Part shown: positions 1 through 64,000 of the stretch, in pieces
Position numbering within the stretch: the stretch's first letter is position 1
How the letters are laid out: the number at the start of each line of letters is the position of its first letter
Virus record (IMG/VR): IMGVR_UViG_3300042691_032784
Coordinates: 17,153-81,152 of that record
Direction: 5' to 3' (one strand)
DNA from: a virus
Length of the DNA: 64,000 nt
Program-made: the position numbers and the translations under genes
Notes under the pieces: model-generated
What the model was told of the DNA's origin: nothing
Databases searched by the model: none
Seen by the model: only the letters and a program-made list of their open reading frames with translations

Positions 1-3000
1 TTAAAATACAAAAATGTTTTTATTCAAGATGGTAATACTGTAAAAATTAATAAAGAATTTATTAAACAATTTGAAAAACAATATGAAGCTATTTTAAATA
101 ATCCTCAGTTAATTAATAGAACTAAAGATTGGTTAGAATCTATAGGTATTGTTATTCCTGATATTGTTCAAAATAATTTTATGCTTTATGGTATGTATAG
201 AGATGGACAATTACTTACTATGCATCAACATTTTGACTTATCTAATGGTATTTTTAAAAATATTAAAAATAGAATAGTTCAATTTGCTAATGATAATAAA
301 GAAGTAAATCCAGAAGTAGAATATGATATAAATACTTTAAATGTATTTTCAGATAGTTCTATTACTGATTTAGCTAAAACAGTAGCTAAATATAGAAATG
401 ATTTATTTCAAGATAATTTTAAAAATGGTAATGGTGATACTGTTCATAGTTATGTTAATAATAAATATGCTATTGATAGATTTTTTAAATTAAAAGATGA
501 TAATTTATCATTACAATATTTATTAGATATACCTTATAGTGCTGGTTCTATTTGGTTTAATAATTTAATTAAAACTAATGATGAGGGTATTAGATATTTA
601 AATAAAGAAGGTATTATGTATAAATATTTTAAATATTATACAGCTGATAGTATTAAATATCAAAATAATAAATTAGGTAAAGTTATTGATACTTTATCTG
701 AATCTCAATTAGAAGATTTTAAATTAGGTTTATTTTTAAATAGAGGACTTAAAGTAGGTAAAGGTAATAATAAAATTCCTATAATGAAAGTTTTATATCC
801 TACTATGTCTGATAAAAGTAATATTTTTATTTTTCAAGTACCTAGAGTAGAATATAAATTTCCTAATGGTAAGTTATCAGATAATGATAGACTAGATTTA
901 GTTAAAATATTATTTTATCCTGAAATAGATAGAATTAAACAATATCAACTTAAAAAAGGTAATTTTAATAATAAAGAATATAATAAAGGGGGTGGAAGAT
1001 TTATTAGTTTTCCTCTTTTAAATGATATAAAAGAATTATGGAATGAAGATGGTACTTTAAAAGAAGAAGTAGGAACTTTAGCTGAATATGATGTTATATT
1101 AACTAAACAATTAAGTAGAATATTATCTAATATTATTCAAGAAAAAAGACAAGTTTGGAAAGATGCAGGTATTATTAAAACTAATAAAAAAGGTGAAGAA
1201 TATCTTAAAATAGATAAAGATTATAAAAATGAATTTGGTAATAATGTAGATAGTATATTAAAAAATTATGTTATTAATACTACTATAGCTAATCTTAATT
1301 TTCAACAATTATTTATAGGTGACCCTGCTTTATTTACTAAAGATGCTAATATTAAATCTGATTCAAGTTTAATAAATGAAGTTGGTCAAAATATAGCTAA
1401 TTCTATTATTACTTCTGATAATCAAGGTAAACGTTTAGCTATGGATAATGCAGGTAAAGTTTCTATTATTGCTGAAGAAAATGAAACTTTAAATTGGTTA
1501 GTTATAGATGATGTTAAAATGAAAAGTACTGCTAGTACTTATATCGAATCTTTATTTAAAGGAACTAATGTTGTAGATAAATATAATTCTATTGATGCTT
1601 CTGATGCTCAAGAATATACTACTTTAGAAGAACATTTAAAAGTTATGTTTAAAGCAGGTAAAATTACTGAAGATAATATGAATAGAATATTAGATATTTA
1701 TAATAAAACTGGTAAAGTTGAATTATCTGATAAAAATATGATATTACAGCCTATGAAACCTGTATATGGTAATAATTTTTTATATAATGATATAGATACT
1801 AGACTTTATGTTAAATCATCTTCTATTCCTTTAATAGCTGAATTGACAAAAGATACTGCATTAGATGGATTACGTTTATTAATGGAAGGTAGTAGTGGAA
1901 CTAAAATTGATAGAGTTGCATTTGCTTCTGCTGTTAAAGTAGGTCAACCTGCTAATATTCCACAAGTATTTACTGATAATGGTAATACTTTTAAACTTCC
2001 TAAAGATTGGAGAAAAGGATTGTTATTAGGTATTCCTAGAGAAGGTCATGGTATACAACAAGAAGTTCCTTATGATGAAGATAAAAATGAAGTAAATGAT
2101 GGAACTCAACAAAGTAAGTTATTGTTTAATAATATATTAGATGTTGAAGGTTTTATACATCCTGAAACAGGAGAATCTGTAAATGGTAGAACTTTATTAG
2201 AAAGTTATAATAATAATTATAAACAATTATTTTTTAATAAATATGATAAATTATTAAAAGATTTAGATTTTAATACTGAATCTGGACAAATTGGTAATTT
2301 ATCTAAATTAAAAAATATATTAGTTGAAGAAGGATTAGCTAGAAATTATAATATTAATGATATTAATAGTTTTTCTTTAGATGAATTAGCTTTGAATTTT
2401 TCTGTTCCTATTTGGTTAAATAATTCTGAAAATAAAATTAGTGCTTTATTAAATTCTATTGTAGATAATAGAATTAGAAAAAGAAAAGTTAGAGGTAAAT
2501 CATTTGTATTAGCCTCACAAGTAGGATTAGGAACTATTGATAGTATTAATGAAAATAATATTATTAAACATCCTAATTGGGATGGTACTTTAAAAGCTAG
2601 TATGGAAAAAGATGGAACTATTACTTATGCAGAAGTTTTAGTACCTTTTAAATTTTGGAATAGTGAAGGTAATAGTTTAAAAATTCAAGATTTTATTAAA
2701 GATGGTGTTATTGATATTAATAAAATACCTGAACAATTATTAACTTCTTTTGGTTATCGTATTCCTACACAAGGTTTAAATAGTATGAGTACTATAAAAA
2801 TTGTTGGATTTTTACCTGATTCTTATGAAGATATTGTAATAGCTCCTGCAGATTTTGTAATTCAAATGGGTTCTGATTTTGACGTAGATAAATTATATAC
2901 TCATATGTATAAATCTACTTATAATGAAGATACTAAATCTTTAGAAATTATTAGTAAAAAACATTTAAATAAAAAGAATACTATTAAAAATAGTATTGAA

Positions 3001-6000
3001 ATTATTAATAAAAGACTTAAAGATTTACGAAATGAATTAGGTAGTAAAACTGCTATTTTAGATAAAAATAAAGCTTTAAGATTAAATACAGCTGAAAATA
3101 TTCAAAAAGAAATTGATATTTTACAAGTTAAAATATATGCTTTTGTATCTCAACGTAATATATTTTTATCTAATAATTTATTGAATATGGATATAGAAAA
3201 TTCTATATTAGAAAATAATATTTTAGATATTCATTTTTCTGTATTAAATAATCCTGCTAAAGAAGTACAAAAAGCTAGAATTAATCCATTAGGTTTTGGT
3301 AATTTACCATCTTTAGTTAATAAAGTATCTAAAAATATTAATAAAACTACTTTTAGTCCTTTTAATGATAACTACCAAAGTTATAAATATACAAATGCTA
3401 GGGCTGGTAAAAATGCAGTAGGTTTATTTTCATTAGATAGTGTTTTTAATGCAGTATTACAATATATTGAAGGTAATGTTAATTTTTATAAAACTACTAA
3501 AGAAGGTATTGAAATTGATTATAATTTAAATATAGCAGGATATAATAATGTTAATTTAAATAATCCTAATAGTAGTGTACCAGGAAAATATAAATCTGAT
3601 GTTATTTCTGCTTTTCAATCAGCCGCATTAGATAATGAAAAAGAACAATTATTAGGTAAATTAAATATAAATAGTAATACTTTTGATACTATTAGAGCTA
3701 TGTCTTTAATGGGATTTGATGAAAATATTATTATTGCTTTTATAAATCAACCTATAATTATAGAGTATTTTAATAAAGCTATTGAAATTCCTAGTTTTAA
3801 TGAAAATTTTAAAATATTATTAAAGAAAACTTCATTAGAAAAAATGTTTAATAATATTAAAGATGGAAATATAGATACTGAATATCAAAAAGCTGTATTA
3901 TATTATTTTAATGATTTAAGTAATAAAGGTGCTATATTAAAACAAATACAAAGTACTATTAATTCAGATAGTAGCGGTATTGGTAAAAATTTCTTTTATT
4001 CATTAACTAAAGGAGACCAAATTTTAACATTACCTAAATATGATAGTGATATTAGAAATATTAGTAAATTAATTGGAGATTATTCTACTTCCCCTTTAGA
4101 AGATAGTGTTGATTACAAAGGTACTTATATTAAACCTAATAGTATTAGTGGTTTTGCTTCTACTTTTGGAGTATTAACTAATAATAAATTATGGAATAAT
4201 TTTTATCTTTATAATAAAGGTAAAATTAGAGCTATATTTACAGCAATAATAGAAAGTCAAAATGAAACTTATAATACTATTCAGAAACAAGCTGATGCAC
4301 TTAATAGAGTTACTAATTCTTTTAAATCTTTCTTAAGTTCCAACACATTCCATCTATGGGGAAAAGACACACAAACTGTAAATGATTTAAGATATAATTT
4401 ATTATATGATACTGAAACTAATATGAGTTTAGGTTCTATAATTAATAATTTAACTCAAAAAGATAAACCTTTTACTAATCCATTATTAGATAGATTACAA
4501 ATAGGTAGAAATAATGTTACTAATACCTTTTTAGGTAGAATACCTACTGTTATTAATTATTATAATGCAGGAAGTATTGAAATGAATGAAGAAATTATTA
4601 TTAATAGTATTATTGATATGTTAGTTAATAATACTTATTTAGGTGTATATAATAATAAAAATTATACTACTCGTAATTTAGCAGAAGATTTAATAGCTTA
4701 TCAAATGATTACTAGTGGTATACAACAATCTAATAATTTTATTAAATTTATACCTATTGAGTATTTAAAAAATATAGGATATTATAATAATATGATTGCT
4801 AATTATCAATTATTTACTAATGAAGATTTTGTAAATAGTGTATCAGAAGCATTTTATACTCAATATATTCAACATAATCCTGATGAATTTTATAATGAAG
4901 AGATAGCTAAAAATTATGAAGTAGTTGATGGAAAATTATTTAGTAATGGTACTATTAAAAGACCTTTAGTAGTTTTATCTGGTTTAATGCCTAATAGTTA
5001 TAGAATTTTTAAATATAATAAAGATATTAAAGATTTTGTTGAATTAGACACTTTAGGATATAAAGGATTACAAGAGTATGATATGTGGTCTAGTTTCGCT
5101 GGTAAAAGTACTGTTTATATTCAACAAGTAAATAATAATATTGATGTATTAAATAAATCTAATTTACCTGTATTTATTAATAATAAATTTAAAGAACCTA
5201 ATACAGAATATATTCCGGATGAAAAAAATATTAATGATTTTCTTTCATTAGATAGAGATACTGAACAAGATAATTCTCCTTTAGTATATAATACTAATAC
5301 TTCTGATTTAAGTAAAAAATATTATTTAACTGATACATCTTTACCTATTGCAGAAAAATATAAACATATTTTACGTAAAATTAGAAAAAATTCTGATAAT
5401 ACTATTTTATCTTATTTTGCAGGTAAAGTTTCTGAAATAATACCAGTATTAAATGATATACCTTTATATGTAGATACTAATTTACAAGCTAAGGGTAGAT
5501 TATATAAAAGTAAAGTATTTGGTGAACCTTATCAAATTAGAATTAATCCTAATAAGATAAAAACAGAAGAAGAATTACAAAGAGTTTTATTAGAAGAAAT
5601 AGTTCATGCTATTACTGCTATGGAAGTTGATAAAGGTAACTCTACTTTTATTAAAAATTTAGAATTATTAAGACAAGATGCTATTAAATTTGCTAAATCT
5701 AAATATGGAGAAGGTATAATTGATATAGTTAATGATAAAGTAAAAACTAAAAAACCTTTAATTACTGGTACTGAAAGTAATATTATTTATAATTTAAGTA
5801 ATTTACAAGAATTTATAGCAGCTTCTATAAATAATGTAGAATTTCAGAAGTTTTTAAATAGTATTAATGTTTCTGATAAAACTAAATCATTATGGAAAAG
5901 ATTAATAGATGCTATTACATCATTATTAGAAAGTTTAGGAGTTAAAAAAGATAGTAATTTATCAGTAGCTTTACATGAAATTATTAATTTATTTGATAAT

Positions 6001-9000
6001 GTAATAAAACCTACTATATATAGTAATTTTAATAAACCTAAATTTGTAAGAACTGTAGAGTATCTTAATAATAAATTTAATTTAGTTAATAATGAAGGTA
6101 TTTTAATTCAAAAAGCTAATGCTGAACAAATTGTTAATTTTATTAATAATAATATCGTAAATGTAATAGCAAAAGAACAAAATGGTACTGTTATAATTGA
6201 ACCTAATAGATTAATTGATTATTCTTTTGATTCTAATTATGAAACTGAATATGAAATTATTGAATCTACTCCTGTTAATTTTCCTTCTTATAAACAAGCA
6301 TTAGAATTAAGAGTTAAAAAATTAAGAACTGCTATTAAAAAAGCAAAAGATGAAGATAATTTTGTTAGAGTAAGTCAATTAGACGAAGTCTATAAAAAAG
6401 ATAAAGATTTATTAAGTCGTATTGATGATATTAATTTTTTAGGAGATATTGCAGATAAAGGTGAACAAGATTTACAAGTAGTTAATGATATGTTAAAAAG
6501 ACCTTTAACTTCTGAAGATATTGTTTATGCTAGAAGTATTATTAATTTTTGGAAAAATTCTAAAGAGTTATTATTTAATGATATTGCTAAAAAATCTAAA
6601 ATATTAGTAGAAGCTTTTACTGATTTAGAAGTAGAAGCAGGATTTTTAGCTGATGAATTATTAAGAATTGAGAAAGAATTTTTACAAGAATTTGTTAAAA
6701 AATATATAGGTAAAGAAACTGATATAGATAAAATATTTGAAGATTATAAAGATATTAATTTTTTACAATCTAATTTTAGAGATATTAGTACTTATGATAA
6801 TGAAATTTTAACTTCTATTTGGAGTGCTGTTAAACAAGCTAATATTAATGCTCAAGATGAATTTAATCAAAAATTAGAAGGTTTTGATAAATTATTAGAT
6901 AAAGTACTACCTATATTAAAATCTTTTGGTAATAAAGAATTATTTGAAGTTTTTAGACAAAAGAAAACTAATGGTAAGTTAACTGGACATTTAGTTAATC
7001 CTTATTCTAATTTATTTTATAAAGATAAAAATAAAGTTATTAGTAATTTAATTAAAGATAATAAATTTGAAAATTATATTAATTTAACTAATTTTATTAA
7101 AACTGTTGGAGAAAATACTAATTTAAGTTTAATTTTTCCTGCTAATGGTGAAATAACTGATGAGGTTATTAAAGCAAGAGAAGAATTAAAAAATAAATTA
7201 GGTCAAGGTGCTTATAATCTTTATATTAAAAAACAAGAAAAAAGATTAAAATCTTATCAAGAACATAAAGATGGTTATATTGAAGTATTATTAGATAGAT
7301 ATAATTTAAAAGATAGAGAAGATATTTTAAATAATGAAGAAGCTAAAAGAAAATATGAAAATTGGCAACTAGCTAATAGTCCATATGAATTAGAAAAACA
7401 TTCATTTAATAAAATTAATAATAGATTAAGTAATTTTACTGATTTTCAATCTCATAAATTTTATGAAATTATACCTATTAAAGAAGATAAAACAATTAAT
7501 TATTTTGATAGTAATTTTGATATTATTAGTAATAATAATGATTTATATGAATTTTATTCTTTTATTGAAAGTACTTTTGATGACCTTAGAAAGTTTGTTC
7601 CTGATGAACAACAAAAAGCTTTAGCTTATGGTGGTTTACCTTATATTGAAAAGACTTTAATAGAGATGTTTAATGAAAGAGGTATGCATTTAGGTTATAA
7701 ACCTATTTATGATGCTTTTATTGAATCTATGCAAAGTTCATTTTCTGATAATACTAATGCTGTTCTTGACCCTGTTACCGGACAACCTGAACAAGATATG
7801 AGAATACCTATTATTAAAGATAATTATCAATTTGTTAAAGATTATATTAATAAAAGAACTATTGAATATGTATCTATTAATAAAAAACAACCTAGTGTTG
7901 AATATATACAAGAATTTGAAGAAGATGCAGTTCATGAATACTCTCAAAAGAAATCTTTTGATTTAGGTAAAGTAGTTAAATCTTATACTGCTTTAGTATT
8001 AGCTCATAAACATAAAGCTAAAATTGAAGATAGTATTAAAATTGCTAATACTGTAATAGATTCTTATAAAGAATCTTATTATAGACCTGATGGTATACCA
8101 ATTACTAATAAAAGTGGTATTATTATGAAAAAACAAGAATCTGAATCTTTTCTTAAATTAAAAGAAGCTTTAGATAATTATACTAAAGCTAATATTTATA
8201 ATGATATTAGAGAAGAAGAAGGTAAAGGTAAAAAGATATTAACACCTACTGAAAAAGAAGAGAAGAAAGATTTAGAAAATAAATTAGAGCAATTACAAGA
8301 AGATTTAGCTAATAATGTTATAACACAAGAAGATTATGATACTACATTTAATTTAATTGTAGAACAATTAGCTAATCAAGGTAAAACTTTTATATATTCT
8401 AAAGCAGGTGATAATATGCTTAAATATTTACAACTTAAATTAATGGGTTGGAATGTATTAGGAGGTATTAGTAATATGGGATTTGGTTGGATTGCTAATT
8501 ATATTGAAGCTGCTGATGGTAGATTATATAGTAAACGTAATTTAAACTATGGTTATAAATTAGTGTTAAATAGTATTGGTAAAAATGTAAGTTTTAATTA
8601 TAATACAGGATTATATAATTCTGAAACAGCCAATAAAATTAGAAGTGCTATGGATAAATGGGATGTATTAAAAGATGCTTCTAATGAATTATATACTAAT
8701 ACTACATCTAATAGTTTTAATAAAAGATTAAAATGGTTAGCTCCTTATAATATGCAACAACGTACTGAATATATAAATCAAGCACCTTTATTAATTGCTT
8801 TAGCTAAAGAAACTAAAGTTAATACAATTAAAGGAGAAGTTAGTATTTGGGATGCTATGGATAATGATTTTAATTGGAATACTGCTGAATATGGAGAAGC
8901 TCCAACTGAAGTTATTACTAAATTAAGACTTAAATTAGATCAAATAATTAAACGTAATCATGGTAATTATGACCCTTTATCTACTATTAATGCTAAAAGA

Positions 9001-9672
9001 ACTTTTTTAGGTAGAGCAGGATTACAATTTAGAACTTGGATGTTAGAAGCTATTGCAGTTAGAGCTGAAAAAGAAAGATTTGATGATATATTAGGAATTA
9101 CTGTAAAAGGTAGATATAGAAGTGTGGGTACTGTTTATAGTAATACTAATATAGGTAAATTTGCTTTAGAATTTTTTAAAGGTCTAATAAATAAATATAG
9201 TTTTGGTTTATATAAAAATGGTAATTTTGAAGGATTAGTAGATGGAGAAAATATTAAAGAAGTTGATGCTGCTAATATGAGAAAAGTTATTACTGAAGTT
9301 AGTATGGCTATTAATTTATATATTTTATTACTTCTTGCAGCAGGATTAAAAGATGATGATGATGAAAATAATGCAGCATTAAATGTATTAATGAATCAAG
9401 GTATTAGATTAAGAACAGATTTATTATTATATGTTAATCCTATGGAAGCAAGAAATTTAATTAGAGATATTATTCCTGCTACTGCAATTATTAAAGATAT
9501 TTGGGAATGGATTGAATCTGTTGGTACTTTAGTAATTGGAGAAGATGAAATTAAAGCTGGTGTACATAGTGGTAATAGTAAATTTGTTAAAGAAACTTTA
9601 CAAATGTTACCATTTGGAACTAAAGCATATTCATTATATAATTCAAGTACACAAGTATTTGAAAAACGATAA
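1..9672 (+). CDS. Giant virion-packaged RNA polymerase/cargo polyprotein (crAss-like), 5'-truncated by the window edge; RNAP core, zincin-like segment and long C-terminal cargo region
   Basis: Frame is open from base 1, so the ATG at 181 is internal. Catalytic GSDFDVDKLY (DxDxD) motif at ~2869-2898, preceded by GYRIPTQG as in the phi14:2 gp66 family. LLEEIVHA...LQEFIA zincin-like motif at ~5587-5820. Hydrophobic segment near the C-terminus. Confidence 0.9.
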   Translation, partial: LKYKNVFIQDGNTVKINKEFIKQFEKQYEAILNNPQLINRTKDWLESIGIVIPDIVQNNFMLYGMYRDGQLLTMHQHFDLSNGIFKNIKNRIVQFANDNKEVNPEVEYDINTLNVFSDSSITDLAKTVAKYRNDLFQDNFKNGNGDTVHSYVNNKYAIDRFFKLKDDNLSLQYLLDIPYSAGSIWFNNLIKTNDEGIRYLNKEGIMYKYFKYYTADSIKYQNNKLGKVIDTLSESQLEDFKLGLFLNRGLKVGKGNNKIPIMKVLYPTMSDKSNIFIFQVPRVEYKFPNGKLSDNDRLDLVKILFYPEIDRIKQYQLKKGNFNNKEYNKGGGRFISFPLLNDIKELWNEDGTLKEEVGTLAEYDVILTKQLSRILSNIIQEKRQVWKDAGIIKTNKKGEEYLKIDKDYKNEFGNNVDSILKNYVINTTIANLNFQQLFIGDPALFTKDANIKSDSSLINEVGQNIANSIITSDNQGKRLAMDNAGKVSIIAEENETLNWLVIDDVKMKSTASTYIESLFKGTNVVDKYNSIDASDAQEYTTLEEHLKVMFKAGKITEDNMNRILDIYNKTGKVELSDKNMILQPMKPVYGNNFLYNDIDTRLYVKSSSIPLIAELTKDTALDGLRLLMEGSSGTKIDRVAFASAVKVGQPANIPQVFTDNGNTFKLPKDWRKGLLLGIPREGHGIQQEVPYDEDKNEVNDGTQQSKLLFNNILDVEGFIHPETGESVNGRTLLESYNNNYKQLFFNKYDKLLKDLDFNTESGQIGNLSKLKNILVEEGLARNYNINDINSFSLDELALNFSVPIWLNNSENKISALLNSIVDNRIRKRKVRGKSFVLASQVGLGTIDSINENNIIKHPNWDGTLKASMEKDGTITYAEVLVPFKFWNSEGNSLKIQDFIKDGVIDINKIPEQLLTSFGYRIPTQGLNSMSTIKIVGFLPDSYEDIVIAPADFVIQMGSDFDVDKLYTHMYKSTYNEDTKSLEIISKKHLNKKNTIKNSIEIINKRLKDLRNELGSKTAILDKNKALRLNTAENIQKEIDILQVKIYAFVSQRNIFLSNNLLNMDIENSILENNILDIHFSVLNNPAKEVQKARINPLGFGNLPSLVNKVSKNINKTTFSPFNDNYQSYKYTNARAGKNAVGLFSLDSVFNAVLQYIEGNVNFYKTTKEGIEIDYNLNIAGYNNVNLNNPNSSVPGKYKSDVISAFQSAALDNEKEQLLGKLNINSNTFDTIRAMSLMGFDENIIIAFINQPIIIEYFNKAIEIPSFNENFKILLKKTSLEKMFNNIKDGNIDTEYQKAVLYYFNDLSNKGAILKQIQSTINSDSSGIGKNFFYSLTKGDQILTLPKYDSDIRNISKLIGDYSTSPLEDSVDYKGTYIKPNSISGFASTFGVLTNNKLWNNFYLYNKGKIRAIFTAIIESQNETYNTIQKQADALNRVTNSFKSFLSSNTFHLWGKDTQTVNDLRYNLLYDTETNMSLGSIINNLTQKDKPFTNPLLDRLQIGRNNVTNTFLGRIPTVINYYNAGSIEMNEEIIINSIIDMLVNNTYLGVYNNKNYTTRNLAEDLIAYQMITSGIQQSNNFIKFIPIEYLKNIGYYNNMIANYQLFTNEDFVNSVSEAFYTQYIQHNPDEFYNEEIAKNYEVVDGKLFSNGTIKRPLVVLSGLMPNSYRIFKYNKDIKDFVELDTLGYKGLQEYDMWSSFAGKSTVYIQQVNNNIDVLNKSNLPVFINNKFKEPNTEYIPDEKNINDFLSLDRDTEQDNSPLVYNTNTSDLSKKYYLTDTSLPIAEKYKHILRKIRKNSDNTILSYFAGKVSEIIPVLNDIPLYVDTNLQAKGRLYKSKVFGEPYQIRINPNKIKTEEELQRVLLEEIVHAITAMEVDKGNSTFIKNLELLRQDAIKFAKSKYGEGIIDIVNDKVKTKKPLITGTESNIIYNLSNLQEFIAASINNVEFQKFLNSINVSDKTKSLWKRLIDAITSLLESLGVKKDSNLSVALHEIINLFDNVIKPTIYSNFNKPKFVRTVEYLNNKFNLVNNEGILIQKANAEQIVNFINNNIVNVIAKEQNGTVIIEPNRLIDYSFDSNYETEYEIIESTPVNFPSYKQALELRVKKLRTAIKKAKDEDNFVRVSQLDEVYKKDKDLLSRIDDINFLGDIADKGEQDLQVVNDMLKRPLTSEDIVYARSIINFWKNSKELLFNDIAKKSKILVEAFTDLEVEAGFLADELLRIEKEFLQEFVKKYIGKETDIDKIFEDYKDINFLQSNFRDISTYDNEILTSIWSAVKQANINAQDEFNQKLEGFDKLLDKVLPILKSFGNKELFEVFRQKKTNGKLTGHLVNPYSNLFYKDKNKVISNLIKDNKFENYINLTNFIKTVGENTNLSLIFPANGEITDEVIKAREELKNKLGQGAYNLYIKKQEKRLKSYQEHKDGYIEVLLDRYNLKDREDILNNEEAKRKYENWQLANSPYELEKHSFNKINNRLSNFTDFQSHKFYEIIPIKEDKTINYFDSNFDIISNNNDLYEFYSFIESTFDDLRKFVPDEQQKALAYGGLPYIEKTLIEMFNERGMHLGYKPIYDAFIESMQSSFSDNTNAVLDPVTGQPEQDMRIPIIKDNYQFVKDYINKRTIEYVSINKKQPSVEYIQEFEEDAVHEYSQKKSFDLGKVVKSYTALVLAHKHKAKIEDSIKIANTVIDSYKESYYRPDGIPITNKSGIIMKKQESESFLKLKEALDNYTKANIYNDIREEEGKGKKILTPTEKEEKKDLENKLEQLQEDLANNVITQEDYDTTFNLIVEQLANQGKTFIYSKAGDNMLKYLQLKLMGWNVLGGISNMGFGWIANYIEAADGRLYSKRNLNYGYKLVLNSIGKNVSFNYNTGLYNSETANKIRSAMDKWDVLKDASNELYTNTTSNSFNKRLKWLAPYNMQQRTEYINQAPLLIALAKETKVNTIKGEVSIWDAMDNDFNWNTAEYGEAPTEVITKLRLKLDQIIKRNHGNYDPLSTINAKRTFLGRAGLQFRTWMLEAIAVRAEKERFDDILGITVKGRYRSVGTVYSNTNIGKFALEFFKGLINKYSFGLYKNGNFEGLVDGENIKEVDAANMRKVITEVSMAINLYILLLLAAGLKDDDDENNAALNVLMNQGIRLRTDLLLYVNPMEARNLIRDIIPATAIIKDIWEWIESVGTLVIGEDEIKAGVHSGNSKFVKETLQMLPFGTKAYSLYNSSTQVFEKR

Positions 9673-9707
9673 GAAGTACTAACTAGGTTTGCAAATTTTT
9701 TACTAAT

Positions 9708-9738
9708 AAAAGAGGCTCAATTAAGAGCCTCTTTTTTT
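9708..9738. terminator. Bidirectional intrinsic terminator between convergent gene blocks
   Basis: AAAAGAGGCTC-AATTAA-GAGCCTCTTTT hairpin with A and T tracts on both sides. Confidence 0.85.
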
Positions 9739-10094
9739 ATTTCTTCTAATGATTGTAAATTAGTATTATTAGGATTTTCTTTAAATTTATTTAAACTAAT
9801 ATATAAATTTTGATTTTTAACTTTTAAATATAATTTACCATAAAATTTTACTTTAGGAGATTTATATCCTTCTCTAATTCTAACATAAGCATTACCACTA
9901 GAATCTACTGAAAAAACTTTATAGAATTTATTTTTAACAAAAATATAATAAGTAGTTTCATAATTTACTTTAGTATATTTTTTTAATAATTCTTTAGATT
10001 TTACATTATGTGATAAAGCTCTATTATTAAAATATAAAATTATTATTAATAATAACATTATAGCTATTATAATTATTAATATGTTATTACTCAT
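9717..10094 (-). CDS. Hypothetical protein with N-terminal membrane anchor
   Basis: Hydrophobic N-terminus followed by a basic domain; in operon. Confidence 0.7.
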   Translation of the reverse strand: MSNNILIIIIAIMLLLIIILYFNNRALSHNVKSKELLKKYTKVNYETTYYIFVKNKFYKVFSVDSSGNAYVRIREGYKSPKVKFYGKLYLKVKNQNLYISLNKFKENPNNTNLQSLEEIKKEALN

Positions 10095-10100
10095 ATTAAA

Positions 10101-10658
10101 TTATTTAATAGATTTATAAATATTTTTTATTAATTCAAAATCTTCATTTGTTTTAGTTTTATCAATATTATAATTTTCTATAAAAAGTTTAGAATTAAAA
10201 TAATCATTAATTATAGTTTTTAAAGATTTATCATCTAATTTAAAATCTATTTTATGTTCAATACTTTCTGAACCAAATGCATCTTTAATTATATAAGATT
10301 TTGTTTCTTTATCGTATATTACCCAAAATGATTTAGGAGTTCCTTCATTAAGATATTGAATAAATTTAGAAGGTTCTTGGTTAAAAGATTGTAATTTAAC
10401 AATTAACCATTTAAATAATAAAGATTCATTAGAATTATTTTTTCTACATTCATCTAAATTCTTATGATAAGTATTATAAGCATCATTAGCTTGCTTTTTT
10501 AAATTAGCATGAGTAATTCTTAATTCACTATATTCATTATGAAGAAATTGGTACTCATCAGTTTTTTTATTTATCAAATTTTCTTTTTGATTATTTTTAT
10601 AAGCTAATAATATAACTAATAAAGCTAATATTATTGTAACAATTATAAGTAAGTTCAT
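10101..10658 (-). CDS. Hypothetical membrane-anchored coiled-coil protein
   Basis: N-terminal TM helix, then heptad-like segment. Confidence 0.7.
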   Translation of the reverse strand: MNLLIIVTIILALLVILLAYKNNQKENLINKKTDEYQFLHNEYSELRITHANLKKQANDAYNTYHKNLDECRKNNSNESLLFKWLIVKLQSFNQEPSKFIQYLNEGTPKSFWVIYDKETKSYIIKDAFGSESIEHKIDFKLDDKSLKTIINDYFNSKLFIENYNIDKTKTNEDFELIKNIYKSIK

Positions 10659-10662
10659 AGTA

Positions 10663-11202
10663 TTAATGTATTAAATATGATATAAAATTTTCTTTAGTTT
10701 TTAATGTAGGTAATATAATAAAATCATCTATAACTCTAATATAATAATTTCTTATATTTAAAGTATTAGCATTTATAGGATTATTATTAACTTCATCTAC
10801 TAATTCATTAGTAGAAGTTATAATAAGTGATTCAAAATAACTTTGAATTTCATCAAAATCTTTAGTAATACTAATATTATCTAATTTATATAATATACTT
10901 AAATAAGTTATTAATAAAATAAGTTTTTTATTATCTAATTTATTTTGTATATAATATTTTAATAATGTATTAATATTATGTTTACAATGATTTTGTATAA
11001 TTTCTTTATTCCATGAAACAAATAATCTTTCTGATATTTTAGTAATTTTTTCATCTAAAGTATCAGGTAAAATATTTACTAAATGGTTTGCAACATCAAC
11101 TATTTCTAAGGGGGAAAATTCATCAAGTAATTTTCTACCTTCAAATGTACTAGAATCTTCAAGACTTCTAATAATAATATTAAGTCTCTCTTGTCTTTCC
11201 AT
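10663..11202 (-). CDS. Hypothetical protein
   Basis: 179-aa ORF tightly packed in operon. Confidence 0.7.
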   Translation of the reverse strand: MERQERLNIIIRSLEDSSTFEGRKLLDEFSPLEIVDVANHLVNILPDTLDEKITKISERLFVSWNKEIIQNHCKHNINTLLKYYIQNKLDNKKLILLITYLSILYKLDNISITKDFDEIQSYFESLIITSTNELVDEVNNNPINANTLNIRNYYIRVIDDFIILPTLKTKENFISYLIH

Positions 11203-12227
11203 TATAATTTTAATAATTGATTAAATACATCTTGTCTAATAGTAGCATCTCCACTATTAAATGTATTTTTAAATTTAGCATCATTAGTACGATATTCTTT
11301 AACATTTTGAAAATAGCCAGTAATACCATTATACACTCCCCAAGCTGTACCTACTATATTTTCTTGTCCTATACCTTCATGGTAATAAGTAAGTGCTTTA
11401 TTTAATAGATTTTCCCCCTTAGAAGATAGTGTTTGTTTTGAATCTCTGACTAAACCTAATGCAGTTTCAATAATATCATAAGCAGTATCATCATTAACTT
11501 GCTTTTTACCTAATATACCAAAAGCTTCTTGATAAGCTAATGTATTTTGGTCTACAATACCTAGTATTTTTTTACTAAGTTCTAATTTAGTTTTAGCATT
11601 TTTAGTATGCATAATACTAACTTTAGTTTTGTTACCTCTTGTAGCAGCAGTTAATGTATTATTACAAACTACTCTTATTGGAGTAAACATAACTTGAATA
11701 CTACTAGTACCATCATGTGACATAGTTAATAATAAATATTTATCAATTAAATCTTTATTAATTACTAATTCTTCTGTTACTTTAGCAGTAATAAATATAA
11801 TTTCTCCATTACCTAATGCTCCTACTGTTTCATAAGATGCAAATTTACCAATAATACTATCCATAAAATCAAAAGCTTCATAATTTTGAATAATATTATA
11901 TTTTGCTCCTACTATTCCTAAGTACTGATTAGTATCATTTCTAACAGTTATAAATTTATCAGGAACTATAAATTCTTGTTTATAAATATTAGAATCTTTA
12001 AGTTTAACTCTTGAAATAGTATTATACTTTTTAGCATCATCAAAAGAAATATGTTTATTATCATGATAATAAATTTTTCTTTTTTCTACTTCAAAATCTA
12101 ATCCTCCTAATTTAATAGCTTCTTCAGAAGTCATAGCATCTACAACTTTACCTAAGCCATGCCATGGTACTTCTTTTTTACTAGCAAAACTAGCTCTATT
12201 ATTTATAATATTAAGATTGTGTGCCAT
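11202..12227 (-). CDS. DUF932/DUF945-family phage/plasmid-like protein
   Basis: PWHGLG, IIQNYEAFDF, SHDGTSS, TPIRVVCNNTL and GTAWGVYNG motifs. Confidence 0.85.
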   Translation of the reverse strand: MAHNLNIINNRASFASKKEVPWHGLGKVVDAMTSEEAIKLGGLDFEVEKRKIYYHDNKHISFDDAKKYNTISRVKLKDSNIYKQEFIVPDKFITVRNDTNQYLGIVGAKYNIIQNYEAFDFMDSIIGKFASYETVGALGNGEIIFITAKVTEELVINKDLIDKYLLLTMSHDGTSSIQVMFTPIRVVCNNTLTAATRGNKTKVSIMHTKNAKTKLELSKKILGIVDQNTLAYQEAFGILGKKQVNDDTAYDIIETALGLVRDSKQTLSSKGENLLNKALTYYHEGIGQENIVGTAWGVYNGITGYFQNVKEYRTNDAKFKNTFNSGDATIRQDVFNQLLKL

Positions 12228-12720
12228 TTTCTCCTATTTGTTTAATTAAAGTATCTATTTGACTATTAATATTTTCTTTTTTAGATTCTAATATAAGAAG
12301 TTCATCTTTTAATAATTTATTAAGTTCTTGTTTTAAATCATTAAAATCTATAGCAAAATCATAAAATTTATTTATAATAGTATTATTTCTTGAAATATAA
12401 ATAATACAACCATTATATATTATAAAACTATCTGAATCAATATTAATTGAATCAATTTTATTTAAATTAATAATAGTTTTAAATTCTTCAGTATTATAAA
12501 TAAGTTTATTAAAAAAATTAGTATATTTTTCATATACTTTTATATCTATATTGCCTTGATTAATTAAATTAAAACCAAATAAAGTAAATTGTTTATATTT
12601 AAAAATAAAATGACATTCAAATATATTAAATCTAGATTCAATTAATCCATCAATTCTATTATCTCTATTAATTTGATATAATCTAGTACCTATTTTACCT
12701 TCTATATAATTACTTTTCAT
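12211..12720 (-). CDS. Hypothetical protein
   Basis: 169-aa ORF overlapping its neighbours. Confidence 0.65.
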   Translation of the reverse strand: MKSNYIEGKIGTRLYQINRDNRIDGLIESRFNIFECHFIFKYKQFTLFGFNLINQGNIDIKVYEKYTNFFNKLIYNTEEFKTIINLNKIDSINIDSDSFIIYNGCIIYISRNNTIINKFYDFAIDFNDLKQELNKLLKDELLILESKKENINSQIDTLIKQIGENGTQS

Positions 12721-12877
12721 TTTCTTTAATTTGTTTTAAAATAACTTTCCATCTAGTAATACAACTTTGAACATTATCACAATATTCTTCAAATTCTTCT
12801 TTACTAGTATAAGGTTCTGCTTTATCAATTGATGCTTCTAATTGACCAATAACTTGTTTAACTTGTGTTTCTGTCAT
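12710..12877 (-). CDS. Small hypothetical protein (55 aa, MTETQVKQVIGQLEAS...), absent from ORF track
   Basis: Manual translation; fills the gap and overlaps the next start codon. Confidence 0.65.
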   Translation of the reverse strand: MTETQVKQVIGQLEASIDKAEPYTSKEEFEEYCDNVQSCITRWKVILKQIKENEK

Positions 12878-12891
12878 ATTTACTTTATTTT

Positions 12892-13170
12892 TTACGTATC
12901 AATCTTTAACTTAATAACAACAATACTATCAATAATATAATGTCTTAATTTAATCTTAGTACCAAATAAATGATTATACATAAATTCTAGTCTTTTATTA
13001 ATCTTATGAAGTAAATGATGCATACCACTACTAGTATTACTATGGTCTACTACAAGAATTTCATGACTTTGATGTAATAAATCAATAGCAGTATCTACTT
13101 GCCTAGTAGTATTACCTACTACTCTACCTTCTCTAATAAGATGTTTAGTTTCTTCTAATAAATTAAGCAT
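12892..13170 (-). CDS. Hypothetical protein
   Basis: 92-aa ORF in operon. Confidence 0.65.
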   Translation of the reverse strand: MLNLLEETKHLIREGRVVGNTTRQVDTAIDLLHQSHEILVVDHSNTSSGMHHLLHKINKRLEFMYNHLFGTKIKLRHYIIDSIVVIKLKIDT

Positions 13171-14116
13171 TAATAATTTTCTCTTTAATTAATATTTTTT
13201 TTATTTTTTCAATTAAATCTTCAATATTACCATTATTATCAATAGTATAATCAAATTCAGCATTATCTAATGCTGTTTCAGATTCGTGTTCTTTAATTAA
13301 CCAATGTTCATCAGCATAAGTTTTTAAAGGATATTCTCCAGTATCTTTATGTATTTGATGAAATAATTCTTTAAGTGTTAATTTATCTCCTAAATAATCA
13401 TATAAAGGTTCTTTAAATCTATTAACTCTAATATTAATACCTCCTCTACTTTTAACAGCTTCAAGTTCATTAGGAAATCTCATATCTGTAATAATCCAAT
13501 TAGATTCTGATATTTCTGAAATTCTTTTTACAGAATTATTAGACATATTCATTATATCTAAAGCTCTCCAAGTATTATTATATTCACTAAATAAACTATT
13601 AACCCAAATATTAGGATGTATAATATCTCTACCACAATTAGTACCTAATAATTGTAGTAATAATCTAGGAGTTAATACTTTTGAAACAATCTGATAACCA
13701 TTTAATTTAAGATTTTTAAAAAAATCAGAAGATTCATATCCTAATAAAGCTTCTTTTGATGAATATATTTTACCTATTCTACCTTCATTATTATTATTAG
13801 ATAATTTATAATGAATTATATACCATATTCTCCATTGTTCTCCAAGTTCTTTATTCTTAAAATCATGGTCTTCTAATTGTTCTCTAGTACAACTTATAAG
13901 AATACATACCATATCTTTAAGAGTATCAGCAAACTTTTTAATTTCATAATCAGATTCATTTAATATACTAGTTATAGCATTATTATTTTTATCAAAATGA
14001 AATTTCCACATATTACAATGCACTTTATCTGATTTATTAAGAATAGTAAGAAATTGTATAATCTTACCAACAGTATCTTTACCACTTCCTATTTTACCAC
14101 TAATTCCTATTATCAT
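13163..14116 (-). CDS. Deoxynucleoside monophosphate kinase
   Basis: IIGISGKIGSGKDT P-loop, FADTLK, PRLLLQLLGT, ITDMRFPNE, HESETALD. Confidence 0.9.
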   Translation of the reverse strand: MIIGISGKIGSGKDTVGKIIQFLTILNKSDKVHCNMWKFHFDKNNNAITSILNESDYEIKKFADTLKDMVCILISCTREQLEDHDFKNKELGEQWRIWYIIHYKLSNNNNEGRIGKIYSSKEALLGYESSDFFKNLKLNGYQIVSKVLTPRLLLQLLGTNCGRDIIHPNIWVNSLFSEYNNTWRALDIMNMSNNSVKRISEISESNWIITDMRFPNELEAVKSRGGINIRVNRFKEPLYDYLGDKLTLKELFHQIHKDTGEYPLKTYADEHWLIKEHESETALDNAEFDYTIDNNGNIEDLIEKIKKILIKEKIINA

Positions 14117-14283
14117 ACTATTTCAGTTTTAGTTATTTTAAGTTCGTCAATATACATTTTTTCTACTTTAGTTCCTATTTTTTTTGTTATACTTTTTAGT
14201 ATTAAACTATCAGTAACACTAGGTTCTTTATTATCTTCAGATGTAATTACAACTTCTATTTCTAATTCTATTTTTATTTTCAT
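14113..14283 (-). CDS. Small hypothetical protein (56 aa, MKIKIELEIEVVIT...), absent from ORF track
   Basis: Manual translation; ATGA overlap with the kinase start. Confidence 0.6.
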   Translation of the reverse strand: MKIKIELEIEVVITSEDNKEPSVTDSLILKSITKKIGTKVEKMYIDELKITKTEIV

Positions 14284-14288
14284 AATAA

Positions 14289-14633
14289 TTAATATTTTAA
14301 ATTATTATAAATAATATTTCTATTAGTTTGATTATCAATATCAGTATAAGCTTCTTCTCTACTGTAAATATAAGCATATTCTATATTAAATTCTATAATT
14401 TCAATTAAATCTTTAATTTTAATTAGTATTCTATTAATAAATTTAGAATGAGCATATTCTAATAAGAAATATATATTATTTTTATCAGATTCAATATCTA
14501 GTGGTTCAATTTTATATAATTCTTTATGTAGTGGTTCAATTTTATATAATTCTTTATGTAGTTGTTGAGATAATAGTTGAAGTACTAATTCAAATTTATC
14601 CTCATCTTGAACTTGTATTTTAAGTTTTAACAT
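14289..14633 (-). CDS. Hypothetical protein with internal 10-aa duplication
   Basis: LHKELYKIEP twice. Confidence 0.65.
   Translation of the reverse strand: MLKLKIQVQDEDKFELVLQLLSQQLHKELYKIEPLHKELYKIEPLDIESDKNNIYFLLEYAHSKFINRILIKIKDLIEIIEFNIEYAYIYSREEAYTDIDNQTNRNIIYNNLKY
14499..14562. repeat. 30-bp perfect tandem duplication
   Basis: TAGTGGTTCAATTTTATATAATTCTTTATG x2. Confidence 0.9.
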
Positions 14634-14637
14634 TTTT

Positions 14638-14892
14638 TTATTTTTTACTATTATTTAATTTCTTTTTAAAATCTTGAATTATTTTAATTAATTCATCAGA
14701 TGAACAAAATTCTATACTATATCCATCAGTTTCTTTATCTAAATCTTCATCAATAACAGATATTTTAAATGTAGAAGTTTCTGTACTATCTTGTCTTAGT
14801 TCTAATAATCTACCATAAACAGAATAAAGAACAACAAGACCAACAGAATAGATATGTATATTTTCATCTTTTGTATCTTGTTGTATCTTCAT
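14638..14892 (-). CDS. Hypothetical protein
   Basis: 84-aa ORF in operon. Confidence 0.65.
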   Translation of the reverse strand: MKIQQDTKDENIHIYSVGLVVLYSVYGRLLELRQDSTETSTFKISVIDEDLDKETDGYSIEFCSSDELIKIIQDFKKKLNNSKK

Positions 14893-14908
14893 ATTTTTAT
14901 TTAATTAA

Positions 14909-15949
14909 TTAATCAATTAAAGCACGTTGTTGAATAAATCCTTTAAAGTTTCTACACCAACCCCTTTCACTATATATACCTCCATTTAAAGGTCTTCCAT
15001 GTAAATAACTATTATATTCATATTCAGTCATAACTCTAGCAACATGTTCAAAAGGACTCCAATGACCTGATTTACTTAAAACTTCATAAAGTTCTAAATC
15101 TTTTTCATAATTAATTTCAGGATTATCTCCTAATGTTTGATATGAAAGTCTAGCACATCTTGCTACAGAAATTTTACATACTATTTCTGTTATAGATATA
15201 TCTAATTTTGTTGATATACTAGCTATTTTACCCATATCAAAATTATCTCCATAAGGAATATGCCATTCTCCTTCTTTAAGTTTTCTAGGAGTTGATTCTT
15301 GTATAGCATCATAAATTGCTTCTGCTAAAAACATCATATGAATATCAGCTTGTCCTTTATTATGTTTTAATCTAAAAAGAGTATTAGTTTGATTTACTTC
15401 ATAAGCATTTTCTAATAAAGAATCTCGTTTTCTTTTAACTAACATATCTTCTAAACTTTTCCAACTTTTAGTAGTATATGTTTCTCCTTCAGCAATGTAT
15501 TCATATTGAGGACATCTAAGATTAAAAAAGTTTTCCCATTCAGTTCCTGATACAAGTACTTTATGATACATAAAAGGTTCAAGTAATCTATTACATAATT
15601 GTTTAGTTACATTACCAACATGATTCATATTTTCTGCAACTTGTATTGCAATATTTCTAGCTTCTAACCACTGTAATCTATGTTCGGATATTTGTTCTTC
15701 ATCAGTAAAATAATTACTACCTTGCATACCTTTATGATCAATTTGCCAAGCATAAGGAATGAAAGGATTTTCTTGTACATTCTTAACCATTTTATTAAAT
15801 GGTATAGCTCTACTACTTGCACTATTTTTACTCAATATCCTATGAGTATTAAATTCAGCAAGTATATATCTAGGCATTACAACTTCTAAAGTTGTTAATC
15901 TATGACCTTGTGGACTTAATGAATCTGCCACTATTTTTGCTTGTATCAT
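14909..15949 (-). CDS. thyX: FAD-dependent thymidylate synthase
   Basis: EFNTHRILSKNSASSRAIP, TKQLCNRLLEPF, SVARCARLSY, HWSPFEH. Confidence 0.9.
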   Translation of the reverse strand: MIQAKIVADSLSPQGHRLTTLEVVMPRYILAEFNTHRILSKNSASSRAIPFNKMVKNVQENPFIPYAWQIDHKGMQGSNYFTDEEQISEHRLQWLEARNIAIQVAENMNHVGNVTKQLCNRLLEPFMYHKVLVSGTEWENFFNLRCPQYEYIAEGETYTTKSWKSLEDMLVKRKRDSLLENAYEVNQTNTLFRLKHNKGQADIHMMFLAEAIYDAIQESTPRKLKEGEWHIPYGDNFDMGKIASISTKLDISITEIVCKISVARCARLSYQTLGDNPEINYEKDLELYEVLSKSGHWSPFEHVARVMTEYEYNSYLHGRPLNGGIYSERGWCRNFKGFIQQRALID

Positions 15950-15952
15950 TAT

Positions 15953-16624
15953 TTAATTAAAAGTTTTAATTTGTTTAATTTCTTCTGTTATATATTTATT
16001 ATCTATATAACTTAATAATTCTTGTAAATCATTACTATAAAATCCTCCACAAGAATCTATTACTTCTTCTTCAATAAATGTATCTTCAATAAATGTATCT
16101 TTAGATAATTCTTCTTTATTTTTAAATAAATATAATTTTTTATATTTTTTAAAATTAACTAATTCAAATCTATATACATTTCCAGCTAAATAATTATTCC
16201 AATTAGTAATTAAATTATTAGCATAATATTTAGCAATTTCTTCATCTGATAAATCTTTTAATTCATCATTATGTTTTCGTTGTAAATCAAAATCAAAATC
16301 ATTTTTATCAACTAATATAAATCCTGTTGAACTTACATCAAATTTATCACCTTGATGAGATAATGATAATAAAATCCCACTATGTATATAAGCATATACA
16401 GTAAATATATAATAATTATTTAATTTATAATTTTCATAATTATTATATAAATAATTATATATATCAATAGGTTTATAGCCTTCTATTTCTACATAAAAAT
16501 TAGGATGGTCATAAACTAAAAATATATCACTATTTCCCCAATCTCTAGGACTTTCAGAATTATCATCAGTATAAATTCTTAATTCTTTATTAAATTTTAA
16601 AGAATATTTAGCTATTAGATTCAT
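15953..16624 (-). CDS. Conserved hypothetical phage/mobile-element protein
   Basis: ESPRDW, YIHSG, FD-S-GF and DSCGGFY pattern recalled from uncharacterised phage/ICE proteins. Confidence 0.65.
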   Translation of the reverse strand: MNLIAKYSLKFNKELRIYTDDNSESPRDWGNSDIFLVYDHPNFYVEIEGYKPIDIYNYLYNNYENYKLNNYYIFTVYAYIHSGILLSLSHQGDKFDVSSTGFILVDKNDFDFDLQRKHNDELKDLSDEEIAKYYANNLITNWNNYLAGNVYRFELVNFKKYKKLYLFKNKEELSKDTFIEDTFIEEEVIDSCGGFYSNDLQELLSYIDNKYITEEIKQIKTFN

Positions 16625-17144
16625 TAATGAATTGTTTTAAATTAGCCGGAGAATAATTAATTGATTTAAGAACTTTATTATCTTTATCTCTATAAGTAAT
16701 AAATTTACCTTTTATTTCTTTAGCTGTACATTCTATACTTTCTTTTTGGTATTTTACACAAGTATCTAAAGCTTCTTCTTTACTATTAGATACTTTACTC
16801 ATATTACTTCTATGTACTTCTTCAAAAGCATCATCAAAAATATTAGTAAAACCATGTTCAATAATAGCACCTGATAGTACATATTGTAAATCACATAAAG
16901 CATCAAGCTGTTCTACTACATTATATTGATTTTTATCAGGATTATAAGCTTTATGATAATCATAACATAAATCTGCAAAATGATCAGATAATCCACTAGC
17001 TTCAGCATATTCTTTTAATTCTTCAAATATTAATTCAATACGAAGTTTATTTCTATCTTCAGGAATATTAATAATACTTTCATGTACAGGTTGTTCAAAT
17101 AAAGTCATAAATTCTTTAACTTTATTAATATAACTAATAACCAT
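16608..17144 (-). CDS. MazG-like/PRA-PH all-alpha NTP pyrophosphohydrolase (possible dUTPase)
   Basis: LRIELIFEELKE, LDALCDLQYV, EVHRSNMSK, KVLKS. Start moved to the ATG at 17144 to avoid a long overlap. Confidence 0.85.
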   Translation of the reverse strand: MVISYINKVKEFMTLFEQPVHESIINIPEDRNKLRIELIFEELKEYAEASGLSDHFADLCYDYHKAYNPDKNQYNVVEQLDALCDLQYVLSGAIIEHGFTNIFDDAFEEVHRSNMSKVSNSKEEALDTCVKYQKESIECTAKEIKGKFITYRDKDNKVLKSINYSPANLKQFINESNS

Positions 17145-17145
17145 A

Positions 17146-17727
17146 TTATTTATTTTTATCAAATGAAACTTTAACTCCTTCTTTTTGTTTTTTAATAGGA
17201 GCACTAACAACACAATCTTGTCCTAATTCAGTCCATTCTAAACTAGGCATTCTATCAATAACTTTAGTAGCAGTAGGAATTCTTAAATCATTATTATTAG
17301 GAATTAATAATTTTAATTCATCTTCTCTATCTTTAATTAATTGTTTAACTTTTTCTTGTATATCATACAATTCATTAAGATATATATCATTACATTCCCT
17401 AAAATCATAATAAGTATATGTAGCGGCTACAGATAAACTAGCTCCAAACATTTTAACAGTTTTAACATTACCTGAAAGATTTTTTCTAACTTCAGATATT
17501 ATAATATCTTTAGCATCATCATTCTTACTAACAACTTCTACTAATTTTTCCATTCTTTTCATTGCTAAATGAAATTGAATAGGATTTATATAACCTTCTC
17601 TTAATTTATCTACTAATGCATCTGCAACTGCTATATGGTCTGCATTATAAACATTAAGAAATTTAGTAAGTCCTTGACTTACATTATCATCATCGATAAT
17701 TTCTTCATTGTCAATATTTTCTGACAT
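17146..17727 (-). CDS. Hypothetical protein
   Basis: 193-aa ORF. Confidence 0.7.
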   Translation of the reverse strand: MSENIDNEEIIDDDNVSQGLTKFLNVYNADHIAVADALVDKLREGYINPIQFHLAMKRMEKLVEVVSKNDDAKDIIISEVRKNLSGNVKTVKMFGASLSVAATYTYYDFRECNDIYLNELYDIQEKVKQLIKDREDELKLLIPNNNDLRIPTATKVIDRMPSLEWTELGQDCVVSAPIKKQKEGVKVSFDKNK

Positions 17728-17848
17728 AATTTTTGAATTTAAAATTGATTTTAAGCGTGTGTATTAAATCAAAATATAAAAGTAATATATTTGTATTACT
17801 TATGTTAGATAATTAAATCTTAATAAGCTGTATGCGTGTAGTGGCATT

Positions 17849-18709
17849 TTAAAAGATATATCTTATTGTATTCCAAGCAATTAAAGAATTATGAACTTTA
17901 ATAAATTCATTAATAGCATCTCTTTTAATATTAACTTCATATCTTATATTAGTACCACCATATTGTGAAACTTTAGTTTCTTGTAAATTAGGAACCCATA
18001 GCAAGTTTTCCCCTTTAATATTTTTTTCTAAATTATAATAATGTTTAGCTTCATTATGAGTAAGAAATATAACTTCACATTTAACTTTATGTTTATATTC
18101 TTCTTTAACATAAATATCTAATAACATAAATAATTCAGCATAATGTTTTATCCAATTATTAAATAAAATAACAGGACTAAAATTAACATGAACATCATAT
18201 CCTGATTCAATAAAATCATTAATAGCTTTAATTCTATCAAGAATTTTAGCTGATTTAGGTTCAACTATATTAGCAATAAGTTGAGGCATTAAACTAAATC
18301 TAATTCTAATTTTATTATTAGGATTAAAAGTAAGAAGTTTTTTAGGAACTATTTTAGTAGCAAGTGTAGCTTTAGCTCTAGGATGTTGTTTAAAAAAAGT
18401 AAAAATTTTATACCAATCATGATGAGGTAAATGTAATGCAAAATCTTCATTACAACTTATATCATAAGTTATATATTTTTCATCAGTTTGATTAGGTTTA
18501 ATAATTTTAGTTTTTTTAGAATGTTTATCTATTGCTAATAATATATCATTAACATTATTATATAAAGTAACTCCTTTAGGAGTATTACGTTTCATATAAC
18601 AATATGAACATTCTAATAAACAACCAGTGGCAAAAGAAGGACTAATAAAATCACTACTTCTACCACTAGGTTTAATAGTTAATATTTTAAGATTATTATA
18701 AATTATCAT
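17849..18709 (-). CDS. Spore photoproduct lyase-like radical SAM protein
   Basis: GCLLECSYCY (CxxxCxxC), YDISCNEDF, IRIRFSLMP, VHVNFSPV, EVIFLTH. Confidence 0.85.
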   Translation of the reverse strand: MIIYNNLKILTIKPSGRSSDFISPSFATGCLLECSYCYMKRNTPKGVTLYNNVNDILLAIDKHSKKTKIIKPNQTDEKYITYDISCNEDFALHLPHHDWYKIFTFFKQHPRAKATLATKIVPKKLLTFNPNNKIRIRFSLMPQLIANIVEPKSAKILDRIKAINDFIESGYDVHVNFSPVILFNNWIKHYAELFMLLDIYVKEEYKHKVKCEVIFLTHNEAKHYYNLEKNIKGENLLWVPNLQETKVSQYGGTNIRYEVNIKRDAINEFIKVHNSLIAWNTIRYIF

Positions 18710-18905
18710 CTTTTATAATAGGAATATTAAAATCTATTTTAATATCAATACTTAAATTATTATAACTAGGACTTTTAAGTTTATTTAATCCTTCATCAAT
18801 TTTTTGTAATAATAAATTTCTAATAGAATCTAAATTTTCTATTGCTTTTTTTTTATTATTTTTATCAGTTATTATAAATCCTGAATCTAATTTTTGTATA
18901 AACAT
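18696..18905 (-). CDS. Hypothetical protein
   Basis: 69-aa ORF in operon. Confidence 0.6.
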   Translation of the reverse strand: MFIQKLDSGFIITDKNNKKKAIENLDSIRNLLLQKIDEGLNKLKSPSYNNLSIDIKIDFNIPIIKDDNL

Positions 18906-18920
18906 ATTTATTTAATTAAT

Positions 18921-20003
18921 TTAAAAGATTAATTCATCTGAAGTATCATTTAATGTAATACCTAATTTATTTAATATAATATCAAAATCTTTTTTAGCTT
19001 CTTCACTATAACAATGTTTATTTCTAAATTTAATTAGTAATTCTTTAATACCAAATTTAGAAGCTATAAAGTTTTTAATACCATTAATTGCTTTTTGAAA
19101 AAAACTTTGTTGTTTAAAATGTTCTTTCATACTTTGATTAGTAATAAGAACTTCTTTAATTTCATTAGTTTCTTTATCTACTACTTTTGCAATAAACTCT
19201 ATATTTTCTCCTACTGCTCTAGCTTTAATAGAAGGATAATAAGTACTAGGAATATGACTTACGTATCTATAATCATCATAATTTTGGTCTACAAAATTAA
19301 TTTCAGCTTGTGCTTCATTAATTTTAGAACTATGATAACTAACTTCAAAACTTCCAGGTACTTTTCTATCTCTATCTAGTTTAAGTCTAGCAGGTGGAAA
19401 GTTATAAGATTTTTTAATATTTTTAAGATTACATACAAATAATTTACCTGAATAAATATTACCTACTGGTTTATCTACTATATCTCCATGATATTCATTT
19501 GAATATATAATATCTTTCTTTTTAATTAAGTTATTATTAAAATAATCAAAATCAGATTTAGGTATAGTAAAACCAAGATAAAAATTAGTATTTGATTCAA
19601 AAGGTTTAAATTCTAAAGCTAATGTAGTACCTAATATAGCTTGTTCTTGCCAAATAGGTTTTATTATATGATTATTAGCTTTAAGTTCAATAGGATAATT
19701 AAGACGTAAAAATATAAGAAAAGCCATTTTAAGTCCTTCTCCGTGTTGTCCTATTGAATTTTCTTTATCTTCTTTTTGTGATTCTCCTATTTTAAGAAAA
19801 GAAAAATTATCAGGTTTAAAATCATTTTTAAGAGTAATACTAATATATTCAATATTATTGACAATAGCAGAAATACCTATTTGTTGAGTAAAATTACCAT
19901 AATCAATAAAGTTTTGATATATTTCTCTAAGAGCTTCTTGAATACCCCAATCTTTAAGATAATTTTCTCCTATACCATAATTTATAGTAATATTATTATT
20001 CAT
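18921..20003 (-). CDS. GHKL (HATPase_c-like) ATPase domain protein
   Basis: ALREIYQNFID (ExxxN), GESQK, IGQHGEGLKMA glycine lid. Confidence 0.75.
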   Translation of the reverse strand: MNNNITINYGIGENYLKDWGIQEALREIYQNFIDYGNFTQQIGISAIVNNIEYISITLKNDFKPDNFSFLKIGESQKEDKENSIGQHGEGLKMAFLIFLRLNYPIELKANNHIIKPIWQEQAILGTTLALEFKPFESNTNFYLGFTIPKSDFDYFNNNLIKKKDIIYSNEYHGDIVDKPVGNIYSGKLFVCNLKNIKKSYNFPPARLKLDRDRKVPGSFEVSYHSSKINEAQAEINFVDQNYDDYRYVSHIPSTYYPSIKARAVGENIEFIAKVVDKETNEIKEVLITNQSMKEHFKQQSFFQKAINGIKNFIASKFGIKELLIKFRNKHCYSEEAKKDFDIILNKLGITLNDTSDELIF

Positions 20004-21324
20004 AGTCTCTTACAATATTATCAATTACATGAAAAGGTATCATATCTTCAGTATATTCATAAAATGTACAAGTAAGCATTTTATTAATAAATAAATGTTT
20101 TTGAAATAAAACTAAAGATTTAAAATTATTATCTCCTTTAGGATTTACTTGAAATTCTTTACCTTGTTTAGTTCTACAAACAAATAAACCTAAATCAGGA
20201 TTTTTATCTTGAGGAATAATATCAATAATTTTAAATTCTTCATCTATAACTCTTTTAAGTTTTACCATATCCATAGGACGTTTACCAAATTGATAAAATC
20301 CTTCAGGATTTCTTAAAATAGAACCCTCATAACCATCTTTAATATAATTATCAGTAAGTGTTTGAACTGTAGCATCACTTTTAATTTTATAAGTAGTTAC
20401 AACATCTATTGAATTAGTAAAATCTTTTTCTTTAATTTGATTTATAATATCTTTAAGAATTGTAAATCTTGAAATATTATTAAGATTTTTAACACCTAAA
20501 TCAAATGCAATAAATTGAACTCTATTTGTATCTAAATTAGGAGCTTTAACAGCAGAAGATATAGTTTGTAATTTTTCTCCATGAATATATAATTCACCAT
20601 CGAAAAATATATCATCTAATTCAAGTCCATAACCTTTAAGATTTTCATCTATTAAAGTTTTGTTACCAACCAACACAACTTCTAAGTGGGGAAGATTATA
20701 TCTCTTACCTTCTTTACTAAGTATTTGTACTTTATTATTAATAAAACTAATAGTACATCTAACTCCATTAATTTTAGGTTGTATTAAACAAGGAAATTTA
20801 ATAATAATTGCTCCTTTTTCTTTAGGTTCATAAGGATTAAGTAAATAAAAATATTTTCTATCATCCCATAATTTACCATTAGGGTCAATCCAATCTTTTT
20901 TACTACGATAATATTGTTGAGCTTTCATAGGTTTAAGATTACCAAGAGCATCAGTATTATCAATAGGTAAATGTTTTTTTAAATATTCCCCCATAGAAAT
21001 TGTGTTGGTTGTAGAAGATAATCCAAAATCCTCATTTTCTTTAAGATAATTATTATATCCAATATCTTCTAAACTTTTATAACCTAAATCTTTTTTACGT
21101 CTATAAAGACTTTCTACTTCTAAAGTAGCTTGTGTTAAAGGAGATGTTTCATTAGATTTTCCAATGTTTTTTCCTTTAATATTATTTCTAGTAGTTTCTA
21201 CTATTTTTCCTTCTAATTCTCCTGCTTTAAGTATAATTTGTATACCTTGTATATTTTTATTAACTTCTGCTGACCATTGAAGTACTTTACCTTTACTATC
21301 TTTTTTATATAAAATTTCTGTCAT
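19996..21324 (-). CDS. ATP-dependent DNA ligase
   Basis: QPKINGVR (motif I), FDGELY, FIAFD, GYEGSILR, MVKLK. Confidence 0.92.
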   Translation of the reverse strand: MTEILYKKDSKGKVLQWSAEVNKNIQGIQIILKAGELEGKIVETTRNNIKGKNIGKSNETSPLTQATLEVESLYRRKKDLGYKSLEDIGYNNYLKENEDFGLSSTTNTISMGEYLKKHLPIDNTDALGNLKPMKAQQYYRSKKDWIDPNGKLWDDRKYFYLLNPYEPKEKGAIIIKFPCLIQPKINGVRCTISFINNKVQILSKEGKRYNLPHLEVVLVGNKTLIDENLKGYGLELDDIFFDGELYIHGEKLQTISSAVKAPNLDTNRVQFIAFDLGVKNLNNISRFTILKDIINQIKEKDFTNSIDVVTTYKIKSDATVQTLTDNYIKDGYEGSILRNPEGFYQFGKRPMDMVKLKRVIDEEFKIIDIIPQDKNPDLGLFVCRTKQGKEFQVNPKGDNNFKSLVLFQKHLFINKMLTCTFYEYTEDMIPFHVIDNIVRDYE

Positions 21325-21334
21325 AATTAAGCAT

Positions 21335-21357
21335 AAAAAAGGGAGTATAAAACTCCC
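21335..21357 (-). terminator. Intrinsic terminator
   Basis: GGGAGT-N5-ACTCCC stem followed by T6 on the minus strand. Confidence 0.7.
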
Positions 21358-21581
21358 TATATTAATATTTTAAAATGTCTTTTAAACCAACTATTATAAT
21401 TAATAATATTATCTTTAATTAATACTTTACCACTATTAAATAAAATAGTTAAAGTATTATTTAATTCAATTCTATTAATTATATCAACTTCTTCAAATTG
21501 AAAACTAGTATCTTTGTTGGTTCCATTTACATTTTTTCTAAATTGAACTACATTTCCTTCATAAAATACTGTATTTTTCAT
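21357..21581 (-). CDS. Hypothetical protein
   Basis: 74-aa ORF. Confidence 0.6.
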   Translation of the reverse strand: MKNTVFYEGNVVQFRKNVNGTNKDTSFQFEEVDIINRIELNNTLTILFNSGKVLIKDNIINYNSWFKRHFKILI

Positions 21582-21598
21582 AGTATTATAATTTATAT

Positions 21599-22126
21599 TT
21601 AATTTTCTGTTACTATTTTTAATAATAATCCAAAATTACTACCTACTTTTCTTATTGCAGTTTTCCAACTAATATCTGCTGTAGGAGCTGTGTTAACTAA
21701 AGACATAATATTCTTTTGTTGTTCTAATGTTTTACTATAATCTCTAAATCTTTCAGGTCTATTATTTTTTATATCTACTCTTCTTTGAGGAAATTTATAT
21801 ACAATTTCATCAGTAGCAGTATAATTTCTTAAATCACCACAATAATAAACAACTTTAACTTCTTCTCTTAATTGAATAATATTATTATCTTTAAGAAATT
21901 GAAGTACTTTTTCTGTTAATTTTTCTTGTTGTTTAATTTTTATAGTTTCTTCTTCATTAGATTTAACTAATACTATTTGTACTGTAGCTGGAATTTCAAT
22001 AAGTCTTTCAGTAGTAGGTTTAAGTTTAGTTTTATATTTTCTTAAAACTACTACATTAGTTTGTTGTATAAATTTATTTTGCTTTTCATTAAAAGCATTA
22101 ATTTTATTTACTATTTCGTTAGCCAT
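21599..22126 (-). CDS. Hypothetical protein
   Basis: 175-aa ORF coupled to primase. Confidence 0.7.
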   Translation of the reverse strand: MANEIVNKINAFNEKQNKFIQQTNVVVLRKYKTKLKPTTERLIEIPATVQIVLVKSNEEETIKIKQQEKLTEKVLQFLKDNNIIQLREEVKVVYYCGDLRNYTATDEIVYKFPQRRVDIKNNRPERFRDYSKTLEQQKNIMSLVNTAPTADISWKTAIRKVGSNFGLLLKIVTEN

Positions 22127-23241
22127 GATAATAATCGTTTGTTTTCATTAGTAATATAATCTAAAATATGTTCATGAGTATTATATATAGTTTTAATTAA
22201 ATTTACAGTTTTTTCATGACCAAATGTTTCTCTAAATTCACTAAAATCTTTTACACCAAAATCAGGTTGATTAAATCTACCTCTAGTAAACATTAAAGGA
22301 TAACAATTATGTATTCTTTTATATTTACGTGCTAATATAATTCCTGCTTTATCATAATCAAAATTAGTAATTACAATATCAGCAAGTGATTTTAATTTAA
22401 ACATAAGGTCTTTAGAAATTACAAAAGTTTCTGAAGGTACACAAATAGCAGTTATTCCATACATTTTATAACATAATACATCTTTATAAGATTTAGTTAT
22501 TATAATAATTCTACTTGCTTTAAGTAAATGTACTCCTTGAACAAAAGAATAATTAGTTATAAATTTTTTAGTTTTATCTTTAGTTAATGGTATATATATT
22601 TTCCATAATATAATACCATTAATTTTACCACCATAATATGCAAATGCTGGATTATAAGAGTTATAAGTATAAATTTGAGTTAAATATCCTTCTTTATTTT
22701 CTATGTGTAATTCTAATACTGGAATTACTTTACCTAATTTTAAAGTTTCTAAATCAATTCCATATCTTTTTTGCCAATAATTAGCATCATATTTATTAAA
22801 TACACGAGGTACTACTTTGAATACTTTTAATTCTCTAGTAGTTAAATGTTGTTGATAAAGGTTATTAAATTTTTTTCTTTCTTCATCAGTAGCATATTTA
22901 TGTATCTTAAAATCATAAGCTATTTTATTAAGCAATAATTTAAATCCTTGAGAAGTTTTAATATTAATTTTAGTAAAATAACTAGCAACATCAAAACAAT
23001 CTCCTTTAAAAGAACCATTCCAATCTCTTACTCTAAGTTTACCACTATCTGAGTAATAATAATTGCAAGTAGGATTAACATCAGGATTAGATTCACTTCT
23101 AAATTTAGATAAAAAGGAACTGCCTTGTAAAGTTTTATCATTAACAGGAACATTAAGATAAAATTCCATTATTTCCTCTTGACTTACCCTATCTAATATA
23201 TAAGGTTTTGTTAATTCAGGTAATACTTTTAAATTTAACAT
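22111..23241 (-). CDS. DNA primase (crAss-type, Toprim)
   Basis: IIITKSYKDV and NFDYDKAG (DxD) Toprim motifs, KDFSE, N-terminal S-FR-E...P-C...GDCFD region. Confidence 0.85.
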   Translation of the reverse strand: MLNLKVLPELTKPYILDRVSQEEIMEFYLNVPVNDKTLQGSSFLSKFRSESNPDVNPTCNYYYSDSGKLRVRDWNGSFKGDCFDVASYFTKINIKTSQGFKLLLNKIAYDFKIHKYATDEERKKFNNLYQQHLTTRELKVFKVVPRVFNKYDANYWQKRYGIDLETLKLGKVIPVLELHIENKEGYLTQIYTYNSYNPAFAYYGGKINGIILWKIYIPLTKDKTKKFITNYSFVQGVHLLKASRIIIITKSYKDVLCYKMYGITAICVPSETFVISKDLMFKLKSLADIVITNFDYDKAGIILARKYKRIHNCYPLMFTRGRFNQPDFGVKDFSEFRETFGHEKTVNLIKTIYNTHEHILDYITNENKRLLSWLTK

Positions 23242-23248
23242 AATTAAT

Positions 23249-23278
23249 AAAAAAAGCAGGTTATTTCTAACCTGCTTT
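23249..23278 (-). terminator. Intrinsic terminator
   Basis: AAAGCAGGTTA-TTTC-TAACCTGCTTT stem with T-tract on the minus strand. Confidence 0.85.
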
Positions 23279-23302
23279 ATTACTACTATTATTATTTAAA
23301 TT

Positions 23303-24013
23303 TTATACATCAGGTAAATCATCTGCAAAATTAGAACTAAATGAACTTTCAGATGGATATCCAGCATCATGTGCACTTCCTGCTTGTCCTGCTTTAGGTT
23401 TAGATTTAGGTTCTAAAATATCATAAGTTGTATTAATTCTAAGTTCACAAGGTCTATAATTTTCACCTTGTTTAGCTTGTTGAATAAAATTAGGATATTT
23501 AGGAAGTTGAACTCTAGTATTCCAAAAAGTAACTTTAAGATAAAGTTCTTTAGAAGCATAAGTTTTACGAGGTTTATCATCTTTAGTATAAACAATACTA
23601 TTAAAAGCTTTACTTACATTATCATAAAATTCAGAAAAACTTTTACCGGACATAGCACCATCAGGTAATTTATCAGCTCCAATAGTTTCATCCCAAATAT
23701 GTTTAATTCTTCCTATTAAAGCAGATTGAAGGTCTTGTGCACTATCAGAAGTCATATCAATAGGATATTCCCAATGTTGTAATTGTCTACCTTCTTTATC
23801 TTTAAATAAAAATCCAAGAGCAGGTACTTTTTCAGTTACATCATTTCTAGTAACTTCTTTTTCAGGTTCAAAAGATACTTTAACTAGAAAAGCAGTAGGA
23901 AACTCATATTTATAAGGAAAAATAGAAGTAGCAACTTGAAGTTGTCTAGCAGTTTGAATTGGAACAGCATTAGTTCCTTGAGTATCTTTATTAATACTTA
24001 AATTTAATTCCAT
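23303..24013 (-). CDS. Putative single-stranded DNA-binding protein
   Basis: Replication-cluster position; flexible tail ending FADDLPDV. Confidence 0.55.
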   Translation of the reverse strand: MELNLSINKDTQGTNAVPIQTARQLQVATSIFPYKYEFPTAFLVKVSFEPEKEVTRNDVTEKVPALGFLFKDKEGRQLQHWEYPIDMTSDSAQDLQSALIGRIKHIWDETIGADKLPDGAMSGKSFSEFYDNVSKAFNSIVYTKDDKPRKTYASKELYLKVTFWNTRVQLPKYPNFIQQAKQGENYRPCELRINTTYDILEPKSKPKAGQAGSAHDAGYPSESSFSSNFADDLPDV

Positions 24014-24061
24014 TGTAATAATAATTAGGAAAGGTTTAATAAATAGCTATTATATTAAATC

Positions 24062-24092
24062 AAAAAAAAGCGTCTACAATAGCAGACGCTTT
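24062..24092 (-). terminator. Intrinsic terminator
   Basis: AAAGCGTCT-N9-AGACGCTTT stem with T8 on the minus strand. Confidence 0.8.
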
Positions 24093-24113
24093 ATTAGTAT
24101 TATCTAGAAGATA

Positions 24114-24761
24114 TTATACTTCTTCTTCTTCTTCTAAATCTTCTAAATCTTCTTCTTCAAAATCTTCTGCTTCTCCAACAGAATGAGATTGTGAATTATT
24201 TTCATTATTTTCTTCACCTTCTACTTTAGCTTTTACAGCTCTTTTTTTAGCAGGTTTAGATTCTTTGAAAATTAATTCATAAGCAACTGTTTCACACATA
24301 ACAGTTTCTCCGGCTTCATTTTTTAATTCAGTTTCAAGAGATACAGGAATACCTTCACCTAAAGTAAAATATTCAACAGAATCTGATTTTCCTGATAAAA
24401 TATTCCATGCACCGGCAGCAGTAAGTTTAAATAAAGAACTTCCTTCAGAAGCAGGTCTAGTTAAAGCACCAAAACCTGTATTTTCTTTATAAACAACTCT
24501 TCCTCTACCATCACGAACTTCTTTACCATTTTCGTCTAATTGTGGTTCTCCTTTTAAACCTTTTGCAAGATATACAGATACTTTTCTTGTTTCTGGGTCT
24601 TCAGTAGTTAAAACTACAATAGAATCATTTTCACGAATATCTAATTTTTGTTGAACTTTAGGAGTTAAACGAAATTCTCCTTTAGTAGTTACCGCCATAA
24701 CTACTTCATGATTAAAAGTTTTTGCTTCTTTTTTACCTGTAATGTTTTTAAATACTAACAT
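24114..24761 (-). CDS. Crassvirales-type protein with AbrB-like N-terminal motif and very acidic tail
   Basis: TTKGEFRLTPKVQQKLDIRENDSI; C-terminus EEEDLEDLEEEEEV. Confidence 0.6.
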   Translation of the reverse strand: MLVFKNITGKKEAKTFNHEVVMAVTTKGEFRLTPKVQQKLDIRENDSIVVLTTEDPETRKVSVYLAKGLKGEPQLDENGKEVRDGRGRVVYKENTGFGALTRPASEGSSLFKLTAAGAWNILSGKSDSVEYFTLGEGIPVSLETELKNEAGETVMCETVAYELIFKESKPAKKRAVKAKVEGEENNENNSQSHSVGEAEDFEEEDLEDLEEEEEV

Positions 24762-24787
24762 AATACTTTATTTAATAAATTTTGTTG

Positions 24788-25723
24788 TTAATTTTTTACT
24801 CTTTCTTGTAGAGTAGCATCAATAGTATAAGGAGTATTATATTCATCGGCAAGTTCAGAAATAGACATCATACCTAATAGTATATCATCTGCTATTTCTC
24901 TTGCTCCAATATTAAATGCTCTAGCATCTAACATTCTAGCAGGATGATTAATCCAATTATCTTTATCTAAAAATCCTGCTGTTCTAGCATCTGAAATTTT
25001 ATATTCAGCATATATTACTAAATCTTCATAACTACCATCAATTTGTTTTACTTTTCTTTTAAATTGATATTTAGTTATTCTATCTATAGATACATCACCT
25101 TTTATATGTAATTCTTGTGGAGCATCTTTAGTAGTAAATGTGCCTAAAATAACAGGTACTTGTTTATCTACATTATTAACTTTAATTGTTCTAGTAACTA
25201 CTACTAATTTATCTTCTACTTTTTTAGCTTTAGCATACTCAAACATAGGTTCATAATCATAGATTTTAGTAAACATAATTTTATTCCTTAAAATAAGACC
25301 TCTAATAATATGAGTACCCATAGAAGGTCTACCATTAATAGGATATATATTAGCAATACTAGCCATAAAAGGTAAATTATATTGATTACCTGTAATAATT
25401 GCTAAAATAACATCATTTGCATTTTTTAAAGGACTAAGTTTACTTTTAATTATAACATTAGCTATCTGAGTCATATCATTAATATGACGTGCAGTATCTC
25501 TAATAAGAGCAAAGTTTTGAGTTTTGTTAGAATCATTACTAAAAGAAAGAGTAGGTATATTATTAGATTTTGCTATTAATTCTTCTTCCATCCCTGAAAG
25601 TTCAGCTTCAATAACTTCATCATCATTAATAATATCACTACTCTCTACTTTTTCAGTGATAACCTTTCCTTGATTATCTTGTGTTTCTACATTTTCAACT
25701 TTCTCGTTGTTTTCGTTTATCAT
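24788..25723 (-). CDS. RecT-like single-strand annealing protein
   Basis: AIITGNQYNLPFMAS...INGRP and NWINHPARML-ARA...ADDILLG motifs. Confidence 0.7.
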   Translation of the reverse strand: MINENNEKVENVETQDNQGKVITEKVESSDIINDDEVIEAELSGMEEELIAKSNNIPTLSFSNDSNKTQNFALIRDTARHINDMTQIANVIIKSKLSPLKNANDVILAIITGNQYNLPFMASIANIYPINGRPSMGTHIIRGLILRNKIMFTKIYDYEPMFEYAKAKKVEDKLVVVTRTIKVNNVDKQVPVILGTFTTKDAPQELHIKGDVSIDRITKYQFKRKVKQIDGSYEDLVIYAEYKISDARTAGFLDKDNWINHPARMLDARAFNIGAREIADDILLGMMSISELADEYNTPYTIDATLQERVKN

Positions 25724-25794
25724 AATCTCTATTAAGAGTTTTAGTACTTTCGATTAAATATACTCGAATTGCCTTGTACTTGTTAAATGTGATA

Positions 25795-25825
25795 CAAATA
25801 TAAGTCAATTATACGAGTTTACAAA
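25795..25825 (-). promoter_or_regulatory. Bacteroidota sigma-A promoter (-33 TTTG / -7 TAnnTTTG)
   Basis: Minus strand reads TTTG-N19-TATATTTG, ~70 bp upstream of the recT-like gene. Confidence 0.8.
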
Positions 25826-25876
25826 ATAAATAGTAATTTATTTTACTAAATTTTTATAATTTTTTTCATCAATTTT

Positions 25877-26902
25877 TTAAGTATTACTTTCCGGCTCAAT
25901 TTCAAAGAATTTTCCTCTTTCAAGGGCATTTTCAAACCAAACACTACCTACATTACTAAATCTATTTTTTAATAAAAGAAGATGTACTAATTTACTTGTT
26001 TTAAATCTTTTTCTACCATATTCAAGAATACCTAATAATTCAGGTTGATGAATAACAGTAACAATATCACAAGCATTATATAATTGAGCTTGTGCATATA
26101 CATCTGATTTTATAGGAAAATGACCTTGAACATTTTTAATTCTTTCAAGTTTTTCTATTTCATTATTTAATTGACCTATAAATAATACTAAATATCCTTT
26201 CTTTTTAAGATGTATAGCAAGTGAAGCTAAACCAAACATAGTATCTATAATAGAATTTCCTTCTTTTCCTACTACTAAAAGTGTATGGTCAAGAGCAACA
26301 ACAACTTTAGGAAAAAGAGGTTTAGTTCCATTTTCAATTTCTAATGCATATTTATCTTGATAAAATTTAATAGCTACTTTAATATTTTCAATAATACCTG
26401 ATAATGTTGTAGGTTCATCAAAATAATAATGGTCATCTTTATCATCTTCTGTTAAAATATCTTTAATAGTTTGAAACTCAAAATCATTAACTCTATTATA
26501 TTTTCCTGTTTCTTTATTAATTTCAGAACTAAGTAAATATAAATGTGATTTTTCTACTTTAGAACTAATACCTCTAATTACTTCATCAGAAGGTATCATT
26601 TCCCAAGTATTATGAACTATTACAAGAGGTTCTTCAAAATTACCATTAATTTTAGGATTTTTAAAATCTTCTAATAACATATTTAAAAATGAAGATTTTC
26701 CATGACCTGAAAGACCATTAATAGATACTACTTGTTTAAATCTAAAATATTTACCAATAGCTGTATTTAATTTACCAAAACGAGTTCTTAAACCAAGTTG
26801 TTTACCACTTCTTTCTAATTCTATAGTTTTAAGTGCTTCTTCATTAATATCTTTTTTAGTTTTTAATGTAGGTACATATAAATCTTTAGCTTTAGAAGTC
26901 AT
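25877..26902 (-). CDS. DnaB-like replicative helicase
   Basis: GLSGHGKS Walker A, WEM, LDHTLL, GQLN, LKNRF. Confidence 0.88.
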   Translation of the reverse strand: MTSKAKDLYVPTLKTKKDINEEALKTIELERSGKQLGLRTRFGKLNTAIGKYFRFKQVVSINGLSGHGKSSFLNMLLEDFKNPKINGNFEEPLVIVHNTWEMIPSDEVIRGISSKVEKSHLYLLSSEINKETGKYNRVNDFEFQTIKDILTEDDKDDHYYFDEPTTLSGIIENIKVAIKFYQDKYALEIENGTKPLFPKVVVALDHTLLVVGKEGNSIIDTMFGLASLAIHLKKKGYLVLFIGQLNNEIEKLERIKNVQGHFPIKSDVYAQAQLYNACDIVTVIHQPELLGILEYGRKRFKTSKLVHLLLLKNRFSNVGSVWFENALERGKFFEIEPESNT

Positions 26903-27449
26903 GGTCTATTTTAAGTAATGTAGTTTCTTTAATTTTACCTTCTAATCTTTTTGGTCTAATTATTAACCAATATTTACTTTTAAGAAATTTTTCAATTCCT
27001 ATATTAAGGATATTATTTTCTTTTGCATATTGTATATCTTTAATTACTTCTAAATGTTCTAATATAGAACTTTGAATATAAGTATCATATAAATTAGCAA
27101 AAATATTTCTATCCATAGCAGTAAGAGGTATATCCATTCCATCTTTATTATAATGTGTAGGATATACACTAAAAATTTGCTCACAAGCTTCATGTTTATT
27201 AATAAATATAGAAAGAAATTTAGTACTTAAAGTAATTTTATCTTCTTTAGATTTAATTAATAAACCTTTTTTAATTAAATCATCTGTATAATATTGACCA
27301 ATCATAGTACCATCATCACTAGGAAATTTTTCTTTATATTTTCTAATTAAATCAGGTCTATTTTTATATATAAGATAAAGTAATAAAAATTGAGCTTGAG
27401 TAATATCATGTTCTATTAAAAAAGATACATAAGAATCTTCTACTATCAT
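26892..27449 (-). CDS. Hypothetical replication protein (possible initiator or helicase loader)
   Basis: Coupled to dnaB; wHTH-like N-terminus and EQIFSVYP motif. Confidence 0.5.
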   Translation of the reverse strand: MIVEDSYVSFLIEHDITQAQFLLLYLIYKNRPDLIRKYKEKFPSDDGTMIGQYYTDDLIKKGLLIKSKEDKITLSTKFLSIFINKHEACEQIFSVYPTHYNKDGMDIPLTAMDRNIFANLYDTYIQSSILEHLEVIKDIQYAKENNILNIGIEKFLKSKYWLIIRPKRLEGKIKETTLLKIDHDF

Positions 27450-27452
27450 CTT

Positions 27453-28862
27453 TTATAAGTCATTAGTTGTAAATTCTATATTAGCAGGTGGTATATATGA
27501 AATATCTTCAATAGAATTTACCCAAACAATTTCATGTTTAGAATTTTCTTGTCTTTTTCTTAACCACTTTTCATCTTGAGTTCCTACTACATATAAATTA
27601 ACAAGTAATACTGGAACATCTCCAAAAATATTATGTTCTTTTCTTCCTGTTCTACCTCTACGTTGTTTATATTGAGTAGGATTTTGAGTACCACTAGTAG
27701 TTAATCCAAATCTTAAATCTTCAATATCTAAACCTCTATCAAGAGATTTAGCAGTACATAAAACTCTAGCAGTACCTTTTTTAATACTATTAATAGCTAG
27801 AGTTTTTAATCTTACTTTACCAAGTTTAATAAGTTTACCTGTTTTTTCAGATGTAACTACTTTAGTTTGTATTTTACTATGGTAAATAACAGTAGGATGA
27901 TTATTAGTATTTAATATATCTCCTAACTTATCAGCAAATTCAGCTGATTCAGAAAATACAATAGTTTTAACTTTATTAAATTTATTAATAAGTTCTAATG
28001 AAGCTGTATATTTACTTTCTACTTGATTAAGAAGTTCTTTTCTAAACCTAATAGCATTCATTACACTTCTTGCATAACCTATAATATGATTAGGATTCCA
28101 AAGATTATTAAGTTCTTCGTGTTGAGGTATAGATAGATTTAAATCTTGTTTCCAACCTTTTTTTAAAGCAAATGATAATGCCCAACTTGCACCTGCAAAA
28201 TATCTTTTATTATTATCATAACCACCAGATATTATTTTTTGTGCTAAATCAAGTTTATTTTCTAATCTAGGAAGATAATCATTTATTTTTGCTGTATATA
28301 TATCATACTTCTCTTGTTCTTTTTCTGTTAGAGTTAATCCATAATTATATTCAACAAAATCTGCAATAAATCCTTTTTCTTTAGCTTCTTCAACATCTAT
28401 AGTATCAATAATATTATAATAATTAAGAATAGGTTTAAAATTCTTATCATCACAAGATGCGGTTAATCCTATAAACATTTTAGGTTTTACTAAAGTTTTA
28501 TTAATAACTTTAATTCGTTCAGGAGAAGAAAATTCATGTAATTCATCAATAATTAAAACATCTACTTCATATATTTGATTTTCAAGTAATAATTGTTGTA
28601 CTGTTTTAACTAAGATTCTTTCATAAATATATTTAGGAAAAGTTTCTTTAAGTTTTTCTTCCCATTGTTTAACTAATGCACTTCCTGGAACTAATACTAA
28701 ATAACTATGTTTTTTAATAGTTTCTAGTTGTTTAATACAAAGAGAAGCAGTAAATGTTTTACCAACACCTGTAGCATAATTAAATATACCATTACAGTTA
28801 TTATTAAACCATTTATCTTTACCTTCTAGTTGTCTCTGTAATTTATCTTCATTTATTTGCAT
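27453..28862 (-). CDS. Superfamily 2 helicase
   Basis: ATGVGKT, IIDELH, GLTAS, LDRGLD, QRRGRTGR. Confidence 0.9.
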   Translation of the reverse strand: MQINEDKLQRQLEGKDKWFNNNCNGIFNYATGVGKTFTASLCIKQLETIKKHSYLVLVPGSALVKQWEEKLKETFPKYIYERILVKTVQQLLLENQIYEVDVLIIDELHEFSSPERIKVINKTLVKPKMFIGLTASCDDKNFKPILNYYNIIDTIDVEEAKEKGFIADFVEYNYGLTLTEKEQEKYDIYTAKINDYLPRLENKLDLAQKIISGGYDNNKRYFAGASWALSFALKKGWKQDLNLSIPQHEELNNLWNPNHIIGYARSVMNAIRFRKELLNQVESKYTASLELINKFNKVKTIVFSESAEFADKLGDILNTNNHPTVIYHSKIQTKVVTSEKTGKLIKLGKVRLKTLAINSIKKGTARVLCTAKSLDRGLDIEDLRFGLTTSGTQNPTQYKQRRGRTGRKEHNIFGDVPVLLVNLYVVGTQDEKWLRKRQENSKHEIVWVNSIEDISYIPPANIEFTTNDL

Positions 28863-29341
28863 AATTGAAGTCTACTTGCAATTTCTAAATCACCGTCATT
28901 TAATTCTGCAATAATAGCAGTTCTATCATTTAAAGATTTTAAATATAAATCTTTAACAGTTCTAGGAATATTAATATCTTTTGCATATTTAGGTTTTAAT
29001 ATAACAATATCACCTATATTTACATAAGTTTTTAATTCTCCTGTTCCTTTATTTACAAATTCTAAAAATAAAGGAGGGTCAAAACCATAAATTAGATTAG
29101 GATTTTTTTTATCTAATTCTACAATATCTTGTAAAGTTTTAAGATGAGAATAATCTTCTTCTATATTATTTACAAGTTTTACAGTAACACCTTTTTTAAG
29201 TTTTACATGAATTAAATCTTTATTAGGAATAGGATTATATTTAGTTCCAACACTATTATCTATGGGGGAAACTTTTTTACCTGTATTACCTGATAAAGGT
29301 TTAAATTTAAGTTCTTTATTATCTTCCATTATTTTAGCCAA
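28853..29341 (-). CDS. Hypothetical protein
   Basis: 162-aa ORF between polymerase and helicase. Confidence 0.65.
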   Translation of the reverse strand: MAKIMEDNKELKFKPLSGNTGKKVSPIDNSVGTKYNPIPNKDLIHVKLKKGVTVKLVNNIEEDYSHLKTLQDIVELDKKNPNLIYGFDPPLFLEFVNKGTGELKTYVNIGDIVILKPKYAKDINIPRTVKDLYLKSLNDRTAIIAELNDGDLEIASRLQLCK

Positions 29342-31659
29342 TAAGGTTTTGTTTCTAATTCTACTTTAATTTTTACATTATTAAGGTATCTATTAGCTAC
29401 TTCTTCAAGTACTATTTTAATTACTTGTGGTAAATTATCTAATTTTTCCCCCTTAGAAAAAGGATGATTGATTTGATTACCTAATGAATTAAATAATATA
29501 TATTCATCTGAATATCCATCTAATTCTTTAGTTATCCTAATAACAAATTCATCATGTACCCAAGCTAGTTGATTAGCATCTATTTTATTTTTAATAAAAT
29601 ATTTATTTAATACAACAGCAGCTTCTTTAAGAAATGTAGCTTGTGTTCCTTGAATACGTTTATTACGAGCGGCAGATAAAGCTTCAGATATTTCAATAAA
29701 ATTATCTTTTTCATTAATTTCTTTTTTAAGAAGTTTAATTAATGAAGGAAACCAAGCTCTAGCATTAGTTCTTGAGTCAAATATTACAAAACCATTCTTT
29801 TTAGCAAAAGCAGATGCTTCTTTAACCATTTTAATAGTATTAGGAATTTCTGATTCAATAGTTTGTATTACAATTTTACCTTCTTCAGTTGGTATATTTA
29901 AAGTATTACCTGCTTTTTTAGGATACATACCATAAATAACTCCAAATGTCATTGGTTTAAAAGCATTACGAATATCTCCAAGACTTTTAGTAACTAAATA
30001 TTCTTTAGTTAATCTTACATACTCACGATATTGGTCTTTTAATTTATCAGTAACTCCTTTACTATTAACTGTAAAAAATTCTAATAATTTTTTAGCTCTA
30101 TAATAATAAATATTTCTCCAACAATTAGTAGCCATATGACTATGCATATCTTGTTCAGATAATTCAATAAGTCTAAAATCTTGAGCATGAGAAGCCATAA
30201 CAATTAATTCTGCTCCACTATAATCAGCAGTAACTAAACTATATTTTTCTGCATCAACAGTAAAACAATTTCTATATTCATTACTACGTGGAATATTTTG
30301 AGCATTATATTTATCAGGTTCATTATCTCCACCTCCGGATTGATATCTACCAGTAACTGCTTCACATTGTCTAAAAATAGTATGAATTTTATTAGTAACA
30401 GGATTAATTTTATTTATAAAATTTTCTCCATAAGTACTTAAAGATTTTTCTAATTTACTATGTTTAATAAGTAATTTTATAAAGTCCTTCATTAAACAAT
30501 CAGGTTTTAAAATTAAATATCTTTGTAATAAATCAGCTTTAATACTATAAGCATCTACTTTACCAATAAGTTTACCTTTATTATCAAATTGTGGAATAGC
30601 AAAAGTTTCATCAGGTTTAATCATAGGTTCTTGTAAAGCAGCAAATATATGAACTATATCTTTTTTAGATTTATAATTTATATTTCCTGTTTCAACAGTA
30701 AGTTTCTTTTTAAGACCAGAAAAACTTTTAGAAGTCATTGGGTCACCAAATAAATCTTTTTGATTTACAGTACCATCAGAATTAATAAAAGAATCTAATT
30801 CAGAAGGTTTTCTTTCTTTATTAAATTTTTGACCTCCTAAAGATACTTTAATATCTATTTTAAAATCATTATTAAAATTAATTTTAAATTCTTTAAGTTT
30901 ACGAACTTCATTATCTAGTTCTACTTTAATATTAAATAATTCTTGTTTTTCTTTTATTATTCTTTTTCTCCATAATTCAGTATCAAATACAAAACCTTCT
31001 AATTCTGCTTTTGCAATGATATTAATTAATGGAAATTCAATACCATAAATTAAAAAAGGAACTTGATATTTTTTAATTAATTTTTGTTGTACTTTTCTAA
31101 CATCAAATAAATCAACTAAATCTCCTTTAAGATAATATAAATGTGATGCAGTTATTTTAAATTTTGTAATATCAGCACCAATAAATTCATCTCTAGTAGT
31201 TTTTAATATAACTTTATTTAAATGTCTTTTAACAACTTCAGAATAACTAAAATTATAACCAAGTCCCATAAATAATCTTTGGTCTGCAATCATAGTATCA
31301 TACAATTTTGTAAATAAAATATTATATTGTACTTTTACTATTTTAATATCATATTTAAGATTATGACCTAGTAATATTGTATTGTATTTAATAAGATTAT
31401 TAAATATATATTCAATATTAATAGTCCAATCAAACATAATTTGCTTTGATTTAGTACCAAAACCATATAAGATAGGAGTTAATAAATATGCATCAAGACC
31501 ATTAGCTTCAATATCAAAAGCTAAAATTTTTCTTTTACTAAAGTATTGATAATATATATTTTTACCTTCATTTTCATCTAAAATTATAATATCGGGAAAA
31601 ATAGATTTATTAATACTTTTAGTATAATATTCTTTATTATTAGTTACAAAGTATATCAT
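29329..31659 (-). CDS. polA: DNA polymerase family A with 3'-5' exonuclease
   Basis: FDIEANGL, GHNLKYD, TGR, NAQNIP, ADYSGAEL (motif A), RNAFKPMTFGVIYG (motif B), VHDE (motif C). Confidence 0.93.
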   Translation of the reverse strand: MIYFVTNNKEYYTKSINKSIFPDIIILDENEGKNIYYQYFSKRKILAFDIEANGLDAYLLTPILYGFGTKSKQIMFDWTINIEYIFNNLIKYNTILLGHNLKYDIKIVKVQYNILFTKLYDTMIADQRLFMGLGYNFSYSEVVKRHLNKVILKTTRDEFIGADITKFKITASHLYYLKGDLVDLFDVRKVQQKLIKKYQVPFLIYGIEFPLINIIAKAELEGFVFDTELWRKRIIKEKQELFNIKVELDNEVRKLKEFKINFNNDFKIDIKVSLGGQKFNKERKPSELDSFINSDGTVNQKDLFGDPMTSKSFSGLKKKLTVETGNINYKSKKDIVHIFAALQEPMIKPDETFAIPQFDNKGKLIGKVDAYSIKADLLQRYLILKPDCLMKDFIKLLIKHSKLEKSLSTYGENFINKINPVTNKIHTIFRQCEAVTGRYQSGGGDNEPDKYNAQNIPRSNEYRNCFTVDAEKYSLVTADYSGAELIVMASHAQDFRLIELSEQDMHSHMATNCWRNIYYYRAKKLLEFFTVNSKGVTDKLKDQYREYVRLTKEYLVTKSLGDIRNAFKPMTFGVIYGMYPKKAGNTLNIPTEEGKIVIQTIESEIPNTIKMVKEASAFAKKNGFVIFDSRTNARAWFPSLIKLLKKEINEKDNFIEISEALSAARNKRIQGTQATFLKEAAVVLNKYFIKNKIDANQLAWVHDEFVIRITKELDGYSDEYILFNSLGNQINHPFSKGEKLDNLPQVIKIVLEEVANRYLNNVKIKVELETKPYWLK

Positions 31660-31661
31660 AA

Positions 31662-31964
31662 TTAAAATACATCAAAGTTAGTATCTCCTTTTTCAAGTTT
31701 ATTAAATGCTCCTATAACAGAAGTTTTTAATAAATCCCAATATTTTAATGAAGGATGTTCATAATGGTAATAATTAATAATATTATTAATATTTAGATTT
31801 TTAGATTCTAAATAACTAATATAATATTTAATACAAGTTTCTATATTAGAACTTTCAATTTTAAGTAATAATTCTTTATTACCTAATGCTTGTAATAGAT
31901 ATAATCTACATTCTTTAAAAGTATTACTATTTTTTGCTATTGCTTGTATTAAAGCATTATGCAT
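31662..31964 (-). CDS. Hypothetical protein
   Basis: 100-aa ORF. Confidence 0.65.
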   Translation of the reverse strand: MHNALIQAIAKNSNTFKECRLYLLQALGNKELLLKIESSNIETCIKYYISYLESKNLNINNIINYYHYEHPSLKYWDLLKTSVIGAFNKLEKGDTNFDVF

Positions 31965-33306
31965 AAATAATATTAAGTTTAGAAGTTCTAGAAAGAGCTA
32001 CATAAATAAGTTTACGTCTTTCACTAGCAGTTCTATTTTTTAATAAATCACTAAGTAATATAGATACATTTTCATAAGTACTTCCTTGAGATTTATGTAC
32101 AGTTATTGCATAACCGTAGTCTAAATCTTTACTAGCAACTAAAGAACCATGTTCATCAATAATATCTTCAAAAAGACAAATAGGGTCTTTAAAATCATAA
32201 AATTGTTTCCATCTTCTTTGAGTTTTACCAATATTAAGTCTAATATTATATTCTTTAATAAAATCTTCATAACTATCTGGATGTAAAATAAATACAGGTA
32301 AAGAACAATCTTTAAATTCTACTGAATATCCTTTTAATTTTACTCCTAAAATAACATTATCGATAATTCTTACTTGAGATACAATATAATCTGCTGAATT
32401 TTCAATTATAGGAATATAATAAGGAGCTACTTTAATCTCTTTAGTAATAGATTTATAACCCATTAAAATATCACCTACTTCAATTAATTCATTTGATTGA
32501 ATAATTTTACCTCTAATATATCTGTTTAAAACTTTAACAGTTTTATTAGTCCAAGCAATAGTTTTAACAATATCAGGATTTTGATTATATTCTGCATCAT
32601 AATATTTTTCTACAGTAGCATCATAAAATTCAGCTTTTTCTAATCTTTTAAATCCTTCATTTTCATTAATATCTATTTTAATATCTGTAAGATATTGCAT
32701 AATATTATCTGTTTCATCTCGTACATCATTTCTAGCAATCTCAATTAATTTTTGATTAGGATTACTATTAGATTGTCTAACAATAGTTTCTAAATTAACT
32801 ATATTAGTTAATAAGAATACTTTACTTATTTTTTCGTTTACAGGAGGTAATTGATATTTATCTCCCATAAATATTACTTTTACTTTATGTTTAACAGCTT
32901 TTTCATATATTAAATCAATAATAGCACTATTAAGCATAGATGCTTCATCTATTACTAATATTTGATAATATTGAATTGTTTCTTCAGCTAGTTGCATAAA
33001 GATTGGTTTATTAGGATTGAAATCTTCTATTTCAACATTAGGTCTTAATCCTAATAATTTTTGAATCGTCTCAGCAGGACGATTAGTAGACTTAGCTATA
33101 ACTTTTTTAGCTTTATGAGTAGGGGCAGAAACTACAACTTTTTTATGTTTAAGATTTTGTAATATAATATTCATTACAGTAGTTTTACCTGTTCCAGCAT
33201 AACCACTTAATGTAATAAAATAATCATCTTCTCTTTTAAAAATTCTATTTTCTGCCCAACTTTTAATAGTATTAGCCGCTACTTCTTGGTCTGGGGTTAA
33301 TATCAT
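31957..33306 (-). CDS. Dda/RecD-like SF1B helicase
   Basis: GYAGTGKT, SAPTHKA, IDEASM, GDKYQLPPV, YAITVHKSQGSTY, YVALSR. Confidence 0.92.
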   Translation of the reverse strand: MILTPDQEVAANTIKSWAENRIFKREDDYFITLSGYAGTGKTTVMNIILQNLKHKKVVVSAPTHKAKKVIAKSTNRPAETIQKLLGLRPNVEIEDFNPNKPIFMQLAEETIQYYQILVIDEASMLNSAIIDLIYEKAVKHKVKVIFMGDKYQLPPVNEKISKVFLLTNIVNLETIVRQSNSNPNQKLIEIARNDVRDETDNIMQYLTDIKIDINENEGFKRLEKAEFYDATVEKYYDAEYNQNPDIVKTIAWTNKTVKVLNRYIRGKIIQSNELIEVGDILMGYKSITKEIKVAPYYIPIIENSADYIVSQVRIIDNVILGVKLKGYSVEFKDCSLPVFILHPDSYEDFIKEYNIRLNIGKTQRRWKQFYDFKDPICLFEDIIDEHGSLVASKDLDYGYAITVHKSQGSTYENVSILLSDLLKNRTASERRKLIYVALSRTSKLNIIYA

Positions 33307-33307
33307 A

Positions 33308-33976
33308 TTAATATATATCTTGAATTTCTCCTTTTATCCAAGATTGAAATTTAACATCAGTTAATAACATAATTAAAACAACATCTGTTGTTGCTTCTAC
33401 ATCCTGCATAGCATCATGAGCATTATATTTATCACTTAATTTAGTTTTAAAGTAATATTCATATAATGCTTCTAGTTTAGGAAATTTATAAGTTCCTGGA
33501 TAACTAGGATTAGGAAGTTTAACAATATTAGTATTATATTTCATAGTGCAAAAAGCTCTACAATTTTTTTTAGCAAGAGGTGTAATACCAAGTCTTAATA
33601 ATTCAGATGCCATAACATTTCTATCAAATTGAATATTATGAGCAATAATAAAATCTACAGAATTAGTATAACCTTGAAACATAAAAGCTACATCAATAAT
33701 ATTTTTACCTTCTTCAAAAGCTTTATCAAAAGATATATTATGTACTTTAAATGCTTCTTTATCTTGTTTTAATTCTTTATTTTCTCTAATAGGTAATATT
33801 AGATGATTAAAAGTATGAATTACTTTAGGATTAAAATCATTAACTGTTTCGTCAATTTCAATAATTTTACCTGCAAGTTGTAAAACATGAGGATAATTAT
33901 TTAAATCATCTTCTGCTTTTGAATAATGTTTTGGTTTACCGTTTGTTTCAGTATCAAAAATAAGTATTTTTTTCAT
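33308..33976 (-). CDS. DEDDh (DnaQ-like) 3'-5' exonuclease
   Basis: FDTETNG, AHNIQFD, AHDAMQD. Confidence 0.9.
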   Translation of the reverse strand: MKKILIFDTETNGKPKHYSKAEDDLNNYPHVLQLAGKIIEIDETVNDFNPKVIHTFNHLILPIRENKELKQDKEAFKVHNISFDKAFEEGKNIIDVAFMFQGYTNSVDFIIAHNIQFDRNVMASELLRLGITPLAKKNCRAFCTMKYNTNIVKLPNPSYPGTYKFPKLEALYEYYFKTKLSDKYNAHDAMQDVEATTDVVLIMLLTDVKFQSWIKGEIQDIY

Positions 33977-33980
33977 AGTA

Positions 33981-34148
33981 TTATTTGTTTTTTAATCGTT
34001 TAGTTAAATAACATACAACACAAATAATACCTGTTTTAGAATAAGTAGTATTAATAACTTTAACATAAGTTTCTTCGTTATTAAGACTATTTAATTCATT
34101 TTCTACTTCATTTGGAATGCCTGTAATTACTTTAAATTTACCTTCCAT
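33981..34148 (-). CDS. Small hypothetical protein (55 aa, MEGKFKVITGIPNEVE...), absent from ORF track
   Basis: Manual translation; fills operon gap. Confidence 0.6.
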   Translation of the reverse strand: MEGKFKVITGIPNEVENELNSLNNEETYVKVINTTYSKTGIICVVCYLTKRLKNK

Positions 34149-34185
34149 TTGTTTTATTTTATTTTGGATTAAAATTAAGTTAGTT

Positions 34186-34440
34186 TTAATTAGATTTATA
34201 ACAAGTAAATTCTTTAGGAATTTTATTAATATTAGTAGTAATATGAGTCATTGGTTCAGCAATGTCTTTACATTCATTTTTACCTACAAAATATGTAGTA
34301 TGTACAATTTGTCCTTTATCATTAGTAGATTGCCAAGTTACTGGGTCTGTAACTAATATACAATCACAAGGATTATAATCAGGACAATCATGAGAACAAC
34401 TTATAGTAATTAAACTTAATAATACAAATACTTTTTTCAT
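34186..34440 (-). CDS. Small Cys-rich lipoprotein
   Basis: MKKVFVLLSLITIS-C signal peptide II/lipobox. Confidence 0.75.
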   Translation of the reverse strand: MKKVFVLLSLITISCSHDCPDYNPCDCILVTDPVTWQSTNDKGQIVHTTYFVGKNECKDIAEPMTHITTNINKIPKEFTCYKSN

Positions 34441-34736
34441 CTTTTTTTCTTTTTTTTAATTACTCTTTTAATTGGTTTAGAACTTAATTTTTGTTGTTTT
34501 AATTTTTCAACTAATTTATTAAATTCCTCAACATATTTAACTTGTTTAAAAATTAATCTAGTTTTATAAGCATATTCTGCTTTTAAATCATTAAGATAAT
34601 CTGAATTAATTTCTGTTCTAGTTATTTTTTCTATTTGAGTTTTTAAATAACCAATAGACATATCTTTAATAGGATATTCTCTATTAAATACTTGAGGGTA
34701 ATTTTCATGTTCTAATTTAATTTTATCTAAACTCAT
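34437..34736 (-). CDS. Hypothetical basic protein
   Basis: 99-aa ORF with Lys-rich tail. Confidence 0.65.
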   Translation of the reverse strand: MSLDKIKLEHENYPQVFNREYPIKDMSIGYLKTQIEKITRTEINSDYLNDLKAEYAYKTRLIFKQVKYVEEFNKLVEKLKQQKLSSKPIKRVIKKKKKR

Positions 34737-34748
34737 AGTACTATTATA

Positions 34749-35090
34749 TTAATTAGTTTCTTGTTCAATAAAAGTTAATAATACAAAATCTTCTTTTACA
34801 ATAGTAAAAAGTATATTATATTTAACTTTTTCTTTAGGACGATTAAGAGAATCTTTTAATTGAAGAACTAATGGTATTTTATTTTCAATATCATTAGTAT
34901 TTTTATAGAAATAAATTAATCTAGGATTTTCATGTTTACTAAAGTAACCTTCTCTAATAGTAAAATTTTCAGATTCTTTATTTAATCTGTTTAATAATTT
35001 ACTACGATGAGCATCTTTATAATAACTATGATTTTTAGCTAAAATTTCTCCTTGTTCTACTAAATATTTAATTATTAGAGGATTCTTCAT
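34749..35090 (-). CDS. Hypothetical protein
   Basis: 113-aa ORF. Confidence 0.65.
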   Translation of the reverse strand: MKNPLIIKYLVEQGEILAKNHSYYKDAHRSKLLNRLNKESENFTIREGYFSKHENPRLIYFYKNTNDIENKIPLVLQLKDSLNRPKEKVKYNILFTIVKEDFVLLTFIEQETN

Positions 35091-35388
35091 AATTGATAAT
35101 ACCTATAATATAATCAGATTTAATAGTTTTAAGATTTTCATAACCTTCTACCGGTAAATCAAAACGGTCTACACTATTAAACTGATAAATAATAATAGTA
35201 TCAACTGTATAAACAGAACTATGTGATTTAATAACTTTACCTATTCTAAGAAATTTTTCTTTTTTAAGTTTATCAATAGTTTCTTGTGGTAATCTAACAC
35301 CTCCTTGTGTTTCTTGAACTTGTACAGGTTCTTCTTCTATTAATAAGAAGCTTGGTTTTAATGAAATTTGTTCTAATTTTAATGACAT
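35068..35388 (-). CDS. GroES/Cpn10-like co-chaperonin
   Basis: LLIEE...ETQGGVRLP mobile loop, GKVI, IKSDYIIGII; 106 aa. Confidence 0.7.
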   Translation of the reverse strand: MSLKLEQISLKPSFLLIEEEPVQVQETQGGVRLPQETIDKLKKEKFLRIGKVIKSHSSVYTVDTIIIYQFNSVDRFDLPVEGYENLKTIKSDYIIGIINYEESSNN

Positions 35389-35628
35389 AATTTATATTAC
35401 TTTTTGATTTAACAATAACAGTTTTACACACTAGATTTTCTTTTAGTGTAACTTATAATCCTCTAATACATTTAGTTGTATTATCTATTTCTAGCATTAT
35501 TATAAGAAATTGTTTCAACTTTTATTTATACACGTTTAAGTCACTATTAATTGGCATCACAATAGGCGTGAATTATAATAGTTAATCATCAGATTGTTTT
35601 CGTGTTTGATTATAAGAATCTTTTAAAT

Positions 35629-35892
35629 TTATTTTACTTTTATACTTTCTAAATAAGTACCAATAGTATAAAATAATACTTCTAATGATTCATCTGTTAA
35701 TCCAATACAAGTATTAATTATATCATCTTTTACAAAAGTATCTGCACATTTTATATCTAAATTTTCATATTTAGTTAAAGGTCTTTTAATTATAATTAAA
35801 TTACCTTTAGGTTTTTTAATTACAATAACTTCTCTTTTTCTCTTAAATTTACTAATAACTCCATTAGGATGGGTAGTTGTATTTATTTTCAT
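35629..35892 (-). CDS. Hypothetical protein
   Basis: 87-aa ORF. Confidence 0.65.
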   Translation of the reverse strand: MKINTTTHPNGVISKFKRKREVIVIKKPKGNLIIIKRPLTKYENLDIKCADTFVKDDIINTCIGLTDESLEVLFYTIGTYLESIKVK

Positions 35893-35914
35893 AAATTATG
35901 ATTTATTAATTATA

Positions 35915-36202
35915 TTAAATTGCTATTTTTAAAGCTAATTCAAATTCTTCTTTAGATTGAATAAGTGTATTAGACAATGATTTTCTTGTATTCCAATTAG
36001 CAGTTATAGAAAGAAATATACCATATTTATCATCTCTATTAAATACTAATTGTCTATAATCTTTACCTAATTTACCATAACTTCTTGATTCTACAACCCA
36101 ATGTTTATTATTATAAACACCATATTGACCATCATCTTTTATTTTATAATAACCTAAAGAATCTAAATATTCTTCAGTTAAATATGTATTATCTATATTC
36201 AT
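35915..36202 (-). CDS. Hypothetical protein
   Basis: 95-aa ORF. Confidence 0.65.
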   Translation of the reverse strand: MNIDNTYLTEEYLDSLGYYKIKDDGQYGVYNNKHWVVESRSYGKLGKDYRQLVFNRDDKYGIFLSITANWNTRKSLSNTLIQSKEEFELALKIAI

Positions 36203-36211
36203 ATTTATTAA

Positions 36212-36610
36212 TTATAATTTATTAGTTATAATTAAAGCATCAGTTAATATCATAGAATTATTTGCACTATAATGCAAAGGAAGAATATTATATATTTTAT
36301 ATCCTTTATTTGTTAATTCAATAATTTTATCTTGAATTGTAATAAATCTAGGAATAGATATAGAATAATGATGTAATTCTTTTTCTTGATTGTTAATATT
36401 TACTGGATTATCTAAAAAATTAGATTGTAAAACTTCAATTAGTTTTATAACTGATTCATTATCTAATTCAATATAAGATTCACTAGCTTGAATAAGTAGT
36501 GATTTACCTCGTATTTTTTCCCCGTAGAAGGAATGTAGTGTTATGTTTGAACCAACTGATATTTTTTCTTTATCAGTAATTCCATAAAATTTAGCTAATT
36601 GTGTACTCAT
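36212..36610 (-). CDS. Hypothetical protein
   Basis: 132-aa ORF. Confidence 0.65.
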   Translation of the reverse strand: MSTQLAKFYGITDKEKISVGSNITLHSFYGEKIRGKSLLIQASESYIELDNESVIKLIEVLQSNFLDNPVNINNQEKELHHYSISIPRFITIQDKIIELTNKGYKIYNILPLHYSANNSMILTDALIITNKL

Positions 36611-37124
36611 AGTATTATAATTATTAGTTAATATTTATTTTAAGTTCCAACACTATTTCTAAGTGGGAAATATTCATAATTTTATATTTTAGATAAAATT
36701 ATAAGACTTTAAATTAAGCGATTTAAGACATTCATTTTTAAACTAATATTATAATATTATATAGGTACTAAAATGCAAAGCCGGTAAGCTATGTGGCTGT
36801 ACCGGCAAATTGCATCTTAAAAACAAACGAAATCAGACATAACCAAAAGTAATATATTGTATTATCATTAAAATCTTTAGCACCATCTCAATTTGTATCT
36901 CTCCCAATTTTAGATTTATTAATTCTAAAAGATACTCTTATTAATGGTCTAGCTGGTAACTCCTCACACGTCAACAGTTTATATAACTACGGGATCATGT
37001 AGTTATTAGACTTATGTTCACTCTCAAATACCATATCAAGTGCTGTGTGGATAATCTTATACATAAATTAGTTTATATGCTTTCGAATTATCTTTATTAA
37101 GGTCATAGGTTTAACCTGTATTTA

Positions 37125-37325
37125 TTATTCTTTTATTTTAAATTGCCAATTTTGAGAATCAGCTAATTTTGAAGCATTTTTAGCTTCATTAATAGCATTT
37201 TCTCTTTCTTTACTACTTAAATCACTTATTTTAGTATAAGTAATTGATGTTGTAATTGCTGGTGCAGTATTACCTGTTTTACTACAAGTTGGAATTACTA
37301 CTACGAATTTAAGTTTTTTCTTCAT
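37125..37325 (-). CDS. Hypothetical protein
   Basis: 66-aa ORF. Confidence 0.65.
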   Translation of the reverse strand: MKKKLKFVVVIPTCSKTGNTAPAITTSITYTKISDLSSKERENAINEAKNASKLADSQNWQFKIKE

Positions 37326-37391
37326 TTTGTTGTTTTAATTTATTAATAATATGTTTTAAGAACAATATTTTTTATTTATTAGGTTTTTATA

Positions 37392-37541
37392 TTAATGTTT
37401 TACTACTCGTTTAATACGAGTATAATTATCAGGATTATAACAATGTAAAATACATAAACTTCTAATACAACTTTGTTGTATACTATTAGTAGAATATACT
37501 AATTGTCCTACTGCAATTCTAGGTCTTTTACTTTTAGACAT
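37392..37541 (-). CDS. Small hypothetical protein (49 aa, MSKSKRPRIAVG...), absent from ORF track
   Basis: Manual translation; starts right after the upstream stop. Confidence 0.5.
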   Translation of the reverse strand: MSKSKRPRIAVGQLVYSTNSIQQSCIRSLCILHCYNPDNYTRIKRVVKH

Positions 37542-37542
37542 A

Positions 37543-37917
37543 TTATATTTGTTTAGTTAAACAATTAATAATATATAAAGCAAATTGATTTTGAATAGAT
37601 TTAGCTTTATCTGCTCTAAGATTGTGACCATCTGTACCAGTTAAATTACCCCAACCACGTAAAATAATTAATACTTTACTACCTGATTTAATTAAACTAC
37701 CTTCAACAGATAAATCAGGAAAATATTGTTGTACTTTAAGATTATTATTAATAGCATGAAGTACTTCTTTTTTAGTTTCATTAGAAAGATATATACCATT
37801 AGTATCATCTTCTTCACTGAATTGAAATGCCATTTCATTATCTTTAGTTAGAACAGTATCATCTAATACTAAATCTTGTTTTAATGGGAATTTGTAATAC
37901 ATTTTAAATGCTTCCAT
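37543..37917 (-). CDS. Hypothetical phage protein
   Basis: 124 aa with a conserved-looking LRGWGNLTG motif. Confidence 0.7.
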   Translation of the reverse strand: MEAFKMYYKFPLKQDLVLDDTVLTKDNEMAFQFSEEDDTNGIYLSNETKKEVLHAINNNLKVQQYFPDLSVEGSLIKSGSKVLIILRGWGNLTGTDGHNLRADKAKSIQNQFALYIINCLTKQI

Positions 37918-38138
37918 GATTATGTTAGTTTTCGTTATTAATTAGAAGGTCTATTTTACCTTCTCGCACAATGCTATAAAATTATAGCTACTTACATTAA
38001 TATTAGCATTATGGTTTAGCTAATAAAGTATTGCTACTTGTAAGGCAATTATCTACTTAACGACTTATAGTAAAATAATTGCTGCCACTTCTATTACTCG
38101 TTTCCGGCATAAAGTAATAGATTTATTAACTCCAGTAG

Positions 38139-38513
38139 CTATGAGTCTACTGTGTTTAATGTTTTAATATAATTCTTTAATATTTTATCAAATCTACTTA
38201 ATGTTTTAGTACATTTTCGTAGACAATAATATTTAATAAGAGAATCAGTAATATGTTTATATGTTTTTTCTAAATCATCAAACATACTAGGAATGTTTTT
38301 AACTCTTTGAAGTTCTTCTTCAGGAACTTTAGAATATTTATTATAAATAAAACTACTTTCACTAAGAAATAATTTTGCTTCATCAATACTAGAAGTAGCA
38401 TAAACATTTCTAATTTTATCTGTAACTTTATAATAATTATCTTTAAGTTCTATAGTAAAATTATTAGATTCTAATAATTCTATTAATTTAAGACCTGATA
38501 TATGAGTAATCAT
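38139..38513 (-). CDS. Hypothetical protein
   Basis: 124-aa ORF. Confidence 0.65.
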   Translation of the reverse strand: MITHISGLKLIELLESNNFTIELKDNYYKVTDKIRNVYATSSIDEAKLFLSESSFIYNKYSKVPEEELQRVKNIPSMFDDLEKTYKHITDSLIKYYCLRKCTKTLSRFDKILKNYIKTLNTVDS

Positions 38514-38519
38514 AATAAT

Positions 38520-38942
38520 TTAATTTAGTGTTGGATAATTATCTATTAAAGTTAAAGGTTTAATGTATTTACCTGCATATACTATATTTATAGGATGAAG
38601 TTTATCTGTAGTATAAATATATTTATAATAAATACCTTTAGCTAAAATAATATCATCTGGTACTATTGAAAATTCATCAGTAATACATTGAGGTATAATA
38701 GGTTTATTATTATCAATATATAAACTTGTATATTCATAATATAAATTCTTATAATTAGAATCAAATTTAGAAGAATTAGATAATTTAAAAATTATAATTT
38801 TAATAGTATCTGATTTAATAGTATCTGATTTAATACTATTAATATTTTTTTCTTCTAATATAGGAGCTTTTTTAATATTGTAATAAAATACAATAAATGA
38901 TGTTATCATCAATACTATTAATATGATTATGATTGTTTGCAT
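38520..38942 (-). CDS. Hypothetical membrane-anchored protein
   Basis: N-terminal TM helix; IKSDT duplication. Confidence 0.65.
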   Translation of the reverse strand: MQTIIIILIVLMITSFIVFYYNIKKAPILEEKNINSIKSDTIKSDTIKIIIFKLSNSSKFDSNYKNLYYEYTSLYIDNNKPIIPQCITDEFSIVPDDIILAKGIYYKYIYTTDKLHPINIVYAGKYIKPLTLIDNYPTLN

Positions 38943-38946
38943 TTGT

Positions 38947-39222
38947 TTAAGGATTAAAAGTTATAATTGATTCATATCTTATTATTCCATCTATTTCATA
39001 TCTTTTTGATATTTTAAAAGGTATATTAAAATCTTTAGCATCAAATAAGTTATGTATTAATTCTTTAGCTTTATTATGTGGTAATATAATAGATTTAAAG
39101 TTTATATCATTACCTGCTATAAAATTAATAAGTGGAAGGTCTGATGTAATGTCTACTTCATATACTTGGTCAGTAGATATTGATAGTTTTGTGTAAAGTT
39201 TGTCTGATTTATTTAAGTACAT
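38947..39222 (-). CDS. Hypothetical protein
   Basis: 91-aa ORF. Confidence 0.6.
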   Translation of the reverse strand: MYLNKSDKLYTKLSISTDQVYEVDITSDLPLINFIAGNDINFKSIILPHNKAKELIHNLFDAKDFNIPFKISKRYEIDGIIRYESIITFNP

Positions 39223-39240
39223 GATTAAGTTAATTTGTAC

Positions 39241-39646
39241 TGTTAGTATTATGTTTTGTGGTGTAGGTAAGTGGTTGATATTGAGTTAATAAGGGTTTAG
39301 GTGGTTTTTTGGGATTAATAGAATGAGTTAATGTATTATTAGAGTGATTAATATGGTTATTATTGGGTTTATGAGTGTGTGTAGGATTAGAGTTATGGTT
39401 GTTAGGATTAGGGAGATTTTGGTGTGAATTAGTAGGTAGATGAGTAGATGAATTATTATATGTTGTTATTACTATGAGTTATGGCAACTTAAGTAATTAT
39501 ATAAATAACGGTACATATAACTCAGGGTCTACGTGCTTATGCCTATGTCTTCTTTTACTCTTACAATCAACTCTAACACTACAACCCCATCTACTCCAAC
39601 ACCTAATCTCCCCTCTCCATTTTAACCAATAACTAATCAATCAACA
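39241..39646. other. Non-coding C-free tract (39241-39471) and G-free tract (39548-39646); candidate origin-associated element
   Basis: 231 nt without C, a 76-nt spacer, then 99 nt without G, read directly. Confidence 0.7.
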
Positions 39647-39777
39647 GTACTATGCCCATAATAAATCAAATTACCTAGTTAGTAATTTAATAATCAATCA
39701 ATAGTAATATAACCACAATATTCTACTGCCCAAACAATAGAATTTAATCAATCTTTAGTAATATATCAAACTTAATA

Positions 39778-40227
39778 TTATGTAGGCTTATTAGCCTTTA
39801 AATTATCAGGATAATTACTATTATCTTCTTTTTTAATAAACATATCACCATGACCTTTAAAAGATTCTTCCTCAGTAACAGGTCTAGTTCTTAAATCACT
39901 TAATGGTCTATTCATATCATGATTACGTTTATCTTTTTTATCTTGTAATATTTTATTCATAACATCAGCAAAATCTTTAATATCTTTTATTGCTTTATTT
40001 AGTTTAGTATAATACATAATAATATTATGTAAACATACTGCACCTAATGTTAAATTAACAACATTAAGAATAATTAAAGCAATTAAAGCATAAAGTCTTG
40101 CTAAAGTGGTTCTAACATTAACATCATCAAGAGTGATAATATTAAATGTGTGTGTTAGAATTAATACTTCGAATAGTAATACTAATAATAGTATTGAATA
40201 GAATGGAATAAGTTTATGAATTTTCAT
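39778..40227 (-). CDS. Hypothetical two-TM membrane protein
   Basis: Two hydrophobic helices and a charged tail. Confidence 0.65.
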   Translation of the reverse strand: MKIHKLIPFYSILLLVLLFEVLILTHTFNIITLDDVNVRTTLARLYALIALIILNVVNLTLGAVCLHNIIMYYTKLNKAIKDIKDFADVMNKILQDKKDKRNHDMNRPLSDLRTRPVTEEESFKGHGDMFIKKEDNSNYPDNLKANKPT

Positions 40228-40284
40228 TTTGATTATGTTTTAAATTATTTGTTTTATTAATACTTCGTTTACTTTTACAACCAG

Positions 40285-40318
40285 AAGCATACTCGCCACA
40301 TATGTAGCGAATATGCTT
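40285..40318 (-). other. 15-bp RNA stem-loop downstream of the 40982 gene (terminator or processing site)
   Basis: Minus strand AAGCATATTCGCTAC-ATAT-GTGGCGAGTATGCTT pairs fully with G.U wobbles; no U-tract. Confidence 0.6.
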
Positions 40319-40349
40319 GATTGTTATAGCCCGTACCTATTGTATGAGC

Positions 40350-40982
40350 TTATTTTTTGTTACCTTTTCCGGCAGGTTTACCAAAAGCTTCTGTTTCTAC
40401 TTCATCTTCTTCTTCAGCTTCAGAAGTATAACCTGCAAAAGGATTAGGTTGAGCAACAGGTTGAGCAACAGGTTGAGCAACGGCACCAAAAGAACTAATA
40501 CCCATAGATGCTAAAAAGCCTTTACCAATGGTATTAGCAATAGCTAAACGAGTTAGTTCCATATCAGTCAATGGAATATCCATAAAACCTTCAATACGTT
40601 GTCCGTCTTGTTGATAAGCAACTCTATCACCAATCTTTACTTTACCACTCAATTCATGAGTAGTAGTAGTAATAGCAGGATGTTTTTCATCGATAATATA
40701 AGTATCGCCTGCTTTATGATAAGAGATTTCAGTAGTTGCAATAGCACCTCTACAAGCATGTAATTCAGCTGTAAATTGAGGGTCTTCAACACTCACAACA
40801 CCAATAGCTCTACCGCTGTTTTGAAGAGAGATAAGAGCTTGTTGAGGATTAACAACAATATCCGGATGTCTAGTAACCATACCATTAGTAACTTGGTCAA
40901 CTGCAAAAATAACAACAGGACGTTTAACTTTAGTGTTCATAGGAATGATACGAACTCCATTAATTCTAAATTGTGTTTTCAT
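40350..40982 (-). CDS. Hypothetical protein, first gene of the leftward block, with AQPV repeats and acidic tail
   Basis: Likely start MKTQFRING at 40982; 12-bp repeat x3 at 40446-40481. Confidence 0.7.
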   Translation of the reverse strand: MKTQFRINGVRIIPMNTKVKRPVVIFAVDQVTNGMVTRHPDIVVNPQQALISLQNSGRAIGVVSVEDPQFTAELHACRGAIATTEISYHKAGDTYIIDEKHPAITTTTHELSGKVKIGDRVAYQQDGQRIEGFMDIPLTDMELTRLAIANTIGKGFLASMGISSFGAVAQPVAQPVAQPNPFAGYTSEAEEEDEVETEAFGKPAGKGNKK

Positions 40983-41177
40983 AATAAAATATATAAATAA
41001 ATAATAAAAGATTTTAGTAGCCACAAGGACTACTACAGAACGTGGTTAATGCTTAAACAAACAAGCAAAGCTATGTGTTAACACAAAATCTAAGCGAGTA
41101 TTATTAATTTAAGCATTATGCTTTGTAGAGATTTAAGCAAAGTAGTACGGGTACTTCAAAACCTCCAAAACTTAGTA

Positions 41178-41403
41178 GGGGTCTTTATTAGGGTGGGTTC
41201 ACGTATACGGGGTTAACTATATATTCCTATTAATCCACATACAACTCCTCCTCCAACAATCAACTCCATCAAACTAACCTCCTCCTAAACCAACATCACC
41301 AAATCTAACCAAACTAATCCTACCAAAACCTCATCAACTTAACCAAATAAAACCTTTATCAACATTACAAACTTTTACAACTCTACCATCACTACTAAAA
41401 AAA
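41178..41403 (+). other. G-quadruplex motif (41178-41212) followed by a 191-nt G-free tract
   Basis: GGGG-N9-GGG-T-GGG-N11-GGGG, then no G until 41404. Confidence 0.7.
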
Positions 41404-41716
41404 GTTATATTAGTGAGTTACTATACAGCATTAACATATTAACTACTATTACCATTATCACCACTATTAAAAATTTTGTTAATATTATGTTAAAATATTA
41501 TTAATTATTTGTATATTACATTTTATTTATTATATTAAGATTATATAATACTAATTATTAATCAATAAAACAAATATATATATATAATTTAACAAAAATT
41601 TAACAATTAAATATAGTCGATTTAAGAGATTTTTCCCCTTAAATGATAATGTTGTTGTCGAGTAAAAAATTATTAAATAGACGGTCTGAAAATGCCTATA
41701 TATCAATTATTATTCA

Positions 41717-41724
41717 TATATTTG
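41717..41724 (+). promoter_or_regulatory. Candidate -7 element (TAnnTTTG) upstream of the structural gene block
   Basis: TATATTTGTA, identical to the -7 region at 25795; no canonical -33 element. Confidence 0.35.
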
Positions 41725-41839
41725 TAATTGAATATAAAGTATTTTTATATAAGGTATTAATAATACTGGTTATATTGTTAATATAACTTTTTTTAGTAAA
41801 GATACTATTAGTAATAATGAACAACAAAATAATAATGAT

Positions 41840-42358
41840 ATGAAAGAAACAATTAATCCTATTAATGTTAAAGTTCCTCAAGAACTTATTAACTATCGTC
41901 TTCAAGCTAAATCTATATTAGCTTTTTGTACTAATCAAGCTTATGCTAATAATCAAAAATTTTCATATAGTATTGAATTTAAAAAAGGAGAACAAGCTAT
42001 CACTTATGATAATGTAAATTATATTAAACATTATTATACTTTTAGTTTAATACTTCTTAATAAAAATACAAGTATTATTGGTCAAAGAATTGAATTATAT
42101 GTAACACACTACCCAATTTCTATGGGGGAAAATAGTATTACTTTAGAAAAATTAGCATATAAAGATTTCTTTACTAATGCTATTGCTTCTCTTATTAATA
42201 ATACTTATGCTATGTATATAAATTCTTTACAAAAAGATTTAGTTAAACCAGAAGATGTAACTTCTGAAGATGCTGAAAGAGAAGCTGCTATTATTAAAAA
42301 TAGAATTGAATCAGGTATTACTGAAGAAGAAAAACCAAAACTTATTATAACTAAATAA
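41840..42358 (+). CDS. Hypothetical protein, first gene of the late block
   Basis: 172-aa ORF. Confidence 0.7.
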   Translation: MKETINPINVKVPQELINYRLQAKSILAFCTNQAYANNQKFSYSIEFKKGEQAITYDNVNYIKHYYTFSLILLNKNTSIIGQRIELYVTHYPISMGENSITLEKLAYKDFFTNAIASLINNTYAMYINSLQKDLVKPEDVTSEDAEREAAIIKNRIESGITEEEKPKLIITK

Positions 42359-42364
42359 ATTATT

Positions 42365-42817
42365 ATGGCTTTAGATAATACTATGATAGAAATCTTTACT
42401 ACTGTTAAGAAAGAAGTAGAAGAAAAATTTGGTATAGTTTTATCAGTAGAAGAAATTCATTCTGTTTGGCATACACAAGTTGAAGCTTTTAAATATGCTA
42501 TTATTAAAGGTTTAACTATTAATTTTTTTAGATTTGGTAAATTTGTTGATGTTAAACGTAAAGAAACTGCTAAAGAATCTACTAAATTTGTTTCTAGTTT
42601 ATCTGTTTTTAAAGAATTATATCCTGAATTAGATGAAGTAACTCTTAGAAAACAATATGCTATTATTAAAGCTAAACAAAAAGCTGAATTTTTAAAAAGT
42701 AAAACTAGAGTACAAGGTATGAGTGTTAATGAAGTTTTAGATACTCCAAATAAAGGTACATATAATCCATTATTTTTTAAAGTTATTAATAAAAAAATAA
42801 TTAAACCAAATGAATAG
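42365..42817 (+). CDS. HU/IHF-like DNA-binding protein (divergent)
   Basis: Helical N-terminus, then INFFRFGKF resembling the HU/IHF FG-F strand; IHF-like genes are known in crAss late modules. Confidence 0.55.
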   Translation: MALDNTMIEIFTTVKKEVEEKFGIVLSVEEIHSVWHTQVEAFKYAIIKGLTINFFRFGKFVDVKRKETAKESTKFVSSLSVFKELYPELDEVTLRKQYAIIKAKQKAEFLKSKTRVQGMSVNEVLDTPNKGTYNPLFFKVINKKIIKPNE

Positions 42818-43511
42818 AGATAATAGTAATAGTATATTTAGTATTAATGAAAGAGGTTTATTAGAAATTAACAAACCTGAAGCTAGAGAAGTACCTGAAT
42901 ATAAAGCTCTTATTGCTAGAGATAAAGGTTCAGAAGGTGATGCTGATGGAAAAAAGAAGTTAAAAGCTTTTTTAGAGTTATTATATATTTATTTAATTTT
43001 AGACCCTAGAAGTATGTATTATAATTTTTCTATTCAAGAAAGAAGAGAAAAAGCTGTTAAACATTGTGGTCTTAAATCAGGAACTAAAGCTGAATGGAAA
43101 GAAGATGATTTAATTAGACAAGCAATGATTAGATATGAAATGGATTTAAAATTAGATTCTACTGCTAATGCTTATCTTGCTGCTGAAAAAAATCTACATA
43201 ATACTGCTGAAAGTATTCATGATATTCAAAATAGTTTAGCTGATTTAAAAAGACAAACTAAAAATTTTATTAATAAATTATCTATTCAAGGAGAAGGAGG
43301 ATTAGGAGATGTAGAAAGAATTAATAATATTACTCAAGTTAATGCTTTATTGAATGAAATGATTAAAATTCAATTAGATACTAATAAAATTATTAAAGAA
43401 CTTCCTAACATGGATGAAATCAAAAACAAATTATATGCTTCTTATGCAGAAACAGGAGGAAGTAAAAAATTAGTTATTGGTAATCGTGAATTAGGTAATA
43501 GAGAATTATAA
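42810..43511 (+). CDS. Conserved crAss-like protein, candidate terminase small subunit
   Basis: Position upstream of TerL; LIARDK...ELLYIY...DPRS; helical. Confidence 0.5.
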   Translation: MNRDNSNSIFSINERGLLEINKPEAREVPEYKALIARDKGSEGDADGKKKLKAFLELLYIYLILDPRSMYYNFSIQERREKAVKHCGLKSGTKAEWKEDDLIRQAMIRYEMDLKLDSTANAYLAAEKNLHNTAESIHDIQNSLADLKRQTKNFINKLSIQGEGGLGDVERINNITQVNALLNEMIKIQLDTNKIIKELPNMDEIKNKLYASYAETGGSKKLVIGNRELGNREL

Positions 43512-43514
43512 AAT

Positions 43515-43862
43515 ATGGTACCATTAATTTTAATGCCTGTTAAAGTTATAAATAATATAACTAATAAGTTTAATGGAGATATAGTTATTAAAGCTATTTC
43601 ATTAAATATTGCTGTTATTAAAAGTATTTCAGAAGATGAAGATAGTGGTCATGCTAATATTGAACTGTATAATAATATGTCTGACGTAGAAAATCCTAAT
43701 ATTAAAACTGCTATTCCTTTTATTACTTTTATTAATCATTTAAATAATATGCAATTAGTAGATTTTACTTTTTATAATTATTGTATGTCTTATAGTGATG
43801 CTGTAGATGATTATATTAAAAAAGGAATAGAACTTAGTAAACAACAAGACCTTAATAAATAA
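43515..43862 (+). CDS. Hypothetical protein
   Basis: 115-aa ORF. Confidence 0.65.
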   Translation: MVPLILMPVKVINNITNKFNGDIVIKAISLNIAVIKSISEDEDSGHANIELYNNMSDVENPNIKTAIPFITFINHLNNMQLVDFTFYNYCMSYSDAVDDYIKKGIELSKQQDLNK

Positions 43863-43866
43863 TAAA

Positions 43867-44802
43867 ATGGAAAATATATTATTTAATGAAGCAGAACATA
43901 AATATTATGATACAGAAGGAAAAATATATACTTCTGTAACTACTCTTATAGGTCAATATACTAATACTTTTGATGAAGATTTTTGGGCTATTTATACTGC
44001 TTTAAAAGAAAAGAATTTTAAAGTTAAACCTCAACCTGAAGTTAGACAAATTTATGTAAATAATGTTTTATTTAAATCTGATGATTTAATTAGAGATGCT
44101 AGATTTAAAAATTGGTATGATGAAATTAAAGCTAGATGGAAAAGTATTAATTTTGAAGCTTGTGAAAGAGGAAATAATACTCATAATGAATTAGAATTAG
44201 GTATTAATCAAAGTAAAGGAGATTTGTTTGGTTTAACCAACAACAACATATCTTCTAAGGGGGATAAAGTTTTAGCTACACAACATGATTTAGATAATAC
44301 TATTATTAAATCTAAATATCCTGAAGTTTATATTAGACTTTCTGGATATATTAATAATGGTTTTTCTATATTTGCTGAAAAGAAAGTTTTTCTTAAAGAA
44401 TTTTTATTAGCAGGTATGATTGATGTTCCTTTAGTTAAAAATAAACATTTTTGTATTCTTGATTGGAAAACTAATAAAGATGAACTTAAAACTAAAGCTG
44501 GATATTATAAAAAGTCTAAAATTGGAAATACTTGGGTTAAAACAGATATATTTGTTGAAACAGGAGAATGTTTTAAGTTTCCTCTTAATCATCTTGAAGC
44601 TAGTAAATTTAATATTTATTCATTACAACTTAGTACTTATGCTTATATTCTTGAACAATGGGGATATATATTAGTTAATAATGGACTTGAAATAATACAT
44701 TTTCCTTTAGGTTCTTCACCTAAATTAATTAAAATTCCTTATTTAAAAAGAGAAGTAGAAATTATGTTAAATCACCATAAACAAAATATATTATGCAATT
44801 AG
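43867..44802 (+). CDS. PD-(D/E)xK nuclease
   Basis: F-E-EHKY, SVTTLI, GNNTH, AGMID...ILDWKTN, YSLQLSTY. Confidence 0.85.
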   Translation: MENILFNEAEHKYYDTEGKIYTSVTTLIGQYTNTFDEDFWAIYTALKEKNFKVKPQPEVRQIYVNNVLFKSDDLIRDARFKNWYDEIKARWKSINFEACERGNNTHNELELGINQSKGDLFGLTNNNISSKGDKVLATQHDLDNTIIKSKYPEVYIRLSGYINNGFSIFAEKKVFLKEFLLAGMIDVPLVKNKHFCILDWKTNKDELKTKAGYYKKSKIGNTWVKTDIFVETGECFKFPLNHLEASKFNIYSLQLSTYAYILEQWGYILVNNGLEIIHFPLGSSPKLIKIPYLKREVEIMLNHHKQNILCN

Positions 44803-45257
44803 GTTTATTTATAACACTAGATAATACATTAATTACTACTAGAAGTGGTAGAACTCATGCATTACATAGTGAAGATTGGAAATTTATTTCTGAAACTATT
44901 TATGCTATAAAAGATTATTATGATAAAGGTTATAAAATTTTTATTATTTGTAATCAATTTCAAATATCTCAAGGATTTACTCCTAAACTTGCTTTTGTTA
45001 AAAAATTAGAAGATATTATTGAAACTATTGAAAAAGATTTAAAACTTAAAAAAAATTCTATATCTTACGATTATAATATTGAAGAAGGTTTATATAGAAC
45101 TTTACCTAATCCTGGTATTATTTATGAACTAGCAACTGATTTTGAAATAGATGTAGTTAATTCTATTTTAATAGGAAGTTGTTATGCTGATAAACATACA
45201 GCTATTAATTCAGGAATAAAAAATTATATAACTGTTACTGATTTAGTTTATAATTAA
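44793..45257 (+). CDS. HAD IIIA (PNKP/GmhB-like) phosphatase homolog with degenerate active site
   Basis: FITLDNTLI, IICNQ, PNPG, IGSCYAD. Confidence 0.75.
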   Translation: MQLGLFITLDNTLITTRSGRTHALHSEDWKFISETIYAIKDYYDKGYKIFIICNQFQISQGFTPKLAFVKKLEDIIETIEKDLKLKKNSISYDYNIEEGLYRTLPNPGIIYELATDFEIDVVNSILIGSCYADKHTAINSGIKNYITVTDLVYN

Positions 45258-45267
45258 ATAAAATTAT

Positions 45268-47553
45268 ATGAGAGCAATTACTTCACAAGCTTTTAATATT
45301 GTTAATTCTTTATCTGAGGAGACTATTAATAATTTAAGAACTCCTAATAATATTCATGTATATAGAACTCCATATAAAGAAGTTCCTTTACAGGCTATTA
45401 ATGTAGATACTGATAAGCTTACTATGTTTAATGCAGAAGATATTGCTTTTGTTAATACTTCTGGTTTTACAGAAACAGGTAGGAATTTTATTAAAACAGG
45501 TAAATATACTAATGCTCATCCTAAATTTGATAAAAGAGAATATAATGCATTTTGGGATAGAGAAGAAGACCGTTGTAAAAATGGTATGAGTTTGCCTGGA
45601 AAATTAATGAAACGTGAAGATGGTACTCTATGTTTACAAAAAGTTCATATTACAGGTGAACATTATGGTTATCTTAATTTTGCTGAAATAAAACGTTCTA
45701 AAGAATTTGAAGTTAAAAAAGGAGCTCTTTATGGACCTGGTAGTGAATTACTTAATTCTACACATAATGGTGGTCATACTAAATCTTTTAGTTTACCTTC
45801 TTTTTGGGATGGAGATTATTACTTTTTTAAAGCTATTGAACTATGCAGACAAATTGGTAAACATTTAGTTGTTGGTAAAGCTCGTCGTAAAGGATATTCT
45901 TATAAAAATGGTTGGCTTGTTGCTAATTTAGCTAATTTTATTAGAAGAAGTACTTCTGTTGTAGGTGCTTATGATGCTGCATCTTTATTTGATGATGGTA
46001 CTATGGTTAAAGTAATGAATTACCTTAACTTTATTAATAAACATACTGATTGGAGTAAAGGTAGATTAGCTAATACATTAGAACATATAGAAATTGGATT
46101 TAGATATAAAGGAGATGAAGCTAAATATGGTTTCTTATCTAATATATATACTGCTGTTCTTAAAACTAATCCAGGTGGAATGAGAGGTAAAGATGCTGAT
46201 TTACTTCTATTAGAAGAAGCAGGTAAATGTCCTAATCTTTCTGCTGTATTAGATGCAACTCTTAAAACTCTTACTGACGGTGCTTTTATTACAGGTCTTA
46301 TGATTATATTTGGTACAGGTGGTGGTGAAGATAATTTATGGCAAGGTTTTGAAGATTTATTCTATGAATGTTATGCTAGAAATTTTGTAATGTTTAATAA
46401 TGTTTGGGATGATGAAATGGAAGGAACAGGATGTGGATTTTTTCATGCTTCTTATATGAATAAACCTGGACTTATTGATAAACACGGTAATAGTGATATT
46501 GCTGGTAGTTTAGCTTTTGATGATTTTGAAAAAAGTTTATTAAAAAATAGTCCTGCTAAACTTAATGCTCATGAAATGGAAGAACCTAGAAAACCTAGTG
46601 AAGCATTTAGTCGCTCTGTAAATAATATATTTCCTGCTAAAGAAATTAATGAACAATTAAGAAGATGTTTACATGAACCTTCTTTACAAGGTATTGGAAG
46701 ACAAGGTTTCTTTTTACAAAAAGAAGGAAATAAAATAGCATTTATAGATAATAATAATGCTAATGCTTATGAAAAACAATTTATTTATCCTGAATTAAAT
46801 AATTATCCTCTTAGACAAGAAGATAATGATTTAAGAGGTTGTTGGGTATTAGTAGAACAACCTTATAGAGATGCTAATGGTAATATTCCTGAAAATTTAT
46901 ATCATATTTGGAATGACCCTTTTGGTATTAGTAAAGAAAAAGGAGAATTTAAAATTAATAAAGATTCTTTAGCTTCTTGTTTTTTATATGAAGCTGCTAA
47001 TAATTTAACTCCAACTAAAGGAGATAGAATTATAGGTTGGTATCATGGTAGAACAGAAGAAACTAAAGATTATGATGAACAAATGTTTTTAGCAGCTTTA
47101 TATTTTAATGCTAAAATACTATTTGAAAATGATAGAGGTGATGTTTTTAATAACGCTAAAAATAGAGGACTTTTACATATTCTTAAAGAAGAAACTGAAT
47201 TTCAATTTCAAAAAGAATTAACTGGAGGCGGTAAAGGTAGAAAAAAAGGTATATCTATTGCTGCTAATATGAATAGGAAGGCTACCGGTGTTATATACCT
47301 TAAAGATTGGTTACTTAGTAAGCGTGGAACTGATAAAAACGGTAATCAATTACTAAATTTGCACTATATATATGATATAGGTTTATTAAGAGAATTACTT
47401 AAATTCACTAATAAAGGTAATTTTGATAGAGTTTCATGTGCTATTGTTGGTATGTTTGATATTAAAGAAACTTTATTTAAAAATATAGTACCAACTAATA
47501 CTGCTGTTGATGAAGAAGAAGATGAATATTTTAGAAATCCTTTAAATAGTTAA
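45268..47553 (+). CDS. terL: Terminase large subunit
   Basis: KARRKGYS Walker A, LLLEEAG Walker B, FGTGG, NDPF, ENDRG, NFDRV. Confidence 0.92.
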   Translation: MRAITSQAFNIVNSLSEETINNLRTPNNIHVYRTPYKEVPLQAINVDTDKLTMFNAEDIAFVNTSGFTETGRNFIKTGKYTNAHPKFDKREYNAFWDREEDRCKNGMSLPGKLMKREDGTLCLQKVHITGEHYGYLNFAEIKRSKEFEVKKGALYGPGSELLNSTHNGGHTKSFSLPSFWDGDYYFFKAIELCRQIGKHLVVGKARRKGYSYKNGWLVANLANFIRRSTSVVGAYDAASLFDDGTMVKVMNYLNFINKHTDWSKGRLANTLEHIEIGFRYKGDEAKYGFLSNIYTAVLKTNPGGMRGKDADLLLLEEAGKCPNLSAVLDATLKTLTDGAFITGLMIIFGTGGGEDNLWQGFEDLFYECYARNFVMFNNVWDDEMEGTGCGFFHASYMNKPGLIDKHGNSDIAGSLAFDDFEKSLLKNSPAKLNAHEMEEPRKPSEAFSRSVNNIFPAKEINEQLRRCLHEPSLQGIGRQGFFLQKEGNKIAFIDNNNANAYEKQFIYPELNNYPLRQEDNDLRGCWVLVEQPYRDANGNIPENLYHIWNDPFGISKEKGEFKINKDSLASCFLYEAANNLTPTKGDRIIGWYHGRTEETKDYDEQMFLAALYFNAKILFENDRGDVFNNAKNRGLLHILKEETEFQFQKELTGGGKGRKKGISIAANMNRKATGVIYLKDWLLSKRGTDKNGNQLLNLHYIYDIGLLRELLKFTNKGNFDRVSCAIVGMFDIKETLFKNIVPTNTAVDEEEDEYFRNPLNS

Positions 47554-47557
47554 TATA

Positions 47558-49861
47558 ATGATATTACCTCCACAAAAACTTTCTTATGCTGATAAAGTAA
47601 AAAGAAATGAAGTTACCGGAAAGAATAATATTGAAGAAACTGCTGATTATTATATTAGTCAATGTACTTGGGGAACTCAAACTACAGAAATTGCTAATTT
47701 ATATGCCGCTATTGAAGGTATTATTCATCCTAAAGAATATGAATATGTTCAAAATCCTTTTAACATAAAAAATAATGATGGTTCTTTACCTAATTATGGT
47801 GCTAGATTAAGAAATTATAATATACTTAAAGGTATTGCTAATTTATTAATGGGTGAATTTGGTAGAAGGAGTCATGAATATACTGTTTTTACTTTTAATC
47901 CTACTGATGAAGTAATATATAAAGATGGTTTATCTGTTTTAATTAAAGGTTATTATAGTCAACAAATTGCTAATGAATTAAAACAATTAGGATTAGATTT
48001 TGGACAAGAAGTTGTAGACCTTCCCCCCTTAGAAGAATATGTTCAAGGTTATAAAGATAAATATAATGATACTAGAGTTATATCAGGTCAAGATGCTATT
48101 GATTATATTAGATATAATTGTGATTTAGATAGTAGATATATTGATTTATATTGGGATTGGATTATAACTGGTAGAGCTTTTTCATTTAAAACTGTTAATC
48201 ATGATGATGTATATTGGGAACCTGTTCCTGCACATGAATTATTTATTCCTAATGAACAAGGTAGTAGATATGTAGAAGATAAATCTTTTGTAGTACGTCG
48301 TCAAATTATACCTATATTTAAAGTTGTTGATATGTTTAGGGGTAGAGTTCCTGAAGAATTAATTAATGATTTTGAAGCAGGAGTAGTAAAAGGATTTGAA
48401 GTAAATTTTACTGATATTCATGCTACTGGACGTAATGGTATTATTTCTTTACCTACTAATTATTTAAGTGCTAATTATACTAATGCTTTTGGTGTTAGTA
48501 ATTCTTCAGGTGTTGAATTATTTCATGTTCAATATAGAACTTGGAGAAAATATGGAGAACTTACTTATTTAGATGAATTAGGACAAGAAAGATTAATGGA
48601 AGTAGATGATACTTATATACTTGATAAAAAACTTGGTGATATTAGTATTGAATGGAAATATGAAAGTCAAATTATGGAAGTTTATAAGTGTCTTGATTAT
48701 TATCTTGATGCTAAACCATTAGAACCTAATAGAGCTGATTTAAATAGTAATGGTAGTCAAAAACTTTCTTATAATGGTATTATTGAAAGAAGTTTTACAG
48801 GTGAATTACAATCTATTATTAAAGAAGGATTACCTTATCAAATATTAGTTAATGTATTACATTATAATACAGAAAAATTAATTAATAAAAATAAAGATAA
48901 ATTAATGGTTATGCCTTATGGTTTAATCAATAAAAAAGGAGGAATGAATACTAAAAATACTATGTATCATGCTGATGCTACAAGTATTTTATGGGTTGAT
49001 GAAACTGCTCCTAATGCTTCTTTTGCTGCTCAAATGATTAAAGCGGTAGATATGGGTTTAGGTAATCATATTAGTACTACTATTGAAATAATGAAATTTA
49101 TTAAATCAGAATATTGGGAAGCTATTGGTATGAATGCTCAAAGATATGCTGATGTAGGTCAAAATGCAGGTAAAGCTGTAACAGAACAAGCTATTGTTCG
49201 TAGTGCTATTATTACATATGAACTTACTAGACAGTTTGATAAATTTATTGAAAAAGATTATGCAGGTTTATTAGATTATAGTAAAATAGCTTGGATTAAT
49301 GGTAAAAAAGCTAGATATATTAGAAGTGATGGTAGTTTAGCTTTTCTTAATATGACTGCTGAAGAAAGTTCTAATAGAACAGAAGCTAGTTTTGGAGTAT
49401 TTGTAAAAGATGCTTCACTTAATACAGAAGCTATTACTGCAATAAGACAACAAGCTATGAATCTTATTCAAAATAATGCACCTTATCAAAGTTTAAGTTC
49501 TATTTATAGTACTAATAATTTAAATAAACTTGATAAGATATTATCTAAGATGCAAGATTTAAAAAATCAGCAAGATATGTTGTTACAAAAACAACAAGAA
49601 GAAGCTCAAATAAAATTACAAGAACTTGTTAATGAAAATGATGAAAAGAATCGTGAATTAGAATATTATAAAATTGATACTGATTATGATAAAACAGTAG
49701 ATAGTGCTGAAATTAGAAGTAATAATAATAGTAGAAATGAAGAAAGACCTTCTAATGAAGTAGAAAGAAAATTAGCTGACCATAAAATTGCAAATGATAC
49801 TAGAAATGCTGATATAAAAGAAAAAGCTCTTAATATTAAAAAAAATAATAATAACAAATAA
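47558..49861 (+). CDS. Portal protein
   Basis: Follows TerL; 767 aa; LPPQKL start, YNILK...LMGE, GMNAQRY, coiled-coil C-terminus. Confidence 0.85.
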   Translation: MILPPQKLSYADKVKRNEVTGKNNIEETADYYISQCTWGTQTTEIANLYAAIEGIIHPKEYEYVQNPFNIKNNDGSLPNYGARLRNYNILKGIANLLMGEFGRRSHEYTVFTFNPTDEVIYKDGLSVLIKGYYSQQIANELKQLGLDFGQEVVDLPPLEEYVQGYKDKYNDTRVISGQDAIDYIRYNCDLDSRYIDLYWDWIITGRAFSFKTVNHDDVYWEPVPAHELFIPNEQGSRYVEDKSFVVRRQIIPIFKVVDMFRGRVPEELINDFEAGVVKGFEVNFTDIHATGRNGIISLPTNYLSANYTNAFGVSNSSGVELFHVQYRTWRKYGELTYLDELGQERLMEVDDTYILDKKLGDISIEWKYESQIMEVYKCLDYYLDAKPLEPNRADLNSNGSQKLSYNGIIERSFTGELQSIIKEGLPYQILVNVLHYNTEKLINKNKDKLMVMPYGLINKKGGMNTKNTMYHADATSILWVDETAPNASFAAQMIKAVDMGLGNHISTTIEIMKFIKSEYWEAIGMNAQRYADVGQNAGKAVTEQAIVRSAIITYELTRQFDKFIEKDYAGLLDYSKIAWINGKKARYIRSDGSLAFLNMTAEESSNRTEASFGVFVKDASLNTEAITAIRQQAMNLIQNNAPYQSLSSIYSTNNLNKLDKILSKMQDLKNQQDMLLQKQQEEAQIKLQELVNENDEKNRELEYYKIDTDYDKTVDSAEIRSNNNSRNEERPSNEVERKLADHKIANDTRNADIKEKALNIKKNNNNK

Positions 49862-49869
49862 TTAAAATT

Positions 49870-51180
49870 ATGGATGATAAACTAAAACCTATTGAAGGAC
49901 AAAGTGATAGCCCCATTCCTAGTCTTGGTGATATTATTGATGGTAATCCCATTATAAATACTCCACCTGCAACTCCACCTGCAACTCCACCTGCAAGTAA
50001 TAATAATACTCCTCCTAGTACTCCTCCTGATACAACACCTCCTTCTACGGGGGAAAATTTAGATACTTTTGAAGGAATAATTTCTGCTTTTACAAATGAA
50101 ACTATTTCAGATGATGCTAAAGGATTACGTTCTGAATTATTAAATATGTTTAAAGCAAGTAATATTGATAAACAAGGTAATCTTTTAAATGATGCTAATG
50201 AAGTATTATTTACAGCAGAACAAATAAAAGAGTATATTGAATCTGATAAATTACCTTTAAATGATAAAGGAGAATTAGTAAATTCTAAAGGAGAAGTTAT
50301 TAATATTACTCAGGAAGATTCTAGACCTATTGTAGATGTTATTAGAGAAGATTTAGGAGTACAATTAGGAATTGAATTACCTCAAGATTTTGTAGTAGAA
50401 GATAATTTAGAAGGAATTACTAAATTAGTGCAAGAAGCTATTAAAACTGCTAATACTAAAAGTATTGTTAATTTTTTAGATAGTAATCCTATTATGAAAG
50501 ATTTTTATCAACATTTAAAATTAGGATATAATCCTTCTGATTTTACTGCTGAAAATATTGATTATAAAAGTATTGATACTACTACATTAGATAATATTGC
50601 TAAATTAGATTTTATTAATAAATATTATAAAAAACAAGGAATTATAAATACTAGTAATTTACTTGAAGCTTTGAAAAAAGGAGGAGATGATGTAGTTAAT
50701 GCTGAATTAACAACTGCTCTTACTTATTTAGATAATAAACAAAAAGAAGAAAGAACTAATAGAGATAATCTTTTAAAACAACAAGCTTTAGATGAAGCTA
50801 AACAAGTAGAAGATTATTGGGATAAAGTTAATAATACTATTACTAAAGGTAAACTTGGTAATATTAATATTCCTATTAAAGAAAGACAAGCATTTTTTGA
50901 TTATTTATCAAGACCTATTGATAAAGAAGGTAATAGTGCTGTTATGAAAGATATTGAAAATGAAGATTTAGAATTTCAATTAATGACAGATTTTTTAAGA
51001 TTTAAAAAATATAATTTATCTGAATTAGTTGCTGTTCTTGCTAAAGAAAATAAAGTACTTAGTTTAAGAGATAAATTAGAAAAATCTAAAAAAGAATTTC
51101 AAACAGGAAAAGGTGTACCTACAACTGGAGGTTCTAATAGAGATACTAATGTACATCCTACTCTTGATACTATTGCTTAA
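49870..51180 (+). CDS. Putative capsid scaffolding protein
   Basis: Between portal and MCP; acidic, with TPPA repeats (12 bp x3 at 49960-49995) and coiled coil. Confidence 0.65.
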   Translation: MDDKLKPIEGQSDSPIPSLGDIIDGNPIINTPPATPPATPPASNNNTPPSTPPDTTPPSTGENLDTFEGIISAFTNETISDDAKGLRSELLNMFKASNIDKQGNLLNDANEVLFTAEQIKEYIESDKLPLNDKGELVNSKGEVINITQEDSRPIVDVIREDLGVQLGIELPQDFVVEDNLEGITKLVQEAIKTANTKSIVNFLDSNPIMKDFYQHLKLGYNPSDFTAENIDYKSIDTTTLDNIAKLDFINKYYKKQGIINTSNLLEALKKGGDDVVNAELTTALTYLDNKQKEERTNRDNLLKQQALDEAKQVEDYWDKVNNTITKGKLGNINIPIKERQAFFDYLSRPIDKEGNSAVMKDIENEDLEFQLMTDFLRFKKYNLSELVAVLAKENKVLSLRDKLEKSKKEFQTGKGVPTTGGSNRDTNVHPTLDTIA

Positions 51181-51219
51181 TATACTCTAAATTAATATTA
51201 ATTTTAAATTCAATTTATT

Positions 51220-52731
51220 ATGATTGGTACACCTAACAGTACTTTTGCTTTACAAGGCTCCGCTCCTTATAGAATTGTACAACATGAAACTTTTGGAGAT
51301 GAAGGATATACAAATAATCTTTCTCTTACTAAAGCTCGTATGACAAATCCTGATACTCTTAATCCTGTTATTACTCATATGATGGGTAAAGAGAGTAAAA
51401 AATTCCCTCTTTTGTTTTTAACTGAAGGACAAAAAAAAGGTGTTAAATATGTAGAAATTCAAGATGTTGAATATGACTGGCCTGTATTTGGTCGTTTAAG
51501 ACGTACTGATGCTGTTGCTAGTACTGATTATGTAGCTGGTGATAAACCAGGTCTTGGAGGTACTCCTGTTTATGTTACTTTTAAAACTCGTTGGTTAAAA
51601 TATCAACATAATATTGTTTCTCCTCTTGGAATTAAAGCACGTATTATGTCTAGACCTGAAAAAGTAGCTAATGGTTATAGATATCAATTAGATATTATTA
51701 GAAATAATAATACTACTTTTATTCCATTAAGTGAACTTGCTCCAAATACTCTTTGGGCTATGTCAGGTGGTGCTAACGTTTCTGAAAGTTATTCTGTTGG
51801 AAATGAAAGTAATAAACAATTTCCTGGAAAAGTTAAAAATCAATTAGGTATTCTTCGTAAATCTTATGAAGTAGGTGGTAATGTTAGTCAACGTATGATG
51901 ACTTTTCATTTTCCTAAAAGTGGTGGTGGTGAAAGTAGCTACTATTTACCATTTGAAGAATGGCAACATGAGATGAATTTTAAACAAGATTGTGAAGAAT
52001 CTTTATGGGAATCTGAATATAATAGAGATGAAAATGGTACTATTATGAATATAGACCCTGATACTCAACTTCCTATTCCTTATGGTGCTGGTGTTAAAGC
52101 TCAAATTCCTAATAGAGATACTTATGGTATTTTAACTGCTAGAAAAATTAAAAGTATTGTAAGTGAAGTTATGTATGGAGCTACTGATACTGATAATATG
52201 AATATTACTTTATTTACTGGTATGGGTGGTAAAGAAGAATTTTCTAATGCTATTATGAATGAAATGAGTGGATGGTCTGCATACGATGGTGCTTTAAATA
52301 GTACTGTTACTGGTGGTCCACGTAATTTAGTTTATGGTGCTTTCTTTACTGGATTTAGACACGTAGATGGTCATATTATTAATGTTGCACACCTTCCTTA
52401 CTTAGATTTTGGAGGTACTGCTGAAAATGCTCCTAGACATCCTATTTCCGGTAAACCTATTACTTCTTATGAAATGCACTTTGTAGATATGAGTGTATAT
52501 GATGGAGAAAATAATGTTCAATTAGTAACTCAAAAAGGTCGTTCTTTAATTAGAGGTATTGAACAAGGTATGACTTTATTAAAAGGTCTTAATTACGGAG
52601 ATTATAGAGGTAATCAAATGGATATTCAATTATCTACTTCACAAGATAAAACTGCTATCCATTATCTTAAAACTCTAGGAGTTGCAATTAGAAGAAATAC
52701 TCATTGTTTTTCATTATATTGTTCATTATAA
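51220..52731 (+). CDS. Major capsid protein
   Basis: 503 aa; FPLLFLTEG, NQLGILRKS, LFTGMGG, GAFFTGFRHVDG; followed by a terminator. Confidence 0.88.
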   Translation: MIGTPNSTFALQGSAPYRIVQHETFGDEGYTNNLSLTKARMTNPDTLNPVITHMMGKESKKFPLLFLTEGQKKGVKYVEIQDVEYDWPVFGRLRRTDAVASTDYVAGDKPGLGGTPVYVTFKTRWLKYQHNIVSPLGIKARIMSRPEKVANGYRYQLDIIRNNNTTFIPLSELAPNTLWAMSGGANVSESYSVGNESNKQFPGKVKNQLGILRKSYEVGGNVSQRMMTFHFPKSGGGESSYYLPFEEWQHEMNFKQDCEESLWESEYNRDENGTIMNIDPDTQLPIPYGAGVKAQIPNRDTYGILTARKIKSIVSEVMYGATDTDNMNITLFTGMGGKEEFSNAIMNEMSGWSAYDGALNSTVTGGPRNLVYGAFFTGFRHVDGHIINVAHLPYLDFGGTAENAPRHPISGKPITSYEMHFVDMSVYDGENNVQLVTQKGRSLIRGIEQGMTLLKGLNYGDYRGNQMDIQLSTSQDKTAIHYLKTLGVAIRRNTHCFSLYCSL

Positions 52732-52749
52732 TACTTTTGGTTTAAACTT

Positions 52750-52785
52750 AAATAAGGTTACTAATTATTTAGTAGCCTTATTTTT
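52750..52785 (+). terminator. Intrinsic terminator after MCP
   Basis: AAATAAGGTTACTAA...TTAGTAGCCTTATTTTT stem with T-tract. Confidence 0.8.
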
Positions 52786-52816
52786 ACTTTTAATAATATA
52801 AAAATAAATAAATTTT

Positions 52817-53911
52817 ATGGAAAATAATGCACAAAGTGGTACAGCTACAAGCAATCCTGAAAAAACTATTAATCCTAATACTTTAAGTGTTAAAGATATT
52901 TTAAGTGCTAATATTAATAAACAAACTAATTCTCATTTAATTACTATTGAAGTAGCTCTTAGAAGAAGACCCGGAATGACAGGTTTACCTGGTCTTGACC
53001 CTGCTGAAAGAATTTATTGGTTAGGTGCTGCTTTAGATATAAGAACTAAAGGTAATTTAAAAGGAATTGTAGGAGAATTAGAAAAAACTTTTATGCCTAG
53101 TATTGTAGGTCATAGTCATAATGCACCTGAATTTAAAGCTAAAGTAGAAGAATATTGGTCTTCTTTTGGAGTTAAAGTTCCTCATGATGAAGAATTTTTA
53201 AAACCTCATAAAAGAGGAGTTCCTATTAAAATTCAAGTTAATGTTACCGGTAGTTTACTTAAAAATAGAATAGATAAAGTTTCTAGTATAGAAACAAAAA
53301 TGGAAATTATTAATGAAGCTTTAGTAACTTTAAATACTAATACTAATAGTAATTTTGCTTCTTTATTAGATGAATCTATCTCTGATTTTTTACTTCTTAA
53401 TTTTGCTTTAAAACATTCTAGAGTTGCTAATAATTTTGAAGATATTGGTAAATCTCCTAAAATTGAATTTTATATCTATGAAAAATCTAATGCAATAAAA
53501 GCTGCTGATAAAGATATTAAAAATAAAACTAAAGCAATGGCTTTATATCAAAGTTTAACAGGAGATGATAGAAAAATTGATGCAGTTCTTATTTTATTTA
53601 AAGAATCTCCTGGAGATTATGATGATGAAATGGAAAAATTAATTAAGATTTTTGAATTATATAATTTATCTAGTCAAAATCTTAATAATTTTATTTCTTT
53701 TGTTCAAGATGAATCTTGGGAAACTAAATATTTAATTAATTTAGCTGTAATTAAAGGAAAATTATCTAATCCTGTAAATACTACTGCTTACTATTATAAT
53801 CAAACTATGATAGGTAGAACTTTAGAAGATGCTGTATTAGAATTAACTTCTGATAAAGAAAATATGAAAGCTATTAAAAATACTTTATTAAAAGAAGTAG
53901 GTTTAGTATAA
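52817..53911 (+). CDS. Conserved crAss capsid-module protein
   Basis: Synteny after MCP; MPSIVG...VEEYW, IGRTLEDAV. Confidence 0.65.
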   Translation: MENNAQSGTATSNPEKTINPNTLSVKDILSANINKQTNSHLITIEVALRRRPGMTGLPGLDPAERIYWLGAALDIRTKGNLKGIVGELEKTFMPSIVGHSHNAPEFKAKVEEYWSSFGVKVPHDEEFLKPHKRGVPIKIQVNVTGSLLKNRIDKVSSIETKMEIINEALVTLNTNTNSNFASLLDESISDFLLLNFALKHSRVANNFEDIGKSPKIEFYIYEKSNAIKAADKDIKNKTKAMALYQSLTGDDRKIDAVLILFKESPGDYDDEMEKLIKIFELYNLSSQNLNNFISFVQDESWETKYLINLAVIKGKLSNPVNTTAYYYNQTMIGRTLEDAVLELTSDKENMKAIKNTLLKEVGLV

Positions 53912-53927
53912 ATTAATAATTAAATTA

Positions 53928-54977
53928 ATGACTACACAAGAGTTACATATAAATATAGATTTACTTTTACAAAAAGTTTCTAGTAATTGGAATAGTAATT
54001 TTTTGCCACAAGAAAAAGATATATTTATAAATAAAGAAATATTAAAATTTGTTAAACAACGTATTAATCCTTTAAGTAATATTAAATTAGAAGGAAGTTA
54101 TGATACAATTAAAAGAACTCAAGATATTAATAGTTTAACAAAAACTGTACCTCTAAATGTAATTGATTTAAATCAAAAGGAAGCTATTGTACAGCTTCCT
54201 TTTGATTTTTTATATTATGTTAGTGGTAGTTTAGATGTGTGTTGTAATTGTAATAATATTAATATTTCTACTTTTACTAAATATATTGCTACATTTTCCC
54301 CCATAGATGATAGTGTTGAGGATTTAAGTAGTGAAATATTAAGTCAATTAGACACTCTAATAGAAGGAGAAGATATTATAGATTTAGTTAATACTGTTAA
54401 TTTACCTGAAAATTATTTTCCTAGTGATAATTTACCTAATTATCGTAAATATTTTATTTATAATAATTTAATATTTAATAGTATTAAACGAAATCTTCCT
54501 ATTGGTTATGAAATTAAATATGATAAATTTAATAATAAATTTATTATTAGTTCTAATACTCCATTCGAAATAACTTTTTCTATGGGGGAAATAGATTTTG
54601 ACATAACATATACTCAAGAAATTAATAATACTTATAATTTAACTAATTCATTAGAATCTGAATTACGTATTATAGATGAAGAATTTAAAACTCATGTTAA
54701 AAAATCTTATTTATCAGGTAATAAAGATGAAAGTAGAATAGGTTATTTAAGAAATAATAGTATTATTTTACCAAAGTCACCTAATGTTATACTAGATACC
54801 TTAAATTTAACATATCGTTGTTATCCTAGTAAAGTAGATGTATTTTTACAATATAATTCAGAACTTACTGATGAAGCACTTGATGAAGTAATTAATAATG
54901 TTGCTCAAAATTTAAAAGGTGTTATTTCTGATGATGGTTATGAAAAATTTATTAGAGAAAATTTATTAATTGAATAA
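53928..54977 (+). CDS. Head-tail adaptor/ring protein
   Basis: MTTQELHI...LQKV-S...FLPQEKDIFINK N-terminus typical of crAss ring proteins. Confidence 0.65.
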   Translation: MTTQELHINIDLLLQKVSSNWNSNFLPQEKDIFINKEILKFVKQRINPLSNIKLEGSYDTIKRTQDINSLTKTVPLNVIDLNQKEAIVQLPFDFLYYVSGSLDVCCNCNNINISTFTKYIATFSPIDDSVEDLSSEILSQLDTLIEGEDIIDLVNTVNLPENYFPSDNLPNYRKYFIYNNLIFNSIKRNLPIGYEIKYDKFNNKFIISSNTPFEITFSMGEIDFDITYTQEINNTYNLTNSLESELRIIDEEFKTHVKKSYLSGNKDESRIGYLRNNSIILPKSPNVILDTLNLTYRCYPSKVDVFLQYNSELTDEALDEVINNVAQNLKGVISDDGYEKFIRENLLIE

Positions 54978-54990
54978 TTAAATTTAACTT

Positions 54991-55914
54991 ATGGAAAATG
55001 TTTTTATTGTTAATGCTATCGGAACTAAAGAATCTTCAACTACTGCTAGTATTGAAGGTTTAGCCGCTAGAGAAGTTCTTGTAATAGGAACTAATAATGT
55101 TGTACTTGCTACTCCTGCTGATTGTGTAGGTGTAGATGGTTTTTATTTTGTAACTAAATTAACTAGTGGTAAATTTAGAACTAGTGCTGTTATTAAAAGA
55201 CGTAATGTTACTTCTATTAAAAAGAAAGACTATGTTGCTTTTACTTTGCCTCAATGGCGACTTGCATCAGGAAGTAATGGACTTAATGTAGAAACTACAG
55301 GAGAAGCACAAATTGGTATTACTAATAAATCTTATAATAGAACTATTAATTACCAAAGAGTAAATGTAAATGTAGTTAAATTAGCAGGAGAAAGTACTGC
55401 TACTTATTTAGCTAAAGTAGTTGCAGCTTTAAATGCTGAAAATAGTAAATTATCTCAAACTTTATTTACAGCTACATTAGGTAATACCAGTTCTAATTAT
55501 TTTATAACTATAGCTTCTACTAATAGAAATGCAGATATTTCTATTACAATGGATGGTATGTTTGCCGGTACTGAAATTACTAATACTGTTGTTGCTGTAA
55601 CAGGTAATGGTTTTGGTGCTGATATTGTAGCTCTTGAAAAAGACCATTCTAAAAATTTAGGTAATCAAGGTTATGAAAGATTAACAGAAGCTTGGTATAA
55701 TGCTCCTACTGAATCTTTAGCTACTGAAAATTATGATATTCTTAATTTAGCTTGGAAAGGTGAATCACCTACTGCAAGTTCTAGTATGACTGTAGCTAGT
55801 AATACTATTACTTTAGGATTTCCTACAGGAGGTACTGTAATTGATAATGTAGAAACTTTACTTAGATATTTATCAGGAGATACTTATATTGATGAAACTC
55901 CTATTGAACCATAA
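54991..55914 (+). CDS. Putative auxiliary capsid/structural protein
   Basis: Thr/Ala-rich with GNGFG motif; followed by a terminator, suggesting high expression. Confidence 0.55.
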   Translation: MENVFIVNAIGTKESSTTASIEGLAAREVLVIGTNNVVLATPADCVGVDGFYFVTKLTSGKFRTSAVIKRRNVTSIKKKDYVAFTLPQWRLASGSNGLNVETTGEAQIGITNKSYNRTINYQRVNVNVVKLAGESTATYLAKVVAALNAENSKLSQTLFTATLGNTSSNYFITIASTNRNADISITMDGMFAGTEITNTVVAVTGNGFGADIVALEKDHSKNLGNQGYERLTEAWYNAPTESLATENYDILNLAWKGESPTASSSMTVASNTITLGFPTGGTVIDNVETLLRYLSGDTYIDETPIEP

Positions 55915-55940
55915 TATTTTATTTATTTGTTGTTAATCCT

Positions 55941-55980
55941 AAAACTACTGATACTGATTATCTTTATCAGTAGTTTTTTT
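55941..55980 (+). terminator. Intrinsic terminator
   Basis: AAAACTACTGATA...TATCAGTAGTTTT stem with T-tract. Confidence 0.75.
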
Positions 55981-55993
55981 AATTTAAACTAAT

Positions 55994-58255
55994 ATGAACA
56001 CAATAATAAATAATATTCATTATACTTTAAAAAAAATAACTAATAATTATATTATTACTAAAAATACTAATAATTTAGTAGTATTATCTTATAAATTTAG
56101 TATTTATAATTGTAATACTAATTTATTTGAAATTACTAATGAAGGTATTTTAGAAGATTTTAATGAAGTTGCAGAAATTACATTAATTAAAGATGGTAAA
56201 TATAAATTAGAATTTAATATTGAATCTGATGTAATAGGAGATTCTAGTATTGCTAATACTTTTATAGGTTTTTATCATTTCAATAATTTAAAAACTCAAT
56301 TAGTTAAAGAATTAAAAGCATTTTTATGTGATGATTGTAATTGTAAGTGTAAAGATAATTCTGATTGTACTTCTAAAGAAGCTAAATTTTGTTTAAAACA
56401 TAAAAAATTATTTAGTAAATTAGAAACTTATAGATATAATTTATCTGGATTTTTAATTAATTCTTATGTTATAGATAATATTAAATTATTTAGATTTATA
56501 CAAACAGTTATTTCTAATAATAGTTGTTTATTAACAAAAGAATTATGTAAAGAATTATTAGAAATTAGTTTAGGTAAACCTTATACTAATGAAAAAACTT
56601 ATAAATTTTATATAGCTTTATATTATTTAGGTATTTATTTTACAGAAAAATATATTGATACTGAATTATCAGAAGCAGATAATTTAATAAGATTAAACTA
56701 TTTAAATACTAGTTATAATTATAATGAAATTATAAATTGTATTTGTGGATTAGGTTTAGATATTAATACATTAGAACAATTATATAATAATATTTCTGGT
56801 GTTATTAATGATAATATTAATATTAATTTACCTCCTATTCAAGCTAGTTTAATTACTATTTTTCCTTTAATAAATGAAAGTGAAACTCAAACTTTTATTT
56901 TAACTGCTGATAATTTTTTAGATAATTATTCTGACCCTGAAGATAATGCACCTTTTTATATAAGAATTAGTAATTTTACTTTACCTAATACTATTAGATT
57001 ATTATTAAATAATAATCAAGTAGAACCTAATAGTATAATTAATTTTGCAGATATTTATAATGGATTATTATCTATTGAAGTAGATGAAATTACTAATCCA
57101 ATTGTATATAATATTCCTTATAATATTGCAGATGAAGGAAGTAATCAATTAGGAGCAGGTAATGTAATAAATATATTAGTATCTTCAGAAGATACCTATG
57201 AAAATTTACCTCCTATATCTATAGGAGATATTAATGTATTAGTTGAAACTAATGATGATTATTTTTTAACTATACCATTTCAACAAGCATTAGATAATTA
57301 TATTGACCCTGAAAATGATGAAATAGAAAATATTATTTTTACTCAAAATTATCCTAGTAATATTAATATTTTAAATATTATAAGTGAATTAGGTATTCCT
57401 TCTCAAACAGATATTCCTTATAATATTATAACTCAAGGACAATTAGGATTATTTGTTAGTTCTACTAAACCAGAAGGAGAATATATATTACCTTTTAAAG
57501 TATCTGATATAGGTTCTAGTACTTACGGTGCTACTGGTAATATTAATATTACTGTTAAAAGACCTGCTACATATGATGTAGTTATTAATTCTGTAAATGG
57601 TATAAATGTAATAGATAATATTATAACTTTACCTAATAATATAACATTAGCTAATATTATTGCTACTGAAACTTCTAACATTAATACAACTAGTATAAAT
57701 TGGACTTTAATATCTACACATAATCATGTAATTACTATAAATAATAATACTACTTTATTTCCTACGGTTGTAGGATTACAACAAGGTAATACTTATACAC
57801 TTAGATTAACAGTAATTAATGATGGTAATACTTATATAAAAGAGATTAAAATAATTGTTACAGCAATTATAACTACTCCTTTTCAAAAAAGTACTGGCAT
57901 AAATTTACAATTACAATCTGAAGGTAGTAATAGAGTTGGAATTACTGAAAATTTAATGAATACTTTACTTAATAATTATTTTCATCCTAATGGATTATTA
58001 CCTACAAATATTATTATTGTAACTACACCAGGTATTGGATTTTTAGAAATAGATGGTGGTTTATCTCCTATTAATGCAAATAATACTATTATATTAGATT
58101 ATAATCCTGGACAAACTAATGATAGATTTCAATATGTTTTTGATTATCCTATTGCTGTTTCTGTTCCTTTAAATACTAATTTTTATTTTTATTTTACTGA
58201 TATTAATGGAAATATTAGTAATATTGCTTTATGTCAAATTAATTTACTTACTTAA
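55994..58255 (+). CDS. Structural protein with Cys-rich N-terminal part and cadherin/PKD-like Ig repeats (fibre or adhesin)
   Basis: CDDCNCKC; two NLPP...Y-DPE...D-GS repeats; WTLIS...GLQQGNTYTLRLTV. Confidence 0.65.
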   Translation: MNTIINNIHYTLKKITNNYIITKNTNNLVVLSYKFSIYNCNTNLFEITNEGILEDFNEVAEITLIKDGKYKLEFNIESDVIGDSSIANTFIGFYHFNNLKTQLVKELKAFLCDDCNCKCKDNSDCTSKEAKFCLKHKKLFSKLETYRYNLSGFLINSYVIDNIKLFRFIQTVISNNSCLLTKELCKELLEISLGKPYTNEKTYKFYIALYYLGIYFTEKYIDTELSEADNLIRLNYLNTSYNYNEIINCICGLGLDINTLEQLYNNISGVINDNININLPPIQASLITIFPLINESETQTFILTADNFLDNYSDPEDNAPFYIRISNFTLPNTIRLLLNNNQVEPNSIINFADIYNGLLSIEVDEITNPIVYNIPYNIADEGSNQLGAGNVINILVSSEDTYENLPPISIGDINVLVETNDDYFLTIPFQQALDNYIDPENDEIENIIFTQNYPSNINILNIISELGIPSQTDIPYNIITQGQLGLFVSSTKPEGEYILPFKVSDIGSSTYGATGNINITVKRPATYDVVINSVNGINVIDNIITLPNNITLANIIATETSNINTTSINWTLISTHNHVITINNNTTLFPTVVGLQQGNTYTLRLTVINDGNTYIKEIKIIVTAIITTPFQKSTGINLQLQSEGSNRVGITENLMNTLLNNYFHPNGLLPTNIIIVTTPGIGFLEIDGGLSPINANNTIILDYNPGQTNDRFQYVFDYPIAVSVPLNTNFYFYFTDINGNISNIALCQINLLT

Positions 58256-58257
58256 TT

Positions 58258-58734
58258 ATGAAATTAAATATTAATAATAGAATTTTTGATATATTTAGAT
58301 TACCACTTAAATTATTAAAAATTCCTTTAGCAGATGATAATGAAGATAATAAAATATTAGTAGTTAATCCTAAAGGAGAAGTTAGATATACTAATAATTT
58401 ACCTTCTAATTCTAATACTGAAACATTTACTAAATTAGTTTATTATGTAAATAGCCAAGATGCAACAGGTTTACTTAATATAAGTAAAGTAACATCTAAT
58501 GTTGATATTGATTTTTCTTTTCCAAGACAAGAAGTTGGTATTTTTAGTTTAAATTTTGATTTTCCTGGAGATTTTTATATAGATTTTAAAGGAGCAGTTC
58601 AAGGCAGAAATGATTGTATTGAATATAATAAAGAAGAAAATAATTTTAAAACTTATGATAATTTAGGAAATTTAAGTGATTTTTATGCTTTTGAATTTGG
58701 AGGTTGGATTATTATACATTTATTAAATAATTAA
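58258..58734 (+). CDS. Hypothetical structural protein
   Basis: 158-aa ORF in the tail region. Confidence 0.6.
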   Translation: MKLNINNRIFDIFRLPLKLLKIPLADDNEDNKILVVNPKGEVRYTNNLPSNSNTETFTKLVYYVNSQDATGLLNISKVTSNVDIDFSFPRQEVGIFSLNFDFPGDFYIDFKGAVQGRNDCIEYNKEENNFKTYDNLGNLSDFYAFEFGGWIIIHLLNN

Positions 58735-58754
58735 TTAATTTAAAATATTATTAT

Positions 58755-59090
58755 ATGGAAGGAATTTTTGTAAAATTATCATTAAGTATTTTAAGTATAT
58801 TATTATATACTTTATTAAAAGCTTTACCTTATATTCAAAATAATAGTTTTGATATTAAATATTTTTTAAATCATAATTATAAAAAATGGATATGGTCTTT
58901 AATTACTATTATTATAGTAGTTATTATTATTAGTTTAGAACCTGCTACAGGAGAATTAATAAAAGTATTTTTAGGATTAGATATATTAGATACTCCTGCT
59001 TCTTTTTTTACTTTAGGTTTAGGTATATCTAATCTCGTTCAAGATGTAAGTAAAAGTAATAAAAAACAATTAGAAAAACATGATGGATAA
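58755..59090 (+). CDS. Holin-like membrane protein
   Basis: Two to three TM helices; upstream of the amidase. Confidence 0.55.
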   Translation: MEGIFVKLSLSILSILLYTLLKALPYIQNNSFDIKYFLNHNYKKWIWSLITIIIVVIIISLEPATGELIKVFLGLDILDTPASFFTLGLGISNLVQDVSKSNKKQLEKHDG

Positions 59091-59319
59091 TTCAGATTTT
59101 ACTATTACAAGTATTAAACCTTTAATAGTATCTTTACTTGGATTAATTATTAGTTATGTTAATATTAATCAAATTCTTAGTATTATTGTATTAATTTTAT
59201 CTATTATATATACTGGTTATAAAATAGAAGAAATGCATAATAAAAGAAAAACTAGATTAAAAGAAGAAAAAGAAGTTAAATCTAAATTAGAAGAAAATGA
59301 TAACAACAATAATAATTGA
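59080..59319 (+). CDS. Holin/antiholin-like small membrane protein
   Basis: Hydrophobic segments with a charged C-terminus; adjacent to the amidase. Confidence 0.55.
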   Translation: MMDNSDFTITSIKPLIVSLLGLIISYVNINQILSIIVLILSIIYTGYKIEEMHNKRKTRLKEEKEVKSKLEENDNNNNN

Positions 59320-59935
59320 TAGAGGTCATGGTTTATTAGATAAACAAGGTAATTATGTTACTCCTGGTAAAAGAGCTACTCTCCCTGATGGGAGAGTAGT
59401 TTTTGAAGGTTTAGAAAATAATAAATATGCAAAAGCTATTGCTAAAGCTGCTAAAGAAGCAGGATTTAATGTAATTTTTACTGTACTTACTACTGATTTT
59501 AAAGATGTATCTTTAGTAGAAAGAGTAAATAAAGCTAATAAACATCCTAATAAAAATAGTGCTATATTTTTATCATTACATAATAATGCCGCTAATGGTA
59601 AAGCTTTTGGAACAGAATTATTTACTTCTAAAGGTCAAACATTATCTGATATATATGCACAACATATTATTGATAGATATAGAATTAGTTTTCCTAACAG
59701 ACGTATGAGAACTGATAAAACAGATAAAGATTGTGATAAAGAATCTAATTTTTATGTTTTAGCTAGAACTATTATGCCTTCTATATTATTTGAATTTGGA
59801 TTTTTTGATAATCCTACTGATTATGATTGGTTAAGTAATGAAAAAAATATAGATTTATTAGCAAAATGTACAATAGATGGTATTGTATCTGCTAATATTG
59901 ATTTATATGGAGAGCATATATATCCACTTAAATAA
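59297..59935 (+). CDS. Endolysin, N-acetylmuramoyl-L-alanine amidase (Amidase_3)
   Basis: IIDRGHG, E, LVERVNKAN, SLHNNA, MPSILFEFGFFDN. Confidence 0.92.
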   Translation: MITTIIIDRGHGLLDKQGNYVTPGKRATLPDGRVVFEGLENNKYAKAIAKAAKEAGFNVIFTVLTTDFKDVSLVERVNKANKHPNKNSAIFLSLHNNAANGKAFGTELFTSKGQTLSDIYAQHIIDRYRISFPNRRMRTDKTDKDCDKESNFYVLARTIMPSILFEFGFFDNPTDYDWLSNEKNIDLLAKCTIDGIVSANIDLYGEHIYPLK

Positions 59936-59941
59936 TTAATT

Positions 59942-61261
59942 ATGAATGATTTTTTAAAAGTACTTAAAGGTAATTTACAATTTCCAAATATTAATATTTT
60001 TAATAGAAATAAAACTACTAATAATATTAAATTTCTTTGTATTACTAATGAAGGAAAACTTTTAATATTAGAAGATATAAATACTTTTAATGAAATTGTA
60101 AAGTTTTATAAAAATGTAGAATTTCATAATTCTAATTTAATATTTTATAATAATTTAGGAAAAGAAGTTGCTGCAATAACATTAAGTAATGGAGTTTTAG
60201 ATTTATTATCTAATGATGTAGCTAAAGTAAATGGAGCTAATATTATTACAGATATTAATGGAATTACTGCTGATGCTAATGGTTCTGTTACTTTAAATTT
60301 AAATTCAGCTCCTAGAGTAGTAAATTCTAACACTACTGCTATAAATGATGAAACTATTATTATAGTTGCTGATAGTACAATTTCTAATCCTTCTATACCT
60401 GTAGAGGGTAAAGGATATAAAGTTATAATAGTTAACGGTATAGCTACTATTAATGGAATTAATTATGGAGAAGGTAGAATTATTACTAGATTTTTTCATA
60501 GTGGTTCTTGGAGAACAAAAGTTTATGTAGATGAAACAATTATTGGAAGTGCTGTACAAACAGCTTTAAATAATAAACAAAATACATTAGGTTATACTCC
60601 TGAAAATGTAATAAATAAAACTAATTTAATTACAAGTGGAATAGGGACTTATCCTAATACCCCAACTGTTAAAAATTATGTTGATTTAGATGAATCTTCA
60701 TTTGGAGTTAAAAATAGATATGTTAGTGTATTGTCTATACAATCTACAATTACAACTTCAAATTTAGGTTCTAGTGCCGCTAATACAAATAATAGAGTAA
60801 CTTTTATACCTTTTAGAGTAGGTAAAGATATAAATATTAAAAATATTGCAATTTTACAAAATGCTGAAAATAATGGAGCAAATTCTAATTTAACTTTTTA
60901 TATATATAATGATAGTAATGATGGATTACCAGGTATTAAACTTCATCAAGTTATAAGTTCAAATGGTATATTTATAGGAGCAACTAAAGTAATAGATTTA
61001 CTAACTAATTTTAATTTAGTTAGAGGAAATTATTGGATAGGTATACATTTAAGAAGTTTAAATACAGTAGGTACTAATCCTACATTTGTTGGAGGAAATG
61101 TAACTTGGAATAGTGTATTAGAAGATACTTTAATCTATTCAAATAATAGAAATAATGTTTTAGTAGTAGCTAATCAATCTACTGATTTAGGAAATAATCC
61201 TATCTTATCTAATAGTTTATCAGCAACTATTTCTTTACCACAAATTTTTATAAAATTATAA
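59942..61261 (+). CDS. Tail fibre/receptor-binding protein
   Basis: INGITADANGSVTL, TALNNKQNTL, YPNTPTVKNYVD fibre motifs and beta-sandwich C-terminus. Confidence 0.7.
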   Translation: MNDFLKVLKGNLQFPNINIFNRNKTTNNIKFLCITNEGKLLILEDINTFNEIVKFYKNVEFHNSNLIFYNNLGKEVAAITLSNGVLDLLSNDVAKVNGANIITDINGITADANGSVTLNLNSAPRVVNSNTTAINDETIIIVADSTISNPSIPVEGKGYKVIIVNGIATINGINYGEGRIITRFFHSGSWRTKVYVDETIIGSAVQTALNNKQNTLGYTPENVINKTNLITSGIGTYPNTPTVKNYVDLDESSFGVKNRYVSVLSIQSTITTSNLGSSAANTNNRVTFIPFRVGKDINIKNIAILQNAENNGANSNLTFYIYNDSNDGLPGIKLHQVISSNGIFIGATKVIDLLTNFNLVRGNYWIGIHLRSLNTVGTNPTFVGGNVTWNSVLEDTLIYSNNRNNVLVVANQSTDLGNNPILSNSLSATISLPQIFIKL

Positions 61262-61282
61262 TGAAATTATAATTAAATTATA

Positions 61283-61714
61283 ATGAAACATATAGTTAAT
61301 ATAACAGGTAAATATTTAGGAATAGCAGGGTCTAAAACAATATTAATTGATGGACAAATAGAAGTTCCTAATGCTCCTCCTAGTAATTTAATAAAACCTA
61401 TTTGGGATTTTAATAATAATATTTATTATGAATCTGCAACAGAAGAAGAAATTCTTTTAAATAGAGAAATTCCTAATGAAGTTCCTTTATGGGCATTAAA
61501 GATTATTCTTAATGAAATGAAAATTATTAATAATGTAATTAATGCTTTTAATTTATTAGAAGAACCTACTAAAAGTAGAGTTAATTTTGTATGGGAATAC
61601 GGTAATTCAGTAGAACGTAATAGTAATACAGTTAATTTTATTAAATCTGTATTAAATTTATCAGATATTACTTTAGATACTATTTTTATTGAAGCAAGTA
61701 AAATTAAACTTTAA
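61283..61714 (+). CDS. Putative tail-fibre-associated/chaperone protein
   Basis: Follows the fibre; WEYG-SVER and LDTIFIEA motifs. Confidence 0.55.
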   Translation: MKHIVNITGKYLGIAGSKTILIDGQIEVPNAPPSNLIKPIWDFNNNIYYESATEEEILLNREIPNEVPLWALKIILNEMKIINNVINAFNLLEEPTKSRVNFVWEYGNSVERNSNTVNFIKSVLNLSDITLDTIFIEASKIKL

Positions 61715-61718
61715 GATT

Positions 61719-62144
61719 ATGAAATATATAAATAAAATTATTGAATTTTTTAAATATGTAACACAAACTTCTAATTGGTTATTACATATTATATTAGGTA
61801 TAGGTATTGGTAATATGTTACTTTGTTATGTTAGAAATACTTTTCTACAATTAATAATTGCTGTTTTATTTACTACTGTTATTGCAGGACTATTAGAAAA
61901 AGGACAAAGTATAGTACTAAAAGTAAAACCTGATATTAGAGATGTTATTGCTACTGGTATATTAGGAGGTTTTATTAGTTTTTTAATTAATATTACTTTT
62001 TATGGTATTCATTTTGATACTGCTAAAATTGAAAATAAAGAATTTCTTTCTATAATATTTTATAGTGGAGTTATTTTAGTTATTTATTCTATTATACATT
62101 GGACTATTATTCAATTTATTAAATTAAAAAAAGAAAATAAATGA
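61719..62144 (+). CDS. Multi-pass membrane protein
   Basis: About four TM helices; ATG start at 61719 preferred. Confidence 0.65.
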   Translation: MKYINKIIEFFKYVTQTSNWLLHIILGIGIGNMLLCYVRNTFLQLIIAVLFTTVIAGLLEKGQSIVLKVKPDIRDVIATGILGGFISFLINITFYGIHFDTAKIENKEFLSIIFYSGVILVIYSIIHWTIIQFIKLKKENK

Positions 62145-62509
62145 TTTGGATATTATTAACTTTAATAGCTTATATACTATTTAATATTCTATTTATAGTT
62201 AATTTTTTTGCAGTAATTTATAAATATGGTTTTAAATGTTCTGTAATTATTGGTTTTTTTAAACAAACAGCTATTGATTTAGATAGATATGGAAATCATA
62301 ATTACAGAACTTTATTTAATATTGCATTAAAAAAAGAAAATGGTTATAAATTTGGTAATGTTAATGAAACTATAAGTAGTGTTTTAGGTAAAAATAAAAG
62401 AGATAGTACTTTATCTAAAATAGGTATAATTGTTTGTACTATTTTAGATTTTTTAGATGAAAATCATTGTATAAAAAGTATTAATAATAATATATATAAT
62501 TATGAATAA
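62141..62509 (+). CDS. Conserved phage membrane protein
   Basis: N-terminal TM; IDLDRYGN...FGNVNETISSVLGK...HC pattern. Confidence 0.65.
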   Translation: MIWILLTLIAYILFNILFIVNFFAVIYKYGFKCSVIIGFFKQTAIDLDRYGNHNYRTLFNIALKKENGYKFGNVNETISSVLGKNKRDSTLSKIGIIVCTILDFLDENHCIKSINNNIYNYE

Positions 62510-63185
62510 AAATATTAAAAATATAGCAAGAATTGTAATAATAATAATTTTATTATTATTTGTATTTCATTTAGCAAAAGATTGGTTAAGACCTAAAATT
62601 ATTAAAACTTTAGGAGGTTATACTGATAAAGAAGTATCTAGTAAAATTGATACTTTAGAAAGACGTTATGATACTTTATATTTTGATTATCAAAATATTA
62701 TTAGTAATGCTAGTATTAGTAAAAGAGATACTCTAACTAATTATGTTATCAAATGGGAAACTAAATTTATAAATTCCGGTCAAATTTTTACTAAGGACAC
62801 GATTACACGCATTTCGGAAGCGTATATTTCATTCAATACCATAGATGATACTTTAATATCAGGAAAGATAAAAACCGTTATAAACGCTTCAAATTGCGAA
62901 ATTGTTGAACAAAATTTGGATTATAAACCTAAATTCCCTACATTAGTAAAAGAATATATTACTGTTAAAGAAACTATTACTGAAACTTTAACTAATGAAC
63001 CTAAAATTAAATTAGGTATTGGTGCAGATGCTACTTTTAATAGAGATTTTAGTTTATTTGGAGTATATCAAAGTAAAAATAATTGGCAAATTCAAGGTGG
63101 TTATCAATGGAATACTGAAACATTTGATAGAAATAATATTAGAAATACTGGTGCTATAAAAGTAGGATTAGTTAAATTATTTTAA
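62502..63185 (+). CDS. Putative spanin-like protein
   Basis: N-terminal signal-anchor, DT-rich stalk, C-terminal amphipathic beta strands ending in Phe. Confidence 0.5.
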   Translation: MNKNIKNIARIVIIIILLLFVFHLAKDWLRPKIIKTLGGYTDKEVSSKIDTLERRYDTLYFDYQNIISNASISKRDTLTNYVIKWETKFINSGQIFTKDTITRISEAYISFNTIDDTLISGKIKTVINASNCEIVEQNLDYKPKFPTLVKEYITVKETITETLTNEPKIKLGIGADATFNRDFSLFGVYQSKNNWQIQGGYQWNTETFDRNNIRNTGAIKVGLVKLF

Positions 63186-63929
63186 ATGAAAACATTAAAT
63201 CAAATAGCAGAAAATATTGCTTTTAAATTAGGAGATCAATTTAATCATACTTTACAAGAAAGTATAAAAGATACTCTAATAGATTGGAGAGCTAAATTTT
63301 TAAGAGATGATGCAGATAGAAATTTTATATCTGATATTCATTTTTCTCAAACTATTACTATACAATTTCAAAAAGTTAATTTATTAACTGAATTTAATGC
63401 TAATTTTGATTGTATTAATAGTATATGTAGTGGTATTCAAGAACAAGAAGAATATATGATTCTTAAAAGTACTAAAAAAATACCATTACCTATAAGAACT
63501 AAAATTAGTCATACAAATCCATATAATTATATAGGAAGTATTGATGGTTTTAGAAGTTTTAAATATACTACTATTGATAAATTTCCTTATTTAAAACATT
63601 TAAAATATAATAGTAGAGTTATTTATTATATTATTATAGATGGATATTTATATATAATAAATAATTTAGATTTGTGTGATATTAATAATACTTTAAATAT
63701 TTGTAATGTTATGATTCGTGGAGTTTTTGAAAATCCTAGAGAAGTATTTAAAGTTTGTTCTGTTAATAATGGATTTGCAGATGATGCTATTTTCCCCATA
63801 GGTGTTGATATGTTGATGCAAATTAGTAATGGTATTGTAAGAGGTGAATATCCTCTTAAATCTAGTAAAGGTGAAGAAATAAATATTAAGAATAATGATA
63901 ACAATCAAAACAATGTTCGAACTTCATAA
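63186..63929 (+). CDS. Tail ring/structural protein (crAss-like)
   Basis: MKTLNQI..., ILKSTKKIPLP, GYLYI, RGVFENP. Confidence 0.6.
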   Translation: MKTLNQIAENIAFKLGDQFNHTLQESIKDTLIDWRAKFLRDDADRNFISDIHFSQTITIQFQKVNLLTEFNANFDCINSICSGIQEQEEYMILKSTKKIPLPIRTKISHTNPYNYIGSIDGFRSFKYTTIDKFPYLKHLKYNSRVIYYIIIDGYLYIINNLDLCDINNTLNICNVMIRGVFENPREVFKVCSVNNGFADDAIFPIGVDMLMQISNGIVRGEYPLKSSKGEEINIKNNDNNQNNVRTS

Positions 63930-64000
63930 TACATTAATTAATGTAGAACTTGAAGAATTAGATAAAGAAGTTAAAAAACTTAAAGTTACATTAAAAAGTA
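63895..64000 (+). CDS. Partial ORF running off the window (MITIKTMFELHN...)
   Basis: Open from the ATG at 63895 to the window end. Confidence 0.55.
   Translation, partial: MITIKTMFELHNTLINVELEELDKEVKKLKVTLKS

What the first reader, a model, noticed from the sequence alone, without database searches (positions are those of the whole stretch)
4089..63807. Hidden genome-wide ~25-bp DNA motif (CAACAY-N4-6-TCTAHGGGGGAAA) written into coding sequence in any frame and strand
Seen: 18 copies counted by eye, 9 per strand. Examples: CAACACTATTATCTATGGGGGAAA (29248+), CAACACCTCCTTCTACGGGGGAAAA (50033+), CAACACTATCATCTATGGGGGAAAA (54294-), CAAACACTATCTTCTAAGGGGGAAAA (11410-), CAACACAATTTCTATGGGGGAATA (20984-). 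G4-G6 runs are otherwise uncommon in this AT-rich genome. Sixteen copies lie inside unrelated genes (vRNAP, DUF932, ligase, PolA, nuclease, portal, scaffold, ring proteins). They are translated as SKGE/SMGE/STGE, HLWGK, FYGEK, or from the other strand as FSPLE/VSPID/LPPLE/LPHLE, using codons rare here (GGG, CCC, ACG). This points to selection on the DNA rather than the protein. Inference: a recognition site for a sequence-specific protein. Candidate roles are programmed nick sites (bipartite nick consensus sites are known in phiKMV-like phages), priming or helicase-loading sites, Chi-like protection sites, virion-RNAP sites, or sites for a DNA-organising protein. I know of no description of this motif in crAss-like phages.
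Basis: partly seen in the sequence, partly recalled or inferred. Interest (0 to 1): 0.92.

Follow-up and report, generated by a model that had tools for sequence, protein, structure and literature searches.

The report
Evenly spaced paired crAss-phage DNA signal
A 25-base DNA word is written about 23 times through the genes of this freshwater crAss-like phage, one copy on each strand at a dozen evenly spaced places, and its relatives carry it in altered spellings; a phage enzyme that marks or cuts single DNA strands probably reads it, a step not yet described for these abundant viruses.

Summary
The window holds 18 copies (9 per strand) and the whole 81-kb genome holds 23. The core word occurs 16 times, against 0.16 expected in codon-preserving shuffles. 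Copies form inverted pairs, one per strand, at 11 loci spaced 5.4-9.6 kb apart (gap CV 0.18; random 0.89).

Four related IMG/VR genomes each carry their own spelling of both halves of the motif. Many copies sit at the same codon positions, and synonymous codons follow each genome's spelling.

The core (pyrimidine tract-TA-N-G run-AA) is also present in cultured gut phage crAss002 (34 copies, control 5) and a Carjivirus. Earlier notes of this scan reported the same signal on other crAss DNA; I found nothing in print. In crAss002 each strand is evenly spaced but the strands are not paired, so tight pairing is special to this clade.

Function is not shown. My best reading (0.35) is programmed strand-specific nick sites, as in T5, phiKMV and tf, but on both strands. 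A phage ATP-ligase and DUF932 occur in 5 of 5 ligase/DUF932-carrying crAss lineages (4 with the G-run motif) and in 0 of 5 motif-negative ones. Rivals are priming sites, a nuclease-control mark, an architectural protein and a promoter. Native nanopore reads of crAss002 DNA would decide.

The parts
4086..4118 (-). motif copy (pair 1, divergent), inside giant vRNAP ORF, antisense
   Evidence: 29.9 bits (genome 21238-21270)
4335..4367 (+). motif copy (pair 1), inside vRNAP ORF, sense
   Evidence: 29.3 bits
11087..11119 (+). motif copy (pair 2, convergent), in 179-aa ORF, antisense
   Evidence: 33.6 bits
11409..11441 (-). motif copy (pair 2), in DUF932 gene, sense; same codon position in G001 and G004
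   Evidence: 40.9 bits
20663..20695 (+). motif copy (pair 3, convergent), in DNA ligase gene, antisense
   Evidence: 34.0 bits
20983..21015 (-). motif copy (pair 3), in DNA ligase gene, sense
   Evidence: 35.1 bits
29241..29273 (+). motif copy (pair 4, convergent), in 162-aa ORF next to PolA, antisense; position shared with G002
   Evidence: 36.4 bits
29443..29475 (-). motif copy (pair 4), 3' end of PolA gene, sense; position shared with G001 and G003
   Evidence: 26.1 bits
36514..36546 (-). motif copy (pair 5, divergent), in 132-aa ORF
   Evidence: 31.1 bits
36640..36672 (+). motif copy (pair 5), intergenic
   Evidence: 26.1 bits
41629..41661 (-). motif copy (pair 6, divergent), intergenic between the two gene blocks
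   Evidence: 31.5 bits
42101..42133 (+). motif copy (pair 6), in 172-aa ORF, sense
   Evidence: 33.4 bits
44236..44268 (+). unpaired motif copy in the exonuclease gene, sense; also unpaired at the same position in G001
   Evidence: 31.7 bits
48019..48051 (-). motif copy (pair 7, divergent, 2 kb apart), in portal gene, antisense
   Evidence: 28.2 bits
50026..50058 (+). motif copy (pair 7), in 436-aa ORF after portal, sense
   Evidence: 40.1 bits
54293..54325 (-). motif copy (pair 8, divergent), in 349-aa ORF, antisense
   Evidence: 40.0 bits
54561..54593 (+). motif copy (pair 8), same ORF, sense
   Evidence: 29.0 bits
63788..63816 (-). motif copy in ring-protein-2 gene; its partner is the weak + copy at genome 117-145, across the contig ends and outside the window
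   Evidence: 24.8 bits; partner 16.7 bits; both have orthologous copies in G001
19996..21324 (-). ATP-dependent DNA ligase; candidate sealing enzyme (inference only). Its presence across crAss lineages tracks the ligase/DUF932/motif group
44793..45257 (+). polynucleotide 3'-phosphatase (PNK3P); possible end-healing partner (inference only)
   Evidence: PF08645 E 1.8e-13
11202..12227 (-). DUF932 protein of unknown function; its presence tracks the motif-bearing group across crAss lineages; candidate reader (weak inference)

Best explanation
The motif is a polar, strand-specific recognition site for a phage-encoded enzyme that co-evolves with it. Its form is an upstream 5-6-bp box, a ~5-bp spacer, a pyrimidine-rich tract ending in CTA, one or two free bases, a G run and AA. 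Each DNA strand carries its own evenly spaced set, about one copy per 7 kb. In this clade the two sets are locked in phase, giving about 11-13 two-strand loci per genome. I commit to programmed site-specific nicking of the motif strand: 'localized single-strand interruptions' of the kind known from T5, phiKMV-like and tf/LUZ24-like phages, here made on both strands. By analogy with phiKF77, the nicks would be present in virion DNA and sealed after injection by the phage's own ATP-dependent ligase, perhaps with the 3'-phosphatase. SHOWN: the motif, its excess over chance, DNA-level selection, lineage-specific co-variation of both halves, conserved positions, strand balance, even spacing, pairing, and kinship of the core with the crAss002/Carjivirus signal. 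INFERRED: that a protein reads it, that the act is strand-specific, and that the act is a nick. No nickase was identified.
For: Excess over chance.

Co-variation: every one of five genomes has its own spelling of both halves. G001's pattern has 14 exact copies against 0 in the reversed control.

Conserved positions: 16 of 19 mappable G001 sites lie within 2 bp of a G000 site on the matching strand. Of the mappable sites in the distant genomes, 3 of 10 (G002), 2 of 11 (G003) and 3 of 8 (G004) hit the same codon. There a conserved P-I-V is spelled with Pro CCC, CCA, CCT or CCC according to each genome's motif.

Strand-wise logic: 12 + and 11 - copies. Per-strand gap CV is 0.30 and 0.19, and locus gap CV is 0.18-0.43 in five genomes, against about 0.89 for random placement (P <= 0.004 each). 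True unpaired copies exist and are conserved. In crAss002 the strands are evenly spaced but not paired (3 of 14; P 0.64). So single sites work alone on their own strand.

Likeness to known nick motifs, read as passages in PMC3517423, PMC11780129 and PMC3604761: a rare long word, bipartite in phiKMV (CGACxxxxxCCTA/CTCCGG); found inside and outside genes; similar positions and slightly different spelling among relatives; co-evolution of nickase and site already proposed for tf.

Gene association: an ATP-ligase domain is present in 5 of 5 tested lineages that carry DUF932 (four with the G-run motif, plus cr127_1) and in 0 of 5 motif-negative crAss lineages. DUF932 is absent from the same 5 negatives and present in the positives. 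A 3'-phosphatase gene is also present.
Against: No physical evidence for breaks: only assembled contigs were available. All published nick systems that I read put every copy on ONE strand and spread them unevenly; here both strands are used, evenly. No HNH, GIY-YIG, tyrosine-recombinase or topoisomerase-IB domain was found in the six-frame genome search, nor any nuclease in the Pfam/PHROG scans beyond a lambda-exo-type exonuclease. In G004 two copies on opposite strands would put nicks about 17 bp apart, a fragile arrangement. The ligase/DUF932 association rests on 10 lineages that are not phylogenetically independent and share a whole replication-module type. cr127_1 has ligase and DUF932 but not this motif.
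Confidence: 0.35

Rival explanations
1. Strand-specific start sites for DNA synthesis. A phage primase, the virion RNA polymerase or a helicase loader recognises the motif and starts a primer (5'-GGGGGAAA...) on that strand. One site per strand per locus would give two-way starts, or fixed lagging-strand priming every ~7 kb.
For: The site is polar and about 25 bp long, laid out like a T7-type promoter: a variable upstream specificity box, a conserved (T)CTA-N, then a G run. G003 reads TCTATAGGGAA; the T7 consensus itself is recalled, not from a call. Both strands are used, evenly spaced and independent of gene direction. The genome encodes a primase, a DnaB-like helicase and PolA.
Against: The primase family is shared with the motif-negative phages Fpv3 and phi14:2. 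There is no AT-rich unwinding region between pair members (inner GC 0.18-0.27, genome 0.24). There is no replication-type skew sawtooth between loci (a weak test). A dozen origins, or 7-kb Okazaki units, have no precedent that I know. An earlier check in this scan priced this reading low (an AI note).
Confidence: 0.2
2. A self-mark that controls a travelling enzyme (Chi-like logic). A phage or host helicase-nuclease or translocase moving along DNA is stopped or switched when it meets the motif in the right orientation, so each direction needs a copy every few kb.
For: It would explain orientation-specific sites on both strands, evenly spaced, wherever genes allow. The genome encodes RecD/Dda-like and SNF2 helicases, RecT and an exonuclease.
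Against: Known Chi sites are 5-8 nt and host-specific (recalled). This word is about 25 bp, differs between close relatives and has 0 hits in 185,579 prokaryote species genomes. No candidate reader is known.
Confidence: 0.1
3. Binding sites of a dimeric architectural or bridging DNA-binding protein. The protein clamps the two inverted copies of a locus (adjacent or by looping) and divides the genome into ~7-kb domains for condensation, packaging or insulation.
For: Inverted, never direct, pairs with gaps from 0 to about 2 kb, in both convergent and divergent forms. In G000, 9 of 11 minus copies have a plus copy within 600 bp, against 1.96 in the rotation control (P 0.0055); G001 gives P 0.006 and G004 gives P 0.013.
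Against: Conserved unpaired copies exist. crAss002 has the same core word without pairing. The arms of a pair are no more alike than random copies (P 0.21-0.89). No candidate protein was found; the 185-aa protein gave only a faint winged-helix hint (E 0.35).
Confidence: 0.13
4. Promoters for mRNA synthesis by the virion RNA polymerase or another phage-directed polymerase.
For: T7-promoter-like layout and co-evolution. Intergenic copies are enriched: 22 of 100 sites lie in about 7% non-coding DNA. Unpaired copies are mostly sense.
Against: 78 of 100 sites lie inside genes, and 33 of those 78 point against the gene. Convergent copies 17-300 bp apart would collide. No T7-type RNAP match was found, although the control for that search did not ring. 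In phi14:2, vRNAP early transcripts had no common motif and middle and late genes use host-type promoters (bioRxiv 10.1101/2020.03.07.982082, passages).
Confidence: 0.07
5. Invertible segments (invertons) flipped by a site-specific recombinase between the inverted copies.
For: Inverted repeats flank segments of 0.1-0.5 kb.
Against: Inverted segments are not open reading frames, so flipping would break essential genes. Pairs in G004 overlap or abut. No tyrosine recombinase was found; serine recombinases were not searched. No strand-change joints appeared at the pairs in 4 runs, although these were contigs only. There is no arm homogenisation.
Confidence: 0.02

Closest known systems
Nick consensus of phiKMV-like Pseudomonas phages, CGACxxxxxCCTA/CTCCGG (Kulakov 2009, as quoted in PMC3517423 and PMC3604761; passages read)
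   Same: It is a long, bipartite, asymmetric word with a short upstream box, a ~5-bp spacer, YCTA and then a G/C-rich block. There are few copies per genome. It is shared by all relatives of the group. Its function is unknown.
   Different: In phiKMV there are 3-4 copies, all on the non-coding strand and mostly intergenic. Here there are about 23 copies, half on each strand, evenly spaced, paired and mostly inside genes. Nicks are not shown here.
tf / LUZ24-like / Rembedalsseter nick motif (W)ACT/RTGMC (PMC3517423, PMC11780129; passages read)
   Same: It has 13-14 copies, many inside coding sequences. Positions are similar among relatives and the spelling is slightly different. Co-evolution of the enzyme and its site has been proposed.
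   Different: It is a 9-bp word, on one strand only, crowded into one half of the genome. The nicks were shown physically.
Evenly spaced pyrimidine-tract/TAY/G-run word of gut crAss-like phages
   Same: The core is the same, CTCCTTTAYGGGGGAA against (C)TTCTAWGGGGGAAA. It lies on both strands, is evenly spaced per strand, and is sense, antisense or intergenic alike (crAss002: 14/11/7). The same replication-module genes (DUF932, ligase, RecT) accompany it.
   Different: In crAss002 there is no tight pairing of the two strands and no position-fixed upstream box. This clade has a strong upstream box that changes from genome to genome, and cores that drift as far as AGGCAA and GGGCAA.
Promoters of T7-type single-subunit RNA polymerases (consensus recalled, not from a call)
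   Same: They are about 23 bp and polar, with an upstream specificity box that differs between related phages, a conserved TA-rich element and an initiating G run.
   Different: T7 promoters are intergenic and co-directional with the genes. No such polymerase was detected here.

Membership tests
Phage localized single-strand interruption (nick) motifs | Physical, ligatable nick in virion DNA at the motif | not testable with these tools
   Only Logan contigs were available for all 4 runs laid; there was no read-end table
Phage localized single-strand interruption (nick) motifs | Rare specific word far above chance, kept in all relatives | tested here: met
Phage localized single-strand interruption (nick) motifs | All copies on one strand | tested here: not met
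   12 + and 11 - copies in G000; about half per strand in all five genomes
Phage localized single-strand interruption (nick) motifs | Occurs inside and outside genes, without regard to gene direction | tested here: met
   45 sense, 33 antisense and 22 intergenic of 100 sites
Phage localized single-strand interruption (nick) motifs | Phage-encoded nicking enzyme | tested here: inconclusive
   No HNH, GIY-YIG, Tyr-recombinase or topo-IB domain. Many conserved proteins have no known fold.
T7-type phage RNAP promoters | Cognate single-subunit RNAP gene | tested here: inconclusive
   PF00940 gave no match, but the control genomes did not ring either
T7-type phage RNAP promoters | Intergenic and co-directional with downstream genes | tested here: not met
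   78 of 100 sites are inside genes; 33 of those 78 are antisense
Replication origins with inverted initiator sites | One or a few loci with an AT-rich unwinding element between the sites | tested here: not met
   11-13 loci per genome; inner GC 0.18-0.27 against 0.24 for the genome; gaps from 0 to 2 kb
Invertons | Recombinase, both orientations present, and a segment that can be flipped | tested here: not met
   No Tyr recombinase; flipped frames are closed; G004 pairs overlap; no strand-change joints at pairs (contigs only)
Chi-like host recombination sites | Short host-specific word that is abundant in the host genome | tested here: not met
   The word is about 25 bp, differs between close relatives and has 0 matches in genome contigs
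crAss-wide YTAYGGGGG strand signal (this scan's earlier notes) | Pyrimidine tract-TA-N-G run-AA, tens of copies, both strands, evenly spaced, written through genes | tested here: met
   G000. crAss002: 34 copies against control 5. Carjivirus: 18 against 0. Consensus:

The most novel reading that the evidence does not exclude
Crassvirales with the PolA/ligase/DUF932 replication module share an undescribed genome-maintenance step. A phage enzyme (possibly DUF932) reads a polar word on each strand at regular ~5-7-kb intervals and makes a strand discontinuity there. The genome would then be built or handled as a chain of defined single-strand segments on BOTH strands.
Probability: 0.25. Interest if true: 0.9.

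Novelty: new variant of a known kind. Interest (0 to 1): 0.8.

Why it matters
Crassvirales are among the most abundant viruses of the human gut and, as seen here, of fresh water, yet how they replicate, package and eject their DNA is largely unknown. This signal is strong enough to dictate codons and even amino acids in essential genes such as the portal, the polymerase, the ligase and the virion RNA polymerase. It is kept at the same codons across deep divergence and re-spelled in concert, which marks a cis-trans pair under strong selection. If the sites are nicks, this would be the first two-strand, evenly spaced nick system. It would also give the 50-year-old question of what phage nicks are for a new and very large comparative data set. 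Because the same core occurs in cultured crAss002, the question can be tested directly. In practice, such sites would affect long-read sequencing and assembly of crAss genomes. The lineage-specific spellings could also serve as markers.

Tried and rejected
Reads. The phage is held by 19 runs of 16 studies, labelled freshwater, 'fungus' and bioreactor metagenomes and freshwater metatranscriptomes. All are Logan contigs. Laying 4 runs on window 41001-61000 gave no read-end table and no strand-change joint at the pairs. Three listed contig pieces end within about 15 bp of a site (X2 at 54308, X3 at 50023, X9 at 50062), but only 32 of 695 pieces were listed, so I draw nothing from this. Ends of 10 short related contigs do not coincide with sites.

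Protein-level motif: rejected, because copies occur in several frames, on both strands and in intergenic DNA.

RNA or DNA stem between pair arms: rejected, because arms are no more alike than random copies.

Recoding invertons: rejected.

Extended element: there is no conservation beyond about 27 bp.

Replication skew sawtooth: none was seen.

Pairs bracketing gene boundaries: not significant (4 of 8 against 2.6 expected in G000, P 0.24).

Pfam and PHROG scans of about 75 ORFs and profile searches of five conserved unknown proteins against PDB sequences gave no nuclease or clear DNA binder.

Wider co-variation analysis. This was not possible. IMG/VR holds only about 17 contigs of the clade, the one metagenome scan gave 6 loci, and the long contigs seen could not be fetched.

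Other crAss-like phages. Fpv3 and phi14:2 have no comparable word. cr127_1 has a different repeated element.

Papers. I saw passages only, never whole texts. Supplementary files (for example the promoter lists of the phi14:2 paper) were closed and may bear on the promoter rival.
Full report
WHAT IS THERE. The window is bases 17153-81152 of a single 81,152-bp virus contig with a 69-bp terminal direct repeat and 22-27% G+C. It is a crAss-like phage. TerL, portal and major head protein match the crAss PHROG families. Ring proteins 1 and 2 and the muzzle C-domain match crAss Pfam families. Residues 1986-3075 of a 5,065-aa ORF match the RNA-polymerase catalytic subunit g066 of phi14:2. All named relatives are distant, with TerL and portal at no more than about 30% identity. 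The runs that hold the phage are labelled freshwater, 'fungus' and bioreactor metagenomes.

The core TCTAHGGGGGAA occurs 9 times, against 0.01 expected. Eleven of the 12 runs of five or more G in the window are motif copies. A weight matrix gives 18 copies in the window (9 on +, 9 on -) and 23 in the genome, with consensus yCAACACTATCWTCTAWGGGGGAAA. Two hundred shuffles that keep all proteins and the codon usage gave a mean of 2.6 (max 5) matrix hits, against 21 real, and a mean of 0.155 (max 2) core words, against 16 real. The few hits that survive shuffling show that the motif has also shaped the amino-acid sequences.

WHAT THIS FINDING'S TEXT DID NOT SAY. The copies form inverted pairs, one per strand. 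The pairs, in genome coordinates, are: 80954-/131+ (across the contig ends), 5654-/7068+, 13934-/14255+, 21254-/21503+, 28255+/28577-, 37831+/38151-, 46409+/46611-, 53682-/53808+, 58797-/59269+ (with a lone 61404+), 65187-/67194+ and 71461-/71729+. Eight pairs are divergent and three are convergent, and the two forms are truly different arrangements. The 11 loci are 5.4-9.6 kb apart, with a gap CV of 0.18 against 0.89 for random placement (P < 0.0001). Twenty of 23 neighbouring copies lie on opposite strands (P 0.001). Rotating the minus set against the plus set shows that the pairing is not a by-product of two regular lattices: 9 of 11 minus copies have a plus copy within 600 bp, against 1.96 in the control (P 0.0055).

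RELATIVES. The major head protein found 14 IMG/VR contigs, and a later profile search found 17. I fetched four complete ones: G001 (head protein 87% identical), G002 (79%), G003 (59%) and G004 (60%). Each has its own version of BOTH halves:

- G000: CAACAC..TCTAWGGGGGAAA
- G001: AACAAC..TCTATTGGGGAA (14 exact copies, 0 in the reversed control)
- G002: ..TCTAAAGGCAA
- G003: CTGAT/TGGA..T[CG]TA[TG]AGGGAA
- G004: TCGAAT..YCTAYGGGCAAG

There are 14-23 copies per genome, about half on each strand, at 11-13 loci with gap CVs of 0.29-0.43 (P <= 0.004 each). Pair gaps run from overlapping or abutting copies (G004 6294+/6323-, 14633-/14666+ and 78286-/78328+) to about 2 kb. Pairing is significant in G001 (P 0.006), G004 (P 0.013) and G003 (P 0.044). 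It is not significant in G002, where partners fall below my threshold.

DNA-LEVEL SELECTION AND CO-EVOLUTION. I mapped sites through protein alignments. Sixteen of 19 mappable G001 sites fall within 2 bp of a G000 site on the matching strand; 18 of 19 fall within 25 bp, and 4 of the 23 could not be mapped. Even the distant genomes share exact codon positions: 3 of 10 mappable sites in G002, 2 of 11 in G003 and 3 of 8 in G004. At one shared position a conserved Pro-Ile-Val is kept while the Pro codon is CCC, CCA, CCT or CCC, and the preceding residue changes, exactly as each genome's motif requires. So the places are old and all copies of a genome have been re-spelled in concert. That is what a cis site does when its trans-acting reader changes specificity. 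The strict word has 0 matches in one genome each of 185,579 prokaryote species and one unrelated match in IMG/VR.

RELATION TO GENES. Of 100 sites in five genomes, 45 are sense, 33 antisense and 22 intergenic, where non-coding DNA is about 7% of G000. Antisense copies are nearly always read as xSP[ILV][DE][DN]SV. This is because the reverse complements of the two CTA triplets put TAG into the other two frames, so it is a constraint and not a peptide signal. The arms of a pair are no more similar than random copies (P 0.21-0.89). That argues against an RNA or DNA stem and against exchange between arms. Flipped segments are not open frames. Nothing is conserved beyond about 27 bp.

A WIDER FAMILY. 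After my own analysis I consulted the scan's earlier notes. Several describe an evenly spaced, strand-specific pyrimidine-tract/TAC/G-run word in gut crAss-like phages. I tested this. Cultured crAss002 has 34 copies of YTAHGGGGR, against 5 for the reversed control. Its consensus is CTCCTTTAYGGGGGAA, with 14 sense, 11 antisense and 7 intergenic copies. Carjivirus C0521BD4 has 18 against 0, and Rudgehvirus has 7 against 1. The following are at control level:

- crAss001: 5 against 5
- DAC15: 4 against 3
- Fpv3: 3 against 3
- phi14:2: 1 against 2
- the Azobacteroides phage: 4 against 3
- cr127_1: 0 against 1

The pattern misses re-spelled variants, since G001 itself scores 0. The core of this window's motif, (C)TTCTAWGGGGGAAA, is thus a divergent spelling of a Crassvirales-wide signal. 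In crAss002 each strand is fairly evenly spaced (CV 0.46 and 0.50), but the strands are not paired (3 of 14; P 0.64). Tight pairing, and the strong fast-changing upstream box, are features of the freshwater clade. I found no paper that describes any of this. The phi14:2 study found no common motif for vRNAP transcripts and host-type middle and late promoters (passages).

WHO READS IT. No candidate could be named with confidence. The genome encodes an ATP-ligase, primase, RecT-like protein, DnaB-like, SNF2 and Dda-like helicases, PolA with a separate exonuclease subunit, a lambda-exo-type exonuclease and a polynucleotide 3'-phosphatase. Six-frame searches found no HNH, GIY-YIG, tyrosine-recombinase or topoisomerase-IB domain. 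No T7-type RNAP was found, but the control for that search was silent. Five conserved proteins of unknown function gave nothing against PDB sequences.

One comparative lead stands. An ATP-ligase domain is present in 5 of 5 tested genomes of the ligase/DUF932-carrying group (G001, crAss002, Rudgehvirus, Carjivirus and cr127_1). It is present in 0 of 5 motif-negative genomes (crAss001, DAC15, Fpv3, phi14:2 and the Azobacteroides phage). DUF932 shows the same split. These ten lineages are not independent and differ in their whole replication module. cr127_1 carries both genes but a different repeated element. DUF932 is also common in actinophages. This is therefore a lead and not a finding.

HOW IT MOST LIKELY WORKS. 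The evidence points to a polar site read on its own strand. The points are strand balance, per-strand spacing, indifference to genes, conserved lone copies, and the unpaired sets in crAss002. The nearest known things are the nick-associated words of T5, phiKMV-like and tf/LUZ24-like phages. Those are rare long words, bipartite with YCTA before the break in phiKMV, found inside and outside genes, at similar places and with slightly different spelling in relatives, and with enzyme-site co-evolution already proposed (passages). With the ligase association and the 3'-phosphatase, I rank programmed nicking first (0.35). It fails one defining feature of the known systems, namely one strand only. No break and no nickase were seen. 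So I file it as working like those systems, in a new two-strand, evenly spaced, paired form, and not as a proven member.

Fixed priming or start sites come second (0.20). The layout is promoter-like, but the primase is shared with motif-negative phages and nothing in the composition looks like an origin. Next come a bridging architectural protein (0.13; it explains the pairing but not the lone copies or crAss002), a Chi-like control mark for a travelling enzyme (0.10), mRNA promoters (0.07) and invertons (0.02). The remaining probability is for something not listed here.

VERDICT. The feature is real, strongly selected and anciently conserved, and its function is unknown. It is not unique to this genome, but here it has its most ordered form. 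It can be tested directly in cultured crAss002.

Noticed in passing
L085/L086 (cr127_1, MT774393.1): 1777-, 11356+, 11920-, 19707-, 28706-, 28871+, 42048-, 42232+, 59325+, 82342+: This Crevaviridae phage has the same replication-module order, ligase and DUF932 but lacks the G-run word. Instead it carries 10-11 copies of a ~35-bp element (TAATGG-CCACAAGGGCGAGAGGTGTTCCGAAA) on both strands, three times as inverted pairs, one pair of which lies inside a giant ORF. It may be a promoter plus leader, or a strongly re-spelled counterpart of the motif.
   Followed up: partly
window 44793-45257 (+): A stand-alone polynucleotide 3'-phosphatase (PF08645, E 1.8e-13) lies between the exonuclease gene and TerL. 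This is unusual for a crAss-like phage and hints at healing of 3'-phosphate DNA or RNA ends.
   Followed up: partly
window 18921-20003 (-): A 360-aa protein conserved in G001, G002 and G004 has GHKL-ATPase-like boxes (E..N..D and GQHGEGLK in the alignment; weak Pfam HATPase_c_3, E 0.013; phrog_6077, unknown function). No tblastn match was found in G003.
   Followed up: partly
genome 11627-26824 (window 1-9672 is its 3' part): The virion RNA polymerase ORF is 5,065 aa in one frame, far longer than phi14:2 g066. Only residues ~1986-3075 align to g066. No Pfam family matches any part.
   Followed up: partly
window 24114-24761 (-) and 23303-24013 (-): Two conserved proteins of unknown family end in acidic tails (..EFEEEEV and ..DDLPDI), as single-strand-binding proteins often do. 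This is inference from the alignment only.
   Followed up: no
window 26892-27449 (-): A 185-aa protein lies between the DnaB-like and SNF2 helicases. It has 59 homologue clusters, all unnamed, several on contigs of 81-87 kb from NCBI and Logan sources, so many more complete genomes of this clade exist than IMG/VR holds. There is a faint MarR-type winged-helix hint (E 0.35).
   Followed up: partly
genome 1-69 and 81084-81152: A 69-bp exact terminal direct repeat of the contig. It is not a usual assembler k-mer length, and G001, G003 and G004 have repeats of 121-127 bp. Whether these are true ends or a circular assembly is open.
   Followed up: no
L050/L051 (Fpv3, KU599879.1): The 11-mer ATAAGTGAGGG occurs 5 times in Flavobacterium phage Fpv3 (about 260-fold over the composition expectation). 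It is unrelated to the motif studied.
   Followed up: no

Follow-up and report, generated by a model that had tools for sequence, protein, structure and literature searches.

Promoters of the T7 group follow an asymmetric consensus of ~23-25 nt, made of a lineage-specific upstream part and a conserved (C)TA(W) before a G run. Chi and KOPS, which are strand-polar, genome-wide and read by a tracking enzyme, are words of 5-8 nt specified by the host and enriched in its chromosome, and ColE1-type origins carry single-strand initiation (primosome assembly) signals on both strands near each other, involving ssDNA hairpins and host PriA. Motifs associated with nicks, ~9-20 nt long and of unknown function, have been reported in tf/LUZ24-like phages (TACTRTGMC), phiKMV-like phages (CGACxxxxxCCTA/CTCCGG) and T5, and as far as these reports describe them they are phage-specific, oriented, over-represented, mainly genic at about the coding density and conserved in place, with a consensus that drifts among relatives (PMC3517423, PMC11780129, 10.1101/619015). 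Among those described for tf, the phiKMV-like phages and Rembedalsseter, one is bipartite with CCTA at the cut (PMC3517423, PMC11780129).

The word that we describe here occurs in an 81,152-bp contig of a crAss-like phage, a lake-water relative of gut crAssphage, which assembles as a circle (69-bp overlap of its ends) and of which the window, i.e., the whole stretch of DNA that was analysed, is a 64-kb part. Few viruses of the human gut are as abundant as phages of this kind, which live in lakes too, and to our knowledge almost nothing has been described of their replication and DNA handling. Megablast against GenBank phages gave no match, and the closest capsid proteins share no more than 36% identity with the capsid of this phage. 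The word is 25 nt long (CAACAC-TATCTT-CTA-W-GGGGG-AAAA), oriented and non-palindromic, with a 6-nt spacing that is fixed in 12 of 23 copies (counted on aligned sites). A PWM scan of the window recovered 18 copies that stand well apart in score from all else (13.8 or more vs 9.0 or less), and in the same window TCTAWGGGGRAA was found 17 times at up to one mismatch, a count reached in none of 100 shuffles (mean 0.97, largest 3). The whole genome holds 23 copies, 12 on the plus and 11 on the minus strand, i.e., one word per ~7 kb per strand, gathered in ~11 stations. Runs of GGGG are not visibly avoided outside the word sites, as 25 of 47 fall there, and tRNA and Rfam scans of the window gave no matches. 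A literature search found no account of such a word in crAss-like phages, and the matches listed for crAssphage strings were unrelated (primers etc.). The copies in the window are given below with two genes discussed later; single numbers mark the T of TCTA (the initial annotation used the first base of the motif), and G001, G002, G004 and G005 are four relatives of the phage.

4087..4111, minus strand: word copy (T 4100; PWM 26.4), antisense in the giant virion RNA polymerase ORF; frame SPLE
4342..4366, plus strand: word copy (T 4353; PWM 33.3), sense in the RNA polymerase ORF
4100-/4353+: divergent pair, 253 bp
11094..11118, plus strand: word copy (T 11105), antisense, residue 32 of ORF 10663-11202; G001 d=0
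11410..11434, minus strand: word copy (T 11423), sense in the DUF932 gene; G001 and G005 d=0
11105+/11423-: convergent pair, 318 bp
19996..21324, minus strand: ATP-dependent DNA ligase (PF01068, E 1.4e-14)
20670..20694, plus strand: word copy (T 20681; PWM 29.0) with an extra T in the G run, antisense in the DNA ligase gene
20984..21008, minus strand: word copy (T 20997), sense in the DNA ligase gene
20681+/20997-: convergent pair, 316 bp
29248..29272, plus strand: word copy (T 29259), antisense, residue 27 of ORF 28853-29341; kept in G001 and G002
29444..29468, minus strand: word copy (T 29457), sense, residue 734 of DNA polymerase A; same codon region in G001, G002 and G004 (d<=5), 185 bp away in G005
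29259+/29457-: convergent pair, 198 bp
36515..36539, minus strand: word copy (T 36528), sense in ORF 36212-36610
36647..36671, plus strand: word copy (T 36658), intergenic
36528-/36658+: divergent pair, 130 bp
41630..41654, minus strand: word copy (T 41643), intergenic, where two gene blocks diverge
42108..42132, plus strand: word copy (T 42119), sense in the first gene of the plus block
41643-/42119+: divergent pair, 476 bp
44243..44267, plus strand: unpaired word copy (T 44254), sense in the exonuclease gene; G001 d=0
44793..45257, plus strand: polynucleotide 3'-phosphatase-like ORF (PF08645, E 1.8e-13), just upstream of the large terminase
48020..48044, minus strand: weaker word copy (T 48033; PWM 13.8), antisense in the portal gene; G001 d=0
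50033..50057, plus strand: word copy (T 50044; PWM 44.8), sense in ORF 49870-51180; kept in G001, G004 and G005
48033-/50044+: wide pair, 2.0 kb
54294..54318, minus strand: word copy (T 54307), antisense in ORF 53928-54977
54568..54592, plus strand: word copy (T 54579), sense in ORF 53928-54977
54307-/54579+: divergent pair, 272 bp
63789..63813, minus strand: word copy (T 63802), antisense in the tail ring protein 2 gene; partner outside the window, at genome 132+

According to the initial annotation, 14 of the 18 copies form opposite-strand pairs 0.1-0.5 kb apart, four of them at ~250-320 bp, and both convergent and divergent pairs occur. All of this holds, as the seven pairs are real (130-476 bp), four measure 253, 318, 316 and 272 bp, and three are convergent (+,-) and four divergent (-,+). 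Its two predictions came true as well: a plus-strand partner, expected within ~0.5 kb past 63.8 kb, lies 261 bp on across the contig junction (genome 132+, a weaker copy), and further pairs exist outside the window, one tight (13931-/14258+) and one wide (5651-/7071+, 1.4 kb). In a permutation test of the pairing over the whole genome, an opposite-strand partner was found within 600 bp of 18 of the 23 copies and a same-strand one of none, while 5000 random placements gave 3.6 paired copies on average and 15 at most. Chance as the source of the copies and of their pairing is thus ruled out by the shuffle and random-placement tests. The gaps between stations are evener than expected by chance (CV 0.45 vs 0.90, P=0.0012), and so regular are the two strands taken singly (gap CV 0.29 for the sense-copy and 0.19 for the antisense-copy series) that the description of periodic two-strand landmarks, with one site per strand per interval, stands, the series being even and conserved through the dialects of the relatives. 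The functions proposed there for such landmarks, namely bidirectional replication restart, protection from a translocating nuclease and DNA looping or ejection checkpoints, are conjectural. Partner arms resemble each other no more than those of non-partners (0.538 vs 0.532, P=0.45), without excess in any of the five genomes, and readings as hairpin, inversion or mobile element fail as the primary function for this reason. It was also rightly stated that no fixed hairpin or inversion geometry applies, given that both geometries occur, the arms are not matched and separations in the relatives run from 23 bp to ~2 kb. The word sites would be read one by one.

Copies lie within ORFs in 20 of 23 cases, in either orientation (11 of the 23 antisense), a share that matches the coding fraction of 0.94, and two stations fall within the single 15-kb RNA polymerase ORF. 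They occur across all temporal modules. The genic copies draw on the rarest codons of the genome, e.g., word sites account for nine of its 22 GGG glycine codons and nine of its 15 CCC proline codons. Both gene orientations together with rare codons at the sites indicate selection on DNA and not on protein, and a protein motif as the basis of the word is ruled out on the same grounds. Gene-blind placement with even spacing on each strand fits a tracking or processivity-limited DNA process, and as the word is kept against codon preference in essential genes, it points to the footprint of an essential, undescribed DNA transaction.

Each of the four relatives has its own dialect of the word in the same architecture, around a shared core YTCTA-N-GG. 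In G001, 17 of 19 mappable genic sites are in the same place and orientation even though the proteins are merely 50-87% identical, and in the more distant genomes 6/19, 4/17 and 4/17 places are kept. Pair separations vary 100-fold across the genomes, and the closest opposite-strand sites are 23-57 bp apart (in G005 and G004), the G005 pair at 23 bp being convergent. The exact 17-mer had 20 single matches in the genomes of 185,579 species and was repeated in none (exact matches only), so that a host reader of Chi type is not favoured. We infer that the reader of the word co-evolves with the phage and would be a putative phage protein, because dialects differ by genome, places are kept and the 17-mer has no cellular repeats.

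The word reaches beyond the lake. Among the gut crAss-like records checked (BK010471, MT774394, MT774393), crAssphage has 31 copies (gap CV 0.43 and 0.31 on the two strands), and cr271_1 and cr127_1 carry a G-run word too. These gut words have the same core form, i.e., a pyrimidine tract followed by TA(C/W) and a G run, with TCTACGGGG in both gut and lake phages, and likewise each genome has 20-31 of them, set at even intervals along both strands, running through genes and with one dialect per lineage. The lake lineage differs in its tighter pairing (18/23 copies within 600 bp vs 12/31 in crAssphage) and its dialect in an extra upstream box, CAACAC. Word dialects are found in the lake lineage and in members of two named families, Intestiviridae and Crevaviridae, and they provide a testable handle, as ~23-31 coordinates per genome can be examined for nicks, primers, starts or bound proteins. 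In phi14:2 no word is over-represented, its CCTTCTTC-type matches being the antisense of Glu-Glu-Gly codons, and crAss001 has a different dispersed 9-mer (27 copies) without the G-run word.

The lake lineage and crAssphage share genes for SF1 helicase, SNF2, ligase, dNMP kinase, DUF932, RecT and exonuclease, and the record of cr127_1 is annotated with helicase, SNF2-type ATPase, primase, ligase and dNMP kinase. The first 50 kb of cr271_1 hold no genes of the SF1-helicase/SNF2/ligase/RecT module, and phi14:2 and crAss001, both without the G-run word, gave no matches to the module genes. All compared phages, with or without the word, have genes for the virion RNA polymerase, terminase and capsid. 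This distribution, over only three or four lineages, suggests that the word tracks one replication module and not the structural module. Orthologues of the DNA ligase are found in all four relatives and crAssphage, with no match in phi14:2 or crAss001, and the 3'-phosphatase-like ORF has orthologues in all four relatives (five lake genomes in total); the tie of strand sealing (ligase) and end healing (3'-phosphatase) to the word is circumstantial. With RecT, the exonuclease (phrog_298) seems to make up a recombination pair of the usual kind. For DUF932 there is no relative of solved structure, and no function is given for it among the phage-literature matches listed.

We tentatively propose that the word copies on either strand may serve the replication/recombination machinery of the phage as oriented points at which it starts or enters (by a nick or a primer), a reading that we hold to be possible rather than probable. 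Each copy would be an independent oriented recognition site for a phage protein of the replication/recombination module, which, by nicking site-specifically or by means of a primer, would open or start one strand where TA meets the G run. One evenly spaced ~7-kb series would run along each strand, and as the two series are in register, stations could launch both ways, i.e., each would start a strand-specific process leftwards and rightwards, after which the phage 3'-phosphatase and ligase would heal and seal the strand ends made. The observed basis comprises sites, orientation, pairing, even spacing, overprinting, positional conservation, dialect drift and module co-occurrence; from it we infer a phage protein as reader, a strand break or start as the event, and the purpose served. 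ColE1-type signals are alike in having one oriented signal per strand, close together, whereas they are structured hairpins that occur once per replicon and the word forms ~11 stations with no hairpin. In a broader form, which we regard as unlikely, Crassvirales with the SF1-helicase/SNF2/ligase/RecT module would replicate from ~11 fixed, evenly spaced stations where a phage protein reads the word on each strand, (nicks and) starts DNA synthesis in the direction of that strand, and leaves ~7-kb segments that are joined by ligase. If true, this would be site-programmed two-strand discontinuous replication, undescribed for any virus.

Third-codon-position GC skew is flat over the quartiles between stations, with no sawtooth, and so there is no trace of a station-based leading/lagging asymmetry; bidirectional theta origins at the stations find no support in the skew, which does not disprove them. 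The flat skew counts against start sites, and so do the Pfam scans of the ORFs, which left most of them without a family and turned up neither a nickase nor any other candidate reader. The opposite sites 23-57 bp apart in G005 and G004 would make a fragile, doubly nicked duplex. In other phages, phi14:2 has a primase homologue and no word, and the dispersed 9-mer of crAss001 occurs without a detectable ligase, both of which also speak against start sites. Of 16 contig ends of run X3, 4 come within 330 bp of a site, where ~2.8 would be expected, a difference that is not significant.

Likeness to the nick-site motifs of other phages favours start sites, and the one-stranded, unevenly spaced layout of the nick systems described in these reports is against them (PMC3517423, PMC11780129). 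The same motifs supply the strongest alternative, i.e., nick sites in virion DNA without a replicative role, which would be localized single-strand interruptions made late and sealed early in the manner of T5, phiKMV-like or tf-like phages, here on both strands. The statistics of the word are those of the known nick motifs (over-represented, genic, conserved in place, drifting in dialect), and ligase and 3'-phosphatase are conserved. However, the described motifs lie on one strand only with uneven spacing (PMC3517423, PMC11780129), whereas the word forms two even in-register series that virion nicks leave unexplained, and closely opposed nicks would break packaged DNA. We find this alternative improbable.

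Promoters or primer-forming transcription starts for the two-barrel virion RNA polymerase are a doubtful reading, in which the lineage-specific upstream box would precede CTA(W) as the melting region, with transcription beginning at the G run. The asymmetric 25-nt consensus with its often fixed spacing, the conserved core under a lineage-specific upstream part and the many copies per genome recall T7-group promoters, and the G004 core CTATAGGGA is what we take to be their form. The genome encodes its own RNA polymerase of 5065 aa (DFDVD motif, related to 6VR4, E 4.9e-23), the intergenic pairs are divergent, and unpaired copies of the five genomes lean to sense (17 vs 7 antisense, P=0.06). Unlike such promoters, the word is mostly intragenic, half antisense and placed by distance and not by gene starts, with two stations in one ORF, copies in all temporal modules and a convergent pair 23 bp apart in G005. 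Moreover, phi14:2 and crAss001 have the polymerase without the word. Pfam scans that covered almost every ORF of at least 100 aa found no T7-like RNA polymerase, and neither did a PF00940 search in six frames whose control was unmatched too. RNA contigs (3 runs, 2 studies) accumulate at 36880-37161, 39305-39765 and 40263-41155, away from the word sites, and do not begin at these sites, a weak point given that the public runs were used as assembled contigs, which cannot reveal ends, and that RNA-free regions are uninformative. Early transcripts of the virion polymerase of phi14:2 share no common upstream motif in the part of the report concerned, which describes crAss-like middle/late promoter motifs as -35/-10-like, mostly intergenic and sense (10.1101/2020.03.07.982082), and for LUZ19 the sole conserved phage motif noted in the cited account is that of the nick sites, unrelated to transcript abundance (PMC3604761).

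Polar control words of the Chi, KOPS or Ter type for a translocating enzyme (e.g., a nuclease/helicase on broken phage DNA) would let an enzyme from either side meet a correctly oriented word within ~7 kb. The word shares with Chi and KOPS its strand polarity and genome-wide spread, it forms one even, gene-independent series per strand, and the phage has genes for an SF1/RecD-like helicase, for an exonuclease and for RecT. We nevertheless think this quite unlikely, since 25 nt far exceeds known Chi/KOPS words, the word is specific to the phage lineage with dialects that differ among close relatives, its 17-mer never occurs more than once per cellular genome searched (by exact match), and the logic needs no register between the two series.

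Binding sites for an architectural protein that loops, condenses or checkpoints the genome at packaging or ejection would suit even spacing and in-register pairs as anchors, and crAss-like virions are annotated with DNA-binding cargo and IHF-like ring proteins. Anchors, however, need neither strict orientation nor an absence of close same-strand copies, pair separations range 100-fold and the word follows the replication module and not the structural one, so that we give this very little credence.

Stems in RNA or DNA (terminators, RNase III sites, cruciforms) or ends of invertible/mobile segments are highly improbable and largely refuted as the primary function, for although any sense/antisense pair could form a ~14-bp stem via the shared core, partner arms are not more alike in any of the five genomes, unpaired copies and pairs of 1.4-2 kb exist, both pair geometries occur and the segments between partners are ordinary coding sequence that is collinear in the orthologues. 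Likewise, a DNA contig from an independent sample crosses the pair 29259/29457 collinear with the window and without inversion.

Starting from the coordinates of the initial annotation, which had seen inverted motif pairs 0.1-0.5 kb apart and read them as a periodic two-strand landmark system, we derived a 25-nt, oriented, non-palindromic word, CAACAC-TATCTT-CTA-W-GGGGG-AAAA. A weight-matrix scan with a clear score gap places its 18 copies in the window where they had first been seen, and the seven opposite-strand pairs (130-476 bp apart, four of them 250-320 bp) and their mixed geometry (three convergent, four divergent) also held. The partner foreseen past 63.8 kb was found as well: copy 63802- (sites are given as the T of TCTA, with the strand) pairs with a weaker copy at genome 132+, 261 bp on across the junction of the source contig, which is 81,152 bp long with a 69-bp overlap between its ends, and the further pairs foreseen elsewhere appear in the 17 kb outside the window as one tight pair and one 1.4-kb pair. 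The whole genome holds 23 copies, 12 on the plus and 11 on the minus strand; for 18 of them another copy lies on the opposite strand no more than 600 bp away, and for none does one lie that close on the same strand. A chance origin of the word is ruled out by the shuffle control (17 core matches observed in the window against 0.97 expected, with a shuffle maximum of 3) and by random placement, where 5000 trials gave a mean of 3.6 copies with an opposite-strand partner and a maximum of 15. When the copies are divided by their orientation relative to genes, both sets are very evenly spaced, with a gap CV of 0.29 for the 12 sense and 0.19 for the 11 antisense copies (largest gap 9.6 kb); the two series stand in register, and this register is what had been seen as pairs.

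The window (G+C 23.7%), bases 17153-81152 of the contig, comes from a crAss-like phage: the large terminase, portal and major capsid protein have their matches among crAss-type PHROGs, as do tail ring proteins 1 and 2 among Crassvirus Pfam families. Its relationship to GenBank phages is distant: megablast against them gave no match, and the capsid protein is at most 36% identical to those of GenBank phages, all matches being Crassvirales. Packaging, capsid, tail and polymerase genes form a plus-strand block, and replication genes (family A DNA polymerase, helicases, primase, ligase, RecT, ThyX and dNMP kinase) a minus-strand block. Individual features, in window coordinates, are:

1-9672 (genome 11627-26824, past the left window end): virion RNA polymerase, a single 5065-aa ORF with DFDVD at residue 2800
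11202-12227: DUF932 protein, matching crAssphage gp33 (34% identity, E 2e-49)
17849-18709: phage-encoded spore photoproduct lyase homologue (PF20903, E 1.1e-22)
43867-44802: exonuclease (phrog_298; 31% identity to crAssphage gp83, a PD-(D/E)XK nuclease)
44793-45257: polynucleotide 3'-phosphatase-like ORF (PF08645, E 1.8e-13)

The polymerase ORF has a match in the phi14:2 virion RNA polymerase (6VR4, E 4.9e-23) and, at 5065 aa against the 2180 aa of that enzyme, looks like a fusion of several virion proteins. The DUF932 protein is among the non-structural proteins best conserved between this lake phage and crAssphage; it has no match in phi14:2 or crAss001, and no solved structural relative was found. 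The 3'-phosphatase-like ORF and the exonuclease lie immediately upstream of the large terminase, where one would expect a small terminase.

Twenty of the 23 copies lie within ORFs, as predicted from the coding fraction of 0.94; sense copies are mostly read as S-[KM]-G-E and antisense copies as S-P-[LI]-[ED]. Word sites take up 9 of the 22 GGG codons (among 1276 glycine codons genome-wide) and 9 of the 15 CCC codons (among 777 proline codons). Since the rarest codons are imposed by the G/C run, selection acts on the DNA and not on the protein, and a protein motif as the origin of the word was rejected. Placement also follows distance rather than gene structure, as the 15-kb polymerase ORF holds two stations (places with an opposite-strand pair or a single copy). 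The DNA between partners is ordinary coding sequence of ordinary composition with nothing special about it, and partner arms resemble each other no more (0.538) than arms of different pairs do (0.532, P = 0.45); likewise, in four relatives, partner arms are no closer to each other than to those of other pairs. Hairpin arms, invertible segments and mobile elements were rejected as the main reading of the word pairs. A host repeat is not favoured either: a search of 185,579 species, with a single genome for each and for exact matches only, gave 20 single hits to the 17-mer and none repeated.

Using the capsid protein, we retrieved 14 IMG/VR loci and compared four complete or near-complete genomes (G001, G002, G004 and G005) with that of the lake phage. 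Gene order is collinear, with protein identities of 50-87% to G001 and lower to the other relatives; the spore photoproduct lyase has an orthologue in G001 and none in the other three. Each relative has its own version of the word, or dialect, in 22-28 copies.

Dialects of the word in the four relatives, with the pairing of their copies
G001: TCTATTGGGGAA, with AACAAACC upstream; 14/23 paired, P = 0.0002
G002: TCTAAAGGCAAA; pairing weak, 8/23, P = 0.07
G004: TGA..GTTTTTCTATAGGGAAAGG; 13/27 paired, P = 0.004
G005: CGAATAAACTCTCT.CTAYGGGCAAG; 12/22 paired, P = 0.0012

Stations are spaced more evenly than by chance in all five genomes, and pair separations in the relatives range from 23 bp to ~2 kb, with convergent and divergent pairs in every module. 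With conservation defined as the same orientation within 150 bp, and for those genic sites of this genome that protein alignments allowed us to map, G001 conserves 17 of 19 (mostly within 20 bp), with 6 of 19 in G002, and 4 of 17 in both G004 and G005. Certain stations are ancient, such as the one near the DNA polymerase C-terminus, which four genomes share at the level of the codon region and which is 185 bp off in the fifth; others have moved with the spacing kept.

Comparable words occur in other crAss-like phages. CrAssphage (BK010471) has 31 copies of CATCCTC[TC]ACGGGG[GA]GT, 13 on the plus and 18 on the minus strand, with per-strand gap CVs of 0.43 and 0.31, an opposite-strand partner within 600 bp for 12 of 31 (P = 0.024) and no close same-strand partner; its core, TCTACGGGG, also occurs as a variant in the window. 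The first 50 kb of cr271_1 (MT774394, Intestiviridae) contain TTCTTCTACGGGGGAG seven times, and positions 1-50000 of cr127_1 (MT774393, Crevaviridae) hold eight copies of a nearly invariant 25-nt word, TGGCCACAAGGGCGAGAGGTGTTCC, including three opposite-strand pairs 169-560 bp apart, one of them within a giant ORF. No word of this kind was found in phi14:2, and the first 100 kb of crAss001 (NC_049977) gave only five generic matches to the G-run word. The same 100 kb carry a different 9-mer, CTTCTGGAG, 27 times on both strands, against ~2 expected and 0-3 copies for words one letter away. Its sense series is moderately even (CV 0.45, P = 0.004), and it may represent a further dialect, here in the cultured crAss-like phage that has been studied best.

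Polymerase, terminase, portal and capsid genes are common to the lake lineage, crAssphage, phi14:2 and crAss001. The lake lineage and crAssphage also share an SF1 helicase, SNF2 ATPase, DUF932 protein, ligase, RecT, exonuclease and dNMP kinase, and these seven have no match in phi14:2 or crAss001. The cr127_1 annotation shows the same module type (helicase, SNF2-type ATPase, primase, ligase and dNMP kinase); the module was not seen in the fetched half of cr271_1. This pattern suggests, in a sample of only three or four lineages, that the word goes together with a single type of replication/recombination module.

Based on the even per-strand spacing, the indifference to genes, the strict orientation and the tie to this module, the best-fitting reading, which we put forward tentatively, is that the words are oriented sites at which a DNA-strand process starts or gains entry. 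A nick or primer could be set at the word, synthesis, unwinding or resection could then run in its direction, and the 3'-phosphatase-like protein and the ligase (conserved in all five lake genomes) could heal and seal the strand ends. A skew test showed no sawtooth between stations, no candidate reader protein was identified, and simultaneous nicks would be awkward at the very close opposite pairs in the relatives.

The nearest described likeness, in the accessible parts of the reports, is to words associated with nicks in tf-like, phiKMV-like and T5 phages. Such words are over-represented, fall mainly inside genes in line with coding density, and are conserved in place while the consensus drifts among relatives, one being bipartite with CCTA at the cut (PMC3517423, PMC11780129, 10.1101/619015). 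As described there, however, those words occupy one strand with uneven spacing, whereas the lake word uses both strands evenly, and nicks without a replicative role are conceivable here but not likely. The form of the word, a lineage-specific upstream box followed by CTA(W) and a G run, would suit polymerase promoters, but the copies are intragenic, half of them antisense, and spread genome-wide, and phi14:2 has the polymerase without the word, its early transcripts lacking a common motif in the accessible text of 10.1101/2020.03.07.982082. Abundant RNA contigs from three metatranscriptome runs (two studies) lie away from the sites, at 36880-37161, 39305-39765 and 40263-41155, a weak argument since contigs cannot show ends; and in LUZ19 the sole conserved phage motif reported in the accessible part of PMC3604761 marks nick sites unrelated to transcript levels. 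Taken together, these points make promoters unlikely as the main role. That the copies act as Chi-like polar words is rather improbable, and that they are architectural binding sites slightly more so. RNA stems are a very remote explanation. No tRNA or Rfam family overlaps the word sites.

Our literature searches turned up no account of a word of this kind in crAss-like phages. What is added here is a lineage with two strand series tightly in register, stations conserved at the codon level across dialects, a test showing the independence of the arms, a link between the word and one replication module, and a second, different word in crAss001.

Among the RNA contigs, those at 36880-37161 are by far the deepest (depth 67-142). 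This stretch has no ORF of at least 100 aa and no Rfam or tRNA match, and might represent an abundant non-coding RNA of the early phase, as reported for phi14:2 intergenic regions. Further over-represented 8-9-mers are common to the lake genome and its relatives, namely CAGTAGGA and TAGGAGCA (12-13 copies in the former), CTCCTACTG (10 copies in G001) and CATTAGGAG (12 copies in G004), and may reflect codons of repeated peptides.
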